A stretch of 64,000 nt of DNA from contig JBGPKT010000001.1 of assembly GCA_041486115.1 (NCBI GenBank), forward strand, positions 405-64,404, read 5' to 3'. Positions 1-64,000 of this stretch are shown here, piece after piece. Every line of letters starts with the position of its first letter. Within the stretch, counting starts at the first letter, position 1. The notes beneath the pieces were generated by a model. It was not told the DNA's origin and searched no databases. It was given only the letters and a program-made list of their open reading frames with translations. The DNA is from Nitrospiria bacterium (lineage in GTDB: Bacteria; Nitrospirota; Nitrospiria; JACQBW01). Made by a program: the position numbers and the translations under genes.

Positions 1-401
1 AGCAATACCTCCAGAACAATTCTGAGAACCTCCTGATAGTCCAAGGTCGAATGAAGCTGATAACTGGCAACATATAAATTGGCGAGATTATTATTTTCCT
101 CTTCTACCTCGACATACCGGCTGGCAAAATCTTTATTTTCTTCTTCCACATTCTTGAATTTACTCAGAAGACTCTTTTTTTCCTGTTCCAGCTGATGAAT
201 GGTTTCTTCCATTTTTGCGACATTGGCCGGCATATTTCCTGTTCGTTTCAAACTGTTGACTTCGTCTTCCAATTGGATCGCCCGATACCGAAGTTTTTCA
301 TTGGTCACCAGAAGGTCGTGGGTAAATTCTTCGCCTTTTTTAAAAACCTTTAAAAAATCCTCGGCTTTTTTTAAAATATCGCTCTCTTTTTCATTCTCCA
401 C
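1..401 (-). CDS. coiled-coil / GAF-like domain protein (3' end runs off window)
   Basis: GTG at 399-401 (minus) with AAGGAG 7 nt upstream; frame open to position 1. Translation VENEKESDILKKAEDF...EEENNNLANLYVASYQLHSTLDYQEVLRIVLEVL is heptad-rich, then looks like the start of a GAF domain. Co-directional with the che operon. Confidence 0.5.
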   Translation of the reverse strand, partial: MENEKESDILKKAEDFLKVFKKGEEFTHDLLVTNEKLRYRAIQLEDEVNSLKRTGNMPANVAKMEETIHQLEQEKKSLLSKFKNVEEENKDFASRYVEVEEENNNLANLYVASYQLHSTLDYQEVLRIVLEVL

Positions 402-538
402 AGGACTCGCTCCTTACATGACAGGATAACCCATTCATTTTTAATTCCGCGCTCTAAACGATTAAACAGTCCATCCAGTTATACAGTCTAGCAGAAAACT
501 TGATATCCGCCAGTCCTTCCGGAAACCCGGTCCATCAT

Positions 539-1672
539 TCAAAGGGTTGACCTGCATAACTTGACGATCTGTTCGGCCATATCATGAATCGAAAAAACCT
601 GATCAATCAAACCCAGCTGAACCGGCACCCTCGGCATTCCATAGACCACGGCGGTTTCTTCGGATTCGGCCAGAGCAACCCCGCCGTACGATTTAATGGT
701 TTTGATCCCTCTGGATCCATCGTTCCCCATTCCGGTCAGGATGACCCCCAGAGTCCCTTTTCCGTATATTTCCGCAATGGAATCCATCGTCTTATCCACC
801 GAAGGAACATAACGGTCCTCGTCGGTTTTCGATTCCAGATAAAGTTTATTGGCCTCAAACCCTTTTTTTGCGATCAGATTGTACCCTCCAGGAGCCACAT
901 AAATCTGCCCCGGCCATAGCCGGTCTCCCTCCTCAGCCTCCTTCACCCTTAACCTCCCCAGAGAATCGAGTCTCTGGGCAAATGAATGGGTAAAATTAGG
1001 GGGCATATGCTGAACAATGACAATCGGAACCTGCAAGTCGGAGGGAAGGGACGATATGATCATTTGAATAGCCGCAGGCCCCCCCGTCGAAGCGCCGATG
1101 ACGACGATGTCGGCCTGTCCGGTCTTTGGACCGACCGATCCAAAGGTCGGAAATTCGCCATCTTTTCTTATTCTTGTTTTTTCCTGGAGACGCACCTCCG
1201 GTTTTGTCTCAGTCGCCCGGGGGGAATGAGGGGTGGAAAAAATCGCGACCTGTTTTTTGATCCTGTCCCGGGGGATTTTACTGATAATTTCAATTTTACC
1301 GATCAGCTCTTCTTTGACGTTTAACAGGTCTACCGACGCATTATGCCCCGGTTTGGCAACAAAATCCAACGCACCCAGTTCAAGCGCTTTGAAGACATTC
1401 TGGCTCTCGCTCCGGGAACTGACAATAAGAACCGGCAGAGGATGGGTCGCCATGAGCCATTTCAAAAACGTAAAACCATTCATTTCAGGCATTTCGATAT
1501 CGAGCGTGATCATATCCGGTTTCTTTTTTTCAAGGAATTTCATCGCTTCCAGGCCGCCCGACACAGATCCGATCACTTCGATGTGGGGCGTTTGGGAAAT
1601 CATCTGGGAAATGGCATGCCGCGCAAACGGGGAATCGTCCACGACCAGGACTTTAATCTTTTCCTGTTTCAA
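539..1672 (-). CDS. cheB: protein-glutamate methylesterase/glutaminase CheB (REC + methylesterase)
   Basis: N-terminal REC (KVLVVDDS...DIEMP). Esterase motifs GASTGGP, QHMP, GMGNDG. TTG start overlaps the cheR stop. Linker carries the repeat-derived FPTFGSVGPKTG. Confidence 0.9.
   Translation of the reverse strand: MKQEKIKVLVVDDSPFARHAISQMISQTPHIEVIGSVSGGLEAMKFLEKKKPDMITLDIEMPEMNGFTFLKWLMATHPLPVLIVSSRSESQNVFKALELGALDFVAKPGHNASVDLLNVKEELIGKIEIISKIPRDRIKKQVAIFSTPHSPRATETKPEVRLQEKTRIRKDGEFPTFGSVGPKTGQADIVVIGASTGGPAAIQMIISSLPSDLQVPIVIVQHMPPNFTHSFAQRLDSLGRLRVKEAEEGDRLWPGQIYVAPGGYNLIAKKGFEANKLYLESKTDEDRYVPSVDKTMDSIAEIYGKGTLGVILTGMGNDGSRGIKTIKSYGGVALAESEETAVVYGMPRVPVQLGLIDQVFSIHDMAEQIVKLCRSTL
1117..1153 (+). 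repeat. dispersed modular repeat copy A (one unit + short tail), in frame in the cheB linker
   Basis: GTCCGGTCTTTGGACCGACCGATCCAAAGGTCGGAAA; the reverse complement translates FPTFGSVGPKTG within CheB. Confidence 0.85.
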
Positions 1673-2646
1673 GAAGCGCTCCTTTCCGGCTTTCCGACCT
1701 GCGGAATGCTTCCGCGGAACGATAGGTCCGCGATCGGACCTAAGACCGGATCGAACGGACGATCTAAAGACCGGACCCGTTTTTGGTAGACCATATCTTT
1801 CTTAAAATGCCTTAACTCAAACTCCGGCGTAATATAACTCAGCGATTCGGAGTGGCCCAGCAGCAAAAATCCATCGGGCTTTAATTTTTCGCGAAAGGTC
1901 GCAATCACTTTCTTTCTCACCTCGAGATTGAAATAAATAATCACATTTCTGCAAAAGATGACATCCATCTCGTTCAAGAAAAACATCTTTTGGGGCTCAA
2001 TCAAATTGACCTGAAAAAAGCTTACTTTTTCCTTCACGGGATCCTTGATTTTATATCCGTTATTTTCTTTAATAAAGTACTTGTCGATATACGCCTGCGG
2101 TACGCCCCGGAACGAGTTATCGGTGTAAACCCCCTTCCGCGCAAACTGAAGGACATTGGGAGAAATATCGGTTGCAAAAATTTCGCAGCGCCAGTCTTTT
2201 AACTCCGGTTTTTCGAGAATGAGCATCGATATGGTATAGGCTTCTTCTCCGGTGGAACATCCGGCCGACCAGATCCGGATTGTTTTATGAGACTTGTTCC
2301 TCTCCATAATTTCAGCAAGAATCTCATCCGAAAAGGTGTCCAGCTGCAGGGTTTCCCGGAAAAAATAGGTTTCGTGGATCGTCAATAAATCGACCACTCG
2401 GGACAGCTCGGTCTCTTTGTCCTTGTCATACTTCAAGAAATAATAATAGTCTTTAAAGTCAGAAAACTGTTTTTTTGATACGGACTCTTTTAACCGGGAG
2501 CGGATGAACGCTTTGGATTGTTCATCCATGACCACCCCCGCTTTTTGAAACATCAGGTCCTGAAACAGCTTGAAGGTGTCATCGCTAAAAACCAGTTTCT
2601 GTTCGGTGTCGAGTATCTCCTGAGGAGTTCGCATGTTCGCCATCAA
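1669..2646 (-). CDS. cheR: chemotaxis protein methyltransferase CheR
   Basis: SAM-MTase motif IWSAGCSTGEE and CheR N-terminal helical domain. About 35 aa C-terminal tail derives from repeat copy B. Confidence 0.9.
   Translation of the reverse strand: MMANMRTPQEILDTEQKLVFSDDTFKLFQDLMFQKAGVVMDEQSKAFIRSRLKESVSKKQFSDFKDYYYFLKYDKDKETELSRVVDLLTIHETYFFRETLQLDTFSDEILAEIMERNKSHKTIRIWSAGCSTGEEAYTISMLILEKPELKDWRCEIFATDISPNVLQFARKGVYTDNSFRGVPQAYIDKYFIKENNGYKIKDPVKEKVSFFQVNLIEPQKMFFLNEMDVIFCRNVIIYFNLEVRKKVIATFREKLKPDGFLLLGHSESLSYITPEFELRHFKKDMVYQKRVRSLDRPFDPVLGPIADLSFRGSIPQVGKPERSAS
1688..1775 (-). repeat. dispersed modular repeat copy B (degenerate, 2-3 units), forms the cheR 3' end
   Basis: GGCTTTCCGACCTGCGGA...GCGATCGGACCTAAGACCGGATCGAACGGACGATCTAAAGACCGGA aligns by eye to copies C and E. 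Encodes SLDRPFDPVLGPIADLSFRGSIPQVGKP. Confidence 0.55.
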
Positions 2647-4646
2647 CCCATTATAATTTCCATTGTATAAAGCGCGGACTGGCGGACCAGTTTGTCAGGG
2701 TCCTCCGTCGAAAGTTTTTCAATCGCCGAAAAAGCGGCTTTATATTTCAATTTCCCGATCGCTCTGACCGCGGCAGCTCTGACATTCCAGTTGGCATCCG
2801 TTAAATATTTTTCCAGTAGGCTCCCCAGGGAAGATTCTTCCAGTTCCCCCAATGCCGCAATCGCCGAGCACTGCACTTCCGGATCATCGCTGTTTATTTT
2901 TTCCGTAAAAAGAGGGACAAACTGAATCTCCTTGAAACGGGCGATCGATTCAATCGCTCCGATCTGGACCACGCCGACCGGGTCCTGGCAGAGCGATTCC
3001 AGCTCGTTGACAAACTGTTTTGCCTCAAGCCTGCCGAGGAGTTTTGCCAGGGAAGACCTCACCCACATCGATTCATCTTTTTTAAGATTTTCAATCACAT
3101 TTCCGATCCGGAGATCCGGATGATCTTCAAAACAGGATAAAGCGGCAAGGCGCACATCGGGAGATTCATCCGCCAGGGCCTGCATAACCCATTCTTCAAT
3201 GTTGAGGTTTTCCATGGCCCTTAAAGCCAGAATCGCCTCTTTTCGTATCAGAGGGTCCTGATCCCTGAAAGCAAGAATCAGGTTCGGAACGGCTTCTTTC
3301 GCCTTTAAATAACCGATCAAACGAACGCTGTTCCTCCTGATATTGGCCTTTTCATCGGTGAGGAGATGGATGCATTCTAAAATCAGATTCCGGTCTTTGA
3401 GTTTCCGTAATGCCTGTAGCGCCGCTTCCTGAACATTGGAGTAGGGATCATCCAGGAGCTGGATCAGGACCTTGGATGATGCCGGGTCGCCCAGTTTTCC
3501 GAGAGCCGCGGCCAGGCTCTGGCGAACATGGCCGACCGGGTCGGAACCCATTTTTAAAAGAGGTCCGACCGCCTTTCGGTCCCCTATTTCTCCCAGGCAC
3601 TTTATGATCCCCTCTCGCGTCATCCCCTCATATCTCGGAAGAGCGGCCAGGAGCCCGTCCACAGAACCTCTTTTCATCCGCACCATCGCCTGAAGGGCCT
3701 CTTCTTTCTGCACCCCGTTTAAAAACGGAATCAGCAATGGAATACTCATCAGCTCTCCCATCCATCCCAGAATCCGGATGGCTGCCCGGTGAACCGAAGC
3801 CTCTTCTCCGGGCTCTTTTAAGAGATCAAGGAGAAAAAGGGTGATATTTTTATTATAAATTTCCCTGAGCCGTCCTATAATTTTGACTTCGTGCTGAAAG
3901 GCCACCTGTTCCTGCAGGGTGACCAGCGCTTCAAGAGCCGCTTTTTTGACTTTGGGAGACCCGTTCTGAAGCGAATTCACAATGGGATTCAACGCCGAAA
4001 GGTCTCCCAGCCGGCCAAGCGCCTTGAGCGCGGGACGGTCTAAAATGTTCTTGCCCAGCAGGCGGATAATCGGCTCCACCGCCCGGCTGTCTCCGATCTG
4101 CTCCAGGGCATTGATCGCGGCAAAGCTCAAGAGCTGATTTTCAACCTGGAGAAAAACCAGCAAATCGTCCACTCCCCGGCTTTCCTTTAATTTCCCCAGC
4201 GCTTCGACCGCCGCAATCTGAACATTTTGATTTTGATCTTTCAAACATTGAATCAACAGATACGATGCTTCGCGGTCGCCGATTTCACCGAAAATATCAA
4301 TGCAGAGTTTCTTAACGTCCGCGTTCATTTCCTGAAAATGGCTCATCAAAGGGGAAACAGATCTTCTCCCAAACTCAATAAAAATTTCAACCAGGCTATT
4401 TTTTTCGCCCGGCTCTGTGACATTTTTAAGGGCTTCTATTAAATAATGGGTCATTTCAGCGTCGAAATCAAACCTGCAGAGAGCCATGACCGCTTCTTTC
4501 CTGATCCTCCACTCGGATGATTTTAAAGCCTCGACAAGATGCGCCAGCGACTCTTTTTGTTTCGCGGCGCCCAGATGTTCGATGGCCTTAAGCCGATTTT
4601 CAATATTGGGATGGTTCAGATCAAGCAATTCCTGATTAACGCTCAT
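2643..4646 (-). CDS. HEAT-repeat (PBS-lyase HEAT-like) protein in the che operon
   Basis: 667 aa of repeated about 31-aa helical units (EWRIRKEAVMAL, NWNVRAAAVRAIGKL, SPDVRLAALSCF). 4-nt overlaps with neighbouring genes. Confidence 0.8.
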   Translation of the reverse strand: MSVNQELLDLNHPNIENRLKAIEHLGAAKQKESLAHLVEALKSSEWRIRKEAVMALCRFDFDAEMTHYLIEALKNVTEPGEKNSLVEIFIEFGRRSVSPLMSHFQEMNADVKKLCIDIFGEIGDREASYLLIQCLKDQNQNVQIAAVEALGKLKESRGVDDLLVFLQVENQLLSFAAINALEQIGDSRAVEPIIRLLGKNILDRPALKALGRLGDLSALNPIVNSLQNGSPKVKKAALEALVTLQEQVAFQHEVKIIGRLREIYNKNITLFLLDLLKEPGEEASVHRAAIRILGWMGELMSIPLLIPFLNGVQKEEALQAMVRMKRGSVDGLLAALPRYEGMTREGIIKCLGEIGDRKAVGPLLKMGSDPVGHVRQSLAAALGKLGDPASSKVLIQLLDDPYSNVQEAALQALRKLKDRNLILECIHLLTDEKANIRRNSVRLIGYLKAKEAVPNLILAFRDQDPLIRKEAILALRAMENLNIEEWVMQALADESPDVRLAALSCFEDHPDLRIGNVIENLKKDESMWVRSSLAKLLGRLEAKQFVNELESLCQDPVGVVQIGAIESIARFKEIQFVPLFTEKINSDDPEVQCSAIAALGELEESSLGSLLEKYLTDANWNVRAAAVRAIGKLKYKAAFSAIEKLSTEDPDKLVRQSALYTMEIIMG

Positions 4647-4652
4647 AATACC

Positions 4653-5513
4653 TCAAGGGTTACAGTTATTTTTTATCATTTGCTTTTTACGATCGACAAA
4701 ATCCTGAAGCGCATCCCTCAGGTAATTTGTCTTTTCCCGGATTTCTTTGGAGACCCTTCCCTGATAAAGTTTTTCCGCTTCGGCCATATCCTCTTTCAAT
4801 AACTCTTCGACATTCCCGTTTTCGATTCCCTCTTCAATCGTCTTTTGATTGTAAAGCGCGATATCCGAGACGATCAGACGGGCAAACCGTTTCGCCTCTT
4901 CATGCCGGACCGCCTCCTCAGGTGGAATACCGGGCTCTTTTTGCGGGGGACTCAGGGGCACGGGCGCAGCGGCTGTTTCTGCCGTCGTTTCTGGCTGAAG
5001 AACGGGTTGAGCGACCGGCTCCAGAGAGAATTCTACCGGCTCCTGAGGCGGCGGCAGACTGACGGGCGCCGACAACACTTCGGCCGCGGGCGCCGAAGTC
5101 GCATTGACCGCTCCGCCGGAAGGCGCTATCTCCGGAGAAACCTCTCCCAGAATTTTCCTCAGCTTGACAACCATCTGGTCATGGATGTGATGTCTTTCAA
5201 TATAATCATCGGCTCCATAAAGCGACTGCGGCTCCCTTTTATAGCGGGCCTTATCATAAATAGACGACACCAGAACCACTCCGGTGCTTTTTAAATGAGA
5301 GCTTTTTTTTATAATCTCGCAGATTTCAAAACCCAGGACCTGAGGAAGCGCGACATCCAGAAAGGCCGCATGGGGATGTTCCCTGTCTAAAATAGACAAA
5401 GCTTCTTTTCCCGTTCCTGCCAGGAACACCTCATACCCGGCCTCGGCCAGTATTTCTTTCATGATATCCTGAGTCGCTTCTCCGTCTACCGCAACGAGAA
5501 TTTTTTGGCTCAT
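4653..5513 (-). CDS. response regulator: REC + Pro/Ala-rich linker + uncharacterised C-terminal helical domain
   Basis: REC fold (KILVAVDGE...FLDVALP), linker PAAEVLSAPVSLPPPQEP..., C-terminal EEAKRFARLIVSDIALYNQKTIEEG. Confidence 0.8.
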   Translation of the reverse strand: MSQKILVAVDGEATQDIMKEILAEAGYEVFLAGTGKEALSILDREHPHAAFLDVALPQVLGFEICEIIKKSSHLKSTGVVLVSSIYDKARYKREPQSLYGADDYIERHHIHDQMVVKLRKILGEVSPEIAPSGGAVNATSAPAAEVLSAPVSLPPPQEPVEFSLEPVAQPVLQPETTAETAAAPVPLSPPQKEPGIPPEEAVRHEEAKRFARLIVSDIALYNQKTIEEGIENGNVEELLKEDMAEAEKLYQGRVSKEIREKTNYLRDALQDFVDRKKQMIKNNCNP

Positions 5514-5534
5514 GTTTTCCTCAATTTCCTCTCC

Positions 5535-5987
5535 TCAAACCAGTTGATTCAGCATTTGATAGGCTTCCAGATCCAGTATCTTTTCCATGTCCAGAAGGAG
5601 AATTAATTCGTCTTTATGCTTGAATATTCCTTTAAGGTATTTATTCTCACGGCTGTCTTCAAAAGAAGCGGTCAGAAGCTGATTGGCCGAAAAATAAAGG
5701 ACATCTTTGACTTCATCAAGAATCAATCCCATGAAGGTTTTCTTAAACCTGATAATCAGGATATGTTGGGGTTCCACATCCTCCCTGGGGTTCATTTCGA
5801 GTATCTGTCTGAGATCAATAATGGGGATCACCCTGTCCCGCAGGTTAATCACTCCTTTAAACGGCTCTTTTAATTGCGGGACCTCCATTGGTTTTTTATA
5901 ATAAATAATTTCAACAATTCCGGATAAAGGCAGAGAAAATGCCTTTTCCTGAAGATTAAATCGGAGAATTTTAAAATCAGAACTCAT
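5535..5987 (-). CDS. cheW: chemotaxis coupling protein CheW
   Basis: 150 aa, a single CheW-like domain (FSLPLSGIVEII...VIPIIDLR). Confidence 0.85.
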   Translation of the reverse strand: MSSDFKILRFNLQEKAFSLPLSGIVEIIYYKKPMEVPQLKEPFKGVINLRDRVIPIIDLRQILEMNPREDVEPQHILIIRFKKTFMGLILDEVKDVLYFSANQLLTASFEDSRENKYLKGIFKHKDELILLLDMEKILDLEAYQMLNQLV

Positions 5988-6005
5988 ACAGACAATTCCT
6001 TTTCA

Positions 6006-6076
6006 CCTGTCCGACCTTCCGACCCATGGATCGGTCGGTTCAAAAACCGAATGGACCAGTCGATCCAAAGACCGGA
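6006..6076 (-). repeat. dispersed modular repeat copy C (tail + two units), intergenic mcp-cheW
   Basis: CCTGTCCGACCTTCCGACCCATGGATCGGTCGGTTCAAAAACCGAATGGACCAGTCGATCCAAAGACCGGA; ends 1 nt before the mcp stop codon (6077-6079). Confidence 0.85.
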
Positions 6077-7849
6077 TCACACCTTGATTTTAGAAAACTC
6101 TGCCATTAATAAATCAGCCCGCGCGACCAGCTGCCGGACGGTCTCCATCAGCTCATGCCCGACCTGGTCATTGGATTGGGCGGCTTTTTTGATCTCCAGG
6201 ATGGCCTTTCCGGAAACCTCCTGTTCGGTCCTCTGGACATCAATGGCCTTCATCATTTCCTGAATCTGCGAATTGACATGTTCCGCCGCCAGCGTAATCT
6301 GACGGCTTCCCTGAAGCTGTTCCGCGGTGGAATTCCGCACTTTGCCGGTGATATCCCTCATTTTCTCGGTGGCGCTCATGATCTGTCCCCCCCCTTTGGC
6401 CTGCTCCGTTGTCGCGCGGACGACCTCCCGGGCATTGAGGGTGATTTTTTCCATTGAAAGCTTGACCTGTCCAATTTCATTGACCTGGTTCACCGCAACC
6501 TCCGCGATTTTTCTGGCCATGTCGGCGGAATTCTTTGAGCTTTCAAGGATTTTTCCCACGGCGTCCCCGGCGGCAAGCGACAGGCGCATCCCTTCCTCCA
6601 CGCTTTCATACCCGATTTGAATTGAGGCAACGGCATCTTTTGTTTCTGTCTGAACGTCGCCGATCAACTGAGAAATCTCATTGGTCGAGGCCGAAGTCCG
6701 GTCTGCGAGCTTTTTGATCTCTTCCGCGACCACGGCAAATCCTTTTCCCTGATCCCCGGCCTGGGCCGCAAGTATCGCGGCATTCAAAGCAAGCAAATTC
6801 GTCTGCTTCGTCACCTCCTTGATGACGGTCAGGATTTTACCGATATCCTCCGAGCTTTTTCCCAACCGGTGAATGACCTCCGACGATTTTTCTACGGTGG
6901 TTTTTATTTTTTTCATGCCATCAATGGTTTTAACGATCGCCCGGACGCCGAGATCGTGAGCGTCCGCGCTGACCTTTTCCGACACCTCGGCGGCGCTTTT
7001 CGCGATGGTTTCGACCTCTCTGACAGAAGCGTCAATCAAGTCTACCGCCGCGGCCGTTTCCTGGGCCGTCTGAGAAAGATGCTCGACGTTTTCGGCAACC
7101 TCTTTGATGGAGGAGGTCATTTCAATGATGGAAGAAGAGGTCGTATCCACAGCAACAGCTAACTCCGCCGTCTGGCCCGATATTTCCCGTATCGTTGTCC
7201 CCATTTCCAAAATGGACGACGACGTCGCGTCCGTGGCATTGCAGAGCATATTGACGCCTTCGGAGATCGACTTAACGGAAGCTCCCGTCTGAAGCGCGGA
7301 AGCGGAGGTTCTTTCCGAAACTTCTGTCTGCATCGAAGCGCTCCGGGTCGCTTTTTCCGCCGAGGATTGAATTTTAGACGAAGCGCTTGAAATATCGTTC
7401 GAGGCGTCATGCATCCGGAGTAACATTCCCTTGATATGATCGATCATCTGATTGAGAGATTCTCCCAGCAGACTCAGTTCATCGTTGGTCCGAACCGAAA
7501 ATGTCGCGGTAAAATCACCGCTGGAAATCATCGAAGCCGTCGCCGACATTTCTTTCAAAGGCCGGATCAGCCTTTTTAAAAGCATAAAGGCCACGGTAAT
7601 CCCCAGCAGGATTAAAAATACCGTTGTCCCGATATGGATCCAGAGGATATGGCTGATTTTGTCATCCGTTGATAAGGAGGTGTTCTCGATTTCCCCTTCA
7701 ATCATCAATTTTGACGATAGGACTAAAATGGGACCGGCGATCATAAACATCCAGATGATATGAAAAATAAAACGCCCCGCAAGCGTTTTTGTTTTTAAAA
7801 TCGTAGGCATCATAATACTATTCCATCCTCTATCTGAAATTTTTCGCAT
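6077..7849 (-). CDS. methyl-accepting chemotaxis protein (2 TM, HAMP, MCP signalling domain)
   Basis: Conserved hairpin [37 protein letters not shown]; [13 protein letters not shown]; two N-terminal TM helices. Confidence 0.9.
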
Positions 7850-7860
7850 GCCTTCCGGGA

Positions 7861-8760
7861 TCAGACCCTGGCAATTTGTTCAACTTCCTCTTTAATCACG
7901 CCGATCACCCGGGGAATAAAAAGGAGAATCACCAGCCGCTCTCTAAAGCGGGTGATGCCCCTGATCAACTCCTGGCCATTTTGGCTGAAAAGTGGAGGAG
8001 AAGGCTGAATGTCGCTTTCCTTGATTTTAATCACCTCCGTCACCTCATCGACAAACAGGCCCAGAATTCCCTCGTCAATTTGAATAATGATAATCCGTTT
8101 AAGAGCCTCGTCCGTCTCTTCCCTCATTTCCCGATTTTCAGACTGAATAGGGGTCAGCTTGTTTTTTAAATTGAAAACCGGAATAATCACCCCTCGTAAA
8201 GAGATAATGCCCATCAGGCCCGGCGTACTCCTCGGAATCGCCGTCATACCTATCGGACGGATAATTTCCTTGATCTGGCTGACCGGAATGGCATATTCCT
8301 CCCGGTTAAGAGAAAGCCCCAGAAATTCTATAGCTTCCTCCATCAACGGGGCTTGCGTCTCGATTCCCGCTGGCGGAGCCAGACGGCTCCCCCCTCTCTC
8401 GCCCGCAGGACTCGCCGGGCCAATATTTTCAACGGAAGGGTTTGGCGGATTAGCCGGATTCTCCGCAGCTCCGTTTGGAGGGGCTTGCGTCGCCCCCCCC
8501 ACCGGCAGAGCCGGATGGAGCCCCCCCTTCTCGCTCGCCTTGCTCGCTGGGTCAATCTCAGTTGAAGGGGAAGCGCTCTCCGCTTTCATCTCGTCCCGCG
8601 CCTGAGAACCTCCCGCTGTCGTCATCGCCGGTTCAGGCGGAACGGGCCTGGTCGCGCCGGGAACCTTCAAATGCGGTGCCGCTCCCGCCTTTTTGGTTTT
8701 TTTTCGAACCGGAGACGCGGTTTTTCGGGAGTTTGCTTTTCTTTTTTCGCCTTTTTTCAT
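7861..8760 (-). CDS. CheW-like domain protein with about 130 aa Pro/Ala-rich N-terminal low-complexity region
   Basis: C-terminal CheW domain ([14 protein letters not shown]...VIIPVFNLK). N-terminus is K/P/A-rich. 4-nt overlap with the cheA stop. Confidence 0.75.
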
Positions 8761-10796
8761 ATCTTTTTATTTTTCTTTAAAACCTCGTCGATTAACATCG
8801 CGACATCCAGGACAAGAATAATTTTTTTATTCCCCAGTTCACAGGCCCCCGCTATTCCGGGAAGGGTGCCCAAAACTCCCCCCAGAGATTTAATGACAAT
8901 TTCCTGCTGGCCCAAAAGGTGTTCTACGACCAGTCCGATCCGCTTTTCCGCGGCGCCGATCACAATCACATAAAGAGACCCCTGATTGGAGTCCGCGGTC
9001 TCCAGCCGGAACAGCTCTTCCAGTCGCAAAAGAGAAATCGTCTGCTCCCTGAGTTGAATGACCTCCCTCCCGTCGACCGATTGGATGTCCTTCCGGTTCA
9101 CCATCAGACTTTCAGACACCGAGTTGATGGGGATCGCATAGGTGTTCCCCCCTATTTTAACGATCAGCGCCCGGATAATAATCAAGGTGATCGGAAGGGT
9201 AATAGAAAATTTCGCGCCCCTTCCGGGTTCCGATTCCACGCTCACCATTCCGGACATTTTGGCGATATTTTTTGCCACGACGTCCAGGCCGACTCCGCGG
9301 CCGGAAAGGTCTGTAATGGTTTTACTCGTACTGAACCCGGGGAGGAAAAGAAAATCAACAAGTTCTTTTCGGGAATATTCTTTCTTCGGGTCCGCCAGAT
9401 TTTTTTCAAGGGCTTTCTGATAGACCGCCGAAAGTTCAATGCCCTGACCATCATCTTCGACTTCAACAAGCACATGGTTCCCTTTTTGAAAAGCCCTCAA
9501 ATAAATATTTCCGGTTTCAGGCTTTCCGGCGGCGGCTCTTTCGTCCTTCGATTCAAGACCATGATCGATCGCATTTCGGATCAGATGCATGATAGGGTCC
9601 GCGATTGATTCAATCATCGACTTGTCGAGAGCGGTCTCTTCCCCTGAAATATGAATATTGACCGGTTTTTTTATCTCTCTTGAAATCTTTCTGACCATGC
9701 GGACAAACCGGTCGAAGATCTGGCCGATCGGGGTCATTCTGACCTGAATGAGGCTCTCCTGCAGCTCGCCAATTTTTCTGCCGATCCGCTCGAGGGTTTT
9801 CTGAAAATCGAGCCCCGTGTCGGAAAAGCTGTTCTTATCAATCAGCGCATTCCCCTGCTGTTGAATGACCGTTTTACTTAAAACAAGCTCTCCGACGATA
9901 TTCATCAGCACATCCAGTTTGGAAATATCCACCCGGACCGTCTGCGTCACGCTTTTGAGCGACTCAGAAGCTTCATCGTTGGACCCTGCCGGTCCGACCT
10001 GCGGATCGGTAGATCCAAAGACCGGAGCAAGAGGCCCCGCGGACTTCTCGATTTCCGAGATTTCGACGCTCTCTCCGGTCCATTTGACCTCCTTATGAAC
10101 CAGATCTTCTTTGGAAGCGATAATAATTTTGAACAGAATTCCCGCTCCGGGAGAAAGTCCCGATGCGGGGAGAGAAGTGATCACCTCGCCGTGGGGCTTA
10201 ATCTGTTCGAGCGTCCGGCCAAGATCCAGATCAAAAGACTCGATCTTATACTTCACCCGCATTTCAAATATACGCAGTCTGTTTTTAAGGTTTTCCTTCA
10301 AGCGGTGCGTTTCATATTCGGTAAAAGTTTTAAGTATTTCGGGGTCTATCCCCATCCCTTCGCCTACGGGAGCGGGCGCTTCTCCCTCCGAACCCTGAAC
10401 GAGCATCTTTTCAATCCGGCTGATCATCGGGGCGGGGTCGATGGGCTTTTTTTCAGGCGTATTCATTGATTGAAGCATCGTCCTGAGGAGCTGCGTCGCC
10501 TCCGTTAACAGGCTGATCATGGGCTCGGTCACGTTGAGTTTTCCGAGACGAAGCTTGTCTAAAAGATCTTCCATGTGATGGGAAAGGGAAGAAAGCGATA
10601 TCAAGCCGATCATTCCGGCCGCCCCCTTAAGGGTATGGATCGCCCTGAACATCGAATGAACCGTATTCGGAGACGACCCTGAAGCGGAATTCCGCTCGGT
10701 ATCCAGGGCATAAAGGTTCTGCTCCATGCTTTCGATTATTTCTTCGGCTTCGGCCATAAAATCTTTAAGGAGACCGTCTTGTTTTTTAACAGGCAT
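8757..10796 (-). CDS. cheA: chemotaxis histidine kinase CheA
   Basis: Hpt motif HTLKGAAG, HATPase motifs DDGQGI and GRGVGLD, C-terminal CheW-like domain. Linker holds repeat copy D (APVFGSTDPQVGPAG). Confidence 0.92.
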   Translation of the reverse strand: MPVKKQDGLLKDFMAEAEEIIESMEQNLYALDTERNSASGSSPNTVHSMFRAIHTLKGAAGMIGLISLSSLSHHMEDLLDKLRLGKLNVTEPMISLLTEATQLLRTMLQSMNTPEKKPIDPAPMISRIEKMLVQGSEGEAPAPVGEGMGIDPEILKTFTEYETHRLKENLKNRLRIFEMRVKYKIESFDLDLGRTLEQIKPHGEVITSLPASGLSPGAGILFKIIIASKEDLVHKEVKWTGESVEISEIEKSAGPLAPVFGSTDPQVGPAGSNDEASESLKSVTQTVRVDISKLDVLMNIVGELVLSKTVIQQQGNALIDKNSFSDTGLDFQKTLERIGRKIGELQESLIQVRMTPIGQIFDRFVRMVRKISREIKKPVNIHISGEETALDKSMIESIADPIMHLIRNAIDHGLESKDERAAAGKPETGNIYLRAFQKGNHVLVEVEDDGQGIELSAVYQKALEKNLADPKKEYSRKELVDFLFLPGFSTSKTITDLSGRGVGLDVVAKNIAKMSGMVSVESEPGRGAKFSITLPITLIIIRALIVKIGGNTYAIPINSVSESLMVNRKDIQSVDGREVIQLREQTISLLRLEELFRLETADSNQGSLYVIVIGAAEKRIGLVVEHLLGQQEIVIKSLGGVLGTLPGIAGACELGNKKIILVLDVAMLIDEVLKKNKKI
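9989..10026 (-). repeat. dispersed modular repeat copy D (short tail + one unit), in frame in the cheA linker
   Basis: CCGGTCCGACCTGCGGATCGGTAGATCCAAAGACCGGA. Confidence 0.8.
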
Positions 10797-10800
10797 TGTA

Positions 10801-11175
10801 TTAACTCATGACCTTCTGGATAATTTTTTTAAGATTTTCCGGGAGAAAGGGCTTTGTAATATACTCTGATGCTCCGAGCGCCAGCCCTTTTTGGATCTCT
10901 TTTTCCCCCTGTTCGGTCGAAACAATGATCATGGGGATAGATTTGTATTCCGGATGGCCTTTGACAAAGCTGACCACTTCAAGGCCATTAATATTCGGCA
11001 TGTTAATATCCGTGATAATCAGATCAAATTTCTGGGTCGGAAGGGTTTTCAAAGCCTCTATGCCGTTTGTCACCTCAACCGCTTCATACCCGGACAGGTC
11101 TTCTATCGTGTCCACAATGAGAGACCTCATTGTAGACGAATCCTCCACCACCATGACTTTCTTATTCATCTTCAT
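10801..11175 (-). CDS. cheY: CheY-like single-domain response regulator
   Basis: 124 aa REC; DLIITDINMP phospho-acceptor region; conserved K in ITKPF. Confidence 0.85.
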   Translation of the reverse strand: MKMNKKVMVVEDSSTMRSLIVDTIEDLSGYEAVEVTNGIEALKTLPTQKFDLIITDINMPNINGLEVVSFVKGHPEYKSIPMIIVSTEQGEKEIQKGLALGASEYITKPFLPENLKKIIQKVMS

Positions 11176-11235
11176 CGCTCAACTTCCCTTCATATAAAAA
11201 ATAGCCGACAATCGGAATTCTGTCTAATCACACTT

Positions 11236-12372
11236 TCAGGGTTTCTTCTCCGGCGACACTTTTCCAAATGCAAAACCGGCCACTTTGATAAAGGTTTCCA
11301 GCCCCTCTGTTGCGCCAATGGGCTGAGGCAAAGGGAGATTATCTCCATAGAGAAAAGCGATGACCCTCCCTTCGCTGACAATCGGAGCCACAAGAACCTC
11401 TTCGGGCCACTCTCCTCCCAAATGGGTGATCATTTCTGAGTTCCATTTATTGGCTTCGAGCTTTCCCCTGAGGCTCCGTTTTTGACTAAGACACCCTTTA
11501 AAAACGGAATCTTCCGATAGGGGAATTTTTATTCTCCGCACTTCCTGATCGGACGATTTCCCAGGCAAAACAATGCCGGATTGCCCCCATCCGAGAATCT
11601 CCTCTTTCTTAATGAGGAAGACGACTGTCCGATTTAAAATTTCTCCCGCAAAACGGAGAATCAATAAGATGATTTCTCCTCCCGACGAAGGAGAGGACAA
11701 CTCATCAATCATCGTATTGAGGATCTGCAAGTCTTTCCTGATCCCGCTTTCTTCCTCCGGGCCCATTTTCTCAATAGCGGCTTCTTTTTGAATTTCATCC
11801 TGAAAACTGGGTGCTTTTGGAGGAGGCGCTTCCGGCGAGGCTTCTTCGAACGAACCCATCGAGTCAAAGTTTCCGGGCTCATCCAGACCGCCTTGTTCAT
11901 CTGAAATCCTTGCCCCTTCCAGCAAGAGGTATTCCGCGCTCATTCCTTTTGAAAGAATAATGGATTCATCCCCCGGGGGAGTTCCCAGCTCAAAATGGAA
12001 ATTTCCTTTTTTCCAGCGCAGCAGTTCCTGGACCACCGCTGAAATATGGAGGCGGACTTCTTTTTCAAGGACTGCTCTATCGATTCCCATTTCATACAGG
12101 ATCGTTCCGAGGGGTTTTTTCTGAATCCCCTGGCTTTGCAGGGAAAGGGCCTTTGATAAAAGGTCATTCGGAACAATTCCTTTTTTAACTAATTTCTCGC
12201 CGAGCAAACCCTTGGAAGAAAGACTGCCAAAAACAATCTGGCCCTTGCTGAAATAAACAGACCCGGAGTCATTCTGATGGATGATCGATAACTCTCCGGA
12301 CCGCTTGCTTAAGCTTAATATCTGGATAATATCGGTAAGCCCGAGGTCTTCGAGCTGCCCTTCTAAACTCAT
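11236..12372 (-). CDS. DUF4388 (PATAN-like) domain protein with GAF-like C-terminal region; first gene of the che operon
   Basis: N-terminus LEGQLEDLGLTDIIQILSLSKRSGEL matches my memory of the DUF4388 signature. Acidic linker, then an alpha/beta C-terminal domain. Confidence 0.65.
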   Translation of the reverse strand: MSLEGQLEDLGLTDIIQILSLSKRSGELSIIHQNDSGSVYFSKGQIVFGSLSSKGLLGEKLVKKGIVPNDLLSKALSLQSQGIQKKPLGTILYEMGIDRAVLEKEVRLHISAVVQELLRWKKGNFHFELGTPPGDESIILSKGMSAEYLLLEGARISDEQGGLDEPGNFDSMGSFEEASPEAPPPKAPSFQDEIQKEAAIEKMGPEEESGIRKDLQILNTMIDELSSPSSGGEIILLILRFAGEILNRTVVFLIKKEEILGWGQSGIVLPGKSSDQEVRRIKIPLSEDSVFKGCLSQKRSLRGKLEANKWNSEMITHLGGEWPEEVLVAPIVSEGRVIAFLYGDNLPLPQPIGATEGLETFIKVAGFAFGKVSPEKKP

Positions 12373-12640
12373 AACGTTTTAGTCCAATACAGATATTGCC
12401 CAGGGCGCGATTTCGACACAGAAAAGCGCATAAATCGATTGCGTTACTCCCTGTTTAAAGTTCATTTTGCCGCTATGCAGTTTTAATTATATCAGATACT
12501 TCAGTTTGTGCCAGGAAGGCTAAAGAATTTAAAATATTTCAAGGTTTTTAAAATTAAACCCTTTTAAAATGAGAAGACCACATAAATAGATAGAAACAAA
12601 TAACGCCCTTAAATTTGCTGAGCGAAGTGGTTTAGCTGAT

Positions 12641-12668
12641 TTGACAATTGGCAGATTTGATTTAAAAT
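12641..12668 (+). promoter_or_regulatory. sigma-70-type promoter (TTGACA-16 nt-TAAAAT)
   Basis: TTGACA at 12641-12646 and TAAAAT at 12663-12668, about 35 nt upstream of the ATG at 12702, which has a GGGAGG SD. Confidence 0.5.
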
Positions 12669-12701
12669 TAAATCTGGAACTTAGAAATGGGAGGAAACGA
12701 C

Positions 12702-12857
12702 ATGTCAGAACATATTTCTGAATTTCATAAATCACACAGATGTCCGGAATGTACTTCAGAAGAAACCGCCGTCATTCAGACGCACGGTAAATTTTTTATT
12801 CATTGTAAAAACTGCAATGTGGAAAGTCCTATAAAAGCGATTAAAAAAGCGGCTTAG
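12702..12857 (+). CDS. 51-aa zinc-ribbon protein (CxxC...CxxC)
   Basis: Below the ORF-track size cutoff. ATG 12702 with GGGAGG 7 nt upstream. MSEHISEFHKSHRCPECTSEETAVIQTHGKFFIHCKNCNVESPIKAIKKAA; TAG at 12855-12857. Confidence 0.4.
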   Translation: MSEHISEFHKSHRCPECTSEETAVIQTHGKFFIHCKNCNVESPIKAIKKAA

Positions 12858-12930
12858 CTGATTTTATGAGATGACTTTCAAGGTCTCTTATTTAAAAAAG
12901 GGTGCTTTTAATTCTCAGCTCAAGAGGTCT

Positions 12931-12975
12931 CCGGATTCGCACAAATCCGTCATACCCGCGAAAGCGGGTATCCAG
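12931..12975 (+). repeat. REP-like hairpin element (CCCGCGAAAGCGGG core)
   Basis: CGGATTCGCACAAATCCG stem-loop followed by CATACCCGCGAAAGCGGGTATCCAG. Same family as 28960-28991, in the opposite orientation. Confidence 0.7.
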
Positions 12976-13015
12976 TCATATAAGTTATTTCTATCATGAA
13001 CAGTCTAAAAGATAA

Positions 13016-13255
13016 TCAGATCATTTTAAACGTGTAGTCTTCCACAACCGTGTTGGCAAGAAGTTTTTCACACATTTCTTTTATGGTGGCAGGCGTAACG
13101 GGGAGATTGGATTCTTTGACCTCGATCTGGATCAGTTTGCCGATCCGGACTTCGGAAAAGCCGCTATAGCCCAAATTTTCCAGGGCATGATGGACGGCTT
13201 TCCCCTGCGGGTCAAGAATCCCTTTTTTTGGAAGAACCTGAATTTCAATTTTCAT
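13016..13255 (-). CDS. purS: phosphoribosylformylglycinamidine synthase subunit PurS
   Basis: MKIEIQVLPKKGILDPQGKAVHHALENLGY is typical PurS. Start chosen at the internal ATG with GGAAAG SD; the ORF track extends to 13306. Confidence 0.85.
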   Translation of the reverse strand: MKIEIQVLPKKGILDPQGKAVHHALENLGYSGFSEVRIGKLIQIEVKESNLPVTPATIKEMCEKLLANTVVEDYTFKMI

Positions 13256-13332
13256 ATTTTTTTCTTTCCTTCTGTGTTTTTCTAATTTAACACTTCCACA
13301 ATTCAACTCTTCATTATTCAGCAGCCTGCCAA

Positions 13333-14040
13333 TTAATCAGAGGTCACCCGGCGATAAACTTCCTGATAGGCCTCCTCGACCTTCCCCATATCTCTCCGGA
13401 ACCGGTCTTTGTCCATTTTTTCCAATGAATGTTTGTCCCATAGCCTGCAGGTGTCGGGGCAAATTTCATCCCCCAGGATCACCTGACCCTTAAACAAGCC
13501 GAATTCAAGCTTAAAATCGACCAGGATCATATTTTTAGAATCGAAAAACCGGACCAATATCTGATTGATCCGAAGGGCCATCTGTTTGACGGTTTTCAGA
13601 TTTTCTCCGGAGGTTAAATGCAGAAGGTCAATATGATCTTCATTGATCATCGGATCCCCCAGCGCATCATTTTTGAGATAATATTCGGTGATGGGAAAGT
13701 CCAGTTTCTTCCCTTCGTCAATCCCCAGGCGTTTGGATAAACTTCCCGCCGCAACGTTACGGACCACCACTTCAATCGGAATAATCTTGATATATTTCGT
13801 CAGGACCTCCCGGTCGCTCAATCGCTTGACAAAATGGGTCGGAATCCCTTCTTTTTCAAGAAGGCCAAAGAGCTTTTCGCTGATCTGATTGTTAAAAACC
13901 CCTTTATTGACAATCGTCCCTTTTTTAAGAGCGTTAAATGCCGTCGCGTCATCCTTAAAGTATTGGACTACCAGATCGGGGTCGTCTGTTGAAAAGAGTC
14001 TTTTTGCCTTTCCCTCGTAAATCATTTCTTTTTGTTTCAT
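13333..14040 (-). CDS. purC: phosphoribosylaminoimidazole-succinocarboxamide synthase
   Basis: 235 aa. YEGKAKRLF..., DKDRFRRD: SAICAR synthase motifs. Confidence 0.92.
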   Translation of the reverse strand: MKQKEMIYEGKAKRLFSTDDPDLVVQYFKDDATAFNALKKGTIVNKGVFNNQISEKLFGLLEKEGIPTHFVKRLSDREVLTKYIKIIPIEVVVRNVAAGSLSKRLGIDEGKKLDFPITEYYLKNDALGDPMINEDHIDLLHLTSGENLKTVKQMALRINQILVRFFDSKNMILVDFKLEFGLFKGQVILGDEICPDTCRLWDKHSLEKMDKDRFRRDMGKVEEAYQEVYRRVTSD

Positions 14041-14960
14041 GATGACGTTCCTATTTTATAGGGTATCTCGATCTGCTCTTCTTTGAATCTTGTTGAAATT
14101 TCGGCGCTCACCGCATCGACCGCTTTTTCCTGTTGTTCGACCTCTACCCAGAACCGGAGGATCACCGAAAGCCCGAACCTTCCAAAACCGGAAAATAACA
14201 CTTCGGGCGGGGGGTTTTGAATGACCCACTCCACCCGGCCCGCGATCGATTTCAGAAGCGCTCTGACTTTTTCAATGTCTGTTCCGCAGGCCACATTAAA
14301 TTTGAGCTGATGGCGGAGCCGGGTGTCAGGCTGGGAGAGGTTGACCAGCTGCATATTCACGAGCTCGGTGTTCGGAATGATGATGATATTATGATCCTGA
14401 TCTTTTAGCCTGACGCTTCTCAGGCCGATGGAGACGACAGTCCCCGTTTTTCCGCTGGCCAGTTTGATCCTGTCGTTGAGTTTAAACGGCCGGTCAATCA
14501 TGATAATCAGGCCTGAGATGGTATTCGCCAGAGTATCCTTTGCCGCCAGGCCGATGGCAAGCGACCCGATCCCCAGCGCGGCAATGACGGAACCGAAATT
14601 GTAATCAAAATGCCCCATCAGGATCGTCAATCCGGTCAGAATCACAAACAGCTTGACGGTCGTATCGATCAGAGGAAGAAATTTTTCAATCGAAATATGT
14701 TCTTTTGAAGCGATCCGTTCGGTGTAACGGTTCACGAAAAGGTTAATCAAATCGTAGCTGATCTTGACCGACAGTAAAACCGAGAGGGTGAAAAAAAGGT
14801 TGTCTATAATCTTCAGGTTAGGGATAAAGTAGTCGGCAATACGAGCGGTCCGGTCCGGAATGCCAAAACGGAGAAGGACAAGATAAGTCCCAAAAAGGAT
14901 CATCAGAGATAAAAACGGGACCTTGATTTTTTTTAAGATCTCTTTAGCCAGAGATATCAT
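14037..14960 (-). CDS. mechanosensitive ion channel (MscS family)
   Basis: TM helices followed by the MscS beta-domain (GLIIMIDRPFKLNDRIKL..GTVVSIGLRSVRL). Confidence 0.85.
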   Translation of the reverse strand: MISLAKEILKKIKVPFLSLMILFGTYLVLLRFGIPDRTARIADYFIPNLKIIDNLFFTLSVLLSVKISYDLINLFVNRYTERIASKEHISIEKFLPLIDTTVKLFVILTGLTILMGHFDYNFGSVIAALGIGSLAIGLAAKDTLANTISGLIIMIDRPFKLNDRIKLASGKTGTVVSIGLRSVRLKDQDHNIIIIPNTELVNMQLVNLSQPDTRLRHQLKFNVACGTDIEKVRALLKSIAGRVEWVIQNPPPEVLFSGFGRFGLSVILRFWVEVEQQEKAVDAVSAEISTRFKEEQIEIPYKIGTSS

Positions 14961-14969
14961 CTCAAACCT

Positions 14970-16271
14970 TTAATCCTGACCCTCAAACACCCTCTTAAAA
15001 ATCAGGTCGATATGCCTGACATAATACTTCGGGTCAAAACAGGATTTTAACTCCTCAAGCCCCATAAAGGAAAGAATCGACCGGTCGTTGATCAGGAGCT
15101 CTTCAAAAGAGGTCCCGTTATGCCACGATTCCATTGCCAGCTTCTGAACGATCTCGTAGGCCTCTTTTCTCTGCTCCCCTTTTTTCGCCAGCTCCAGCAA
15201 AATCCTCTGAGAATAGATGATCCCGTGGGTCAGTTCCAGATTCTCCCTCATTTTATCCGGAAAAACGGTTAAATTCTCAACCATTCTCGAAAACCGGTTT
15301 AAGACATAGTTCATTAAAATGGTCGTATCGGGGAGAATAATCCGTTCAACGGAGGAGTGGCTGATATCCCTTTCATGCCACAGGGAGATATTTTCAAGAG
15401 AGGCCATGGCGTTTGCCCGGATGACTCTCGCCAGGCCGGTCAGGTTTTCGGCGCCGATGGGGTTCCGTTTGTGCGGCATGGAGGACGACCCCTTCTGTCC
15501 TTCTGAAAAAAACTCTTCGGCTTCCCGCACTTCGGTCCGTTGAAGATGCCTGATCTCGGTCGAAAACTTTTCGATGCTGCTCGCTAATATTGCCAGAGTG
15601 GTCATGAGCTGGGCATGCCGGTCTCTTTGAACGATCTGGTTCGAAACCGGATCAGGGATCAGCCCTCCTCTTTCACAGACCCTCTTTTCGATCAATGGGT
15701 CCAGATGGGCAAAGGTCCCCATCGATCCGGAAATTTTACCGGTACGGATCACTTCTTTCGCCTGTTTCAGCCGATTTTCATTTCTTTTTAATTCGGCATA
15801 CCAGATCGCCAGTTTGAACCCAAAAGTAATCGGCTCTCCATGCACACCGTGAGATCTCCCGATCATCAGGGTATACCGGTACTCGTACGCCTTCCGTTTT
15901 ACCGCCTCAAGGGTCCGTTTCAGATCGGCAAGAAGTATGTCGCAGGCCTGATTTAAAAGAATCGCCAGCCCGGTATCGACCACGTCGGAAGAGGTCATGC
16001 CTAAATGGAGAAACCGGGAGGAAGGGCCGATCTGCTCCGAGATCGCGGTCATAAAGGCGATCACATCATGTTTGACCACTTCTTCAATTTCGGCAATCCG
16101 TTTGAGGTCGATTTTAGCCTTATTCCTGATATGATCGACATCCTCCCGGGTGGCAATCCCGAGCTCGGCCATCGCTTCACAGGCCCAGAGTTCAATGTCG
16201 AACCAGACCTGATATTTTTTTTCTTCGGTCCATAACGAGGACATTTCGGGAAGGGAATACCGCTTGATCAT
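14970..16271 (-). CDS. purB: adenylosuccinate lyase
   Basis: 433 aa; fumarate-lyase signature GSSSMPHKRNP. Confidence 0.92.
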   Translation of the reverse strand: MIKRYSLPEMSSLWTEEKKYQVWFDIELWACEAMAELGIATREDVDHIRNKAKIDLKRIAEIEEVVKHDVIAFMTAISEQIGPSSRFLHLGMTSSDVVDTGLAILLNQACDILLADLKRTLEAVKRKAYEYRYTLMIGRSHGVHGEPITFGFKLAIWYAELKRNENRLKQAKEVIRTGKISGSMGTFAHLDPLIEKRVCERGGLIPDPVSNQIVQRDRHAQLMTTLAILASSIEKFSTEIRHLQRTEVREAEEFFSEGQKGSSSMPHKRNPIGAENLTGLARVIRANAMASLENISLWHERDISHSSVERIILPDTTILMNYVLNRFSRMVENLTVFPDKMRENLELTHGIIYSQRILLELAKKGEQRKEAYEIVQKLAMESWHNGTSFEELLINDRSILSFMGLEELKSCFDPKYYVRHIDLIFKRVFEGQD

Positions 16272-16319
16272 TTTAGGACGGGCTCTCCTCCGGGCGGCAA
16301 AGACTTCCTGCCCCGGCTT

Positions 16320-16883
16320 TTATTTTGTCTGCGATGATAGTTCATGCCCGGCTCTGAAAGATAAAATGGTTTTCAGTTTGATCTCTTTAAGCGTCCGGTT
16401 CATCTCCTTGACTCTTTCTTTGTCCCTGGCATGAAACGTCAAGTCAATCACCGGGACTCTTTGAGGGTCTTTTTGATCCTCAAAAATTCCGTACAAAAAA
16501 GCGTTCAGCGCCAAAAAAAAATCCATGCGGCACCCTTCGATATCCCAAAGGTCCAGATAGGCTTCTTTAGCCCCTACCTGTTCAAGGCGCTCATAAAGAT
16601 TCGCCGCAAATTTCAAGATGACGGGGGGGGAAAACGCTTCCCTCTTCCCAAGGCCAACCCAAAAAATCTTCGGGGTTTTCGTTTTTCCGGAAGACATTAA
16701 CACAACCTCTCCGACCCTGCCGGAGATTTTGCCTGACTTCACCAGAGAGGAGAGCGCACTGTTGAGGATCCAGTCCATTTCACCGGCAAGCCCTTTAGGA
16801 GGAGCCATTTCATTAAAAAAACCAATCACAAGAATATCTGACATCACATTGATGGCTTTAAGCGACTGGACTTCAATATTCAT
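16320..16883 (-). CDS. hypothetical protein resembling the N-terminal (macro-like) domain of M17 leucyl aminopeptidases
   Basis: 187 aa. DILVIGFFNE...GKISGRVGEVVLM...KIFWVGLGKRE resembles the Peptidase_M17 N-domain, with no catalytic domain. 4-nt overlap with nusB. Confidence 0.5.
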   Translation of the reverse strand: MNIEVQSLKAINVMSDILVIGFFNEMAPPKGLAGEMDWILNSALSSLVKSGKISGRVGEVVLMSSGKTKTPKIFWVGLGKREAFSPPVILKFAANLYERLEQVGAKEAYLDLWDIEGCRMDFFLALNAFLYGIFEDQKDPQRVPVIDLTFHARDKERVKEMNRTLKEIKLKTILSFRAGHELSSQTK

Positions 16884-17338
16884 GGAAGCGCCTCTTTGAC
16901 AGGATCGGGATCCTCTGTCTTTTTATTCGCCGGAGGCACTTCTTTTAAAATCTTATCGAGGATTCCGTTAATAAAGGCTCCGGAGGCTTCCTCCGAATAT
17001 TTCTTCACGATATCGATCGCTTCGTTCAAAGTCACTCTGGCGGGGATATCCTCCCGGTATAAAAGCTCATAGACGGCGATCCTGAGGACATTCCGGTCCA
17101 CCCGGCTCATTCTGGCTAAAGACCAGTGCTCCGCATATTTTTCGAGCAGGGCGTCAATTTCAGAGAGATGTTCGAGGCACCCTCTGACCAGATCGTTTGA
17201 AAACTCCTTGACCACTTCTGCCGCGGGGTTGACCTCCCAGTACCTTTCGAGCAGGTTTCTTGGGTCATGGGTCACGTCGAGCTGAAACATCATCTGTAAT
17301 GCGCATTCCCGAGACCGGCGTCTTATTCCGACATTCAT
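16880..17338 (-). CDS. nusB: transcription antitermination factor NusB
   Basis: RRSRECALQMMFQ...NGILDKI is typical NusB. Start overlaps the ribH stop. Confidence 0.9.
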   Translation of the reverse strand: MNVGIRRRSRECALQMMFQLDVTHDPRNLLERYWEVNPAAEVVKEFSNDLVRGCLEHLSEIDALLEKYAEHWSLARMSRVDRNVLRIAVYELLYREDIPARVTLNEAIDIVKKYSEEASGAFINGILDKILKEVPPANKKTEDPDPVKEALP

Positions 17339-17877
17339 CTTTTTTTTATTTTCCTGTCCGACTTTCCGACCTTTGGATCGGTCGGTTTAATGACCGAATG
17401 GATCGGTCGGTCCAAAAACCGGAACAGAGAGGCCATTTCGACGGCAGAAAGAGCGGCTTCTCTCCCTTTATTGTCTTTTCCTTCAGACCGTCTGAGCGCC
17501 TGCTTCAGATGATCGACCGTCAGCACGCCGAACAGAACAGGGACGCCGGTTTTTAACCCGACCTCCATGATACCACGGGAGGCCTCCGAACAAATATAGT
17601 CGAAATGAGGGGTATCGCCCCGGATCACGGCGCCGAGACAGATCAGCGCGTCGACGATGCGGCATTGAATGACCCGGGCGGCGGCCTGAGGAATTTCAAA
17701 AGCCCCCGGGACTTCAAAGATCAGAATATGTTTCTCCTCCGTCCCGCATTCCTTTAATCCCTCGACGGCCCCCTCCAGTAATTTTTCGGTGACCCGGGGG
17801 TTAAAACGGCTGACCACTATTCCAAACTTCAAGCCCTTGCCGGAAAGCCCTATTTTCTTCTCAACCGGAGTTCTCAC
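17335..17877 (-). CDS. ribH: 6,7-dimethyl-8-ribityllumazine synthase with about 29-aa repeat-encoded C-terminal tail
   Basis: FGIVVSRFN..., GAFEIP, VIRGDTPHFDYI motifs. The tail RFLDRPIHSVIKPTDPKVGKSDRKIKKR comes from repeat copy E. Confidence 0.9.
   Translation of the reverse strand: MRTPVEKKIGLSGKGLKFGIVVSRFNPRVTEKLLEGAVEGLKECGTEEKHILIFEVPGAFEIPQAAARVIQCRIVDALICLGAVIRGDTPHFDYICSEASRGIMEVGLKTGVPVLFGVLTVDHLKQALRRSEGKDNKGREAALSAVEMASLFRFLDRPIHSVIKPTDPKVGKSDRKIKKR
17353..17423 (-). repeat. dispersed modular repeat copy E (tail + two units), forms the ribH 3' end
   Basis: CCTGTCCGACTTTCCGACCTTTGGATCGGTCGGTTTAATGACCGAATGGATCGGTCGGTCCAAAAACCGGA. Confidence 0.85.
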
Positions 17878-17941
17878 ATTTTACCTGATGCTCGTTTTAT
17901 TTGGGGGCCTTCAATCATTCGCTCTCATTACCCCCAATAAA

Positions 17942-19144
17942 CTATACTTTTTTTAGAAGATGGCCGAGCTTGTCTTTTTTTGTTTTTAAATAGCGGAGAA
18001 TCTGCTGATGCGGCGCAATTTCGATGGGGACCCTTTCTACAATTTTTAATCCGAATCCTTCGAGCCCCACGACCTTTTTAGGATTATTGGTCAATAAGCG
18101 GATATTTTTCAAACCGAGCGCAAGAAGTATCTGAGCGCCAATTCCATAATCTCTCAGGTCAGCTTTAAAACCGAGTTCTAAATTGGCTTCAACGGTATCA
18201 AGCCCCTCTTCCTGAAGCTTATAGGCCTTAATCTTGTTCACGAGGCCGATTCCCCTGCCTTCCTGGTGCATATAGAGAATGAGCCCTTTTCCTTCTTTTT
18301 CGATGATTTCCATGGCTTTATGGAGCTGGTCTCCGCATTCGCAGCGCCGGGACCCAAAGACATCTCCGGTCAGACAACCCGAGTGAATTCTCGTCAGAAC
18401 GGGCTCCTCGCCTGCAACTTCCCCTTTGACCAGGGCCACATGAGACTCATGATCGATATCATTTTCGAATATAACCGCTTTAAAATCCCCATAGTCGGTC
18501 GGAAGATGCGAGTCGGCCACCCGCCTGACCAGGACCTCTCCCTTGACCCTGAATTCAATTAAATCTTTAATGGTAATGATCTTGAGGTGATGCTTCCTGG
18601 AAAATTCCATCAGCTCGGGGACTCTCGCCATCGTTCCGTCCTCGTTTAAAATTTCACAGATTACCCCGGCGGGATACAACCCGGCGAGCCTTGCCAGATC
18701 GACCGACCCCTCAGTATGCCCGGATCGTTTTAAAACTCCCCCTTTCTGAGATTTTAAGGGAAAGATATGGCCGGGCCTGCCAAAATCGGAGGGATGGGCT
18801 TTGGGATGGAGGGCTTGCAGAATCGTATTAGAACGGTCGGCGGCGGAAATGCCGGTGGTGTTCCCTTTCTTCGCGTCAATGGACACCGTAAAGGCGGTCC
18901 CCGTCGGCGCCGTATTTTCCGGGACCATGGGAGCAAGCTGGAGCTCCTCGGCCCTTTCGGGAGTCAAAGCAAGGCAGATCAGGCCTCTTCCATATTTAGC
19001 CATGAAATTAATCGCTTCCGGCGTGGTTTGATTGGCCGCCAGGACGAGGTCTCCCTCATTTTCCCGGTCTTCATCGTCGATCAGAATGATCATCTTTCCT
19101 TGTTTGATATCGGCAACGGCCTCCTGAATGGTATTAAAGGTCAC
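17942..19144 (-). CDS. ribBA: bifunctional 3,4-dihydroxy-2-butanone-4-phosphate synthase / GTP cyclohydrolase II
   Basis: 400 aa. [10 protein letters not shown] (RibB) and CECGDQL...EGRGIGL (RibA). GTG start with AAGGAG SD. Confidence 0.92.
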
Positions 19145-19260
19145 TTTTTCACCGGCTCCTTATTCAACACGTGTTCAAACCTTTTAACGGACTCAAGAAT
19201 AACTCTTTTAAATATATAAGAACGGGAGACGAAAATCAACATCGCGTTGTCCCCCTAAAA

Positions 19261-19374
19261 CAGAGATAGGATTTGCAACCCCTTGTTTTGCCTGTCATCG
19301 CGAGCACCCATAGGGTGCGTGGCGATCTCGGTTCAAGATGGCGAGATTGCTTCGCTTCGCTCGCAATGACAACT
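19261..19374 (+). repeat. about 114-nt REP/MITE-like palindromic element, copy 1
   Basis: CAGAGATAGGATTTGCAAC...TGTCATCGCGAGCAC...GCGATCTCGG...CGAGATTGC...GCTCGCAATGACAACT, with nested inverted repeats. Near-identical copy at 36131-36243. Confidence 0.85.
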
Positions 19375-19414
19375 GGTTGTCCCCCCCGGTCCTTTTGAAT
19401 CGGCACGAGGTCCG

Positions 19415-22087
19415 TTATTGACAGTGGGTGTCGATGGCCTGGAGAAGTTTCTCTTTGATTTCGCGGAGGCGTTCGGGGCGGATAATTTTTTCGTTTTGGC
19501 TGTCTTTGACGTAAAAAACATCAACAATCTGGTCGAGGCGGGTGGCAATTTTGGCGGAATAGACCGACAACCCGAGCTCAAAAAAGGCTTTCGTGATCAC
19601 ATAGAGAAGCCCCTGCTTATCCGAAGCGAAAATATCGATAACCGTACATTCATCAGAAGCATCGTTATCAATCTCCACAATCGCCGGAATCAGTTGAATG
19701 CTCTCCGCCATCTGCGGATCGCTTGTCATTCTCGACTGGAATAAGGCCTCTACGTTCTTTTCACCCGTCAGGACCTCCCGGATATTCTTTTTGACCCTTG
19801 CCCAACGTTCCTCAAAATGAATGTCCTCCAGATCGTAATCATAAACCTGAAAAGAATCGGCCACAACCCCTTTGAGCGTGGTATGGACCTGGGCTCCCGC
19901 AATCTGTAAACCATTGGCGGAAAGGGATCCCGATATTTTTGAAAAGATACCCGGCGTAATCGAATCATAGGTATAAACGGTCACTTCAGCGAGCCCTCTT
20001 TCCCTGTTCCGGTAAACGTCAACCAGCACCGGATCGGATTGAAGGGCGCTGATTCGTAACAGATAGGTCAGAATCTTCGAAGGTTCCATGGCAAAGAGGA
20101 TCCGGCGGGGGAGGGACTGGAGCATTTCTCTGATCTGCTCCGGGGAATAGGTTTTCTCTAATTCTTTAGTCAGAAATTTAAAAATGCTCTCTTCTTTCTC
20201 CTTTTCGGAGCTTTGCGTTTTTGTTCCCGTCAAAGCTTCCATCGTTTTTTGATAAAGTTCGAGCAGAAGGCTCTGTTTCCAGTCGGTCCAGGCATCGGGA
20301 CCGACCCCCTTGATATCGGAGTAGGTCACGAGGCAGAGCATTTTCAGCGTTTCCGGCTGGCCGGCCTCCCGGGCAAACTGGAGCAGGACTTTTTCGTCGG
20401 ACAGATCGCGGCGAAGCGCAATATGGGACATTAAAAGGTGATGTCTGACCAGAAAGACCACCAGCCCCCCCTCGTCCTCCGAAAGTCCGAGGGTTTCAAT
20501 CACCTTTTTTGTAATTTCCACGCCCCATTCGGTATGGTCCCCTCCCCTTCCTTTCCCGATGTCATGAAGCAGAAGGGACAGATGGAGCAGGTCTTTCCGC
20601 TTGATTTCTTTGTAGATCTGGCCAAGAAGGCCTTCTTTTTTTGCCAGAGCCTCTGCTTCTTCAATACATTTGATTAAATGCTCATCCACCGTATATTTAT
20701 GATACTGGTTATACTGCATCAGCCGGTTGACATGGCCGAACTCGGAGATATAGGTATCGAGAACGCGGGTTTGATGCATCAACCGGAGCAGCGGCGCGAT
20801 TCGCCCCGGCCGGCTTAAAATCTCCATGAATGTTTTATGGCATTCCGGAGATCGGAAAAAAGAGACATCCCGGAATTCCACGCTTCTTCTGAGGAGATCG
20901 ACCGCCTCTTCGGACATCGGGAGGCGGCGGGCTTGAGAGATCGAAAAAAGCTTTAAGACATATTCGCCGGAACTTAAAAATAACGCCCGTTTCTTTTCAT
21001 CCACCCGGATCTCATAAAGGGTCGCGATAAAACAGGGAGACACCCTTTTAAAAATCATTTTATCCAGAACTTTCCGGGCCAGGGTGCGGGGAATCGTCTT
21101 CCGGATAAAACGGGAGGATATCTGATGAATCGCCGTCGAGTGCCTGTAATATTGCTGCATGAACTGTTCGACTCCGAGCAGGTGAGGCTGGTCATTGTAC
21201 TTAAAAAACTCCGAAAGACGTTTTTGTTCCCGAAATGTCAAGATATCGGAGCTTTTCCCGGCATGGAAATGCATCTCGTTCCGGACGATCCAGAGAAAGT
21301 TTTGCGCTTCGGTGAGGGCGTTATACTCATGAGCGGTCAGATGCCCCTGTTTGTGAAGTTCAACCAGCGAATAGGCGCCATAACAGGTAAACGCCACCCA
21401 CTGCAAATAATGGATGTCCCTTAACCCCCCCTCGCTCCTTTTAATATTGGGCTCAAGTATATAAACCGTCGAACCGAACTTCCCCCGCTCTTTTTTGATC
21501 TGTTCCAGGAGCTCGCTGACATACCGGCTTTTGTCCCGTTCAACTACTTTTTGATAATAAATCCGCTGGAATTCCTGAAATAAATATTCACTCCCGGTCA
21601 GAAGCCTCGCCTCCATCAGCGACGTCCGGGCGGTCAGGTCATGAAACCCGATTTGAAGCGCGTCCTCAACAGTCCGGATGGAGTGCCCTATCGTAAACTC
21701 AAGGTCCCACAGCTGATAGAGCATTTCCCGTGAAATTTCTTCCGCCGCCTGTTTGCATTCGGGCTGGTAGAGAAACATGATATCCATGTCGGAAAAAGGA
21801 TTGAGTTCTCTCCTCCCGTATCCTCCGACGGCCACCAGGGAGATCCCTTCCTGAATATATTGCGACGAGGTCATTTCGTATTGAATCACCGCCTTGCGGT
21901 ATAGCCCGGTGAGGAGTTCGTCGGTCAGGCCGGTCAGCTCCCGGACAATGTGCCTTCCGGAGGCCCCCTTCTTGTGGAGTTCATAAAGGCTGAAGCGGCG
22001 GGTCTGGAGATACTCTTTAAGATTTTGAGTTCGTGTTTGGCGGTCTGCCGATTGATCGAGGATGTCTTTGAGAGATAACGAGTTCAT
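19415..22087 (-). CDS. glnD: bifunctional [protein-PII] uridylyltransferase / uridylyl-removing enzyme
   Basis: 890 aa: nucleotidyltransferase domain, HD domain (LLLHDIGKG), two C-terminal ACT domains. Confidence 0.9.
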   Translation of the reverse strand: MNSLSLKDILDQSADRQTRTQNLKEYLQTRRFSLYELHKKGASGRHIVRELTGLTDELLTGLYRKAVIQYEMTSSQYIQEGISLVAVGGYGRRELNPFSDMDIMFLYQPECKQAAEEISREMLYQLWDLEFTIGHSIRTVEDALQIGFHDLTARTSLMEARLLTGSEYLFQEFQRIYYQKVVERDKSRYVSELLEQIKKERGKFGSTVYILEPNIKRSEGGLRDIHYLQWVAFTCYGAYSLVELHKQGHLTAHEYNALTEAQNFLWIVRNEMHFHAGKSSDILTFREQKRLSEFFKYNDQPHLLGVEQFMQQYYRHSTAIHQISSRFIRKTIPRTLARKVLDKMIFKRVSPCFIATLYEIRVDEKKRALFLSSGEYVLKLFSISQARRLPMSEEAVDLLRRSVEFRDVSFFRSPECHKTFMEILSRPGRIAPLLRLMHQTRVLDTYISEFGHVNRLMQYNQYHKYTVDEHLIKCIEEAEALAKKEGLLGQIYKEIKRKDLLHLSLLLHDIGKGRGGDHTEWGVEITKKVIETLGLSEDEGGLVVFLVRHHLLMSHIALRRDLSDEKVLLQFAREAGQPETLKMLCLVTYSDIKGVGPDAWTDWKQSLLLELYQKTMEALTGTKTQSSEKEKEESIFKFLTKELEKTYSPEQIREMLQSLPRRILFAMEPSKILTYLLRISALQSDPVLVDVYRNRERGLAEVTVYTYDSITPGIFSKISGSLSANGLQIAGAQVHTTLKGVVADSFQVYDYDLEDIHFEERWARVKKNIREVLTGEKNVEALFQSRMTSDPQMAESIQLIPAIVEIDNDASDECTVIDIFASDKQGLLYVITKAFFELGLSVYSAKIATRLDQIVDVFYVKDSQNEKIIRPERLREIKEKLLQAIDTHCQ

Positions 22088-22118
22088 GCGCGGTCAATGA
22101 ATGAAGATCAAAAATTAG

Positions 22119-22149
22119 GCCAGAGGGGCGAACGAATTGCCCCTCTGGC
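22119..22149 (-). terminator. intrinsic terminator after glnK
   Basis: GCCAGAGGGGC-9 nt-GCCCCTCTGGC (11-bp stem), followed on the minus strand by CTAATTTTTG. Confidence 0.7.
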
Positions 22150-22165
22150 AATGAACACTATGGAA

Positions 22166-23937
<1,772 letters not shown>

Positions 23938-23971
23938 TTACTTTTCTCCTTAATCTGTAATTTTGATTTAT

Positions 23972-25108
23972 TTAAAAGGTGTGGACAATCCCCAATGTCA
24001 CCGTATTTTGAGTATCGGTCGGTGTCCCATCCTCTTTTACGAAAGGAGTCTTGTCAGATTTATCCTGACGAAGGTCCAGGCGGATTAAACAACCGGCCGC
24101 GGCATGTTCTAATGTCAAGGTCCCTTCACTTAATTTCTGGACCGCCCCGGTTGTAAAGCCATCTTTGTCATCAAATTGCTCATAGCGAACCACTGCCGCA
24201 TACGAAGAAGCGAATGCGTATTTGGCATACGCGGCATAACCCGACCATTTGGCATCGGGAGTCCCGGTACCGGTGGCCTGTTTCTGCGTTCCATCATCAT
24301 AATTGGCCATTAATGACAGGGAGTCGGTCATATTGTATGTGGCAACGACATCTAATAGGGATCTCGTATCGCTCCCCTCAGGACCGGTCATATAATTGAT
24401 CACGATCGGAAGCGGTTTTACCGGAGTAATCCCTAACTGAACGCCGTATGTTTTCCCATTATTGTTTTCAGTAACGTTATTCCAGCCGTTCACAATATTG
24501 CCCTGAACATACAACATATCGTTCACCGTATAGGTAAGGCGGGCGCCGGAATGGTAATAGGGAATAGCCCATGAAAAAAGGAGAGAACGGGTATAGTTCC
24601 AGTTGTCTTTGCTTTCGATCACTTCCGCGCCATGCTGGGTCACAAATTTACCAAAATCGAGTTGCAAACCAGGGAGAAGAAGCATGCTGGCATAAGCCTG
24701 CCGAAAGTTCTTGTATGCTGATTCAGTGGAGCTCGCTGTGCAAGAACTAACCGTGGTTACTGCCGCTGTGGTAACACAAGTTCCACCGGCAACCGCCTCT
24801 GCAGTTGGTCCATATGCCAATCCAATATAGAAACCAGCCTTATTCTTATCATCCACTGGTTTGATAATGTTTAACTCAACCAGACTTACCGCTAACTCAT
24901 TTGAGTCAAAGTCAAAATTGTGATACATATTATCCCCCAGACCATGTCTTCCGTTAAGATTGTAGCTGTAATACCCATCGACAAACCCGCTGAAGGTTAC
25001 CGTGTCGTACCATTTTGGAGCTTTTGCCTCCTCTGCGCGAACGGTCTGAATCGATGCAGTCAAAATCAACAAACTCATCGCAAATCGTATAGCAAGTGTC
25101 TTAAACAT
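23972..25108 (-). CDS. outer-membrane beta-barrel porin (first gene of the porin-amtB-glnK operon)
   Basis: Signal peptide MFKTLAIRFAMSLLILTASIQTVRA, alternating beta-strand pattern, C-terminal aromatic ...GIVHTF. Confidence 0.7.
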   Translation of the reverse strand: MFKTLAIRFAMSLLILTASIQTVRAEEAKAPKWYDTVTFSGFVDGYYSYNLNGRHGLGDNMYHNFDFDSNELAVSLVELNIIKPVDDKNKAGFYIGLAYGPTAEAVAGGTCVTTAAVTTVSSCTASSTESAYKNFRQAYASMLLLPGLQLDFGKFVTQHGAEVIESKDNWNYTRSLLFSWAIPYYHSGARLTYTVNDMLYVQGNIVNGWNNVTENNNGKTYGVQLGITPVKPLPIVINYMTGPEGSDTRSLLDVVATYNMTDSLSLMANYDDGTQKQATGTGTPDAKWSGYAAYAKYAFASSYAAVVRYEQFDDKDGFTTGAVQKLSEGTLTLEHAAAGCLIRLDLRQDKSDKTPFVKEDGTPTDTQNTVTLGIVHTF

Positions 25109-25181
25109 ACTTTCTCCTTTTTTTAATTAATGAATAATAGTGATAGTTTTTGAAATCGTCGATTTCTTACCAAGGTAAGAT

Positions 25182-25198
25182 AGCAATCTTAATGCCAG
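25182..25198 (-). promoter_or_regulatory. sigma-54 (-24/-12) promoter for porin-amtB-glnK
   Basis: Minus strand reads CTGGCAT-TAAGA-TTGCT, matching TGGCAC-N5-TTGCW. About 75 nt upstream of the porin ATG (25108). Confidence 0.75.
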
Positions 25199-25365
25199 AA
25201 TCTTGACTATTTATAACCTATTGATTTATATGATCTATTTTGTTTATACTATTTTTAAATATCTCTTTCACAATAACTACTCTACAAAATTGTCGTATAT
25301 TTTGGAGGAAATTTTTGTGTCTATTTTTTATAACTTATTGATATAATTAAATAATATTAATCCCT

Positions 25366-25393
25366 ACATAAATGTATGAAGCTACATTTATGT
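25366..25393. repeat. 11-bp perfect inverted repeat ACATAAATGTA-N6-TACATTTATGT
   Basis: Overlaps the mog stop codon and lies about 170-190 bp upstream of the sigma-54 promoter. Candidate enhancer-binding-protein site or weak terminator. Confidence 0.45.
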
Positions 25394-25918
25394 TTTCCTC
25401 CTGACCAAAGTCAGGGCGCATTCCGCCGGATCCCCTTTTATCTTCTCCAAAACATGGGGAAGTACCGGTAAAAGGATATCGAAACTCTCCCGCACTCCTT
25501 TGGGACTTCCCGGGAGGTTGATAATCAAAGTTTCATTCCGGGTGCCGACCACTCCCCGTGAAATCATCGCCCGGAAAGTCTTTTTATATCCTTCGATCCG
25601 CATCGCCTCGGCCATACCGGGGATTTCCCGATCAATCACCCGGAGCGTCGCATCAGGTGTCACGTCCCTGGGGCTTACCCCCGTTCCACCGGTGGTCACC
25701 ACAAGGTCTATGGCCCCGTTATCGGAAAGGAATTTTAATTTCTCCTCGATCTCTCGTTGTTCATCCGGCAGAACTTCGTACACGGCCACTCTGGCCGGGA
25801 GTTTTTCCAGCATCTGATAAAGGATCTTGCCGCTGGTATCTTCCCGCTCTCCACGGGCGCCCCTGTCGCTAAGCGTTAATATAGCCGCTCTCCACATTTT
25901 CACCATCTCCTTATTCAT
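25388..25918 (-). CDS. mog: molybdenum cofactor biosynthesis protein MoaB/Mog family
   Basis: LTLSDRG..., TTGGTGVSPRDVTPDA motif. Confidence 0.85.
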   Translation of the reverse strand: MNKEMVKMWRAAILTLSDRGARGEREDTSGKILYQMLEKLPARVAVYEVLPDEQREIEEKLKFLSDNGAIDLVVTTGGTGVSPRDVTPDATLRVIDREIPGMAEAMRIEGYKKTFRAMISRGVVGTRNETLIINLPGSPKGVRESFDILLPVLPHVLEKIKGDPAECALTLVRRKT

Positions 25919-25927
25919 GCTCCTTAT

Positions 25928-27142
25928 TCATGACGGGAGGAGTTGCACGGTCGCCTTTTCCCCCGCGTGAAACGACTCCCGGTCCTCCGGCAGGACCACC
26001 AGGCTATTGGCCTGAGCCATCGACAGCGAAATGCCGCTCCCCTGATCGCCGGTGAATCGGGTGCGATACCCCCCGCTCTTCCAGATCGTTACCGCCCGGA
26101 TAAAGTGTCTGGTGCCGGGCGGTTTCCGGTAATCTTCTTCCAGTTCGGCCTCCACCAGGGGGAGACTTGTTTCCCCGGCTCCGATCATTTTCCGGATTGC
26201 CGGACGGACAAACTGATAAAAAGTGACCATGCAGGAGACCGGATTGCCCGGGAGGCCGAAAAGAAGCCCCGCTCCCTCCCGTATTGTCCAGAAAGTCATC
26301 GGATGGCCCGGCCGCATCGCAACCTGCCAGAATTTCATTTCGCACTCCAGGTTCTTGAGGACCTCTTTCACAAAGTCATATTTCCCTTTTGAGACGCCGC
26401 CGGCAACGATCGCGATATCGCCGGAGAGCGCTTCTCCGATCTTGCTCTCCAGGTCTTTCTCCCTGTCCAGGGCCGCCGGCAGGGTCACCGGAATTCCGCC
26501 CGATTCCCTGACGAGCGCCGCAAGAGCATAACTGTTGCTATTGACAATCATTCCCGGATCAAGGGCCTCTCCCGGTTCCGCCAATTCGTCTCCCGTGGCC
26601 AAAACGGTAACGACAGGTCTCCGATAGACCAGTACCGAGGCATAACCCGCAGTGGCAAGAAGTCCTATCTCCCCGGGCCGTCCCCGGGTGCCAGCCGGAA
26701 TCACCGGATCCCCTTCCTTGACATCTTCACCTTTTAACCGGATATGTTCTCCCTTTTCACAGGGTTTGAAGACCTTCACCTGATCTCCCGCTCGCCCGGT
26801 ATTTTCTACCCTGACCACCGCATCGGCGCCCGGCGGGATAGGCGCGCCGGTCATAATCTGAATCGCCTCTCCGCGGCCCACCGGCCGGAAGGGCATCTTG
26901 CCCGCCTGCAGTTCTCCCACCACGTTGAGGGTCGCCGGAGAATCCGGCGTTGCGTCGCGGATATCTTCCCGGCGGACCGCATATCCATCCATGGCCGAAT
27001 TGTCCCACGGGGGATGTTCTCTCCGCGAGACGATCTCTTCGGCCAGAACCCGTCCGAAAACATCCTGAATCGGCACCCGCTCTTTTCCCATGCGGCGAGT
27101 CTGACCTAAAATAATTTTAAGGGCTTCATCCACTGAAACCAT
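25928..27142 (-). CDS. moeA: molybdopterin molybdenumtransferase MoeA
   Basis: 404 aa: MoeA N-, MoCF-binding (TGDEL, GGVSKGKYD) and C-terminal domains. Confidence 0.9.
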   Translation of the reverse strand: MVSVDEALKIILGQTRRMGKERVPIQDVFGRVLAEEIVSRREHPPWDNSAMDGYAVRREDIRDATPDSPATLNVVGELQAGKMPFRPVGRGEAIQIMTGAPIPPGADAVVRVENTGRAGDQVKVFKPCEKGEHIRLKGEDVKEGDPVIPAGTRGRPGEIGLLATAGYASVLVYRRPVVTVLATGDELAEPGEALDPGMIVNSNSYALAALVRESGGIPVTLPAALDREKDLESKIGEALSGDIAIVAGGVSKGKYDFVKEVLKNLECEMKFWQVAMRPGHPMTFWTIREGAGLLFGLPGNPVSCMVTFYQFVRPAIRKMIGAGETSLPLVEAELEEDYRKPPGTRHFIRAVTIWKSGGYRTRFTGDQGSGISLSMAQANSLVVLPEDRESFHAGEKATVQLLPS

Positions 27143-27161
27143 GCCAAACCTCCTATTGATT

Positions 27162-28424
27162 TTAAACTCCGGGAACCGGAACCCGCTTCATCAAAAACTC
27201 CGCCGTCATCCCGGCGGCAAAACCGACGGCAATATTGCCGGTTCCCGCTGACACGGTTCCAATCAAAAGAACGACGAAAGCCGCATTCCTTCCGGAAAAG
27301 ACATCCCGGACCAAAAGCCCATGTTCCACGCCCGCATAAACCAGAAACGCCCCCAGGATGGGAACAGGAATAAGGGCAAAGAGGCGGTGGACCGAATTTC
27401 CAAATAAAAAACCTGACGCAAGAAAGAGGAGACCTGTAAAGATCGTCGCTCTGCCGGTTCTGGCGCCGAAGAGGTAATGGGACGTCAACCCGCCTGCGCC
27501 ATGACAGCAGGGAAGCCCGCCGAAAAACCCCCCCAGCAAATTTCCCAGGCCCAAAGAGACGCAGAGGGCCCGGGGCGTTACTTTTTTAGCTTGCTGTCCG
27601 AAATAATCCCGTGAGACCTGGCAGCAAGAGACTACCGAGTTGGCAAAGGTCAGGGGAATTTGCGGGATCACCAGCAAGGCAAAAGCCGTTCCAAGTTCAT
27701 TCCAGGAAGGGACGATCGGTTCCGGAAAAGCGCGAGGGCTCCCCGGGAGAGGGAACAAAGGGTAGGGCATTCGGAATTGATGATCCGATGCAAGTCCAAT
27801 CACGGCCCCCAAAAGCATCCCCGCCGGAAGAATAATCATCGTCGCCGGAATTTTGGTCTTTGGTAACAGGAGAAAGAGAAACAGACCTGTTCCGATTCCT
27901 AAAACCATGGAAAAATAAGGCGATTCGAAGACCGGCCCCATTCCGGAAAAGATTTTAGCCGGAGACATCATCAGCGAGAGCCCCTGCTTGACAAGGAACA
28001 GCCCGATGGCCAGTTGAATCCCCCTGATGACCGGCCGGGTGAAAATCTTCTCGAGAAGGCTGGCCAGGTTTCCGAAGGCCAGAATCAGCAAAATTCCGCC
28101 CATCAGAATACCGGCGGCTCCGACCAGCCGGGAGGAGGCCCCCATCGCTAGCGCCGTTACGGCCATTGCCTTAAGGGGCTGAACAGGGAGCGGTATTTTA
28201 AAATAATAGCCGGTTATCAGATAATGGAAGCCGATAAAAATAAAGACCGCCGCAGGCGACAGCCCGTTATTCATGATCAGCAGAATCGCCAGAGGGAGGA
28301 GAATTCCCAGGTCCCCGAGCCCCCCTCCGATCTCCCGGACAAATCGTGAACTCCCATGCGTCTGAATCAATTGGCCCTCCGGATGACTTTCATCTCTTCG
28401 GGGGTATTGATATTGGTCAGGCAT
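27162..28424 (-). CDS. putative sulfate/molybdate transporter (MOT1-like, SulP-related membrane protein)
   Basis: About 10-12 TM helices. N-terminal GGLGDLGILLPLA resembles the MOT1-family signature as I recall it. Embedded between mobA and moeA. The annotated start overlaps the mobA 3' end by 58 nt, so the true start may be internal. Confidence 0.6.
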   Translation of the reverse strand: MPDQYQYPRRDESHPEGQLIQTHGSSRFVREIGGGLGDLGILLPLAILLIMNNGLSPAAVFIFIGFHYLITGYYFKIPLPVQPLKAMAVTALAMGASSRLVGAAGILMGGILLILAFGNLASLLEKIFTRPVIRGIQLAIGLFLVKQGLSLMMSPAKIFSGMGPVFESPYFSMVLGIGTGLFLFLLLPKTKIPATMIILPAGMLLGAVIGLASDHQFRMPYPLFPLPGSPRAFPEPIVPSWNELGTAFALLVIPQIPLTFANSVVSCCQVSRDYFGQQAKKVTPRALCVSLGLGNLLGGFFGGLPCCHGAGGLTSHYLFGARTGRATIFTGLLFLASGFLFGNSVHRLFALIPVPILGAFLVYAGVEHGLLVRDVFSGRNAAFVVLLIGTVSAGTGNIAVGFAAGMTAEFLMKRVPVPGV

Positions 28425-28945
28425 TTCAGATCCGGATCTAAATGCCTGATTTCAGCGACCGGGATCACCAGGGTATTGATCCTTTTAAGGAAGTCCATCA
28501 TTTTAACTTCTCTTTTCTTGAGAAGCTTTTCCATGGACGGAAGAACGCCCCTGGAATAAACGCCATGAAGCGGATGCAGTCCGTCCGGGGATTTAAGCAC
28601 CACGGCATCAAAATGGTTAAGTTTTTCGGTTAAAAACCGGATCACTTCCGGATTCAAAAACGGCATATCGCAGGCAACCGCAAAAACCGGCCCTTTTGAC
28701 TGGAAAAGACCGGTATAAATGCCCCCCATCGGCCCACCGTCCGGATAAATATCGACGTAAACAGGAACGCCAAACGATAAAAATGGCTCCCTCTTTTTGG
28801 CAATGATCATCCTGTCGTTAAAAAGGGGGATCAAAGTGTCCAGGGTCCGTTGAATCAGGCTTTTCCCTTTAAATTCCATAAACGCCTTATCTTTTCCCAT
28901 CCGGAGGCTTTCGCCGCCGGCCAGAACAATAGCCGTCATCTCCAT
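28367..28945 (-). CDS. mobA: molybdenum cofactor guanylyltransferase MobA
   Basis: MEMTAIVLAGGESLRMGKDK is the MobA signature. Start placed at an internal ATG of the 273-aa ORF. Confidence 0.8.
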   Translation of the reverse strand: MEMTAIVLAGGESLRMGKDKAFMEFKGKSLIQRTLDTLIPLFNDRMIIAKKREPFLSFGVPVYVDIYPDGGPMGGIYTGLFQSKGPVFAVACDMPFLNPEVIRFLTEKLNHFDAVVLKSPDGLHPLHGVYSRGVLPSMEKLLKKREVKMMDFLKRINTLVIPVAEIRHLDPDLKCLTNINTPEEMKVIRRAN

Positions 28946-29188
28946 CTGTGATGTCCTCCCTGGATTCCCGCTTTCGCGGGAATGGCGATTTCTTGCGAAA
29001 CCATAATAGTCAATCCTATCTCGTGGAATCTGATATTTTTTAATTTTGTAGGATAAAATCCGTTCCGTAAGATCGAGCTGTCTGGCCGCTTTCGCAATGA
29101 CCCCGTTATTCTCTTTCATCGCTTTAAGAATCAGCTCTTTTTCCAGGGCTTCGACGGTTTTTTTTAATGAAATCGCGGAGGTTAACAT
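28946..29188 (-). CDS. Fis-type HTH DNA-binding module, reading through a REP element into mobA with no stop
   Basis: KTVEALEKELILKAMKENNGVIAKAARQLDLTERILSYKIKKYQI resembles the C-terminal HTH of NtrC/Fis proteins. ATG overlaps the nirD stop (ATGTTAA). No in-frame stop before mobA. Confidence 0.45.
28960..28991 (-). repeat. REP-like hairpin element (CCCGCGAAAGCGGG core), inside the ORF
   Basis: CTGGATTCCCGCTTTCGCGGGAATGGCGATTT. The reverse complement matches 12941-12975. Translated in frame as RNRHSRESGNPG. Confidence 0.75.
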
Positions 29189-29484
29189 TTTAAATAGATT
29201 TCTCCCTCTTTAAGAACAACTTCATAAACTTTGACTTTCTCTTTTTCATTGGCCACGCATCCGCTTTTCAGATTTACCTTTCGGGCGTGCAGAGGGCAGA
29301 TCACCTCGCGCCCCGTGATCATGCCGTCCGATAATGGCCCTCCCGCATGCGGACACCGGTTGGAAATAGCCGCGATCTCAATCCCGAGATTGAAGACCCC
29401 GATCTCCTCTCCATGGATGACATATTTTCGCCCCTCCCCTAAAGGAATATCCTGACAATTTCCAGCTTTAAATAATTTATCCAT
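29182..29484 (-). CDS. nirD: nitrite reductase [NAD(P)H] small subunit (Rieske-like)
   Basis: 100 aa. CPHAGGPL and CPLH motifs; follows nirB with an 8-nt overlap. Confidence 0.85.
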   Translation of the reverse strand: MDKLFKAGNCQDIPLGEGRKYVIHGEEIGVFNLGIEIAAISNRCPHAGGPLSDGMITGREVICPLHARKVNLKSGCVANEKEKVKVYEVVLKEGEIYLKC

Positions 29485-31897
29485 CGGCTACCAGTTCTTT
29501 GAACTGATGGGGATGCACCGGATTCTCGCTTTCAGTTTTCCACGGATCCACCACCGCTTCTTTCGCCAGTTTAAAATGTTCCAAAAGCGACGCGGGCCTT
29601 GCAGATTCCGGATCTAAAAGATCTTGCCTTATCTTTTCTATTCCGACTCGAACCACGAAATCATAAGTTCTTTCCAGGTAATATCCCTCTTCACGGTAAT
29701 ATTGCAAAAAAAGAGCGGCGGCTCTAAAGGCTTCTTCGTCCGTCTTTACGGCAACCAGAAGGTCCCCTTTCCGAACGGTCATCCCCGCGGCTCCTCCGAT
29801 ATAAATTTCCCAGCCGGTCTGGACGGCCACAATGCCGATATCCTTGACATAGGATTCGGCGCAATTTCTCGGACAGCCTGAAACCGCCATTTTGATTTTA
29901 TGCGGAGCATAAAGCCCTTCAAACAATTTTTCCATCGCAATGCCAAAAGAGGTCGAATCCTGAACCCCAAACCGGCAAAATTCGGTTCCCACGCAGGTTT
30001 TAACGGTACGAACCGCTTTTGCGTACGCATGTCCGGAAGGCATTCCTAAATCCGCCCAGATCAGCGGAAGTTCTTCTTTCTTCACGCCTAATAAATCAAT
30101 CCGCTGGCCCCCGGTAATCTTCACCATGGGAACATGATATTTTTCAGCCACATCGGCGATCCGGCGCAATTCCGACGGGGAGGTCACCCCTCCATAAATT
30201 CTGGGCACCACCGAAAAGGTTCCGTCCTTCTGAATATTCGCATGAACCCGGTCGTTAATAAATCGCGCATTCCTTTCCTCCCGGTGGCGCTCCATCCAGA
30301 TTTCCGATAAAAGGTAACTCAATCCGGGCTTGCAGTAAGCACAACCGGACCCGTTCCCCAGACGGGTTAAGACTTCGGAAACCGCTTTTAATTTTAAAGA
30401 CCGGATCTGGTCCACCAGCTCTTTTCTGGAAAAGTTAAAACAAGGGCAAAATTCTCCGGATTTTTCAGCGACCGGAACATACTCACCTCCAAGAACCTCT
30501 TGGAGGATTTGATCAATTAACGGCCCGCAGCTTTTACAGGAAGTGCAGGCCTTCGTTTTTTCACCAACCCCCTGCCGGGTGGCCACTTCATGTTCTTTAA
30601 TGGCCTCCACAATGGTTTTTTTGTTCACTCCCATACAGCCGCAGATCATGTCTTCATCTTCCAGAATCGCCGGACCGGCCCCTTTTTTACCGGCATCTCC
30701 TGACAAAAGCGTTTTCCGGAATAGCGTCACATCGGTCTGATTCTTGATATACTGATGGAAACGACCGCTGTCATGAATATCCCCAAGCAAAATGGCGCCA
30801 ACCACACGGTTTCCCTGCAAAATCAACTTTTTGTAAAGAGACATGCCGCGGTCGGAATAGACCAGTGTTTCACAACCGGCTCCATTCCCCATATAATTCC
30901 CGATGGAAACCAGATCAATGCCGGCGACTTTTAACGTGGTGGCCACCATAGACCCTTCGTATGCTTTAAAAGGTTTGCCCAGAATCGTATGGGCCGCCAC
31001 CTTTGCCTGTTCGTATAAAGGGGCGACGATTCCATAAGTCTTCCCCCGATGCTCAACGCATTCTCCCACCGCGTAAATACCGGAAATGCTGGTTTCCATT
31101 TGATCATTGACAATAATTCCGCGTTGGACATGAACGCCGGCATGTTTTGCCAGTTCCACATTGGGACGGATTCCGGTAGAAATCACCGCCATATCCGCTT
31201 CATACGCTTTTCCATTTGAAAAGGCCACACCCTCGACGCTTCCTTCTCCTAAGATCTCCACTGCGGAGTGGTTTAAATGAACCGTCATGCCCAAACGTTC
31301 AATCTCTTTTTTTAAAATCAACCCGGACTCTTCATCTAACTGCAACTCCATTAGCCGGTCTACCAGGTGGAAGAGGGTGACATTGAGTCCTCGCTGGACA
31401 AGCGCTCTTCCGGCTTCGAGTCCCAGCAATCCTCCTCCGATCACAGCCACCCTGCGGCATTGTTTTGAATACGCGATGATCCCTTCCGTATCTTCCATAT
31501 TCCGGTAGGGGAACACCCCTCTTTTTTCTACCCCTTTAATGGGCGGAATAAAAGGATGGCTTCCTGTGGCTATCAGCAATCGATCATAAGGCGTGATTAT
31601 TCCTTCATCGTCCTGAACGGTTTTACCTTCAGGATCAATGGCCGTGATCTTTGTATTCATATAAAGACGAATGCCGTTTTCGTCATACCACTCCCGGGTA
31701 TTTAAATAAGTCGCCTCGGGACGGGTTTTACCGGATAGAATATCGGACAACAAAATGCGGTTATAATTCACATAAGGTTCCGCGCCGAAAACGGTAATAT
31801 CCATATCCCCTTTCACGGCAAGAATATTTTCCACGGCGGCAATTCCCGCCATTCCGTTTCCAATCACCACAAGTTTTTGTTTGTTCTTTTTTTGCAT
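29477..31897 (-). CDS. nirB: nitrite reductase [NAD(P)H] large subunit
   Basis: 806 aa. FAD/NAD Rossmann motifs (VVIGNGMAG, AVIGGGLLG), BFD-like 2Fe-2S, siroheme/4Fe-4S motifs TCVGTEFCRFG and SGCPRNCAES. Confidence 0.92.
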   Translation of the reverse strand: MQKKNKQKLVVIGNGMAGIAAVENILAVKGDMDITVFGAEPYVNYNRILLSDILSGKTRPEATYLNTREWYDENGIRLYMNTKITAIDPEGKTVQDDEGIITPYDRLLIATGSHPFIPPIKGVEKRGVFPYRNMEDTEGIIAYSKQCRRVAVIGGGLLGLEAGRALVQRGLNVTLFHLVDRLMELQLDEESGLILKKEIERLGMTVHLNHSAVEILGEGSVEGVAFSNGKAYEADMAVISTGIRPNVELAKHAGVHVQRGIIVNDQMETSISGIYAVGECVEHRGKTYGIVAPLYEQAKVAAHTILGKPFKAYEGSMVATTLKVAGIDLVSIGNYMGNGAGCETLVYSDRGMSLYKKLILQGNRVVGAILLGDIHDSGRFHQYIKNQTDVTLFRKTLLSGDAGKKGAGPAILEDEDMICGCMGVNKKTIVEAIKEHEVATRQGVGEKTKACTSCKSCGPLIDQILQEVLGGEYVPVAEKSGEFCPCFNFSRKELVDQIRSLKLKAVSEVLTRLGNGSGCAYCKPGLSYLLSEIWMERHREERNARFINDRVHANIQKDGTFSVVPRIYGGVTSPSELRRIADVAEKYHVPMVKITGGQRIDLLGVKKEELPLIWADLGMPSGHAYAKAVRTVKTCVGTEFCRFGVQDSTSFGIAMEKLFEGLYAPHKIKMAVSGCPRNCAESYVKDIGIVAVQTGWEIYIGGAAGMTVRKGDLLVAVKTDEEAFRAAALFLQYYREEGYYLERTYDFVVRVGIEKIRQDLLDPESARPASLLEHFKLAKEAVVDPWKTESENPVHPHQFKELVADG

Positions 31898-31904
31898 TTT
31901 TGCC

Positions 31905-33569
31905 TCAGTGGGTTCTACTTAAAACGCCGACGGCCTCATCTTCTGCTAATCCGGTTTCCCTTGCATAAGCTTCAAAACCTTTATTTTTTAAGAAAAAAGC
32001 TCCCGGCATGGTCGTCGGAATCACCACCGCATAAAAAAGAGCGCGATCAACGATCTGCCAGGCCAAAACCAGAAAGAAAGAGAATAATACCGATCCATAA
32101 AAAAGCGGAGAGAGCGGAAGCAAAAACAGGTTCAACATATTGAGTCCGAGAATTCCGGATAATCGGCCGTTCAACTTGAGGAATGCAGGATAAGTTTCCT
32201 GAAGGAGTTTGAAAGACGCCTGCGACTCTCCGCTGGCTCTTTTTAAATAGGCGTGAAACCTTTGCCGGGAAAGGGAGAAAAAAAATAAATAGAACGCAGT
32301 GATTCCGGTGAGGCCAAATTTTAATATCGTGTAAAAACCGGCTTCCTTGTTTCCCGATGGAAAACCGGACAACAGCGGAATGAAGAGAATGAGGGCCGTT
32401 GAAAAGGCTCCTAAGAGGACCATGCTCCCGCAAAAGGAGACTGCCGTATGGGAATGGTTCCAGAAAGGACGTGCCGGTATCCGGTAACATTTTGTCATGG
32501 CAAAGAGACTGCAGAGCCCGACGAAAGCGGTCGCCGCGCCAATGGAATGAATGAACATATCTGGAAGGAGATGAAAAGTTTCTAAAATCGCGTAGACCGT
32601 CATACCGCCAAAAAAGCTCCCAACCGTTAGAATCTCTCTGCTGACCCAGGAGTAACGAAGATTATTCAAGGCCCGGTAGCAAAATTGAGGTTTTCCCAGA
32701 TGTCCGGTGGAAAGGGCCAATCCGATAAACAGAGCTCCGATAAAAACGATGAAAGCCACTCGCTCTAAAAAAGAGGAAATGAACGAGGGATAAAAAAGAG
32801 AAACCCCGATAAAGGTTAAAAAACCTCCCACCGACATTTGAGCGAGCAGGGTAAAAAAAACCAGAGGTGTTTCACTGGAATGGATTGATTTCCATGAGAG
32901 CGGTTTCGCCTCCAGCGGCCTCACCCCCCCGCCTTGAGACTGTTTGTTGATATAGGCCACGGACTCCAGATCGGTCCGGAACTGGACTTCTGGCGTTTTA
33001 ATCACCTGCTTAAACCGGATATTGGGTTGAGAGATGGAAGGTTCCGGGAAACCGGCAATTTGAATCAGCGCCTGGCCTCGTTCTCTTTCCATCGCCGCCA
33101 CTTCCCCAAATTCAAGAGCGTGGCCCAGGCATGCGGACACACAGGCCGGTTTTAATCCCGCATCCAGCCGGTCGACGCACATATTGCATTTGCTGACGGA
33201 ACCGGCTTCGGGATTATAAACCGGCGCATTGTAGGGACAGACCCAGGTGCAATATTGACAGCCAAAGCAGATGTCGGAATCCTGTATGACGGCGCCATAC
33301 TTTTCATATTTAACATACGCTCCCGTGGGGCACCCTTTTAAACAGACCGGGTCGGTGCAGTGATTGCAGGCCATCGAGGTGTTGACCCGTGTAAAAAGAG
33401 GATAAGACCCCCCTTCCAGATAACCGACTTTCCGCCAGGCAATATGAGAAGGGAGATTGTTTTTTTCACTGCAAGCCGCTTCACAGGAATGACAACCGAT
33501 GCAATTGTCCGCGGTAAAATGGAAACCCATCTGGGTTTGAACCGGAAACAGGACCAAGGCGTTGTTCAT
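31905..33569 (-). CDS. fusion of a DmsB/NrfC-like four-cluster ferredoxin with a DmsC-like polytopic membrane anchor
   Basis: N-terminal Cys motifs CIGCHSCEAAC, CNHCTDPVCLKGCP, CFGCQYCTWVCP, CNMCVDR...C. The C-terminal about 340 aa contain about 8-10 hydrophobic helices. Confidence 0.8.
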   Translation of the reverse strand: MNNALVLFPVQTQMGFHFTADNCIGCHSCEAACSEKNNLPSHIAWRKVGYLEGGSYPLFTRVNTSMACNHCTDPVCLKGCPTGAYVKYEKYGAVIQDSDICFGCQYCTWVCPYNAPVYNPEAGSVSKCNMCVDRLDAGLKPACVSACLGHALEFGEVAAMERERGQALIQIAGFPEPSISQPNIRFKQVIKTPEVQFRTDLESVAYINKQSQGGGVRPLEAKPLSWKSIHSSETPLVFFTLLAQMSVGGFLTFIGVSLFYPSFISSFLERVAFIVFIGALFIGLALSTGHLGKPQFCYRALNNLRYSWVSREILTVGSFFGGMTVYAILETFHLLPDMFIHSIGAATAFVGLCSLFAMTKCYRIPARPFWNHSHTAVSFCGSMVLLGAFSTALILFIPLLSGFPSGNKEAGFYTILKFGLTGITAFYLFFFSLSRQRFHAYLKRASGESQASFKLLQETYPAFLKLNGRLSGILGLNMLNLFLLPLSPLFYGSVLFSFFLVLAWQIVDRALFYAVVIPTTMPGAFFLKNKGFEAYARETGLAEDEAVGVLSRTH

Positions 33570-35836
33570 ATTTTTTCCGCCTCATTTAAAATTTTCACCG
33601 CGCACTGCTTATAGGCCGGCTGTCTGGAGTAAGGGTCCAATAACCCAAGGGAGAGCAGATTTGCCCCGCGGGTAAAATGAAACGGAATGAACACCATCCC
33701 GGGAGGAACCCGTTCCGTCATTTGCACCATGGCTTTCAATTCCCCTCTTCGTGAAATAATCCAGGCATGGCCCATATGGTTCAGGTTTAACTTCTGTCCG
33801 TCCGCCGGATTCATTTCGACATAAGCGATGGGAGAAAACTTGTTTAAATTTCCGATTTTTCCCGTTTTTGTGCGGGTATGCCAGTGCTCAATTACCCGGC
33901 CGGTATTCAACCAGAACGGGTATTCCGCATCGGGCCGTTCGTTGTTATCTATAAAATCAAGCGGGATCAGTTTTGCTTTTCCTGATGCCGTTGAAAACAA
34001 GCCGTCTGAATATAATCGGGGAGTCCCCGGTTTAGCTTCTGAATCGTTGAAACCGACTAGAGATTCAGCTTCGCCGAGGGACTGAGGTTTGAGCATCAGG
34101 CTTTGCCTTTGCGAAAACGGGGCTTGAGGGCATTGAGTGTGGTTTACGAAGGCCCCCAAATCTTTTGCCGGCCATTGGATCCCTCCATATTGCTTCAGTA
34201 AATCGTAATTCATGCCTGAATAGTCGCATAACCTTCCGCGGCTCACCTCTCCCATTTCAGCAAAAACAGTTTCGGCGGTTTTATTCTTCATTAAATACCC
34301 GAGCCCCATTTTTTCCGCCAGCTCGACAAATATGTCTAAATCCGGTTTTGCTTCACCCGGGGGCTCAACCGCTTTTTCAACCAGGTTCACCCTTCTTTCT
34401 GTATTCGTAAAAGTCCCTGTTTTTTCACTCCACATGGCCGCAGGGAGATACACATCCGCATATTGGGCCGATTCCACAGAGAAATAAATATCCTGGACCG
34501 CTAAAAACTCGAGTTGATTTAACATTTTTGCGATTCGACCGGTATCCGGCATCGAGGTCATCGGATTAGTGGCAATGAGCCAGAGTCCTTTGATGTTCCC
34601 TTTTTCAATCTCCGGAAAGATATCGGTCATCTGTAAACCCCGTTTGGCCGGAAAAATGGATTCATCGACTCCCCAGAAATCGGCAATTTCTTTCCGATGC
34701 TCCGGATTTTCAAGTTGGCGGTAAGCCGGCAGGCCGGAGCAGGATGAAAATTCACGCGTTCCCATCGCGTTGCATTGGCCGGTAATGGACAGCGAAGTTC
34801 CTCCCGGTTTGCCAATATTTCCTGTCATCAGCGCAAGATTATTGATGGCGACGACGCCGTCCGATCCATGGGTGGACTGATTAATTCCCATGGTCCATAT
34901 CGACATCGCCGATTTTGCCCTGCCATAAATCCGGGCGACCCTGATCAGGGTCTCTTTCGGGATACCGGTGATTTTTTCCGCGTAAGCCGGGGTAAATTTT
35001 GAAACCATCACCTTAAATTCAGAAAATCCTTCGGTATGGGACGTTATATAATCTTCTTTGTGCAACCCCTCCGCCAAAATAACGTGCGCCAATGCATTCA
35101 ACAGCACCACGTCGGTTCCGGGTAAAATGGGAAGATGAATGTCGGCCATCTGGGCAAACATGGTGACTCTTGGATCGATGACGATTACCGGAAAATGGCG
35201 TTTTTCCAGTTCAGTCTTCAGCCGGTAATAAATAATGGGATGACATTCCACTAAATTGGAACCGAAAGCGAGTAAACATTCCGTATGTTCAAAATCGTCA
35301 TAACACCCGGGCGGGCCATCGCTTCCAAATGACCTTTTATATCCTGAAACGGCGCTGGCCATGCAAAGGGTAGTATTGCCATCAAGATTATTAGTCCCAA
35401 ACCCACCCCGGACCAGCTTGCCCAGGGCATAAAACTCTTCCGTATAAATCTGGCCGGTGCTGACCACCGCCAGCGCATCTTTTCCGTAGGTCTTCATGAT
35501 CCGATGAAATTCAGAAGCGGTATGGTCCAGCGCTTTGTCCCAGGTGACCCGTTCAGGAGAAACCCCTTTTTCTTTTCTTAAAAGAGGAACCTCTCCCCGC
35601 TCCCGGGTCGTCATCGCTTCAAATTCCCAGATCCCCTTTAAACAAAGTTTTCCCTGATTGACCGGATGATCACTTTTTCCCCGGACAGTCACGGCTTTTC
35701 CATCTTTCACTCCCAGTTCGATTCCGCACCCCGTGGAACAATAACCGCAAGTCGTATAGATCCACCGGTCTACCGGCTTCTGATGTATTTTTGGAACCCT
35801 GTCTTGCCTCTGCTTGTTCGTAAACCATAGTTTCAT
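33566..35836 (-). CDS. molybdopterin (bis-MGD) oxidoreductase, assimilatory nitrate reductase-like, no Tat signal
   Basis: N-terminal 4Fe-4S motif CGYCSTGCG...LCLKG. 756 aa MopB family. The N-terminus lacks a twin-arginine motif. Upstream of nirBD. Confidence 0.8.
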   Translation of the reverse strand: MKLWFTNKQRQDRVPKIHQKPVDRWIYTTCGYCSTGCGIELGVKDGKAVTVRGKSDHPVNQGKLCLKGIWEFEAMTTRERGEVPLLRKEKGVSPERVTWDKALDHTASEFHRIMKTYGKDALAVVSTGQIYTEEFYALGKLVRGGFGTNNLDGNTTLCMASAVSGYKRSFGSDGPPGCYDDFEHTECLLAFGSNLVECHPIIYYRLKTELEKRHFPVIVIDPRVTMFAQMADIHLPILPGTDVVLLNALAHVILAEGLHKEDYITSHTEGFSEFKVMVSKFTPAYAEKITGIPKETLIRVARIYGRAKSAMSIWTMGINQSTHGSDGVVAINNLALMTGNIGKPGGTSLSITGQCNAMGTREFSSCSGLPAYRQLENPEHRKEIADFWGVDESIFPAKRGLQMTDIFPEIEKGNIKGLWLIATNPMTSMPDTGRIAKMLNQLEFLAVQDIYFSVESAQYADVYLPAAMWSEKTGTFTNTERRVNLVEKAVEPPGEAKPDLDIFVELAEKMGLGYLMKNKTAETVFAEMGEVSRGRLCDYSGMNYDLLKQYGGIQWPAKDLGAFVNHTQCPQAPFSQRQSLMLKPQSLGEAESLVGFNDSEAKPGTPRLYSDGLFSTASGKAKLIPLDFIDNNERPDAEYPFWLNTGRVIEHWHTRTKTGKIGNLNKFSPIAYVEMNPADGQKLNLNHMGHAWIISRRGELKAMVQMTERVPPGMVFIPFHFTRGANLLSLGLLDPYSRQPAYKQCAVKILNEAEKI

Positions 35837-35959
35837 CTATTTTTATTTGAGGGCCTTCGAGACTACGCTCTCAATGTCCCCAATCCCTAACATGAGTGCC
35901 TAATGCATTGGATGGCCGGATTAAAACAATAATTTCTTTCATTTATCTTGAACTATAGA

Positions 35960-35975
35960 GCAATAGGTATGCCAG
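35960..35975 (-). promoter_or_regulatory. sigma-54 (-24/-12) promoter for the nitrate/nitrite/Moco operon
   Basis: Minus strand reads CTGGCAT-ACCTA-TTGC. About 125 nt upstream of the ATG at 35836. Confidence 0.75.
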
Positions 35976-36130
35976 ATTAATTAATTAACTTATCCTGCTG
36001 ATTTCAAACGAAAATTTTAAAAACATCCAGGATAGGGACTTTAAAAATCATTCAAAAATGTAGGTCAATTTGGAAGGTACGACAATTTTGTCTGAATGGC
36101 ATCATTCGGTTTTTCTGATTGTCCCGAGAA

Positions 36131-36243
36131 CAGAGATATGATTTGCAACTTCTTGTTTCGCCTGTCATCGCGAGCACCATAGGGTGCGTGGCGATCTCGG
36201 TTCAAGAAGGCGAGATTGCTTCCCTTCGCTCGCAATGACAACT
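36131..36243 (+). repeat. about 114-nt REP/MITE-like palindromic element, copy 2
   Basis: Same orientation as 19261-19374. By manual alignment, 7 differences including one 1-nt indel. Confidence 0.85.
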
Positions 36244-36300
36244 CCATATCTTTAGGGATTGTGTGAGTCTCTATTAATAAAGTAGAATGATAAGATAAGA

Positions 36301-36711
36301 ATGAATAATGTTGAAACACCTGCCCTTATTAATGGGCCAGCAAGGTTTAAAATGGAATTAACACTTTATGGCCGAGCCGGCTGTCCGATGTGCATGGATG
36401 CCAATGCCTGGCTCAATAAAGAGAAGATCGCTTATACTTTTCGGGATATTTTTAAACAGCCATTGACCGGGAAAGAACTTCTCTTGCTGGCCAATAAATT
36501 GCCGGATGGAATATTTAGCCTCTATGCCCCCAAAGGAGCCAAAAAAGCGGGATTATCTGAAAACCCTTTTGATTTTTCATCAGAAGCGATTCTTGGCCTC
36601 CAGACAGGCAACCCCGATATGATCCGGTACCCCATTTTTGATACAGGCCGCCAGTTGATCTTTGGATTCAAGGAATCAACCAAACCCCTTCTCCTAAGCG
36701 TTCTTCATTAG
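36301..36711 (+). CDS. ArsC/Spx/YffB-family (thioredoxin-fold) protein
   Basis: LTLYGRAGCPMCMDANAWLNKEKIAYTFRDI...IRYPIFDTGRQLIFGF matches the ArsC-family layout. The alternative start at 36352 (MELTLYG) is likely the real one. Confidence 0.7.
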   Translation: MNNVETPALINGPARFKMELTLYGRAGCPMCMDANAWLNKEKIAYTFRDIFKQPLTGKELLLLANKLPDGIFSLYAPKGAKKAGLSENPFDFSSEAILGLQTGNPDMIRYPIFDTGRQLIFGFKESTKPLLLSVLH

Positions 36712-36777
36712 AGTCTATTTGCAAATTCATCCAGAATTAATTTATAGTGAGAGTTCACCATCCATTCAGGGGAAAAA

Positions 36778-37227
36778 ATGATCAAGAATAAAAAAAAACC
36801 GACAACCTTTAAAACCATTCTGGTCCCCACAGATTTTTCGCCGCATTCCGAGAAATCACTCGATTACGCGGTGTTAACCGCCAAAAAATTCCGGGCGAAG
36901 ATTCTTCTATTCCATGTCATTGAGCCTTTTCCCTACACTACACCCGACGCTTTTATGGTGGTCGATAACAGCGAAGCGATGAGAAGCATCGCGGACGCCC
37001 TGATAAAAAATTTAAGTAAAGGGTTGCGAGCTAAAGGGATAACGGTTATAACGTCTCTTGTGGTGGGCAATCCCGCCCGTGAAATAGTCCTCAAAACGGA
37101 ACAGGCAAAAATCGACCTGATCGTCATGGGAACCCATGGCAGGACCGGTGTGGAGCACGTCCTTCTGGGGAGCGTGGCAGAAAAAGTGGTGCGGCTGTCC
37201 CGGTGCCCCGTCATGACCATTCGATAG
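36778..37227 (+). CDS. universal stress protein (UspA family)
   Basis: ILVPTDFS...GTHGRTGVEHVLLGSVAEKVVRLSRCPVMTI. Confidence 0.85.
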   Translation: MIKNKKKPTTFKTILVPTDFSPHSEKSLDYAVLTAKKFRAKILLFHVIEPFPYTTPDAFMVVDNSEAMRSIADALIKNLSKGLRAKGITVITSLVVGNPAREIVLKTEQAKIDLIVMGTHGRTGVEHVLLGSVAEKVVRLSRCPVMTIR

Positions 37228-37337
37228 CAGGGTCGAGCGTTTCCGGTAAAAATCTGGCGGCTTCTTTTCCCTTTTTACTTCCTCATCGTCCTGACCTGCC
37301 TCATGACTCATGGCCTATTTCCCCTGGAATAAAAATA

Positions 37338-37367
37338 TTAGAATAATCTTTTTTAGCATGTTATAAT
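37338..37367 (+). promoter_or_regulatory. sigma-70 promoter with extended -10 (TTAGAA-18 nt incl. TGn-TATAAT) for lysS
   Basis: TGTTATAAT at 37359-37367, about 45 nt upstream of the lysS ATG. Confidence 0.45.
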
Positions 37368-37411
37368 TTGCCGTTTTTATTTATCTTTTTAAAATATGAG
37401 AACCCGTTTTT

Positions 37412-38902
37412 ATGGAAGAAATCAATGAGTCAAACGACCAGGTCGCGGAACGGCTTAAAAAAGTAGAAAAATTAAAAGAACTGGGCATTTCCCCGTACGG
37501 AAATAAATTTACAGGAGCGACTCCGGTCAAAGAACTCGTTTCTCAATTCGGCGCATTTACCCGCGACCAATTGCATGATAAACCTGTACAAGCCGTTGTG
37601 GCAGGCCGGATGATGAGTTCAAGGCGGTTTGGGAAGGCGGCGTTTTCCCATCTGCAGGACCATTCGGGTAAAATCCAGGTCTATTTTAAAAAAGATATTT
37701 TGGGAGAAACCCAGTATCAGGTCTTTGAACTGCTCGACCTTGGCGATATTATCGGCGTCGAAGGGAATCTCTTCCGGACTAAAACCGATGAATTTACGCT
37801 CGAAGTCAAAAAATTAACCTTTTTAACCAAAGCGCTCCGCCCCCTCCCAGAAAAATGGCATGGCCTGACCGATGTCGAAATACGATACCGCCAGCGTTAT
37901 CTCGATCTGATCGTTAATCCTGAAGTCAAAGAAATCTTTTTAAAAAGGATCAAGATCATCGACTTGATACGGAGTTATTTAAACCAGAAGGGGTTCGTTG
38001 AAGTTGAAACCCCGATGATGCATGCAAAAGCCGGGGGGGCCACCGCAAAACCTTTTATTACACATCATCATGCGCTGAATATTCCTCTGTTTCTCCGGAT
38101 CGCGCCGGAACTCTATTTGAAACGGCTGATCGTAGGAGGCTTTAACCGGGTGTATGAAATTAACCGGAACTTCAGAAATGAGGGGATTTCGACCACCCAT
38201 AACCCTGAATTTACGATGCTCGAGTTTTATATGGCGTATGCCGACTACAACGACCTGATGGCGTTGACCGAGGAGATGATCAGCCAGATTACCCGGGAAA
38301 TTTTGGGGACATTAAAATTCAACTACGACGGCGAGGAACTCGATTTGACCCCCCCCTGGAAACGCCTGTCGTATTACGAAGGGTTATCGTCCTACACATC
38401 GTTTATACCCGACATGGCAAAAAACAGGGCCGCCGTCATCCGGCTTGCGGAAGAAAATCATATCAAATTCAATGAAAAACTTTCCACCGCTAAAATTCTG
38501 AACGAAATATTTGAAGGTAAAGTCGAAACCCAATTGAGGCAGCCGACTTTTATCACCGACTTTCCGACCGAGATCTCCCCGCTTGCCCGGAGGAAGAAAG
38601 AAAACCCGGAGTTGACCGAACGTTTTGAGCTCTTTGTCGTCTCCCGGGAGATTGCCAATGCTTTTTCAGAACTGAACGACCCGATCGATCAGAGGAAAAG
38701 GTTCGAAGATCAAATGGCCCTGCGCGCCATGGGGGATGAAGAAGCCCAGGAGATTGACGAGGACTTTTTAAGAGCCCTCGAACATGGCCTCCCGCCGACA
38801 GCCGGCGAAGGGATCGGCATCGACCGGCTGGTCATGTTATTAACCCAATCGGTCTCCATCAGGGATGTGATTTTATTCCCGCAGATGAAACCTGAAAAAT
38901 AG
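37412..38902 (+). CDS. lysS: lysine--tRNA ligase (class II)
   Basis: 496 aa: OB anticodon-binding domain plus class II motifs (FRNEG, GIGIDRLVM). Confidence 0.93.
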   Translation: MEEINESNDQVAERLKKVEKLKELGISPYGNKFTGATPVKELVSQFGAFTRDQLHDKPVQAVVAGRMMSSRRFGKAAFSHLQDHSGKIQVYFKKDILGETQYQVFELLDLGDIIGVEGNLFRTKTDEFTLEVKKLTFLTKALRPLPEKWHGLTDVEIRYRQRYLDLIVNPEVKEIFLKRIKIIDLIRSYLNQKGFVEVETPMMHAKAGGATAKPFITHHHALNIPLFLRIAPELYLKRLIVGGFNRVYEINRNFRNEGISTTHNPEFTMLEFYMAYADYNDLMALTEEMISQITREILGTLKFNYDGEELDLTPPWKRLSYYEGLSSYTSFIPDMAKNRAAVIRLAEENHIKFNEKLSTAKILNEIFEGKVETQLRQPTFITDFPTEISPLARRKKENPELTERFELFVVSREIANAFSELNDPIDQRKRFEDQMALRAMGDEEAQEIDEDFLRALEHGLPPTAGEGIGIDRLVMLLTQSVSIRDVILFPQMKPEK

Positions 38903-38908
38903 AGAGCC

Positions 38909-40159
38909 ATGTTCAAGAACCTCCCTTATGAATTTCATATCAGCTTCCGGTACCTGCTGGCCAAAAAGCGGCATAAGACCCTTTCTTTGAATACCTTTAT
39001 TTCGATCGCCGGGATCACGCTCGGGACTGCCGCGTTGATGGCCACTCTGGCCGTGATGACCGGATTTAAGGAAGACCTCCGCGAAAAAATTCTGGGGACC
39101 AATTCGCATATCGTGATAACCGACCGGCTGAAAGAGTCGATTGAACAATATCCGAAATTACTGGAAGGGGTTCGCCAGACGCCCCATGTGGTTGCGGCAA
39201 CCCCTTTTATCTATAATCAGGTCCTTCTCAGCTCGGAATCGAACGTCCACGGGGTCGTCCTCCGGGGGGTCGACACGCAGACCGAAGGGTCGATTACGGA
39301 TATTCAGAAAAATCTGATCGAGGGGAAGCTCTCCGATCTCGATCTTGACCATCCGGCCGAAAACAAAGTCATCTTCCCGTCGATTATCATCGGGAAGGAA
39401 CTGGCCATCCGCCTCGGCGTATTCACCGGAGACAAGATCAATGTGATCTCTCCTGTCGGCGAAACCGGGCCGTTCGGACTGATCCCCCGGATGAAGCGGT
39501 TTCAGGTGGCTGGAATTTTTGACTCCGGCTTTTATGAATACGACTCCTCTCTCGCCTATATTTCAATTAAAAACGCGCAGGATTTTTTCAAAATGGGAAA
39601 TGCCGTCACCGGGGTCGAAGTCAGGGTGGATGATTATTTTAATGCCGGGACGATTGCCAGAGCCATTGAATCGAAAGTTGGATTTCCCTATCAGGCAAGA
39701 GACTGGATGAGGTTGAATAAAAATCTCTTCACCGCGCTCCAGCTCGAAAAAGCGGTCATGTTTATTATCCTGGCGCTCATTATCCTCGTCGCCTCTTTTA
39801 ATATTATCGGGATCCTCACCATGATGGTGGTGGAAAAAAGATCTGAAATCGCTATTTTAAGGGCCATGGGAGCCACGCGTAAAAGCATTATGATGATTTT
39901 TATGCTCGAAGGGACGACGATCGGAATCGTCGGGACCCTCATCGGCATTCCTCTGGGTTATGCGATTTGCGCGCTGATTCCGATGATTTATACCCTCCCG
40001 AGCGATGTCTATTACATCAGCCATATCCCGGTTAAAATCAGGGAAGTGGATGTCTTGCTGGTCTCTCTTTCTGCGATTTTAATCAGTTTTGCGGCGACCC
40101 TTTATCCTTCGCTTCAGGCGGGAAACCTTAAGCCGGTCGAAGCGCTTCGTTATGAATAA
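38909..40159 (+). CDS. lipoprotein-releasing ABC transporter permease (LolC/LolE family)
   Basis: 416 aa: MacB-like periplasmic domain plus FtsX C-terminal helices. Followed by lolD with an 8-nt overlap. Confidence 0.88.
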   Translation: MFKNLPYEFHISFRYLLAKKRHKTLSLNTFISIAGITLGTAALMATLAVMTGFKEDLREKILGTNSHIVITDRLKESIEQYPKLLEGVRQTPHVVAATPFIYNQVLLSSESNVHGVVLRGVDTQTEGSITDIQKNLIEGKLSDLDLDHPAENKVIFPSIIIGKELAIRLGVFTGDKINVISPVGETGPFGLIPRMKRFQVAGIFDSGFYEYDSSLAYISIKNAQDFFKMGNAVTGVEVRVDDYFNAGTIARAIESKVGFPYQARDWMRLNKNLFTALQLEKAVMFIILALIILVASFNIIGILTMMVVEKRSEIAILRAMGATRKSIMMIFMLEGTTIGIVGTLIGIPLGYAICALIPMIYTLPSDVYYISHIPVKIREVDVLLVSLSAILISFAATLYPSLQAGNLKPVEALRYE

Positions 40160-40841
40160 CCACGCGCCGATTCTACTCGAAATCAAAAATCTGACCAAAC
40201 ATTTTACCCTGAACTTCCATCACATCGAGGTCCTCAGAGGGATCAATTTAACGGTCCGCCAGGGGGAGTTCCTCTCGATCATGGGGGCCTCAGGCGTCGG
40301 GAAAAGCACCCTGCTTCATCTATTGGGGGCACTCGATCTCCCCACCTCGGGAGAGATTTTTTTTGAAGGGAAAGATATCACGCGGCTGGGGGAATCGGCA
40401 CTGGCCGACTTCAGGAACAAAAAGGTCGGATTTGTCTTCCAGTTTCATCACCTCCTCCCCGAATTCACGGCAATGGAAAATGCCGCAATGGCCGCGATCA
40501 TTCAGGGAATATCGAAAAAAGAGTCCCTCGGGCTGGCTAAAGAGATGCTGGAGGAAGTCGGACTCGGAAAACGGCTGGAACATAAGCCGGGAGAACTTTC
40601 GGGCGGGGAACAACAGCGGGTAGCGGTGGCAAGGGCCCTTCTTTTGCATCCGGCTCTGGTTTTGGCCGACGAACCGACCGGAAACCTCGACTCACGCACC
40701 AGCATGGAGGTCTTCCATCTTCTGCAAAAACTGAACAAAGAAAGAAACGTCACCTTTATTCTGGTGACGCATAACGAAAAAATCGGCGCCGGGGGAGACC
40801 GTCTTTTTGAAATGGTCGACGGGAGCATCAAAGAAAAATAA
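40152..40841 (+). CDS. lolD: lipoprotein-releasing system ATP-binding protein LolD
   Basis: Walker A GASGVGKST, signature LSGGEQQRVAVARAL, Walker B LVLADEP. Start set at MNNHAPILLEIKNL; the track ORF begins at 40089. Confidence 0.9.
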   Translation: MNNHAPILLEIKNLTKHFTLNFHHIEVLRGINLTVRQGEFLSIMGASGVGKSTLLHLLGALDLPTSGEIFFEGKDITRLGESALADFRNKKVGFVFQFHHLLPEFTAMENAAMAAIIQGISKKESLGLAKEMLEEVGLGKRLEHKPGELSGGEQQRVAVARALLLHPALVLADEPTGNLDSRTSMEVFHLLQKLNKERNVTFILVTHNEKIGAGGDRLFEMVDGSIKEK

Positions 40842-40847
40842 ACAATA

Positions 40848-40876
40848 GAAAAGGGGCCGATGCCCCGCCCCTTTTC
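40848..40876. terminator. bidirectional hairpin terminator between convergent lolD and 40905..41216
   Basis: GAAAAGGGGC-9 nt-GCCCCTTTTC, a 10-bp stem flanked by A/T runs. Confidence 0.7.
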
Positions 40877-40904
40877 TACAACAGTTTTCCGTTTAAAAAA
40901 TACC

Positions 40905-41216
40905 TTATCTTCCTTCTTGCGGGTGAACCGGTTCCAAAGCTGTCGCTGAATCCTGGGCATTCGAATCATGTATTTCGGATACTACCGATTCATGCTCTTC
41001 CGCTGCATCAGATTCATGTCCTTCGTCAGCATCCAATCCATGGGTTTCTGATTCCAACTCGCCAATTTCATTCTCAGCATGACCGGTAGAATTGTCAGTC
41101 ACTTCTGTGGCTGTTCCATCACGGTCCGTGTCTCCGTCAACCGCAAACGCTGAACTGGCAAAGGATAACCCAATCGTTAAACTTGCGATAAATAAAAACC
41201 CGAAAAGTTTATTCAT
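40905..41216 (-). CDS. small secreted acidic His/Asp/Glu-rich protein
   Basis: Signal peptide MNKLFGFLFIASLTIGLSFASSAFA; the mature part is about 40 percent D/E/H (HGLDADEGHESDAAEEHES). Confidence 0.5.
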   Translation of the reverse strand: MNKLFGFLFIASLTIGLSFASSAFAVDGDTDRDGTATEVTDNSTGHAENEIGELESETHGLDADEGHESDAAEEHESVVSEIHDSNAQDSATALEPVHPQEGR

Positions 41217-41431
41217 TCTAGTCTCCCTATAATAGTAGAGTCACTAATATGAAACTTAAATAAATTTTTAAGTTTCGTTTGTTATTTTTAAATTGCATAA
41301 ACCATACCAATTTAAATTACGGTTTTAATAATTATAATTCATTGAAAAACCAGAGTATTTTAAAAAACATGCAGAATGAGCTTATTTTTTTTATAAACAT
41401 CCGCCGAAAATTCAGCAATCTGACAGGTTTT

Positions 41432-42367
41432 TTAAGTCCTCCGGCCAAGCAATTTCCCTTTGCTCCCCTTCCAAATCACTAAAATCGGGCTGGCAACAAA
41501 TATCGAAGAATAGGTCCCGATAATCACGCCTAATAAGAGCGCAAACGAAAAGTCATGAATGACCTCCCCGCCAAAAAAGAAGAGAGCAAGCAAAACAAGA
41601 AAAACCGTTAAAGAAACTACAATGGTACGGCTTAACACCTGATTAATCCCTTTATTGATAATCTGATCAAGGCTCTCTTTGTGTCTAAACCTCAGATTTT
41701 CCCTGATCCGGTCAAAAACAACGACCGTATCGGTTAAGGAATACCCCGCAAGAGTCAGCAGAGCGGTCACAATGAGTAGAGTAATCTCATGGTTCAAAAT
41801 GTAAAAAATGCCGAGTACCCCCAGAACATCATGAAACGTGGCAATGGCGGCGGCGACGCCGAATCTGAACTCAAAACGGAAAGCGATATAAAGAATGATT
41901 CCAAACATCGCAATCCCCACCGCCAGGAGGGCATCTTTTTGAAGTTTTTGTCCGATCGTCGGGCCGATCTCTGCGCTGCTGTCAACGACAAAATGGTTGT
42001 CAGGCATCTCCTTTGTAAAGATGGCCACGATCCTTTCGGCGGCCTTTTCCTGGATCGCCGTCTGTTTCTTGATCCGGATCAGGAGTTTATTTCCTTCCGA
42101 AAAATTCTGAAGCTCGGCCTCTTTCAGACCGTTTTTTTCGAGAGTTTGCCTCGCCTCTTCAATTTTCACCGGATGGTCAAACTTGAGCTGGACCGCAGTC
42201 CCTCCGGCAAAGTCGATTCCCATATTCGCTTTTCCCATGGCAATCGCTATCAGCGCAACCAGCCCCAGGGACACCAGGATTCCGGAAAAGATAAAGGCAA
42301 ATTTCCGTTTTCCCGTAAAATCAATGTTGGTTTTACCCAATAATTCAATCATTCCTTTTCCTTTCAC
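41432..42367 (-). CDS. secF: protein translocase subunit SecF
   Basis: 311 aa: six TM helices, SecD/SecF family motifs (FEFRFGVAAAIATFHDV). Confidence 0.9.
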   Translation of the reverse strand: MKGKGMIELLGKTNIDFTGKRKFAFIFSGILVSLGLVALIAIAMGKANMGIDFAGGTAVQLKFDHPVKIEEARQTLEKNGLKEAELQNFSEGNKLLIRIKKQTAIQEKAAERIVAIFTKEMPDNHFVVDSSAEIGPTIGQKLQKDALLAVGIAMFGIILYIAFRFEFRFGVAAAIATFHDVLGVLGIFYILNHEITLLIVTALLTLAGYSLTDTVVVFDRIRENLRFRHKESLDQIINKGINQVLSRTIVVSLTVFLVLLALFFFGGEVIHDFSFALLLGVIIGTYSSIFVASPILVIWKGSKGKLLGRRT

Positions 42368-42368
42368 G

Positions 42369-44009
42369 TCAGATGCTGAGTCTTTCGAGTTTTCTTCTGG
42401 AGTTAATCAGATCAAAGATCACTTTGGTACCCACCAGAGAGGTAAAGAGGTTAATCGTCACGCCAAGGCTTAACGACACAGCAAACCCCTTGATCGGGCC
42501 GGTTCCGAAAATAAAGAGGACCAATGCCGTAATCAAGGTCGTGACGTGCGAATCAATAATGGTTAAAAAAGCCTTGTCATAGCCTGCGTCAATCGCAAGC
42601 CGGACCGGCTTCCCCAGCCGGAGCTCCTCCCGCATCCTCTCAAAGATCAGTACATTCGAGTCGACCGACATGCCGATCGTCAAAATAATCCCGGCAATAC
42701 CCGGAAGGGTCAGCGTGGCATTCATCGCCGCCAGGGCTCCGATCAATAAAATCACGTTTAAACCCAGGGCAAAATCGGCGATGACACCCGCCATCCGGTA
42801 ATAAAATGCCATGAATATGACGACCAGAAGCGTTCCCCACTTTGCCGCCCGGATCCCCATATTGATCGAATCCTGTCCTAACGAGGGGCCCACGGTGACA
42901 TTTTGAATAATGCTGACCGGCGCGGGAAGCGCTCCGGCGCGGAGAACGATGGCCAGCGCCGTCGCCTCTTCGGGGCTGAATCCTCCCGTGATTTGCGCTC
43001 TACCTCCGCCGATCCGGTCTTGAATCACCGGCGCGGAATAGACATTCCGGTCTAAAATAATGGCCAGCCGTTTTTTAATATTATCTCCCGTAATGGTTTC
43101 AAACAACCGGGCTCCGGTACGGTCAAACGTGATGGAGACATACGGTTTATTGAAATCGTCAAAAGACATCCGGGCGTCGCTCAACAGATCTCCCGTCATC
43201 AGCGTCCGTTTTTTAGCTAAAAAAGGGCGTTTGGTGATAGCCTGGGTCTCTTTATCGACCACCCTTTCAAAGAGGATTTCATCCCCTTCGGGTATTTTAG
43301 CCCCCCATTCCATCATCTTTGCGGCTTCTTCTTCCGGTCTAATGCTGGCCGGAAGCTCCCGCTCCATAGGATTCTCATCATCCAATAGCTTGAATTCCAG
43401 AACCGCCGTCGTTTTAATCAGATCGAGCGCCTGCTTGGGATTTTTAACCCCCGGGAGTTGGATCAGGATCTGGTTGGTCCCCTGCCTCTGGATGAGCGGC
43501 TCGGCCACGCCGAACTGATCAATACGGTTCCGGATGGTCTCCATCGATTGAGCCACGGCATTTTCCTTGATTCGTTTGACTTCATCCGTTGGGAGGGTAA
43601 GAACAATTCCCGTCTCTCTGGTTTCCTTGACCGTGAGAGAAGGAAACTGTTCGCCGATGAGTTTAACGAGAGGATCTTTCCCCTCTTTTTTCGCCGTTTC
43701 AAGCGTCAGTTCAACCGGACCTGTTTTTTTGATCCCCGCCAGGTCTAACTTCTTTTCGCCGGCCGCATCTTTAATCCCGGTCATCATCCGGTCGAGATTA
43801 TTATCGACGGCCCGGTCTTCTTCCACCTCAAGAACGAGATGGATCCCGCCCTGAAGATCCAGTCCCATAGTAATCCCTTTGTTCGGAAAGTAATTTCCCC
43901 ACCAGGCCGGAAGCAATGAAAAGTAACGCGTTGACGGCAAAAAGAAGACGATGGATAAAAATACGGTTAAGACAATTAAAACAACTCGCGTATTGATCCC
44001 TTTTTTCAT
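42369..44009 (-). CDS. secD: protein translocase subunit SecD
   Basis: Start set at MKKGINTRVV with AGGAGA SD; the track ORF extends to 44108. Periplasmic P1 domain plus SecD TM domain. Confidence 0.9.
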   Translation of the reverse strand: MKKGINTRVVLIVLTVFLSIVFFLPSTRYFSLLPAWWGNYFPNKGITMGLDLQGGIHLVLEVEEDRAVDNNLDRMMTGIKDAAGEKKLDLAGIKKTGPVELTLETAKKEGKDPLVKLIGEQFPSLTVKETRETGIVLTLPTDEVKRIKENAVAQSMETIRNRIDQFGVAEPLIQRQGTNQILIQLPGVKNPKQALDLIKTTAVLEFKLLDDENPMERELPASIRPEEEAAKMMEWGAKIPEGDEILFERVVDKETQAITKRPFLAKKRTLMTGDLLSDARMSFDDFNKPYVSITFDRTGARLFETITGDNIKKRLAIILDRNVYSAPVIQDRIGGGRAQITGGFSPEEATALAIVLRAGALPAPVSIIQNVTVGPSLGQDSINMGIRAAKWGTLLVVIFMAFYYRMAGVIADFALGLNVILLIGALAAMNATLTLPGIAGIILTIGMSVDSNVLIFERMREELRLGKPVRLAIDAGYDKAFLTIIDSHVTTLITALVLFIFGTGPIKGFAVSLSLGVTINLFTSLVGTKVIFDLINSRRKLERLSI

Positions 44010-44045
44010 AATGATTGTTCTCCTTGTGAAATCCTCCGATGGTCC

Positions 44046-44111
44046 GGGGTGCTCACTGGCTCGCACCCGTGCTCGAGCTTGTTGGCACTTTCTCGTGCCA
44101 AAGCGCACCCC
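44046..44111 (-). other. GC-rich structured yajC-secD intergenic element with alternative pairings
   Basis: GGGGTGC (44046-52) can pair with GCACCC (44063-68) or GCACCCC (44105-11). An inner hairpin GGCAC-6 nt-GTGCC lies at 44084-44099. Confidence 0.35.
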
Positions 44112-44128
44112 CTTGCCCCTCGTTGTTT

Positions 44129-44464
44129 TTATTTTTCAGAAGTCTGTTCTTCGTCGGGTTTTCTCAAACCGGTAATGCCGTCCCGGATCACTTTAATTTT
44201 TACGTTGTCCGCCACCTGCAGAGTAATCACATCCTGGGCGATCCCTGTGACGGTGCCGATAACCCCTCCGATGGTGACTACCCGGTCCCCTTTTTTAAGG
44301 GCTTCAAGCATTTTTTTAAGGCTTTTTGCCTTTTTTTGCTGAGGAAGAATTAAAAGAAAGTAAAAGACCACAAAAATCAACGCAAAAGGGATTAACGTCG
44401 CCAGAATGCTCCCTTCAGATCCTCCCGCAGGAGCTGCCTGAGCGTAAGCCAGTGAATTAAACAT
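44129..44464 (-). CDS. yajC: preprotein translocase subunit YajC
   Basis: Start set at MFNSLAYAQ with AAGGAGAG SD. ILPQQKKAK...GDRVVTIGGVIGTV is typical YajC. Confidence 0.85.
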   Translation of the reverse strand: MFNSLAYAQAAPAGGSEGSILATLIPFALIFVVFYFLLILPQQKKAKSLKKMLEALKKGDRVVTIGGVIGTVTGIAQDVITLQVADNVKIKVIRDGITGLRKPDEEQTSEK

Positions 44465-44493
44465 GATTTCTCTCCTTGTTTTTGAGCTTTGAC

Positions 44494-47261
<2,768 letters not shown>

Positions 47262-47524
47262 AGGTCAAAACAAACCCATCAATAAACGCCTTAGTATATT
47301 GATTTTACAGGAAAAGTCAAACGAGAAATGGTTAAATATCAAGGAATTTCAATCTGTAGCGCAAGGCGACAACCTGAAAAATGCTGTCGAGTGTGCCGAA
47401 GAAAAGCGATCGTTGGTGAGGTTTGGATTTACGGAAAAAGGTTGCTTTTACCAGGCCGTTACCAAATAAAGGATCGAGTCTTTTGTATGAAATATTTGTA
47501 CAAATAACAAAAGATTTGACCCCT

Positions 47525-47788
47525 TCATGCTTCTACAGGATTCGTCACCGTCACATTATAAGACCCCCGAGGTAAAGAGGTGTTGGACCAGTAGAAATAA
47601 AGTTTACCGCTGGAATAGTAAACAAACAGGGTTGTCGCTGTTGCTGCCGTCGTTGAAACCACGGTCGTTCCCCCCAATGTTCCCACTTTAATCGTTGCCC
47701 TAGGGACAAAGTTCGTCCCAAAAATTGCAACGGCGCCGCTTGCCGAGACCCCGTATGTCGGACCGGCAGGACTCACACCGGTAATCAA
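47525..47788 (-). CDS. isolated IPT/TIG-like domain ORF, probably a gene fragment
   Basis: 87 aa, TTG start, no signal peptide. ITGVSPAGPTYGVSASGAVAIFGTNF...GSYNVTVTNP resembles a single IPT/TIG fold. Confidence 0.35.
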   Translation of the reverse strand: MITGVSPAGPTYGVSASGAVAIFGTNFVPRATIKVGTLGGTTVVSTTAATATTLFVYYSSGKLYFYWSNTSLPRGSYNVTVTNPVEA

Positions 47789-47811
47789 AATAGGGACAAA
47801 AAATAGGGACA
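47787..47811. repeat. tandem direct repeat AAAATAGGGACA x2
   Basis: Copies at 47787-47798 and 47800-47811, immediately upstream of the IPT/TIG ORF. Confidence 0.6.
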
Positions 47812-47829
47812 GACACTATTTTCTTGACA

Positions 47830-47866
47830 TTTAGAGTGCATTTTAAATGCAAAAATGCACTCTAAA
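47830..47866. repeat. perfect 15-bp inverted repeat TTTAGAGTGCATTTT-N7-AAAATGCACTCTAAA
   Basis: Verified base by base. A TTGACA hexamer lies directly upstream (47824-47829). Confidence 0.8.
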
Positions 47867-47995
47867 TTAGTAGAGTCAGGTCTATTTAGTTGACTTGTTT
47901 GCTTTACGTCAGTAAGTAGACTGATGAAGTAAAGTTCCAGGAGGATGAGAATAAGGCAGACTTGGCCCTTTTGTTTACTACCCCCCCCACCCTAT

Positions 47996-48016
47996 CCTCC
48001 CCCACAAGTGGGGAGG
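47996..48016. repeat. REP-like GC hairpin CCTCCCCCAC-AA-GTGGGGAGG
   Basis: Stem-loop in the non-coding spacer downstream of vapC; a C8 run precedes it. Confidence 0.5.
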
Positions 48017-48061
48017 AAAGAAAGGAAGTAAATAATGGGGTCACAAGTGACGTGACATTTA

Positions 48062-48493
48062 TCAGGCGGGTTTTAGTTTAAAAGGGTTCTGGATCAGCAA
48101 ATTTCCAAAACGCTGGCCATGGTTAAAATCTTCACTAAGCAGAGAGGAAGCATTTCCGTGATTTCCGGCAACAACGATTAAGGCATCCCAGAATGAAATC
48201 TTCTGTTTTTCTTCAACCATGGATGCCTGAAGGATCATTTCATTATTAATTAAAACGACTTCCCACGTAAAATATTGCTGAATGATCTCACGGGCTTCAT
48301 TTTTTTTAAGAGGTTTTGGGATTTTCTTTGTTACATTAATATAAAACTCCTCCAATACCTGCGTGCTCAGGATCCCTTTTTTATTTTCCCAGAGGTCATT
48401 AATAATATTTCTGGCCAAAAAATGTTTTCCGTCGGCATCTTTGTCATGCGCATAAATAAGGATATTGGTATCAACGAAAGTCTTACCGCTCAT
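48062..48493 (-). CDS. vapC: type II toxin VapC (PIN-domain ribonuclease)
   Basis: PIN acidic residues in FVDTN, LEEF, WDAL, SEDF. Overlaps the antitoxin gene by 11 nt. Confidence 0.85.
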   Translation of the reverse strand: MSGKTFVDTNILIYAHDKDADGKHFLARNIINDLWENKKGILSTQVLEEFYINVTKKIPKPLKKNEAREIIQQYFTWEVVLINNEMILQASMVEEKQKISFWDALIVVAGNHGNASSLLSEDFNHGQRFGNLLIQNPFKLKPA

Positions 48494-48716
48494 GCAGTTC
48501 GTCCCGTAAAACCGCTTTTCTTCCGCCTAAAGAATACCCTATCGCTAACTTTTCCAGGGCCTTTTGTTTGGCTTTTTCATAGGCTTCTTCTTCGTAGACG
48601 ATCTTTTTCAGAAACTCCGATAAAAGTCCTGTTACCGAAGTTTCCTTCTGAGCGGCAAGGATTTTCGCTTTTTTAATTAAGGCTTTTTCAAGGCTGATCG
48701 TCAGATTCTGCTTCAT
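48483..48716 (-). CDS. type II antitoxin (ribbon-helix-helix-like, VapB-type)
   Basis: MKQNLTISLEKALIKKAKILAAQKETSVTGLLSEFL is RHH-like. Start set at the internal ATG of the 85-aa ORF. Confidence 0.7.
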   Translation of the reverse strand: MKQNLTISLEKALIKKAKILAAQKETSVTGLLSEFLKKIVYEEEAYEKAKQKALEKLAIGYSLGGRKAVLRDELHER

Positions 48717-48871
48717 GGGGTCAATCCTCAGGGGAACCATTTACACATGATTATGTATAACACGAAATACACGTGCTGTCAATGAAATCTCATTAATTGG
48801 AGAAACAAATAGAATGAAATGGAAAATATGGATTGAAGTTTCGAATGCGTTCTGATAAGTTTTAGAAAGAT

Positions 48872-49615
48872 ATGAAAAACCAGAGAAAATCATCCCCCAT
48901 CCGTTTTGTTTTTTATTTTTTATTGATTCCGGCGGCCATTTTTTTACTCGGCGGATGTTCGGCTCAAAAAAAAGATGAGTTAGGGCCTGAACTCCGGTCG
49001 CTGTTGGGCGTTGATGAAAAACTGGCTGAAACACCGCAGGAAGATTTTGAAAAAACTTTCGATGCCAGCACCTTGATCAAGCGGGCGGAGACTTTCTATG
49101 CGCAGGAAGAGTACGAATCGGCTCTTGCGGAATATCAGCGTTTTTTAGATCTTCACCCGATAGACCGCCTCGCGAACCTCGCCAGATTTAGAATCGGCTT
49201 GTGCTACTATCATCAGATTAAAACCATCGACCGTGACATTGACCCGATGCAAAAAGCCCTTTCGGCTTTTCAAAACCTTGTGACCGAAGCCCCTCAGAGC
49301 CTCTATGCTCTAAAATCCGAACCCTATATTCTTGAGTTAAAGAAAGACCTGTCGGAACGGGAGTTTTATATCGGTTATTTTTATTTTAAAAAGGGCTCTT
49401 ATCCCGCCGCTACAGCCCGGCTCGATGGTTTATTGAAAAATTACCCTGAATCGGAAAAAACAAACGACACACTCTTTTATCTCGGTTCTTCGTACGAAAA
49501 GCAGGGGAATTCAGATAAAGCCAAAACCCTTTTTGCGCAACTCCTCAAAAAAGATCCGAAAACCAAATACCGGGATCAGATCGTCCGGCTTTACCCCCTC
49601 CTCGCCTCGCCTTAG
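48872..49615 (+). CDS. bamD: outer membrane protein assembly factor BamD (TPR lipoprotein)
   Basis: Lipobox LLGGC; TPR repeats (AQEEYESALAEYQRFL, YFKKGSYPAATARLDGLLKNYP). Confidence 0.8.
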   Translation: MKNQRKSSPIRFVFYFLLIPAAIFLLGGCSAQKKDELGPELRSLLGVDEKLAETPQEDFEKTFDASTLIKRAETFYAQEEYESALAEYQRFLDLHPIDRLANLARFRIGLCYYHQIKTIDRDIDPMQKALSAFQNLVTEAPQSLYALKSEPYILELKKDLSEREFYIGYFYFKKGSYPAATARLDGLLKNYPESEKTNDTLFYLGSSYEKQGNSDKAKTLFAQLLKKDPKTKYRDQIVRLYPLLASP

Positions 49616-49630
49616 GAGTCGATACTCCTG

Positions 49631-50275
49631 ATGCGTTACTACCCTATTTTCGTCAACCTTGAAAACCGGATTGTCGTCGTCGTCGGAGGAGGCCCCGTTT
49701 CAGAGAGAAAAACCCTCGCCTTAATCGAAGCGGGGGCGAATGTGGTCTTGATCAGCCCGGTCATCACCAATCCATTAAAAGAGCTGGCCGAATCACGGCA
49801 GATCCATTATATTCCCCGTCCCTATCAATCCGGAGACTTAAAAGGGGCCTCGCTGGTGATTGCCGCCACCGATTCTCCGGAGACCAATCTGATGATCGTC
49901 AAAGAAGCCGAATCTCTCTCCCTTTTTGCAAACCATGTCAATTCACCTGACCATTCAACCTTTATCGTCCCCTCGGTCGTTACCAAAAAAGATCTGCAGA
50001 TCGCGATTTCAACCAGCGGACAGAGCCCTGCGCTCACCAAACAGATCCGTCAGAAACTGGAAAAAGAATTCGGTCCGGAATATGATCTTTTTATCGATCT
50101 TTTAAGCCAGGTGCGGCGTCTTCTTCACAAAAAGGCCATTCCCGAAAAGATCAGAGGGGATATTTTGAATAAATTGGCCGAATCTGATATATTGCATTTG
50201 TTGAAAATGAATGAAAAGGAAAAGGCTTTAGATAGGGCAAAAGAAATCTCACAGCTTAGCGAAATTAAACTGTAA
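49631..50275 (+). CDS. precorrin-2 dehydrogenase / sirohydrochlorin ferrochelatase (siroheme synthase N-domain, SirC/Met8-like)
   Basis: YPIFVNLENRIVVVVGGGPVSERK is the Rossmann signature of the CysG N-domain. 214 aa. Confidence 0.8.
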   Translation: MRYYPIFVNLENRIVVVVGGGPVSERKTLALIEAGANVVLISPVITNPLKELAESRQIHYIPRPYQSGDLKGASLVIAATDSPETNLMIVKEAESLSLFANHVNSPDHSTFIVPSVVTKKDLQIAISTSGQSPALTKQIRQKLEKEFGPEYDLFIDLLSQVRRLLHKKAIPEKIRGDILNKLAESDILHLLKMNEKEKALDRAKEISQLSEIKL

Positions 50276-50290
50276 CCGTCTATAGGCATA

Positions 50291-50458
50291 ATGGGTATGT
50301 TATATAGTTTTGCTCGCGCGCTCCAACTCATCGGCCTGGCAATCACCTTTGTGGTGGTCGTCCTCTTTTTCGATTCCTCTTATAAAATGGGGTTCCTGAT
50401 GTCTGCGGCCATTACGGGCATGGTCACGTTCTACGCCGGGTGGTTCCTTCAGCAATAA
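50291..50458 (+). CDS. possible 55-aa two-helix membrane protein
   Basis: ATG 50291 to TAA 50456-58. MGMLYSFARALQLIGLAITFVVVVLFF...GMVTFYAGWFLQQ. No clear SD. Confidence 0.3.
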   Translation: MGMLYSFARALQLIGLAITFVVVVLFFDSSYKMGFLMSAAITGMVTFYAGWFLQQ

Positions 50459-50467
50459 ACCGAAGCT

Positions 50468-51349
50468 TTATTCCGGAAGTTGGGCCATCTTCTCAACCAC
50501 CTGGACCAATGCGGAGAAGTCCATCTCCCCCAGCCCCTGCGATTTTGCAATATCAAAAAGGCCGTCGACGACTGACGTCACCGGCATCGGAACTTCCAGA
50601 CGCATCGCTTCGGTCGCCGCCAGACGAATGTCTTTCGCCATATGTTTAAGGGAAAAATGGGTTTCAAAATTTTTCTTCAAGACCGCATCACCTTTCATTT
50701 TCAACAGGGGGGAAGCAAGGGCGCTATGATTTAAAACTTCAAGAATTTTTTCCGGAGCGAGCCCCGCTTTTCTCCCGAGCGTCATCCCTTCAAAAAAGGC
50801 TTCCATCGCCCCCGCCATCGACAGGTTGTTCACCAGTTTCATCAAAGCCCCTTTTCCGGCTTCCCCCATATAAACGATTTTTTTTGAAAGGGGCTTTAAG
50901 ACCGGCAAAATTCTTTCAAGGTCTTTTTCTTCCCCTCCGGCCATTAAGACCAGCTCTCCCGCCGCGGCGGCCAGCTTGCTCCCGGTCACCGGAGCCTCCA
51001 CGAAATAAGCCCCTTTTTGATAAAAAGCGTTCGATAGCCGGCGGGTGGTGTTGGGGTCGATGGTGGTCATTTCAATATGGGTGGCTTCCTTTCTGATTCC
51101 TTCAAGGACCCCCCCTTTTCCCAGAATCACCTCTTTAACCGACGCCGGGTCGCCCAGCATGGTGATGCTGACCTCACTGTCGGATACTGCCTCTGCGGGA
51201 GTTTTCGCTTCAACGGCGCCCAGTTCGATTAATGCTCTGGTTTTCCCCGGCGTCCGGTTATAAACCGTCAGATGGAATCCGGCCCCCAGAAGGCGTTTGC
51301 ACATTCCGCTTCCCATGATTCCCAAACCTAAAAAAGCGACTTTTTTCAT
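50468..51349 (-). CDS. NAD(P)-dependent oxidoreductase, 3-hydroxyisobutyrate dehydrogenase family
   Basis: VAFLGLGIMGSGM Rossmann motif; 6PGDH NAD-binding and C-terminal helical domains. Confidence 0.85.
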   Translation of the reverse strand: MKKVAFLGLGIMGSGMCKRLLGAGFHLTVYNRTPGKTRALIELGAVEAKTPAEAVSDSEVSITMLGDPASVKEVILGKGGVLEGIRKEATHIEMTTIDPNTTRRLSNAFYQKGAYFVEAPVTGSKLAAAAGELVLMAGGEEKDLERILPVLKPLSKKIVYMGEAGKGALMKLVNNLSMAGAMEAFFEGMTLGRKAGLAPEKILEVLNHSALASPLLKMKGDAVLKKNFETHFSLKHMAKDIRLAATEAMRLEVPMPVTSVVDGLFDIAKSQGLGEMDFSALVQVVEKMAQLPE

Positions 51350-51581
51350 TCAATGACTCCTTCATTCATGATGGATTCGATGCTCAAGCGTATACGAAGG
51401 GACAAGCAAAAAGGGACGATAGGAGTTCTTCACCTTTCTTAAAGGCAAAAGGTCCGAGTCATCCATCGTATTGATCCAGGGATAGGCGCTCTGTTCAAGG
51501 CAAAACTCCCTGAAGATAAATTGAGCAAGCCCCCTGACTGAAAGATCGGTCACTTCCGCCAGGACCGCCAGCGTCTTTTCA

Positions 51582-51656
51582 TTCCGGTCTTGAAACCGAC
51601 CGATCCATCCGGTCTTTGGACCGACCGATCCACAGGTCGGAAGGTCGGGCGACAAG
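51582..51656 (+). repeat. dispersed modular repeat copy F (two units + tail), in frame in the DUF2156 gene
   Basis: TTCCGGTCTTGAAACCGACCGATCCATCCGGTCTTTGGACCGACCGATCCACAGGTCGGAAGGTCGGGCGACAAG; encodes LSPDLPTCGSVGPKTGWIGRFQDRN. Confidence 0.85.
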
Positions 51657-52281
51657 TCCGCCCCCATCAGGTATCCCTTGATTTCAGAGCCGACCGTGAC
51701 CACTCGCCCGATCAGACCAAGGTCCTGATACTCCCGCATCATTCTAAAATGGGCGGAGCGGCTATCTTCGAGCAAATGAATTTCATACTCCCCCTCCCCT
51801 GTTTTGATCCCTTTTTTCTTTCGCTCTTTCCATTGATCATACAGCGCCAGACAACCAGGAACATCCGGAGGGACAAAGGGACGGTATTCAAACGGGTGGT
51901 TTTTTACAAACTGATTGACTCCCCATCTTTTTTCTTTATATCGGTCCCCTTTTAAACCGCTCAAGGCGGTTCTCTCGTAGAGATAATCCCAGGATTTGAG
52001 GGAAGCGGTAAGCTCGCGGGAAGCGACTTCAGCTATTTCATCCAGAGTGACATTTTCGATCCGGCTCAATGACCGATTCTTATTGAGCTGATCCATCACT
52101 TCAAATGCCCGGGGAATCGACAATTTTAAAGGAGTGTCTCCCAGCGGCGGGACCGGCATATACCAGATGGCGTCATAAGAGGCCAGAAGGTAAACGGTAT
52201 CGCCCTCCCGGAAGAGGTGATATTCAAAAAAATCTTTCCAGACCCAGATGGCCGCAAAAGAGCAGGCCGAAAGAAGCCGAG

Positions 52282-52291
52282 TTTTTTTTTT
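52282..52291. repeat. T10/A10 homopolymer at the frameshift site
   Basis: Counted directly: ten T on the plus strand. Confidence 0.9.
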
Positions 52292-52343
52292 AGTAACCGG
52301 TCGATCAAAGGTTTGTCTTCAAGGGTCAGGGGAGCGAGCATTT

Positions 52344-52997
52344 TCAGGATGCCCCTTCCGGTCTTGCGTTCGACCGATCCAAAGGCCGGACAAGAAGTTT
52401 AAGAAGGATGACATCCTCCTGGAAAGGCCCGATAAGCTCCTGATTTTTTTGAAGCATCGATTGAATCCGGGGGGACTCCAGAATTTGAATCAGCTCTTCG
52501 CCATACTTCCGGATGGCCGGACTGTTTGAAACCTCCTGGATATAGGGGCATTTGGTATCGATCCCCACTGTTACATGATCATCTTTTTTCATCAACACAA
52601 AAGGATAGATCTGACAATCAAAAGGTCTGCCTTCATAGATTGAACATTTGTGCGACAGAGGGTCAAAAGCGGGGCAGAGACATCCTCCGTTATGGCCCGG
52701 GCTTTCAACCGCTTCGGGAAAAGGGATTAATCTGATCCTCCCCGATTTTCCATCCGGTCCGGTCTTTGGATCGACGGATCCATCCGGTCTTTGGACCGAC
52801 CGATCCACAGGTCGGAAGGTCGGAAAAAAATCCAGCGGGAGCCCCGTCACCAGAGCGTTCTTCACCTCCTCCGCGGTAAAATAAGGAGCTAAAGGGGTGT
52901 CCGCTTCCGGGAACCGACAGCAGATATCGCATTTTAAACAGAGTTCAGAGGGAACCAACTGAACGAGAGGGGAATCGGCCTTGACAGTTTTCATCAC
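52344..52997 (-). CDS. YkgJ-family Cys-cluster (CxxCxxCC) protein carrying two repeat copies
   Basis: CLKCDICCR motif and later CPAF/C..C residues. Internal insert RPVDRSVQRPDGSVDPKTGPDG and C-terminal tail RPLDRSNARPEGAS are both repeat-derived. Confidence 0.6.
   Translation of the reverse strand: MMKTVKADSPLVQLVPSELCLKCDICCRFPEADTPLAPYFTAEEVKNALVTGLPLDFFPTFRPVDRSVQRPDGSVDPKTGPDGKSGRIRLIPFPEAVESPGHNGGCLCPAFDPLSHKCSIYEGRPFDCQIYPFVLMKKDDHVTVGIDTKCPYIQEVSNSPAIRKYGEELIQILESPRIQSMLQKNQELIGPFQEDVILLKLLVRPLDRSNARPEGAS
52356..52394 (+). repeat. dispersed modular repeat copy G (one degenerate unit + short tail), 3' end of the YkgJ-like gene
   Basis: TTCCGGTCTTGCGTTCGACCGATCCAAAGGCCGGACAAG. Confidence 0.7.
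52748..52824 (+). repeat. dispersed modular repeat copy H (two units + tail), internal to the YkgJ-like gene
   Basis: TTCCATCCGGTCCGGTCTTTGGATCGACGGATCCATCCGGTCTTTGGACCGACCGATCCACAGGTCGGAAGGTCGGAAA. Confidence 0.85.
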
Positions 52998-53302
52998 CTG
53001 GCTCTAAAGATTTTCACGGCAAAATAACCCCGGATGGCCGGAACAGGAGGTACGATTTTTTTTAGAAAAATCGTCACCCCTTTAACGGGGAATTGGCTTA
53101 AAATCCCGGCGGCCATCTCCTCGGCCATCGCTTCGAGAAGGGAAAACGATCGGCTCTGTCCGACAGAGAGAACGTTATTGGAAACCGCTTCATAGTCGAT
53201 CGTATCGTGAAGATGGTCTGATTCCCCCGCGCGCTTTAAGTCAAAATCGAGCTCTATCGACACCGAAAACCGCTGAAGGGCATTCCGCTCCGTTTCAGGC
53301 AC
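52994..53302 (-). CDS. folB: dihydroneopterin aldolase (coordinates from the first canonical start, GTG; homology continues upstream to about 53343)
   Basis: QRFSVSIELDFDLKRAGESDHLHDTIDYEAV is FolB-like. The in-frame upstream codons encode ILIEGIDFLGHCG, the conserved first strand. Confidence 0.75.
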   Translation of the reverse strand: MPETERNALQRFSVSIELDFDLKRAGESDHLHDTIDYEAVSNNVLSVGQSRSFSLLEAMAEEMAAGILSQFPVKGVTIFLKKIVPPVPAIRGYFAVKIFRAR

Positions 53303-53376
53303 GCCGCAATGCCCTAAAAAGTCAATCCCTTCAATAAGGATTGTGTCAGAAACCTGATGTTGTCCGCCAAGGCTTT

Positions 53377-53703
53377 TTATTTTATTTTTCCGATCTTTTC
53401 AGCAGGTTCCATCTGAAAATGGAGAATATTGGAAACCACTTCGCCGGCGATGAGATGTTTTTCGATAATTCTCCTGACCGCCGATTTATCGACGTTGCAA
53501 TACCAGGTCCCCTCGGGATAGATCACCAGATTAATCCCATATTGACATTGGTCAAAACAGCCCGATTTGTTTAATTTGACCTCGGTATTAAAAATCTTCC
53601 GCTCCATCAACTGGGTTCTAAATTCATCCCTGATTTCCTCCGATCCCTTTTGAAGACAATCATTCCCCTGGCAGATAAAAATATGTTTAGAGTAAGGTTT
53701 CAT
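53377..53703 (-). CDS. thioredoxin-like [2Fe-2S] ferredoxin
   Basis: HIFICQGNDC...SGCFDQCQYGINLVIYPEGTWY carries the Cys pattern of (2Fe-2S) Trx-like ferredoxins. Confidence 0.75.
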   Translation of the reverse strand: MKPYSKHIFICQGNDCLQKGSEEIRDEFRTQLMERKIFNTEVKLNKSGCFDQCQYGINLVIYPEGTWYCNVDKSAVRRIIEKHLIAGEVVSNILHFQMEPAEKIGKIK

Positions 53704-53837
53704 TTATTTATTCCGATCCCGTCAAAAAGTTTCTACCCTGGAGAATTATACCTGACACGTTTCGCCTTTTCAATCCTGATCCTAACCGGGGCCTTGTTTA
53801 TTGTTCGATTTTCAAATAAAATGGCAACTATTATTCC

Positions 53838-55343
53838 TTGAAAACGCAGAGGTCTATGCCCAAACACTTTTTCAAACGCCAGTCTATTTCTACGACCATT
53901 GCGATCATTACCTTTTTGGGCGGAACCCTTTTTGCGTTTATCATCGCCGGAACCGCCTATAAAATTAACCGCCTTGGAGATATTGCGGGAGAATCAAAAG
54001 CGCTCTTCTGGACATACCTTGAACTCAGCCTGATTCTGACCGCCTTTGCCATGGCGTTCCTCTATTCCATACTCCGTAAAATTGTGACCCTTCCGCTCCG
54101 GAAATTAATCCACGCTTCGGAACGTCTCGGACGCGGAGAACTCGGAGTCCAGATCCCTGAGACGTCATCGTATGAAATCGGCAGACTGACCGGAGCCTTC
54201 AATCAGATGTCTGTCTCTCTGGCCTCACAGCAGAACGCTTTAAAAACCTCTGAAGAAAGATATTTACAGATTTTTCATTTTTTCCCCCTTCCCCTTATCT
54301 TGATGAACAACAGGGGACAGATCATTAATGTCAATTCGGTCTATCTTTCGCAGGCTGAAAAGAACCCCTATTACCTGAAAGAGTGGGAGGGGAAATCTGC
54401 GCTCGATCTTCCTTTCATTCAAAAAGGAAGAATTCAGCCTAAAATTCATCAGTTACTGGAACAAGGCGAATCTTTTAAAATGTCTAAATTCTCTATTTCT
54501 CTGAACGAAACGCTCACCCCCGGTATTTTTAATGTCAGCGGAATTCCCCTTTTTGGCACTCCCGACAGGTTAAACGCCGCCATTCTGGCGATAGAAGATA
54601 TTACCTTTCAGCAAAACCTTGAAAACCAGCTGGTCCAGGCTCAGAAAATGGAGAGTCTCGAGATCCTGTCGGGGGGGATTGCCCATGATTTTAATAATAT
54701 CCTGACCGGAATCCTCGGATATTCTCAATTATTAAAGGAACAACTACCCTCCGATGATTTTAATCAAAAAGCATTAAGAGCCATTGAAAAATCATCCCTC
54801 CGGGCAAGAGATCTGATTCAGCAAATGATCGGTTTTGCCCAATGGCATCCTCTGGCCAAATCAAGGGTAGAAGTCAACGCCCTCGTTACCGAAATAGTTG
54901 CCCTGGTGCAGAAAACGCTCGACCGGGAGATCCGGATTCAGGCGGTCCTTGTGAAGGAACCCTGTTTTATTCTTGTCGATGCCGACCAGCTACATCAGGC
55001 GCTATTGAATCTCTGTATTAACGCCCGCGACGCGATTCAAACGAAGGGAGGGAAGATCCTGTTAAAAACCGAGAGGAAATCTATCGAAGAAGTTCTCTCC
55101 GGAGAATCAGAAAAAAAAGAGTTTGTCGATATGATTGTTCAGGATAATGGCATAGGAATGGAGCCTGATGTTCTTGCTCATATTTTTGAACCCTTTTATA
55201 CGACCAAAGAGGTTGGAAAAGGGTCAGGGCTCGGGTTATCGGTTACCTACGGGATTGTCAAAGCAAACGGCGGTGACATTACTGTTCATTCCGAACCCGG
55301 AAAAGAAACAATTTTTACCCTCCGCTTCCCTCTTATCAACTAG
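53838..55343 (+). CDS. sensor histidine kinase (2 TM, HAMP, PAS, HisKA, HATPase_c)
   Basis: H-box GGIAHDFNNILTGI, N-box LCINARDA, DNGIGM, GSGLGLS. TTG start; alternative ATG at 53856. Confidence 0.88.
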   Translation: MKTQRSMPKHFFKRQSISTTIAIITFLGGTLFAFIIAGTAYKINRLGDIAGESKALFWTYLELSLILTAFAMAFLYSILRKIVTLPLRKLIHASERLGRGELGVQIPETSSYEIGRLTGAFNQMSVSLASQQNALKTSEERYLQIFHFFPLPLILMNNRGQIINVNSVYLSQAEKNPYYLKEWEGKSALDLPFIQKGRIQPKIHQLLEQGESFKMSKFSISLNETLTPGIFNVSGIPLFGTPDRLNAAILAIEDITFQQNLENQLVQAQKMESLEILSGGIAHDFNNILTGILGYSQLLKEQLPSDDFNQKALRAIEKSSLRARDLIQQMIGFAQWHPLAKSRVEVNALVTEIVALVQKTLDREIRIQAVLVKEPCFILVDADQLHQALLNLCINARDAIQTKGGKILLKTERKSIEEVLSGESEKKEFVDMIVQDNGIGMEPDVLAHIFEPFYTTKEVGKGSGLGLSVTYGIVKANGGDITVHSEPGKETIFTLRFPLIN

Positions 55344-55439
55344 CAGGGTGCTGAAAAACCACGCCTCTGTCATTCTGAAAAACCTTGGAATTATTCGGCT
55401 TCATCTCAGAAGGACAATCACTAAAAATAGTTGAATTTA

Positions 55440-55468
55440 TTGATTTTTTTACTGCTTTAAGGTATGAT
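55440..55468 (+). promoter_or_regulatory. sigma-70-type promoter TTGATT-17 nt-TATGAT
   Basis: -35 at 55440-45 and -10 at 55463-68. AAGAGGA SD precedes the ATG at 55500. Confidence 0.5.
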
Positions 55469-55499
55469 TTTTCTTTCGATTTAAATAAGAGGACATACC

Positions 55500-55922
55500 A
55501 TGATTACAAGACCCACGATTGCCATAACCGTCACCCGGTTGCCTGCAAAGGAGGTCCTTGCGTATTGTAAAAAATGCAAGGTCCCCCGGAACCATTTGAT
55601 TGTCACGCTGAAGAGTGAAAAGAACTCCAAAGTTCAGTGTAAAATTTGCGGAGGGGAGCACCGGTTCGTGTCTCCCGATTTTCCTAAAGGTTCTTCACGT
55701 CCAAAACAGAAGAAAGAAGCCTTCTGGGAAGAGCTGTTGAAACCTCTGACCGCTAAAATAAAAATCCCGTATACCCTCTCAGGCAGGTACAGGGGGAACG
55801 ACGTCATCGAACATCCGACTTTTGGGGTGGGAATTGTTACTCAGGTTCTCTCCAGAGAAAAAGTCCTGGTGGTTTTCAAAGAAGGAGAAAAACTTCTCGC
55901 TTCTGGAAGACCGACCTTCTAA
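55500..55922 (+). CDS. hypothetical protein: N-terminal zinc ribbon + C-terminal small beta domain
   Basis: CKKCKVPRNH...CKICGGEH, and C-terminal HPTFGVGIVTQVLSREKVLVVFKEGEKLL. Confidence 0.55.
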   Translation: MITRPTIAITVTRLPAKEVLAYCKKCKVPRNHLIVTLKSEKNSKVQCKICGGEHRFVSPDFPKGSSRPKQKKEAFWEELLKPLTAKIKIPYTLSGRYRGNDVIEHPTFGVGIVTQVLSREKVLVVFKEGEKLLASGRPTF

Positions 55923-55926
55923 ATTT

Positions 55927-57018
55927 TTATTTTGGAAATTCAGCCGGCGCTTTAATCGTCTGCCACCCTTCTCCGCCGAGCGTTTTTAAGAACGCGACAA
56001 TATCCCCCTTTTCGGCATCCGTCAATTTAAGTGGAATGACCAACCCGTCCTGAAAAGGATTTTTGATTCCTCCATTATTATAAAAGGTGACCACTTCCTC
56101 TAAAGCCTTAAACCGCCCGTCATGCATATAAGGCCCTGTAAGAGCTATTTCTCTGAGGGTCGGCGTTTTAAATGCGCCCTTATCACCTTCCTGTTTGGTG
56201 ACCTCATACCGTCCCAAGTCGGGCTTTGCGGCATCCATCCCTATGCCCACATTATGAAATTTTTCATCGGTAAAGTTATACCCGGAATGGCATTTGGTGC
56301 AGCGGGCTTTGTTCCGGAATAACTCAAGACCCCGAATGGCAGAAGCCGATATGGCATCGGCTTCCCCGCCCGTATCATACCGGTCGGCAGGGCTGTTCCC
56401 GGATAAAACCGTGCGTTCAAAAGTCGCTATCGCTTTTCCAACCCCTTCGATGGTCACATCGGTTCCAAACACCTTATTAAATTGATTGCGGTACCCTTCG
56501 ATCCCTTTTAGTTTCTTCACCACTTCATCATGATTGCCAAACCCATGTTCAATCGGATTCACCAGAGGCCCCAGAGCCTGCTGTTCCATCGTGGCCGCCC
56601 GCCCGTCCCAGAATTGGACCTGGCTAAAGCCGCGGTTGATCACCGTCGGAGCGCTTCTCCCTCCCTTTAATCCGCTGATCCCGGTAGATACCGGTTGGCC
56701 GTCTGTAAACGCCAGGGCAGGAATATGACAACTTGCACAGGCAACGGAGTTATTCCGGGAAAGCCTGTTATCAAAAAAGAGCCATTTTCCGAGCTCCACT
56801 TTTTCTAAGGTCATGGCGTTGTCGGAAGGAATAGAAAAGGCGTCCGCTTCCAGGCCAAGAGGAATCACCGGCCGAAAACTGTCTTTTAGCGCGGGAGGCT
56901 TCCCTTCCGAAAGACCGGCGCTAAATACCGGCAATGGAAAAAAGAACGCTGAGACCACCGCAAAAAACAATCCCATGTTCATCACTCTTTTCTCGTGATT
57001 TTTTAAAAAAGGCTTCAT
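55927..57018 (-). CDS. di-haem cytochrome c peroxidase (CCP/MauG family)
   Basis: Signal peptide; two CxxCH motifs (CASCH, CTKCH); conserved FKTPTLREIALTGPYMHDG. Confidence 0.9.
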   Translation of the reverse strand: MKPFLKNHEKRVMNMGLFFAVVSAFFFPLPVFSAGLSEGKPPALKDSFRPVIPLGLEADAFSIPSDNAMTLEKVELGKWLFFDNRLSRNNSVACASCHIPALAFTDGQPVSTGISGLKGGRSAPTVINRGFSQVQFWDGRAATMEQQALGPLVNPIEHGFGNHDEVVKKLKGIEGYRNQFNKVFGTDVTIEGVGKAIATFERTVLSGNSPADRYDTGGEADAISASAIRGLELFRNKARCTKCHSGYNFTDEKFHNVGIGMDAAKPDLGRYEVTKQEGDKGAFKTPTLREIALTGPYMHDGRFKALEEVVTFYNNGGIKNPFQDGLVIPLKLTDAEKGDIVAFLKTLGGEGWQTIKAPAEFPK

Positions 57019-57021
57019 CTT

Positions 57022-57033
57022 CCCCCCCCCCCC
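57022..57033 (-). repeat. G12 homopolymer (C12 on the plus strand), 3 nt upstream of the ccp start codon
   Basis: Counted directly. Minus strand reads AAAATC-G12-AAG-ATG. Confidence 0.9.
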
Positions 57034-57263
57034 GATTTTTTATTAATAATTAAAACTATCTAGTAACTAATACTAAGTAGTTTTAAAAATAATGTCAAGT
57101 CCAAAAATGAAGGGTTGACTTTTGTAACCATTTCTTTACTTACATAACATCATGGGCGGAGCGTTGTTTTCAAGATTTTTTTAGGTTATACTCTGCCCTG
57201 TAAACATCAGGCATGACCTCTGTCCGCGAATATTTTATCCATTATCTTAATAGGGAGATTCCG

Positions 57264-59213
57264 ATGTCCACCATTGATATTGAGTCGGTCTTAAAAGAAA
57301 AAAGGGTCTTTAAACCCTCGCTCGAGTTTTCTAAATCGGCCCGCATTAAAAGCATGAAAGCGTATAAAACCCTTTATCAGCAGGCGGCCAAAAATCCCGA
57401 AAAATTCTGGGGAGGACTGGCAAAAGAACTCGACTGGTTTACGCCATGGAAAAAAGTATTGCAATGGAAAGAGCCCTTCTCCAAATGGTTTGTCGGCGGA
57501 AAAATAAACGCCTCCTATAACTGTTTGGACCGGCATCTCAATACCTGGCGAAAAAACAAAGCGGCCATAATCTGGGAGGGGGAACCCGGCGATTCCAGGA
57601 CGCTGACCTATCAGGATCTTCATCGCGAAGTCTGCAAATTTTCCAATGTCCTGAAGAGCCTCGGCATTCAAAAAGGGGACCGGGTGGCCATTTATATGCC
57701 GATGATTCCGGAACTCGCTATCGCCATGCTGGGATGCGCCCGAATCGGGGCGACTCATTCGATTATTTTCGGGGGATTTTCTTCCGAAGCTTTAAAAGAC
57801 CGGATTCTGGATGCGGAGGCAAAGCTGGTGGTCACCGCCGACGGAGGATTCCGGAAGGGGGCGATTGTCCCTCTGAAAGAAAATGTCGATCAGGCCCTGA
57901 AGTCAACACCCAGCGTCGAAAAAGTTATCGTCTGTCAAAGGACTAAAAATCCCGTTCAAATGGTTGCGGGAAGGGATCATCGCTGGACGGAACTCATGGC
58001 AAAGGCTTCGGACGTCTGTCCTGCCGCAAAACTCGATTCCGAACATCCTCTTTTTATCCTCTATACCAGCGGAACTACCGGAAAACCAAAAGGGGTGGTC
58101 CATTCCACCGGGGGTTATCTCCTCGGAGCTTACATCACCAGCAAATGGGTGTTCGACCTGAAGGATGAAGACACTTACTGGTGCACCGCCGATATCGGGT
58201 GGGTCACCGGACATAGTTACATCGTTTACGGTCCTCTGGCAAACGGGGCCACAAGCGTCATGTTCGAAGGAGCGCCCACCTATCCCCAACCTGACCGGGT
58301 ATGGGACATTATCGACAAATACAAAGTCAACATTTTCTATACCGCGCCGACGGCCATCCGTTCCCTGATTAAAAGCGGAGATGAATGGCCTCTCAAGCAT
58401 GATTTAAGCAGTCTCCGCCTTCTTGGAACCGTCGGAGAACCGATTAACCCCGAAGCCTGGATCTGGTATTACACCGTCATCGGGAAAAAGCGGTGTCCGA
58501 TCGTAGACACCTGGTGGCAGACCGAAACGGGGGCAATTCTGATCACGCCCCTTCCGGGAGCCATTCCGGCCAAACCGGGATCCGCCTCCCTCCCGTTTCC
58601 CGGGATTATCGCCGATGTGGTCGACAAACAGGGAAAACCGGTCAAACCGAATCAGGGGGGATATCTCGTCATTAAAAAACCATGGCCCAGCATGATGAGA
58701 ACGATTTACAAAGACCCTGAAAGATTTAAAAAACAGTACTGGACCCAGTATAAAGGGATGTATTTTACCGGAGACGGCGCGCGGAAAGACAAAGACGGTT
58801 ATTTCTGGGTGATGGGACGCGTCGACGATGTCATTAACGTCGCGGGCCACCGCCTGGGTACGATGGAAATCGAGAGCGCCCTGGTCAGCCATCCCGGCGT
58901 TGCCGAAGCCTCTGTCGTCGGACGACCGGATGATTTAAAAGGAACAGCCATTGTCGCCTTTGTCACTTTAAAAAATAAAACAAACCGTACCGACGAGCTT
59001 AAAAATGAATTGCGGCAACATGTCGTCAAAGAAATCGGGGCGCTGGCCAGACCCGATGAAATCCGCTTTACGGAAAACCTCCCCAAAACACGGAGCGGTA
59101 AAATCATGCGGAGGCTCCTGAGAGATATCGCCGCCAATCACCAGACTATCGGAGACACGTCGACCCTCGAAGATATTTCGATTCTTGCCAAACTGAGAGA
59201 AGATGAAGAGTAA
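57264..59213 (+). CDS. acs: acetyl-coenzyme A synthetase
   Basis: [14 protein letters not shown]-binding motif; typical Acs N-terminus [19 protein letters not shown] with GGGAGA SD. The track ORF begins at 57213. Confidence 0.93.
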
Positions 59214-59505
59214 AGAAACAGACTTTTCAAAAATAGTCAGAACGCATATCCTTGTTGCCGGGCGGGTTCAGGGGGTGGGGTACCGGAAGTTTGTCGTATT
59301 CCACGCCCTCCGGCTCGACCTGGCAGGTTTCTGCAAAAATCTCCCCTCCGGAGAAGTCGAAATAGAAGCCGAGGGACCACCCGAAAATATCAAAGAGCTC
59401 GTCACACACCTTCATGCCGGCCCGGTGAGAGGCAAGGTGGAGAAAGTGACCGCCTCCTCCTCTCTCCAGCCTCGATTCGAGCAGGGCTTTACCATCCGGT
59501 ATTAA
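59203..59505 (+). CDS. acyP: acylphosphatase
   Basis: [11 protein letters not shown] signature and [17 protein letters not shown]. Confidence 0.8.
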
Positions 59506-59601
59506 GTAAAACGCCTGCTTTTACCTTGCTAAGCCCCCCTGTAAATATTATAATTTTAAATTATCTTTTCAAATCATGACTTTAAAAAAGGAATTCTCTC
59601 A

Positions 59602-60330
59602 ATGAAACTGCAAGGAAAAATCGCTCTCGTCACCGGGGGAGGAAGAGGGATCGGAAAAGCGATTGCCAAATGTTTTTCCCGAGAAGGGGCAAAAGTCGTG
59701 ATCTGCTCCAGGTCCGGAATGGAATTAAAAGACGCCGAAAAAGAGATTAAAAACGAAGGGAAAGATGTCCTTATCCATGTCGCCGACATCACCTCCATCC
59801 GCGAAGTCCAGCGCCTTTTTAAAACGATCAAATCCTATTATGGCCCGATCGATATCCTGGTCAACAACGCCTCTATCCTGGGGCCTAAAACTGACATCAT
59901 TTCATATCCCTATCAGGAATGGATCAAAGTCATCGATGTCAATATCACCGGAATGTTCAACGTGACCCAGTCTGCCTTAAAACAGATGTCTCTGAAAAAT
60001 TCCGGTTGTATCATCAACATTTCTTCGGGAGTCGGAAAAAGCGGAAAACCTCAATGGGGCGCTTATGCGGTCTCAAAATTTGGCGTCGAAGGGTTAACGC
60101 AGGTCCTCGCTCCTGAAGTGGCGCATCATAATATTCGGGTGATGGCTCTGAATCCGGGTCCGACCCGCACCCAGATGAGGGCTGAGGCCTGCCCGGAGGA
60201 AGACCCTCAAACGGTTCCCCCGCCGGAAAAAGTAGCGGAAACAGCCCTTTATCTGGCCGTCTCCACCACGATGAAAGACTCCGGAAAATCGTTTGACGCA
60301 AGGGATCTCTTCGACAAAACCTCTCCCTAG
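59602..60330 (+). CDS. SDR-family oxidoreductase
   Basis: TGGGRGIG cofactor motif, NNAS, catalytic YAVSK. Confidence 0.85.
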   Translation: MKLQGKIALVTGGGRGIGKAIAKCFSREGAKVVICSRSGMELKDAEKEIKNEGKDVLIHVADITSIREVQRLFKTIKSYYGPIDILVNNASILGPKTDIISYPYQEWIKVIDVNITGMFNVTQSALKQMSLKNSGCIINISSGVGKSGKPQWGAYAVSKFGVEGLTQVLAPEVAHHNIRVMALNPGPTRTQMRAEACPEEDPQTVPPPEKVAETALYLAVSTTMKDSGKSFDARDLFDKTSP

Positions 60331-60332
60331 CC

Positions 60333-61367
60333 ATGAAAGCCATTCTCCTTTCGAAACCCGGGGGGCCTGAAAACCTCGTCTACACCGACACGGCCGTTCC
60401 GGTCCTCTCCTCGCAGGATGTCCTCGTCAGAGTTAAAGCCTGCGCCGTCAACCATCTCGATATCTGGATTCGAAACGGCCTTCCGGCCTATAAAACCGTC
60501 TTCCCGCATATACTCGGATCGGATATTGCCGGAGTCGTCGAATCATCCGGGCCGGCGGTTCAGGGGTTCCCTCCCGGAACAGCGGTGATCGTGTCTCCTT
60601 CATGGAGTTGTTTTAAATGCTCCTGGTGCCTCTCGGGGAAAGATAATCAGTGCGCCGATTTCAGAATCGTAGGCGCCAGCCTGAATCTTGACGGAGGTTA
60701 TGCGGAATATGTCCGGGTCCCCATTCAACACCTTTTAATCGCCCCTCCTAACCTCTCTTTCGAAGAGTCGGCCTCTTTCCCACTAACTTTTTTAACCGCA
60801 TGGCACATGGTGATCTCCAGGGGACAATTACAACCGGGCCAGACGATTCTTGTCATCGGAGGAAGCAGCGGTATCGGCTCCGCGGCGATTCAGATCTCCC
60901 GCCTGGCGGGAGCCAGAGTCATCGCCACGGTCGGAAGTGCCGAAAAATTCGAGAAAGCTAAAACAATGGGAGCCGATTTTGTTTTAAACCATGAGTCCGA
61001 GCCGGTTCATGCCAATGTGAAAAAACTGACTCATGGAGAAGGAGTTGACCTGGTCTTTGAACATATCGGCCCTAAAACCTGGAAAGAAAGCATCGCCTCG
61101 CTGAAAAAAGGGGGAAAACTGGTCATCTGCGGATCGACCACCGGTCCGGCCACTGAACTCGACCTCCGGTTTGTCTTTTCCCGCCATCTCTCCATTTTAG
61201 GATCCTCTCTTGGCACCAGAGCGGAATTGATGACCCTGATCCACTTGATGGAAGAGAAAAAGCTCCGCCCTGTCGTTGACCGGGCCTTTCCTTTAAAAGA
61301 GGCTGGCAGGGCCCATGAACTCCTCGAATCAAGGAAGGTTTTTGGCAAACTGGTCCTGATCCCTTGA
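60333..61367 (+). CDS. zinc-type alcohol dehydrogenase / quinone oxidoreductase family protein
   Basis: MDR fold: GSDIAG, CxxCxxC..C structural Zn site, VIGGSSGIGSAA Rossmann motif. Confidence 0.85.
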   Translation: MKAILLSKPGGPENLVYTDTAVPVLSSQDVLVRVKACAVNHLDIWIRNGLPAYKTVFPHILGSDIAGVVESSGPAVQGFPPGTAVIVSPSWSCFKCSWCLSGKDNQCADFRIVGASLNLDGGYAEYVRVPIQHLLIAPPNLSFEESASFPLTFLTAWHMVISRGQLQPGQTILVIGGSSGIGSAAIQISRLAGARVIATVGSAEKFEKAKTMGADFVLNHESEPVHANVKKLTHGEGVDLVFEHIGPKTWKESIASLKKGGKLVICGSTTGPATELDLRFVFSRHLSILGSSLGTRAELMTLIHLMEEKKLRPVVDRAFPLKEAGRAHELLESRKVFGKLVLIP

Positions 61368-61395
61368 GGCGTTATTCCTGAACGGCAGGGACGCT

Positions 61396-62367
61396 TCACT
61401 CAGAATGCAACCGGGGAATCTCTTGTCTCCAATAATTCAAAATATCTTCAAGCGTCTGCTTGAGAGGAATCTCGGGAGCCCATCCCGTTTCCCCCTTTAA
61501 TTTTGAACAATCCCCTATTTGAAGAGGGGTGTCGGACCTTCTTAACTTGGTCGGATTCGTTCTGACCTCCACCGGCACCGACGACATCCCGATCAAGGTT
61601 TTTAAAATCTCTTCAATGGAAACGGCCTTCTCCGAAGCCACATGGTAAACCTCCCCCGGCTTCCCTTTTTCAATAAGCATTCCGTAAGCGCGTACCATAT
61701 CGCGGACATCGGTAAAGTCCCTTTTAGAGTCGAGGTTGCCGACCTCGATGAAGGGCTCCTGAATTCCCTGTTCAATCCGGGCGATCTGCCAGGCAAAATC
61801 AGAACAGACAAATTTAGAACTCTGCCGGGGGCCGATATGGTTAAATGGACGGACCCTGATAATCGGAAGGTTATAGGCATAAAAATAGTGGTAACCGATT
61901 AAATCGGCAGCCGCCTTGCTCAATCCGTAAGGATGGATCGGGCGGAGCGGTCGATCTTCTTTTAAAGGCATCTCCTCTTCTTTGACCGTGCCGTAGACAT
62001 CCGCTGAAAGGATAGCCAGAATCCAGGGGCTGGTCCGGCTCTTGATGACCGCCTCATAAAGGTTCATCGTGCCCAGGGCATTGACTTCAAACGCCTCTTT
62101 CGGATTATGCCAGGCGTCCATCACAAAAGCCATTCCGGCCAGATGGTAGATTTCATCCGGTTGCACGGATTGAATAACCCCCAGCAGTTCTTCTTCACGC
62201 TGAATCAGAGAAGGGTAAAGGGAAATCTTGTCCCGGATGGAGGCAAGGTAGGTTAAGGGCTCCCCCTCGATATGGGTTCCATGGACCTGTATTCCTTTTG
62301 AAAGGAGATATTCGGCAAGATGACTGCCGACGAAACCGCTGATCCCTGTAATGAGCGCTTTTTTCAT
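61396..62367 (-). CDS. NAD-dependent epimerase/dehydratase (extended SDR, GDP-sugar reductase-like)
   Basis: ITGISGFVGSHL, catalytic YGLSK. 4-nt overlap with the upstream GT gene. Confidence 0.85.
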   Translation of the reverse strand: MKKALITGISGFVGSHLAEYLLSKGIQVHGTHIEGEPLTYLASIRDKISLYPSLIQREEELLGVIQSVQPDEIYHLAGMAFVMDAWHNPKEAFEVNALGTMNLYEAVIKSRTSPWILAILSADVYGTVKEEEMPLKEDRPLRPIHPYGLSKAAADLIGYHYFYAYNLPIIRVRPFNHIGPRQSSKFVCSDFAWQIARIEQGIQEPFIEVGNLDSKRDFTDVRDMVRAYGMLIEKGKPGEVYHVASEKAVSIEEILKTLIGMSSVPVEVRTNPTKLRRSDTPLQIGDCSKLKGETGWAPEIPLKQTLEDILNYWRQEIPRLHSE

Positions 62368-63575
62368 CTAGGATTAAACCCGTTTATGAGGGGCCCGCCC
62401 CCGATCAGATTCTGATAGGCTTTTTCCATCTGACGAACGATCTGATTCCATCTGAAGTGCTCTTCAGCCTTTTTAAAACCGGCAAGACCGTAGGCACTTG
62501 CTACATCGCGATGATCGAGAAGGAACCCGACCTTTTCTTTCAAGTCGCCGGAATCTCCCGGCCGGACTAGAAGACCATTCACCCGATCTTCAACCACTGT
62601 TCTTACCCCCGGAAGAGATGAGCCGACAACCGGTTTTCCGCAGGCCATCGCCTCCAGCAGGACAATTCCAAACGCCTCAGACCGGTTGATGGATGGAAGG
62701 GCCGCAAGGTCGGCCAGGTTATAGTAGTCGGGAAGATCCTGATCGGCCACCCCGGTTATAAAAAGTACCCGATCCTCCAGGTTTTCTTTTTTAACCTCCT
62801 CGCGGTAAGCCGGAATCCTGTCTCCGTTTCCGACAATCAGGAGTTTAACTTCTTTCCGATTTAATTTCCCCACCGCTTCAATTAAAACCGAAACCCCTTT
62901 AAAATAATGGGCCCGGTCCAGCCCGCCCACAAATAACAAGACCTTGTCTTCGGGTAAAAGCTTTAACCGGTCCATCAATTTTTTATTTTTGTCTTTCGGG
63001 TAAAATTGCGAAGAGACCCCATAAGAGATTTCATAGCAAGGTTTTTTATCGAGAAACCGGGAGATCAGGCTGGTTTCGGCGTAATCACGGCTCGACACCA
63101 GAACCAGGTCGGATTGCCCGATCAATGAGGGGAGGATGCTTTTTCCGTATCCCTTAAAAAATAACTTGAGGGGCCCCTCGCCGATCACATCCATGTGATA
63201 ACTTAAAACAACCCTGGGAGGTTTGACAAACAGCCATTTCAACAAAAGGATCCACTCCGCACCCCCGAAAAATGGATAATGGAGATGAATAATATCATAA
63301 GAAGAAAGCTTCCAGAAAAGCTGAGGGGTCAATGCGGCGTTTCCATATTTCAGCCATGGGAGCAGGCGATGGACTTTAAATCCGGTTTCCGGTTCGATCG
63401 TCTCTGATCCTTTTCCATTTTGTGGTTCGGTTGATCCAAAAACCGGACCATAATCAGGCGTATATACCCCAATATCATGGCCGAGAAGAGAGAGTTCCCG
63501 GGCATAATGAAAGACGGCATTTCCGATTCCCCCGCGGTAAGGAGGGAAGGTCGAGACAATATGAGCAATCCTCAT
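62364..63575 (-). CDS. GT4-family glycosyltransferase with repeat-derived insert near the N-terminus
   Basis: EAFGIVLLEAMACGKPVV (E-x7-E). N-terminal loop GPVFGSTEPQNGKGSETIEPETG overlies repeat copy I. Confidence 0.85.
   Translation of the reverse strand: MRIAHIVSTFPPYRGGIGNAVFHYARELSLLGHDIGVYTPDYGPVFGSTEPQNGKGSETIEPETGFKVHRLLPWLKYGNAALTPQLFWKLSSYDIIHLHYPFFGGAEWILLLKWLFVKPPRVVLSYHMDVIGEGPLKLFFKGYGKSILPSLIGQSDLVLVSSRDYAETSLISRFLDKKPCYEISYGVSSQFYPKDKNKKLMDRLKLLPEDKVLLFVGGLDRAHYFKGVSVLIEAVGKLNRKEVKLLIVGNGDRIPAYREEVKKENLEDRVLFITGVADQDLPDYYNLADLAALPSINRSEAFGIVLLEAMACGKPVVGSSLPGVRTVVEDRVNGLLVRPGDSGDLKEKVGFLLDHRDVASAYGLAGFKKAEEHFRWNQIVRQMEKAYQNLIGGGPLINGFNPR
63381..63447 (-). repeat. dispersed modular repeat copy I (degenerate), in frame in the GT4 gene
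   Basis: The clear unit TGTGGTTCGGTTGATCCAAAAACCGGA (63421-63447) is preceded by the tail-like TCCGGTTTCCGGTTCGATCG. Confidence 0.5.
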
Positions 63576-63598
63576 GAGCGCTTATCCCTTCCGGTCTT

Positions 63599-64000
63599 TT
63601 AATACTTTCCCCGGCCAAATACTTTTGCGGAAACCTGAAATTTTTTAATTAAACGCGTCATCTCCTTCGATGAAATCCTCTTTCTTTTCATCATAGCAGA
63701 ACGCGCTCTGAACATTTCAGGGAAGGCCGCAGCCATGCCACGCCACGATTTGAATAAAAGAAGGATTCCTGAGAAAATCGAATGTTGTGCCACATATTGC
63801 CGGGCCATCCCCTCCCCTTTAAAGAGTCCATAAAACTGCCAGAAAAACCGGAGGAGAGTATACCATGGGCTCAAAAGCAAATAGCCTAGAGGGAGATTTT
63901 TAATCACCATCCATCCCCGGTTCCGTTCAATATAAAAGGCTTTTAACCGGGAGCCCCCGGAGGTCGATCCCGAAAACTCATGATAAACAACCGCCCCGGG
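63599..64000 (-). CDS. glycosyltransferase (GT2-like) C-terminal part; 5' end beyond window
   Basis: The frame is open from 64000. PGAVVYHEFSGSTSGGSRLKAFYIERNRGWMVIKNLP resembles the GT2 (rhamnosyltransferase-type) C-terminal region. Confidence 0.55.
   Translation of the reverse strand, partial: PGAVVYHEFSGSTSGGSRLKAFYIERNRGWMVIKNLPLGYLLLSPWYTLLRFFWQFYGLFKGEGMARQYVAQHSIFSGILLLFKSWRGMAAAFPEMFRARSAMMKRKRISSKEMTRLIKKFQVSAKVFGRGKY

What the first reader, a model, noticed from the sequence alone, without database searches (positions are those of the whole stretch)
1117..63447. Dispersed modular repeat that sits in frame inside seven conserved genes (RPE-like behaviour)
Nine copies of one nucleotide repeat occur at 1117-1153, 1688-1775, 6006-6076, 9989-10026, 17353-17423, 51582-51656, 52356-52394, 52748-52824 and 63381-63447. 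The architecture, read directly from the sequence, has three parts:
- a flank TTCCGG
- one to two tandem 24-25-nt units CCGGTCTTTGGACCGACCGATCCAY (more in degenerate copies)
- a tail AGGTCGGAAGGTCGG(ACAG)

CCGACC of the last unit can pair with GGTCGG of the tail. Both orientations occur.

Eight of the nine copies lie inside ORFs without breaking the frame. They are read in different frames and orientations, so they give different peptides:
- FGSVGPKTG in CheB and the DUF2156 protein
- PVFGST[D/E]PQ in CheA and the GT4 glycosyltransferase
- RFLDRPIH, SLDRPFDP and RPLDRS as C-terminal tails of RibH, CheR and the YkgJ-like protein
- RPVDRSVQRPDGSVDPKTG inside the YkgJ-like protein

The host sites are inter-domain linkers, an N-terminal loop or C-termini of otherwise canonical proteins. 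Nucleotide-level identity between unrelated genes argues for a mobile or recombinogenic DNA element rather than a shared protein motif. This mirrors what is known for Rickettsia palindromic elements. I do not recognise this sequence as a named family.
Basis: partly seen in the sequence, partly recalled or inferred. Interest (0 to 1): 0.85.

Follow-up and report, generated by a model that had tools for sequence, protein, structure and literature searches.

The report
33-base mobile hairpin inside genes
A 33-base, hairpin-forming piece of selfish DNA has recently been gained or lost at exact positions in conserved genes of a groundwater Nitrospirota lineage; it survives there because it is exactly 11 codons long and has no stop codon in any reading frame, so it only adds a short floppy peptide.

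Summary
All nine loci carry one repeat (9 matches to the unit against 0 expected).

The architecture is simpler than described. The basic element is 33 nt: a 25-nt head CCGGTCTTTGGAYCGACCGATCCAN and an 8-nt tail AGGTCGGA. The "tandem units plus doubled tail" are nested copies, head1-head2-tail2-tail1 (66 nt). A long form carries an extra 24-nt hairpin (57 nt).

All eight ORF-embedded copies are multiples of three in length. The 33- and 66-nt forms have no stop codon in any of the six frames.

Orthologues at 90% or higher identity show exact presence/absence:
- ribH: 0, 33 or 66 nt.
- cheR: 0, 33, 57 or 90 nt.
- a deacetylase gene: an internal 33 nt.
- nadC: 33 nt.
- the MCP-cheW spacer.

There is no target-site duplication. 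The element always follows a T, often at T|(N)AGG. A syntenic sister clade at about 70% identity has none, and only one other species among 185,579 genomes has the exact unit.

Best reading: a lineage-restricted, recently active, non-autonomous palindromic element, like RPEs and intragenic REPs but lacking the GTAG/CGTC tags of REPs. The mobilising enzyme is unknown.

It is a new variant of a known kind. At least four other short-repeat families occur in the same window, three of them with copies inside ORFs.

The parts
1119..1151 (+). Single 33-nt element in the CheB receiver-methylesterase linker. It is antisense to the gene and encodes PTFGSVGPKTG (aa 174-185).
   Evidence: The orthologous site in MAG JACQBY01 carries the 57-nt long form.
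1685..1774 (-). 90-nt compound in the C-terminal tail of CheR: head1, then the 57-nt long form, then tail1. It lies just upstream of the cheB Shine-Dalgarno sequence.
   Evidence: Orthologues have 0, 33, 57 or 90 nt here.
6002..6075 (-). 66-nt nested dimer (6010-6075) plus 8 tail-like bases (6002-6009). It starts right after the MCP stop codon, in the MCP-cheW spacer.
   Evidence: L019 and L020 have the empty site TTTGAT|AAGGAATTG. The sister clade is also empty.
9993..10025 (-). Single 33-nt element in the CheA linker before the dimerisation domain. It is in the sense orientation and encodes PVFGSTDPQVG (aa 258-268).
   Evidence: It is retained in a 90%-identity orthologue. It is not a clean indel against relatives at 70% identity.
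17357..17422 (-). 66-nt nested dimer forming the C-terminal tail of RibH, just upstream of the nusB ribosome-binding region.
   Evidence: Alleles have 0, 33 and 66 nt. The empty site is CTCTGTT|CAGGAAAATAAA.
51584..51649 (+). 66-nt nested dimer inside the DUF2156/LPG_synthase_C domain ORF. It is antisense and covers aa 171-192.
   Evidence: It appears as a gap of about 23 aa against homologue P0016. The AlphaFold2 model has pLDDT 44-52 here and 86 or more around it, and the segment forms a loop between two strands.
52358..52390 (+). Single 33-nt element at the boundary between the CxxCxxCC and DUF2156 halves. The ORF stops 11 nt after it, and the frame changes.
52759..52824 (+). 66-nt nested dimer inside the CxxCxxCC (YkgJ-like) part. 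It is antisense and covers aa 58-80.
   Evidence: It appears as a 22-aa gap against homologue P0016.
63414..63446 (-). Degenerate single 33-nt element in an N-terminal loop of a GT4 glycosyltransferase (aa 44-54, GPVFGSTEPQN).
   Evidence: It is an insert of about 11 aa against nine orthologues at 60-66% identity.

Best explanation
**What it is (shown).** A lineage-restricted family of very small, non-autonomous mobile DNA elements.
- The unit is a 33-nt imperfect palindrome: head CCGGTCTTTGGAYCGACCGATCCAN and tail AGGTCGGA.
- As a single strand it folds either into one long hairpin or into two small ones.

**How it sits in the genome (shown).**
- It is found inserted precisely, with no target-site duplication, always directly 3' of a T.
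- Known empty sites read T|CAGG, T|AAGG and T|AGGG. These often coincide with the Shine-Dalgarno region at the end of an upstream gene, which explains the C-terminal tails.
- The element itself contains CCAN|AGG at position 25/26. When N is T, a second copy is found there, giving head1-head2-tail2-tail1 dimers.
- A separate 24-nt hairpin module can sit in its apex, giving the long form.

**Why it is tolerated in genes.** This is shown as sequence properties; that they are the cause of tolerance is inferred.
- The unit is 11 codons long.
- It has no stop codon in any of the six frames.
- It encodes hydrophilic peptides rich in Gly, Pro, Ser, Arg and Asp in every frame.
- An insertion in a loop, linker or terminus therefore only adds a flexible peptide and can persist.

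**History (shown).** Very closely related genomes differ by exact presence or absence at the same site. This implies either seamless excision or repeated insertion at one site.

**Mechanism (inferred, low confidence, about 0.3).** Mobilisation in trans by a single-strand-DNA hairpin-recognising enzyme of the HUH/Y1 type, as for REP-RAYT or IS200/IS605. This fits the hairpins, the absence of a duplication, insertion next to a fixed base and seamless empty sites. No such gene was seen.
For: **The repeat is non-random.**

**Unit length and structure.**
- Unit length and nesting were read from every copy.
- Fold energies: z about -2.6 for the 33-mers and -3.0 to -4.7 for the long form.

**Exact presence/absence at DNA level.**
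- ribH has 0, 33 or 66 nt with identical flanks.
- The internal deacetylase site differs by 33 nt between proteins that are 98% identical.
- nadC differs by 33 nt. cheR has 0, 57 or 90 nt. The MCP-cheW spacer differs likewise.
- RuvC tail.

**Phylogenetic pattern at ribH.** The empty and filled pair L013/L014 are 98.9% identical. The filled and empty pair L015/L016 are 97.4% identical. The outgroup is empty.

**Control.** Eight gene clusters without the element show no 11- or 22-aa length variation.

**Flanks.** T at position -1 in 24 of 24 correctly delimited copies. The 25th copy was entered one base off and also follows a T. Flanks show a YGKT|MARGAA tendency. The T is already present in four clear empty sites.

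**Nesting and position 25.** Position 25 is T in all 5 nested outer copies. It is never T in the 20 single or long-form copies listed there.

**Coding neutrality.**
- Six-frame openness.
- Hydrophilicity is beyond 98.7% of open shuffles.
- Clean gaps against homologues.
- The insert is a low-confidence loop in an otherwise confident AlphaFold2 model.

**Orientation.** Both orientations relative to genes, 11 sense and 8 antisense.

**Restricted distribution.**
- One species among the GTDB representatives.
- None in 15 kb of syntenic sister-clade DNA.
- None in viral contigs or the JGI contig set.
- No dimer peptide among 1.84 billion representative proteins.
Against: - **No mobilising enzyme found.** No Y1/RAYT-like ORF occurs in the 183 kb held (the seed sequences were recalled from memory, so this is a weak test). 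No transposase Pfam domain occurs in the 39 window ORFs scanned.
- **No strand bias.** Orientation in the window is 4 on the + strand and 5 on the - strand, on what GC skew suggests is one replichore. A strict lagging-strand single-strand mechanism would predict a bias. The sample is small, and the element is nearly palindromic.
- **Weak target beyond the T.** Several 3' flanks lack AGG.
- **Extra changes next to the insert.** Three substitutions lie within 9 nt of the deacetylase insertion. The spacer copy has 8 extra nt. A pure cut-and-paste model does not explain either.
- **Openness alone is unremarkable.** Six-frame openness of a 33-mer occurs in 10-13% of random sequences.
- **Not always harmless.** One copy coincides with a broken or split gene.
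- **Copy number unknown.** Genome-wide copy number could not be measured.
Confidence: 0.8

Rival explanations
1. Spread without a dedicated transposase. Copies are generated by ectopic recombination, gene conversion or polymerase template-switching between existing copies. Short microhomologies (T/TC on one side, AGG on the other) and the hairpin act as a stall site.
For: - Substitutions cluster next to the junction at the deacetylase site.
- Junction ambiguity is 1 nt at ribH and 5 nt (ACCGG) at nadC.
- Each lineage has its own predominant subtype, GGATCG in JACQBY against GGACCG in the window. This is compatible with concerted evolution.
- No transposase gene was seen.
Against: - The microhomologies are mostly 0-1 nt.
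- Insert boundaries are identical to the base at more than 20 unrelated sites.
- Exact seamless empty alleles occur in two separate sub-lineages.

These are more typical of an enzyme with defined cleavage sites.
Confidence: 0.12
2. A host-beneficial structural motif, with REP-like function, kept by selection. As DNA or RNA, the hairpin would modulate mRNA stability, translational coupling at operon junctions, or binding of a host protein. The in-ORF copies would be by-products.
For: - Several copies sit exactly at gene ends next to the Shine-Dalgarno sequence of the next gene: ribH-nusB, cheR-cheB, MCP-cheW, nadC-birA and upstream of csp.
- On the head-to-tail strand the stem uses two G·U pairs, and the RNA fold is more stable there (-15.6 and -15.9 against -12.3 kcal/mol).
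- REPs are proposed to act in this way (PMC3733652).
Against: - Orientation relative to transcription is unbiased, 11 sense and 8 antisense.
- Copies are dispensable in close relatives.
- Old copies decay, as in nadC P0116/P0117 and GT4.
- There is no T-run terminator after the hairpin.

This explanation is not exclusive of mobility.
Confidence: 0.15
3. An RNA-mediated copy mechanism: reverse transcription or ligation of a hairpin RNA, as has been proposed for yeast mitochondrial GC clusters.
For: - Most copies lie in transcribed regions.
- G·U pairs favour the RNA form of one strand.
- The analogy with GC42 (PMC4478555).
Against: - Antisense copies are as common as sense copies.
- No reverse transcriptase was seen in the sequence held.
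- Seamless empty sites in sub-lineages that also hold filled alleles need excision, which a copy-only route does not give.
Confidence: 0.05
4. A conventional DDE-transposase MITE: two terminal inverted repeats left over from an insertion sequence.
For: The element is an imperfect palindrome, so its two halves could be read as back-to-back 15-16-nt inverted repeats. The 57-nt form has an internal segment.
Against: - No target-site duplication at any of five sites with a known empty allele.
- At 33 nt it is below the usual MITE size.
- No parent insertion sequence with these ends occurs in the 183 kb held.
Confidence: 0.03
5. A shared protein motif or low-complexity linker, or an assembly artefact.
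For: The peptides are linker-like.
Against: - The same DNA is read in five different frames in unrelated proteins and also occurs between genes.
- Identity is at nucleotide level.
- The alleles recur in independent assemblies from NCBI, JGI, ENA and Logan.
Confidence: 0.01

Closest known systems
Rickettsia palindromic elements (RPEs; Ogata et al. 2000, as summarised in PMC10969869)
   Same: - Palindromic selfish DNA found many times in frame inside unrelated conserved genes.
- It sits in places compatible with the fold.
- It is restricted to one lineage.
- Several families coexist in one genome.
   Different: - RPE-1 is about 150 bp, and each RPE encodes one conserved peptide (PMC10969869). 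This element is 33 nt and is read in five of six frames.
- The host is a groundwater Nitrospirota MAG lineage, which is not known to be intracellular.
- Nesting of copies, the obligate 5' T and exact empty alleles among near-identical genomes are documented here.
- No sequence relationship to RPEs was tested.
Intragenic REPs of the GTAG and CGTC superfamilies (Di Nocera et al. 2013, PMC3733652), including R. conorii RPE-4/RPE-6 and Opitutus terrae
   Same: - Palindromes of 20-40 nt, singly or in groups.
- Located at ORF 3' ends and also inside ORFs, adding 10-30 residues.
- UvrD-type helicases are among the hosts.
- G·T pairing occurs in the stems.
   Different: - There is no GTAG or CGTC tag on either strand.
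- Multimers are nested direct copies, not head-to-head or tail-to-tail dimers.
- Most copies seen here are inside ORFs, whereas most REPs are intergenic.
REP/REPIN-RAYT systems and IS200/IS605 'peel and paste' transposition (PMC8266576, PMC6006769)
   Same: - Hairpin-defined ends.
- No target duplication.
- Insertion next to a fixed short sequence.
- Seamless donor sites.

This is the mechanism the element most plausibly works like.
   Different: - The GTAG guide and CT cleavage site are absent.
- No RAYT/TnpA gene was found in the sequence held.
- There is no strand bias among the nine window copies.
- The fixed target is a single T.
Yeast mitochondrial GC clusters (GC42, PMC4478555) and double-hairpin elements of fungal mitochondria (Paquin et al. 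2000, cited there)
   Same: - Mobile hairpin or double-hairpin elements of about 30-45 nt.
- A short purine target (AG).
- Single elements and arrays.
- Presence/absence polymorphism within a species.
   Different: - Those are organellar, mostly intergenic and flanked by duplicated AG.
- This element is bacterial and chromosomal, shows no duplication, and lies mostly in ORFs.
In-frame bacterial MITEs (Coxiella QMITE1, PMC5896051; Anabaena MITEs and ERIC, cited in PMC10969869)
   Same: Small non-autonomous repeats that can fuse in frame with host ORFs.
   Different: Those are 70-300 bp, have terminal inverted repeats and target duplications, and only occasionally lie in ORFs.

Membership tests
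RPE (Rickettsia palindromic elements) | Sequence belongs to one of the described RPE families of Rickettsia | not tested
   No RPE consensus library was on hand. Rfam gave no match in the window. The host is Nitrospirota, not Rickettsiales.
RPE (Rickettsia palindromic elements) | Repeated palindromic DNA inserted in frame in unrelated protein-coding genes that stay intact | tested here: met
RPE (Rickettsia palindromic elements) | Each family encodes one conserved peptide; size about 100-150 bp for RPE-1 | tested here: not met
   The element is 33 nt. Five of six frames are used in real genes.
REP (GTAG / CGTC superfamilies) | Imperfect palindrome of 20-40 nt present in many copies | tested here: met
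REP (GTAG / CGTC superfamilies) | Conserved GTAG or CGTC tetranucleotide at one end of the hairpin | tested here: not met
   Neither string occurs in the 33-mer on either strand (sequences). The conserved flank is only T at -1.
REP (GTAG / CGTC superfamilies) | A RAYT (TnpAREP) gene flanked by the REPs (REPtron) | tested here: inconclusive
   None was found in the 183 kb held or among the 39 window ORFs scanned. The whole genome was not available.
REP (GTAG / CGTC superfamilies) | Mostly extragenic; dimers in inverted orientation (BIME/REPIN) | tested here: not met
   Eight of nine window copies and most JACQBY copies lie in ORFs. Dimers are nested direct copies.
MITE derived from a DDE insertion sequence | Target-site duplication flanking the element | tested here: not met
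   Empty and filled alignments at ribH, cheR, the deacetylase gene, nadC and the MCP-cheW spacer show none.
MITE derived from a DDE insertion sequence | Terminal inverted repeats matching a parent IS; size 50-500 bp | tested here: not met
   The element is 33 nt. No longer element with these ends occurs in the window or loci.
IS200/IS605-type (Y1 HUH) derivative | Subterminal hairpins, no duplication, insertion 3' of a fixed short sequence, seamless excision | tested here: met
   - Hairpins.
- No duplication and seamless empty sites.
- T at -1 in 24 of 24 correctly delimited copies.
- The fixed sequence is only one base long.
IS200/IS605-type (Y1 HUH) derivative | Orientation bias tied to the lagging-strand template | tested here: not met
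   4 copies on the + strand and 5 on the - strand, in a window with uniform negative GC skew. The sample is small.
IS200/IS605-type (Y1 HUH) derivative | A TnpA Y1 transposase in the genome that acts on the ends | not testable with these tools
   This needs the complete genome and biochemistry.

The most novel reading that the evidence does not exclude
This is a mobile element that has evolved to live inside coding sequence.
- It is a fixed 11-codon, six-frame-open unit that is hydrophilic in every frame and targets itself.
- It is moved by an enzyme or mechanism not yet described for REPs: no GTAG/CGTC tag, a single-base target and nested integration.
- It occurs in an uncultured groundwater Nitrospirota lineage, not known to be intracellular, whose genes are colonised by several unrelated short-repeat families. 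That would be the Rickettsia syndrome outside the Rickettsia setting.
Probability: 0.25. Interest if true: 0.8.

Novelty: new variant of a known kind. Interest (0 to 1): 0.62.

Why it matters
In-frame selfish DNA in conserved genes is classically tied to Rickettsia and a few REP-rich genomes. How such elements move, and why proteins tolerate them, is still open.

**What this lineage offers.**
- A very small element with base-exact empty, single, nested and long-form alleles among genomes that are 97-99% identical.
- Insertion and excision junctions, target choice and the effect on proteins (tails, linkers, loops) can therefore be read directly. They could also be followed in existing groundwater metagenome series.

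**Practical consequences.**
- These elements break MAG assemblies at contig ends.
- They create spurious C-terminal extensions and gene fusions in annotation.
- They add 11-30 residue segments that could mislead orthology and domain calls.

Tried and rejected
**Searches that found nothing.**
- The JGI metagenome contig scan and the viral contig scan with the 24-mer both returned 0. The metagenome set evidently lacks these samples, because L014 from JGI holds an exact match.
- Rfam at gathering threshold over the window, and at E-value threshold on 19140-19420, gave nothing.
- An exhaustive search of representative proteins with a window-encoded dimer peptide gave 0 hits.
- phmmer with IS200 TnpA and E. 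coli RAYT sequences recalled from memory, against all ORFs of the 183 kb held, gave no hit below E = 0.28.

**Searches that failed or were uninformative.**
- A chimeric protein query (YkgJ + DUF2156 + GT4) was meant to fetch close orthologues. It returned only fused homologues at 43% identity or less. It was useful for showing clean gaps and the gene split, but not for empty alleles.
- A PDB alignment of the GT4 did not cover the N-terminal loop.

**Ideas considered and rejected.**
- cheA as a clean indel: the linker is hypervariable and of equal length in relatives.
- The 38556 tail-like hit as a tenth copy: it is a chance match inside lysS.
- CRISPR-like, intein-like and tandem protein-repeat readings: the copies are dispersed, identical at DNA level, read in several frames, and lack any array or splicing motifs.
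- T at -1 as part of the element: the T is already present in four empty alleles.

Full report
**Observation**

The repeat is real.
- The 24-nt unit CCGGTCTTTGGACCGACCGATCCA matches nine times at 3 or fewer mismatches, where dinucleotide-preserving shuffles give none.
- The tail AGGTCGGAAGGTCGG matches six times against 0.22 expected. The match at 38556 is a chance hit inside lysS.
- A profile built from the units finds no further strong copy in the window.
- A self-comparison of the window recovers the same loci at 83-97% nucleotide identity.

The window is ordinary chromosomal DNA. It holds a che operon, purine and riboflavin genes, glnD/P-II/amt, molybdenum-cofactor and nitrate/nitrite genes, lysS, secDF, tgt and argS. 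The 39 ORFs scanned against Pfam contain no transposase domain.

**Anatomy**

Reading every copy on its head-to-tail strand shows a basic element of exactly 33 nt:
- a 25-nt head, CCGGTCTTTGGAYCGACCGATCCAN;
- an 8-nt tail, AGGTCGGA.

That is a complete 33-mer lying inside another, between positions 25 and 26 (66 nt). This parse is the only way to remove one contiguous 33-mer from the 66-mers and leave a complete element.

A long form of 57 nt carries a 24-nt hairpin module (CGCGGACAAATCGTTCCGCGCAAG-like) in the apex. The long form occurs:
- inside the window's cheR copy (head1 + long form + tail1 = 90 nt);
- in the cheB and DUF420 genes of a related MAG;
- in a cheR allele from an SRA run.

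The module also occurs outside canonical elements.

Window copies, with the strand of the element:

| Coordinates | Strand | Length (nt) |
|---|---|---|
| 1119-1151 | + | 33 |
| 1685-1774 | - | 90 |
| 6010-6075 | - | 66, plus 8 tail-like bases at 6002-6009 |
| 9993-10025 | - | 33 |
| 17357-17422 | - | 66 |
| 51584-51649 | + | 66 |
| 52358-52390 | + | 33 |
| 52759-52824 | + | 66 |
| 63414-63446 | - | 33, degenerate |

As a single strand the 33-mer folds either into two small hairpins or into one long hairpin. The RNA energy is -15.6 to -15.9 kcal/mol and z is about -2.6. The complementary strand is weaker, because two G·U pairs become A·C mismatches.

**Hosts**

Pfam confirms the host genes:
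- CheB, with the element in the linker.
- CheR, with the element as a C-terminal tail.
- CheA, with the element in the linker before the dimerisation domain.
- RibH, with the element as a C-terminal tail.
- An LPG_synthase_C/DUF2156 ORF.
- A CxxCxxCC ORF with two copies.
- A GT4 glycosyltransferase.

One copy lies between the stop codon of an MCP gene and cheW.

The related MAG JACQBY01 has single copies in these places:
- inside a UvrD-like helicase, a TPR protein, a histone-deacetylase-like enzyme, LptD, a DUF420 membrane protein and CheB;
- as tails on NadC and RuvC;
- next to the ribosome-binding site of a cold-shock gene.

Five of the six reading frames of the element are used in real genes. 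Orientation relative to the host gene is 11 sense and 8 antisense.

Evidence that the internal copies are insertions:
- Against distant homologues the two nested copies in the CxxCxxCC/DUF2156 gene are clean 22-23-residue gaps.
- Against nine GT4 orthologues at 60-66% identity only about 11 residues are extra.
- An AlphaFold2 model of the DUF2156 ORF is confident overall (mean pLDDT 88.8). It drops to 44-52 exactly over the element-encoded residues, which form a loop between two strands.

Two caveats:
- The cheA copy cannot be shown to be an indel. Relatives at 70% identity have a linker of equal length and unrelated sequence.
- In all homologues the CxxCxxCC and DUF2156 parts are one protein of about 500 residues. 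In the window the frame changes directly after the 33-mer at 52358-52390, and again at a T10 run at 52282-52291. This could be a pseudogene, a real split or a sequencing error. I could not tell which.

**Relatives and mobility**

The window is 99.6% identical to a contig of MAG GCA_041490785.1.

Among one genome for each of 185,579 species, only one holds the exact unit. That is a groundwater Nitrospirae MAG, JACQBY01, with 11 contigs carrying it and about 88% identity to the window where they overlap.

Protein clusters at 90% identity give the decisive evidence:

| Gene | Lengths seen (residues) | Note |
|---|---|---|
| RibH | 158, 165/169, 180 | |
| CheR | 294, 304, 313, 324 | |
| Deacetylase | 322 in JACQBY, 311 in six others | One of the 311-residue proteins is 98% identical to the JACQBY protein |
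| NadC | 284, 295 | Decayed copies occur in some lineages |
| RuvC | 166, 179 | |

At DNA level:
- The ribH alleles read CTCTGTT|CAGGAAAATAAA when empty. Filled alleles have the same flanks around exactly 33 nt, or around 66 nt.
- The deacetylase insert is exactly 33 nt inside the gene.
- nadC differs by 33 nt.
- cheR has 0, 57 or 90 nt.
- The MCP-cheW spacer is empty in two relatives.

None of these sites shows a target-site duplication. The junction ambiguity is 1 nt at ribH and 5 nt at nadC.

The ribH gene outside the element gives this pattern:
- An empty allele (L013) and a filled allele (L014) are 98.9% identical.
- Another filled allele (L015) and another empty allele (L016) are 97.4% identical.
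- The two pairs differ from each other by about 6%.
- The outgroup is empty.

One site has therefore seen at least two further gains or seamless losses.

As a control, eight clusters of window genes without the element show no 11- or 22-residue length variation.

A sister clade at about 70% nucleotide identity (JACQBW01) is syntenic over 15 kb with window 5.5-20 kb. It has no copy at ribH, cheA or the MCP-cheW spacer, and no profile hit at all.

No viral contig holds the unit, and no contig of the JGI set searched holds it. None of 1.84 billion representative proteins holds the dimer peptide. MAG contigs often end at a copy (L006, L008, L012, L020), as expected for a dispersed repeat.

**Target**

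- The base before the element is T in all 24 correctly delimited copies. The 25th, the window cheR copy, was entered one base off there and also follows a T once redelimited.
- That T is already present in four clear empty alleles, so it belongs to the target.
- Flanks show a weaker YGKT|MARGAA tendency.
- The empty sites read T|CAGG (ribH, cheR), T|AAGG (MCP-cheW) and T|AGGG (deacetylase, on the element strand).
- At ribH, cheR, MCP-cheW, nadC and csp the site coincides with the Shine-Dalgarno region of the next gene. Stop codons of tightly packed genes lie downstream of that region. An insertion there extends the upstream ORF, which explains the C-terminal tails.
- The element's own position 25/26 reads CCAN|AGG.
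- In all five nested outer copies N is T. In the 20 single or long-form copies listed it is C or A, never T.

I infer from this that a C/A-to-T change turns an element into a target.

**Coding neutrality**

- The 33-, 57-, 66- and 90-nt forms are all multiples of three.
- The 33- and 66-nt consensus forms have no stop codon in any of the six frames.
- Openness alone is not remarkable for a 33-mer: 10-13% of shuffles or window 33-mers are open. It is rarer for 66-mers, at 1.1%.
- The six peptides are unusually hydrophilic. Mean Kyte-Doolittle hydropathy is -1.04, against -0.56 ± 0.22 for shuffles that are also open. Only 1.3% of those are as low.

This property could have evolved in the element, or it could simply be why this sequence was able to spread in a gene-dense genome. 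The data do not separate the two.

**Mechanism**

Shown:
- Precise 33-nt gain or loss.
- No duplication.
- An obligate 5' T.
- Nesting at a fixed internal site.
- Hairpin potential.
- Both orientations.
- Restriction to one lineage.
- Decay of old copies.

Inferred: trans-mobilisation by an enzyme that recognises folded single-stranded ends. The closest models are REP-RAYT and IS200/IS605, which likewise leave no duplication and insert next to a fixed short sequence (PMC8266576, PMC6006769).

Against that inference:
- No such gene was seen in the 183 kb held (a weak test).
- There is no strand bias in the window, with 4 copies on + and 5 on -.
- The GTAG guide and CT cleavage motifs of REPs are absent.
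- Three substitutions lie within 9 nt of the deacetylase insertion, while the remaining 170 nt have one.

A recombination or template-switch route, an RNA-mediated route and a selected regulatory role remain possible at lower probability. A DDE-type MITE, a protein motif and an artefact are excluded by the tests above.

**Comparison with what is known**

- In behaviour this is closest to RPEs (PMC10969869) and to the intragenic REPs catalogued by Di Nocera et al. (PMC3733652). Those authors already reported REPs inside genes, including UvrD-type helicases, adding 10-30 residues.
- It is not a member of the GTAG or CGTC superfamilies, because the tag is absent on both strands.
- It is not an RPE-1-like element, given its size and the use of many frames.
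- It is not a classical MITE, because there is no duplication and it is only 33 nt.
- Yeast mitochondrial GC clusters and double-hairpin elements (PMC4478555) are functional analogues in organelles.
- None of the element's longer strings occurs in the searchable literature.

**Verdict**

The element is a new variant of a known kind rather than a new category.

What is new:
- the base-exact allelic series, from empty through single and nested to long form;
- the 11-codon unit that is open and hydrophilic in all six frames;
- self-nesting at a one-base-defined target;
- the setting, an uncultured groundwater Nitrospirota lineage that is not known to be intracellular.

The window also holds at least four other short dispersed repeat families, three with copies inside ORFs.

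Not established:
- the mobilising enzyme;
- genome-wide copy number;
- whether the peptides are made.

Noticed in passing
window 51362-52997 (frame changes near 52344-52390 and at the T10 run 52282-52291): The CxxCxxCC ORF (52344-52997) and the DUF2156 ORF (51362-52159) are one fused protein of about 500 residues in all homologues. In the window the frame shifts twice between them. The first shift is directly after a 33-nt element and the second is at a homopolymer. The DUF2156 part has homology upstream of its first start codon.
   Followed up: partly
window 12923-12994 and 28947-29008; L002, L005, L010, L011, L016: A second dispersed repeat family, with hairpin ATACCCGC-GAAA-GCGGGTAT preceded by CGTC. 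It resembles the CGTC-tagged REPs of the literature. The copy at 28947-29008 lies between a Fis-type HTH_8 ORF and MobA, and is read through as one 273-residue ORF (28367-29188).
   Followed up: partly
window 8479-8550 and 8348-8406; L019 1006-1444; L010 6910-6981; L002 6202-6230: A 72-nt G-rich repeat sits inside the N-terminal low-complexity part of the CheW-like ORF 7861-8760. The copy number differs in the orthologue (313 against 299 residues; 260 in the sister clade). It is also found at unrelated loci of the related MAG.
   Followed up: partly
window 34090-34161 and 35841-35893; L013-L016 ribBA-ribH spacer; L011: - A repeat of about 75 nt lies inside the molybdopterin oxidoreductase ORF, at aa 559-582 between its two domains.
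- The alignment with NapA leaves about 26 extra residues there.
- A second copy lies on the other strand, just upstream of that ORF.
- Relatives carry one or two tandem copies in the ribBA-ribH spacer, where the window has none.
   Followed up: partly
window 19253-19374 and 36123-36243: A 122-nt repeat (92.6% identical) lies in two intergenic regions. It folds into a long hairpin (RNA z-score -4.1) and has no Rfam match. It looks like a MITE. No FMN riboswitch was detected upstream of ribBA.
   Followed up: partly
L003 857-876 and 6257-6276; L010 5439-5458 and 7810-7829: The 24-nt apical hairpin module of the long form also occurs outside canonical 33-mers. One case lies between two inverted tail-like arms (L010 about 7790-7850). 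It may therefore be a separate mini-element of 8 codons.
   Followed up: partly
L007 1847-1856 against L017 (deacetylase gene): Three substitutions lie within 9 nt of the head end of the 33-nt insertion (ACAGAAAGA against AAAAAAGGA). The other roughly 170 aligned bases have one mismatch. This is unexplained. It could be a conversion tract, a compensatory change or prior polymorphism.
   Followed up: no
L006 (end), L008 (end), L012 (start), L020 (end, 8 codons before the cheB copy): Contigs of short-read MAGs end at or next to element copies. L006 and L008 are overlapping duplicates of the same ruvC end. The element breaks assemblies, so copy counts in such MAGs are underestimates.
   Followed up: no
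L022 4225-4355: A 102-nt perfect tandem duplication lies inside the Peptidase_M17_N-like gene of the sister clade.
   Followed up: no

Follow-up and report, generated by a model that had tools for sequence, protein, structure and literature searches.

The genes encoding P0001 and P0002, which lie within a stretch of 64,000 nucleotides (the window) from an uncultured Nitrospiria bacterium, on balance seem to specify a cytoplasm-facing quinol:nitrate oxidoreductase that serves assimilation. Together, the two products would form a membrane-bound nitrate reductase of two genes and three modules with its active site in the cytoplasm. Quinol is the probable first donor because the only candidate nitrate reductase of the genome adjoins a fusion of an iron-sulfur wire and an inward-facing, quinol-type anchor. 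No description of a membrane quinol-fed assimilatory nitrate reductase of this layout was found in the searchable literature. Both genes are intact, and the features of the region are compiled in Table 1.

Table 1. Features of the nas operon and of the adjoining porin-amtB unit, with positions in the window.
Feature	Position	Strand	Basis
Sigma-54 -24/-12 consensus TGGCATACCTATTGCT, 123 nt upstream of the P0001 ATG	35959-35974	-	
P0001, catalytic subunit, Tat-less Mo-bisMGD enzyme of the Nas/Nap superclade, 756 aa	33566-35836	-	domains, motifs, trees
P0001 Cys158 codon	35363-35365	-	
P0002, FeS-DmsC fusion, 554 aa	31905-33569	-	domain content
P0002 residues 1-190, DmsB-type domain with four [4Fe-4S] clusters, no signal peptide	33000-33569	-	
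P0002 residues 191-233, linker between FeS domain and first membrane helix	32871-32999	-	
P0002 residues 234-516, eight-helix DmsC/NrfD-type anchor, predicted N-in	32022-32870	-	
P0002 H290 codon	32700-32702	-	
P0002 E312 codon	32634-32636	-	
P0002 residues 517-554 and stop codon, conserved basic C-terminal tail, predicted cytoplasmic	31905-32021	-	
nirB, NAD(P)H nitrite reductase large subunit, 806 aa	29477-31897	-	TIGR02374, 889 bits (cut-off 578)
nirD, Rieske-type small subunit, 100 aa	29182-29484	-	
MobA, Mo-cofactor guanylyltransferase (needed for bis-MGD), N-terminal Fis-type HTH_8 domain	28367-29188	-	
MOT1-family molybdate transporter	27162-28424	-	
MoeA (Mo insertion)	25928-27142	-	
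MoaB/Mog-type MoCF_biosynth protein	25388-25918	-	
Second sigma-54 consensus TGGCATTAAGATTGCT, 74 nt upstream of the porin-amtB unit	25182-25197	-	

P0001 comprises the domains Molybdop_Fe4S4, Molybdopterin and Molydop_binding. Its FS0 cysteines are C30, C33, C37 and C65 (CGYCSTGCG...LCLKG), the Mo-ligand motif reads TTLC158MASAV, and Arg361 (GTREF) aligns with the active-site arginine region of Desulfovibrio desulfuricans NapA, the best solved relative (486 bits), in which LCMASAV is also kept. At the N-terminus (MKLWFTNKQRQDRVPKIHQKPVDRW), neither a twin-arginine motif nor a hydrophobic stretch is present, and the Nas/Nap-type cluster motif without Tat signal described in the first-pass annotation was thus recovered. 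A C-terminal BFD domain is absent. P0001 reached none of the curated equivalog cut-offs, scoring 514 with the NasC model (cut-off 1100), 478 with that of haloarchaeal NasA (1000) and 477 with that of NapA (904); the NarG model gave 52 bits. The top NCBIfam match was the broad Fdh-alpha model (616, cut-off 666). This rank is not diagnostic, since proteins within the classical NasA clade, e.g. P0133, also score highest with Fdh-alpha. Furthermore, the ligand motif of P0001 is Cys-Met while all aligned formate dehydrogenases have Cys/Sec-His.

In phylogenetic trees, the fusion-partnered molybdoenzymes formed one clade (support 100) apart from classical NasA, NapA and formate dehydrogenases. Membership of P0001 in the classical NasA/NapA clade was ruled out by an AU test (p = 0.0006) and by this separate position. 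The trees were calculated without cyanobacterial NarB or Bacillus NasC references, and the haloarchaeal NasA (P0250), the sole curated assimilatory reference possibly belonging to the P0001 group, shifted its position between them. The other group members carry nitrate reductase annotations and occur in nitrate-assimilation contexts. Clustering with a non-nitrate clade, which the first-pass annotation had named as counter-evidence, was not observed, given the Cys-Met motif, the starred branches that separate P0001 from the formate dehydrogenase clade and the nitrate-annotated neighbours.

The partner protein P0002 contains 16 cysteines in four groups of the C-x2-C-x2-C-x3-C type (C23 to C147), and its FeS domain is 37% identical to E. 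coli DmsB across the whole DmsB length. A DmsC domain (PF04976) spans residues 232-513, and a profile comparison with E. coli DmsC (hhalign) covered all eight helices with a probability of 99.2%, as expected for the four-cluster ferredoxin fused to a polytopic DmsC-like anchor that had been noted before. In the AF2 model, the membrane domain has pLDDT values mostly above 90 and the FeS domain is of low confidence (35-55); Foldseek matched the membrane domain to PsrC and to ActC/ActF of ACIII. The C-terminal tail follows the conserved pattern PTTMPGAFF.KNKGFE..AR.TGLA. By alignment, S287, H290, S307 and E312 correspond to S62, H65, S82 and E87 of E. coli DmsC, whose roles in the quinol site were taken from PMC8076601; binding or oxidation of quinol is impaired in H65 and E87 mutants (PMC8076601). 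All four residues are invariant in 46 family sequences, although the mean column identity of this set is only 45%. This invariance argues for a quinol route and for the earlier suggestion that a Nas-like enzyme receives its electrons from a membrane quinol-linked partner.

Regarding the orientation of the anchor, lysine and arginine residues were counted in the odd loops and in the even loops plus C-terminal tail. P0002 gave 1/17, and the mean of 45 relatives was 0.73/16.2, the two counts differing by at least 12. For a SoeC-type anchor of Azospirillum, 0/16 was obtained, and for E. coli DmsC 6/3. In a Tat-type relative (L053), the C subunit had 8/7, or 13/6 when counted by hand. Moreover, neither a Tat motif nor a hydrophobic stretch preceding the first cluster was found in 119 family members. 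Due to this lack of an export signal and the positive-inside bias, FeS domain and quinol loop are both predicted to face the cytoplasm, which is the orientation of the SoeC-type anchor and the reverse of that of E. coli DmsC. A periplasmic FeS domain, which would have been incompatible with a catalytic subunit lacking a Tat signal, is therefore not what the topology suggests.

The pairing of the two genes is not due to chance. The 4-nt overlap noted at first sight is real (ATGA), each of the 11 related loci fetched first has the gene of a molybdoenzyme of 59-84% identity immediately upstream of the fusion, and the survey of Nitrospirota revealed the same position in 13 of the 16 genomes carrying the fusion. 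The adjacency is kept across Nitrospirota as well as Alpha-, Beta- and Gammaproteobacteria. In a sister lineage (51% identical), a Fer4_11-DmsC fusion overlaps the molybdoenzyme gene, accompanied by genes for an MFS transporter, a fused NirBD and a GAF-ANTAR regulator. Other relatives have a P-II gene between nirB and the fusion, or adjacent cobA or ANTAR genes, and at two proteobacterial loci (L009 and L010) the pair shares a cluster with a classical BFD-type NasA. Two sister molybdoenzymes lack a membrane partner; P0156 is accompanied only by an MFS transporter and Moco genes, P0128 by a GltD-like subunit.

The nirB gene starts 7 nt past the end of the P0002 gene and is followed by nirD and the genes for MobA, MOT1, MoeA and MoaB/Mog; GlnD and Amt genes are neighbours of the operon. 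NirB carries BFD-type [2Fe-2S] domains. The window contains two matches to the sigma-54 consensus where 0.07 were expected, and the 2.46-Mb genome only 22. Three of them, all perfect, lie before the nas operon, porin-amtB and nrtABC, which suggests that the three units are under nitrogen control and belong to a putative common regulon. NrtABC is encoded elsewhere in the genome (contig C8), NrtB and NrtCD exceeding the curated cut-offs. In this genome, which is about 91% complete, neither NarG nor another Nas/Nap-like gene besides P0001 was found, nor were a haem-copper oxidase or DsrA. The assumption that nirBD, the Moco genes and the sigma-54 promoter point to nitrate assimilation is thus strengthened by NrtABC and by the lack of a second nitrate reductase.

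In its architecture, the pair resembles SoeABC of the Allochromatium vinosum/Aquifex aeolicus type, for which the xsc-linked locus of Azospirillum brasilense (L031) served as reference. Both combine a Tat-less, cytoplasm-facing molybdoenzyme with a four-cluster FeS protein and a haem-free, eight-helix DmsC/NrfD-type anchor (N-in) with the quinol/quinone site on the N-side, and the H/S/E quinone residues and the loop HLG.P...RAL....SW.SRE are common to both. However, the catalytic subunits are unrelated at the family level (29% identity over 249 aa, 89 bits), SoeB and SoeC are separate proteins, and SoeABC passes electrons from its substrate to quinone whereas P0001/P0002 would pass them from quinol to nitrate. 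The sequence of P0002 is nearer to DmsB and DmsC than to SoeB and SoeC of this locus. With DmsABC, P0002 shares the collinear FeS domain and anchor and the four quinol-site residues. On the other hand, DmsA is Tat-exported, DmsAB faces the periplasm, the positive loops of DmsC are the odd ones, DmsB and DmsC are separate, and P0001 is Nas/Nap-like with a cysteine ligand rather than a DmsA.

The closest relative of all three modules is an uncharacterised enzyme annotated as nitrate reductase in a Symbiobacteriaceae MAG (L053). Its A subunit is 47% identical to P0001, its separate B and C subunits are 47% (193 bits) and 34.5% (86 bits) identical to P0002, and the Cys-Met motif and the quinol loop are the same. 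By contrast to P0001/P0002, however, the A subunit has a twin-arginine signal (RRAFLK), the B and C genes are separate, the charge pattern of the anchor is outward and DmsC-like, and linkage to nirBD is absent. Due to these separate DmsB- and DmsC-like genes and the outward charge pattern of the Tat-bearing relative, P0002 looks as if it had arisen from an exported enzyme of three subunits by gene fusion and inversion of the anchor. In this scenario, the B and C genes of a Tat-exported nitrate reductase would have been fused, the anchor inverted and the Tat signal of A lost.

Classical assimilatory enzymes (NasA with C-terminal BFD domain from Klebsiella, Ralstonia and others, NasC, NarB and haloarchaeal NasA) agree with P0001 in the cytoplasmic Mo-bisMGD, FS0 and the cysteine ligand motif, and in the linkage to nirBD, nitrate transport and nitrogen control. 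They are, however, soluble and fed by NAD(P)H via NirB/NasB or by ferredoxin/flavodoxin, while P0001 has no BFD domain, scores below every curated cut-off and belongs to a separate clade. NarGHI is likewise membrane-bound and quinol-linked, as proposed for P0001/P0002; its FeS subunit has four clusters, and nitrate is reduced on the cytoplasmic side. Yet NarG, with its aspartate ligand, falls into another MopB clade, and NarI contains di-haem b and oxidizes quinol on the P-side in an electrogenic loop, whereas the P0002 anchor is haem-free with an N-side site.

The same architecture and chemistry could also serve a dissimilatory purpose, as an electron sink or "mini-Nar" that together with NirBD performs fermentative or respiratory DNRA, energy being conserved upstream, e.g. 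by Nuo, and not by the enzyme. This reading is unlikely. In its favour, a terminal electron acceptor is not evident in a genome in which no haem-copper oxidase, DsrA or NarG was found, NirBD serves assimilation and fermentative DNRA alike, and the occurrence beside a classical NasA at L009 and L010 suggests a non-redundant role. The perfect sigma-54 consensus before the operon, porin-amtB and the high-affinity NrtABC genes, the GlnD and Amt neighbours, and P-II, ANTAR and cobA in the clusters of relatives speak against the dissimilatory reading, as does an N-side quinol site, by which the step itself would yield no proton-motive gain. A different substrate is rather improbable: P0001 might reduce another oxyanion or N-oxide, or oxidize formate or another donor towards the quinone pool in the manner of SoeABC, the closest architecture, which runs in the oxidizing direction (PMC8076601). 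The failure to reach any curated nitrate-reductase cut-off, the top score with Fdh-alpha and the distance of the P0001 clade from characterised NasA and NapA would fit this assumption. However, Cys-Met-Ala-Ser-Ala-Val is the Nap/Nas motif, Fdh-alpha is also on top for P0133, the nirBD linkage is constant across loci, and P0001 is the sole nitrate-reductase candidate in a genome with NrtABC and NirBD. Nitrite oxidation is thermodynamically unable to reduce quinone.

It is slightly less probable still that P0002 is a tether and electron relay without quinol, its DmsC domain only localizing the enzyme, e.g. beside the nitrate transporter, and NirB/NADH, ferredoxin or another membrane complex acting as donor. 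BFD-type [2Fe-2S] domains of NirB do feed classical NasA in other organisms, but P0001 is devoid of the C-terminal BFD domain that couples such donors to NasA, and all four quinol-site residues are invariant in 46 diverged sequences. Finally, P0001 could be an ordinary soluble, ferredoxin- or NADH-dependent Nas next to a functionally unrelated fusion gene, as the partnerless P0156 and P0128 might suggest. This is very improbable in view of the translational overlap, the adjacency kept across phyla, the monophyly of the partnered molybdoenzymes and the fact that one Tat-type relative provides the best match for each of the A, B and C parts.

For the favoured quinol:nitrate oxidoreductase, nitrate would enter via NrtABC, and quinol, probably menaquinol, would bind to P0002 where S287, H290, S307 and E312 form a site in the DmsC-type domain, at the cytoplasmic end of its helices 2 and 3. 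Two electrons would pass through the four [4Fe-4S] clusters of its cytoplasmic DmsB-type domain to FS0 and the Cys158-ligated Mo-bisMGD of P0001, where nitrate would be reduced to nitrite, which NirBD would convert to ammonium with NAD(P)H. Since the quinol protons would be released on the side where nitrate reduction consumes protons, this step should be electroneutral, as suits an enzyme of assimilation or an electron sink but not a redox loop of the Nar type. The sigma-54 regulon, nirBD, the NrtABC genes on contig C8 and the lack of another nitrate reductase all favour a role in assimilation. Hence, the first two electrons for nitrate assimilation in this organism probably come from membrane quinol and not from NADH or ferredoxin.

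The molybdoenzyme P0001 and the adjoining FeS-anchor fusion P0002 are both intact and are encoded by overlapping genes, the ATGA at the start of P0002 running over the stop codon of P0001, as described in the first-pass annotation. Other properties listed there were also recovered. The N-terminus of P0001 lacks a twin-arginine motif as well as a hydrophobic core, and no Tat or Sec signal is present, as expected for a protein facing the cytoplasm. The FS0 cysteines of P0001 are C30, C33, C37 and C65, and the Mo ligand motif reads TTLC158MASAV. P0002 starts with a four-cluster ferredoxin part of the DmsB type (16 cysteines in four groups, C23 to C147; 165 bits against TIGR02951), while its residues 232-513 match Pfam DmsC. 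A profile of 46 P0002 relatives could be aligned with all eight helices of E. coli DmsC (probability 99.2%, E = 3e-19). In the AF2 model of P0002, the membrane domain is confident and the FeS domain is of low confidence; Foldseek retrieved generic PsrB/ArrB and PsrC/ActC folds only. The nirB gene (889 bits against TIGR02374) starts 7 nt past P0002 and is followed by nirD and genes for MobA, a MOT1 molybdate transporter, MoeA and MoaB/Mog. MobA carries a Fis-type HTH_8 domain at its N-terminus, and its ORF start overlaps the nirD stop. This domain is usually located at the C-terminus of sigma-54 activators, where it binds DNA. Either a regulator domain has been joined to a cofactor-synthesis enzyme here, which would be unusual, or the domain is a remnant or the start was mis-called.

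Positions of the genes and sequence elements discussed in the text
Feature	Sequence	Position	Strand	Remarks
P0001, molybdoenzyme	window	33566-35836	minus	756 aa; three Pfam domains of molybdopterin oxidoreductase
P0002, FeS-DmsC fusion	window	31905-33569	minus	554 aa; four-cluster domain and DmsC
MobA	window	28367-29188	minus	HTH_8 at residues 12-52
Sigma-54 consensus before BBP2 porin-amtB unit	window	25182-25197	minus	74 nt upstream
Sigma-54 consensus before nrtA	own genome, C8 (L030)	816-831	plus	about 77 nt upstream of likely true start
122-nt element, two copies	window	19253-19374 and 36123-36243		direct orientation, about 93% identity
Qrc/ACIII-like complex	own genome, C3	32885-37751 (L056 385-5252)		QrcB-like MopB, 304 bits; QrcC-like FeS protein, 231 bits; NrfD/DsrP-like membrane subunit
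P0125 and its fusion	L050	5802-9214		400-aa fusion
P0127 and its separate subunits	L053	6001-9764		DmsB-like, 198 aa; DmsC, 311 aa
NirB-like gene, P-II gene and fusion	L048	1141-6494		NirB-like protein of 1061 aa
BFD-type NasA beside the pair	L009 (Burkholderiaceae MAG)	2789-5560		923 aa
BFD-type NasA beside the pair	L010 (gammaproteobacterial MAG)	9397-12102		901 aa

Among proteins of solved structure, P0001 is closest to the periplasmic nitrate reductase of D. desulfuricans (486 bits), in which the LCMASAV stretch is kept, and it has the C-M-(A/S)-S-A-type context of the ligand cysteine expected of assimilatory nitrate reductases. On the other hand, it remained below all NCBIfam equivalog cut-offs tested (NasC, haloarchaeal NasA, NapA and Fdh-alpha), scoring 514 against a cut-off of 1100 for NasC (NF047855) and 478 against 1000 for haloarchaeal NasA (NF041323). 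The scores were 462 bits for NAPA (cut-off 931), 52 bits for narG (cut-off 1084) and 190 bits for dmsA_ynfE (cut-off 778), which separates it from the DmsA family; to a SoeA-family protein it is 29% identical over 249 aa only, SoeA having about 1000 aa. Fdh-alpha was the top NCBIfam match, but this was not taken to indicate a formate dehydrogenase, since the ligand motif differs and the ranking is uninformative, the same model topping the list for proteins inside the classical NasA clade.

Phylogenetic trees were calculated with FastTree (159 rows) and IQ-TREE (52 rows) from 150 representatives of the nearest sequence space, annotated NasA, NapA and FdhF proteins from plasmid records and the partnered molybdoenzymes; cyanobacterial NarB and Bacillus NasC were left out. 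Ten molybdoenzymes partnered with a fusion formed one clade with a support of 100 in both trees. This clade is nested in a group of about 25 rows around P0001 (support 96-99), which stands apart from the classical BFD-type NasA clade, the NapA clade and the formate dehydrogenase clade. The ligand position is occupied by Cys/Sec-His in all formate dehydrogenase rows and by Cys-Met or Cys-Thr in all rows of the P0001 group. An AU test rejected a joint clade of the partnered enzymes and classical NasA (p = 0.00055, for a group named after the tree had been seen). D. desulfuricans NapA, whose sequence was transcribed from the printed PDB-match alignment and which as best PDB match was expected to be a close relative, grouped with NapAB-type NapA and was rejected as such. 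Haloarchaeal NasA P0250 (1227 bits on its own equivalog) fell inside the P0001 group in the FastTree tree and outside it, on a long branch, in the IQ-TREE tree; no biochemically characterised enzyme is securely placed in this group. P0001 lies outside the formate dehydrogenases and has the Cys-Met motif, but it also lies outside the classical NasA and NapA clades. Judged by ligand motif and tree position, P0001 is therefore nitrate-reductase-like, but neither a classical NasA nor a classical NapA.

The nearest lineages of P0001 occur in varied contexts. P0125 (51% identity) has a 400-aa Fer4_11-DmsC fusion upstream, in reversed gene order and with a 4-nt overlap, and is accompanied by an MFS transporter, a fused NirB-NirD and a GAF-ANTAR regulator. 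As called, the FeS part of this fusion begins inside the second cluster region, so that either the ferredoxin domain is shorter or the start was mis-called. P0127 of a Symbiobacteriaceae MAG (47% identity) possesses a twin-arginine signal and is followed by separate DmsB-like and DmsC genes; these genes would encode a putative nitrate reductase of the DmsABC style, exported and free of haem, which itself appears to be uncharacterised. Only an MFS transporter and Moco genes were found next to P0156, a GltD-like subunit next to P0128, a cytochrome b and a multihaem cytochrome next to the Tat-bearing P0126 and a small subunit next to P0144, which also has a Tat signal. As these surroundings show, the P0001-type catalytic subunit exchanges its electron-transfer modules. 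P0002 is 47% (193 bits) and 34.5% (86 bits) identical to the separate B and C subunits of the P0127 system, compared to 37% and 26% for E. coli DmsB and DmsC. The SoeBC-type pair located beside xsc in Azospirillum yielded 29% for SoeB and a local match of 42 aa only for SoeC. Since the B and C parts of P0002 are nearest to the subunits of the P0127 system, all three modules point to one relative.

The anchors appear to be oriented differently. In none of 119 members of the fusion family is the first cluster preceded by a Tat-like motif or a hydrophobic stretch, and the FeS domain therefore has no predicted route out of the cytoplasm. Lysine and arginine residues were counted per loop, with helix boundaries mapped by alignment; basic even loops and C-tail indicate a cytoplasmic FeS domain, as in SoeC, and basic odd loops the orientation of DmsC. 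The four basic residues of the quinol loop between helices 2 and 3 are kept in every protein of this comparison. The sign of the charge bias tracks whether or not the catalytic subunit carries a Tat signal, and the count reproduces the inverted orientation expected for SoeC (PMC8076601). Charge bias and Tat correlation together argue that the anchor of P0002 is inverted relative to DmsC. Thus, the FeS domain, the quinol loop and P0001 are all predicted to lie on the cytoplasmic side, in agreement with the topology that the first-pass annotation required for a Tat-less catalytic subunit.

Basic residues (K+R) in the loops of DmsC-type membrane anchors
Protein	Odd loops	Even loops plus C-tail	Remarks
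P0002	1	17	
45 P0002 relatives (mean)	0.73	16.2	smallest difference 12
400-aa fusion of the P0125 lineage	1	15	
Azospirillum SoeC-type anchor	0	16	
E. coli DmsC	6	3	
C subunit of the Tat-type relative (L053)	8 (13 by hand)	7 (6 by hand)	

An inverted anchor might be a mere tether or contain a working quinol site. The residues S62, H65, S82 and E87 form the quinol site of E. coli DmsC (PMC8076601), H65 and E87 being needed for quinol binding or oxidation according to mutational work cited in the same study. By alignment they correspond to S287, H290, S307 and E312 of P0002, and these four are invariant in an alignment of 46 sequences with a mean column identity of only 45%. Their invariance is the main argument for a working quinol site. 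Quinol oxidation would take place in P0002, where helices 2 and 3 end on the cytoplasmic side; from there the electrons would travel along the four clusters in the N-terminal domain of P0002 and via FS0 to the Mo centre of P0001, which would reduce nitrate to nitrite. By standard potentials, the reaction from quinol to nitrate is strongly exergonic with menaquinol or ubiquinol. Since quinol oxidation would release protons on the side where nitrate reduction consumes them, the step should be electroneutral, provided that the NrfD-type domain is not a proton pump. Where NAD(P)H or reduced ferredoxin come from reverse electron flow, we infer that two low-potential electrons would be spared per nitrate.

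The genomic surroundings bear on the role of such an enzyme. The assembly (2.46 Mb, 202 contigs, about 91% complete) contains neither NarG nor any Nas- or Nap-like gene besides P0001; one further MopB-like complex is Qrc/ACIII-like and is not a nitrate reductase. An NrtABC transporter is encoded, of which NrtB and NrtCD exceed their curated cut-offs. The sigma-54 promoter noticed at first reading was confirmed as a perfect -24/-12 consensus 123 nt upstream of P0001. While 0.07 matches were expected, the window contains two, and three of the 22 strict consensus sites in the genome closely precede the nas operon, the porin-amtB unit and nrtABC. The true start of nrtA is likely M32, which opens an SRRDFIK Tat signal. 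GlnD and Amt are encoded downstream in the window, in which no gene for an NtrC-type activator was identified. The presence of nirBD, NrtABC and the sigma-54 sites and the lack of another nitrate reductase argue for a nitrogen-controlled assimilation pathway that would lead from NrtABC via P0001/P0002 to NirBD. The same enzyme may also serve as an electron sink, as the genome possesses neither a haem-copper oxidase nor DsrA. Two copies of a 122-nt element flank a 16.8-kb nitrogen/molybdenum block in the window. They were considered as borders of a mobile island, which was rejected because about 25 copies of the element are spread over at least 20 contigs; the repeat is dispersed and REP/MITE-like, so that the bracketing is probably coincidental.

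The survey of other genomes suggested at first reading revealed a pairing that is both widespread and conserved. Among 8000 candidates scored, 3574 matched P0002 at E <= 1e-3, and Fer4 and DmsC domains occur together in every one of the best 120 relatives. The 11 loci fetched first, which belong to Nitrospirota, Burkholderiaceae, Rhodospirillaceae and one gammaproteobacterium, all encode a molybdoenzyme 59-84% identical to P0001 directly upstream of the fusion, and in the proteobacterial loci among them nirB-nirD adjoins the pair. In an even sample of Nitrospirota, the fusion was present in 16 of 301 species genomes (13 of 122 genera), so that its distribution is patchy; the molybdoenzyme lies immediately upstream in 13 of the 16. 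The remaining three comprise one copy cut by a contig end and two genomes of one genus with the order nirB, P-II, fusion, contig end. In the latter (L048 and L049), the P-II gene lies between the fusion and a long NirB-like gene with a duplicated NIR_SIR module, and both contigs stop directly after the fusion. A search of plasmids and chromids retrieved no orthologue of P0001 or P0002 from cultured organisms, all matches to P0001 being below 39% identity and those to P0002 covering at most 68% of the protein; these records thus served as a source of outgroup references only. In the Burkholderiaceae and gammaproteobacterial MAGs L009 and L010, the pair and a classical BFD-type NasA share one nirBD cluster, so that two putative nitrate reductases of different electron input are encoded in a single operon.

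By their defining features, classical NasA, NapA, DmsABC, SoeABC and NarGHI do not include the pair. With NasA, NasC and NarB, P0001 shares the FS0 motif, the cysteine ligand motif and the cytoplasmic location; however, those enzymes use a soluble donor (NAD(P)H via NasB/NirB-BFD, or ferredoxin/flavodoxin), whereas P0001 has no BFD domain and is accompanied by a membrane FeS-anchor fusion. NapA carries a Tat signal and works with NapB, NapC or NapGH, while P0001 is Tat-less and outside the clade of D. desulfuricans and NapAB-type NapA. DmsABC resembles P0002 in its four-cluster DmsB-type part and its eight-helix anchor with the equivalents of H65 and E87, but it is Tat-exported with A and B in the periplasm, whereas neither P0001 nor P0002 has a Tat signal and the charge bias is inverted. 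SoeABC is likewise Tat-less and inward-facing with a haem-free inverted anchor (K+R of 0/16 in the SoeC-type reference and 1/17 in P0002). By contrast, the catalytic subunit of the pair is Nas/Nap-like, its B and C modules are fused and DmsBC-like by sequence, and the proposed electron flow is opposite. NarGHI combines NarG with the di-haem anchor NarI; the pair has a DmsC-type anchor without cytochrome b domain and would resemble it in function only.

Two electron routes into bacterial assimilatory nitrate reductases are textbook knowledge, NAD(P)H on the one hand and ferredoxin or flavodoxin on the other, and to our knowledge every nitrate reductase linked to quinol (Nar, Nap) is regarded as dissimilatory. 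We tentatively propose, with slightly less than even confidence, that the pair represents a third, donor-defined class: a haem-free membrane quinol:nitrate oxidoreductase facing the cytoplasm, which would have evolved from a Tat-exported DmsABC-style enzyme by fusion of B and C, flipping of the anchor and loss of the export signal, and which would be widespread and spare NAD(P)H or ferredoxin. No description of a molybdoenzyme paired with an FeS-DmsC fusion was found in full-text literature searches or in PMC8076601, PMC10100899, PMC2607301 and PMC4914600. Levican et al. (2008) reported an unassigned conserved hypothetical gene beside narB in Acidithiobacillus thiooxidans, which may be the fusion. 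The automatic names of fusion relatives include 'DMSO reductase anchor subunit' and 'aspartate carbamoyltransferase'; the latter, present on several public records, is evidently an erroneous annotation that databases have passed on.

Although deduced entirely from sequence, a quinol-fed assimilatory nitrate reductase of this kind is of real interest. If the proposal is true, it would document the topological inversion of a whole module within one protein family, and metagenome matches to 'nasA' or 'narB' would have to be read differently. Such enzymes would occur widely in Nitrospirota as well as in Alpha-, Beta- and Gammaproteobacteria, above all in lithotrophs, and cells would spare NAD(P)H or ferredoxin that only reverse electron flow can supply. 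The cost of nitrate assimilation would have to be rebudgeted in lithoautotrophs, in which NAD(P)H is expensive. The two relatives, one Tat-exported with separate B and C subunits and the other Tat-less with a fused and inverted BC, constitute a natural experiment on a redox module changing its membrane side.
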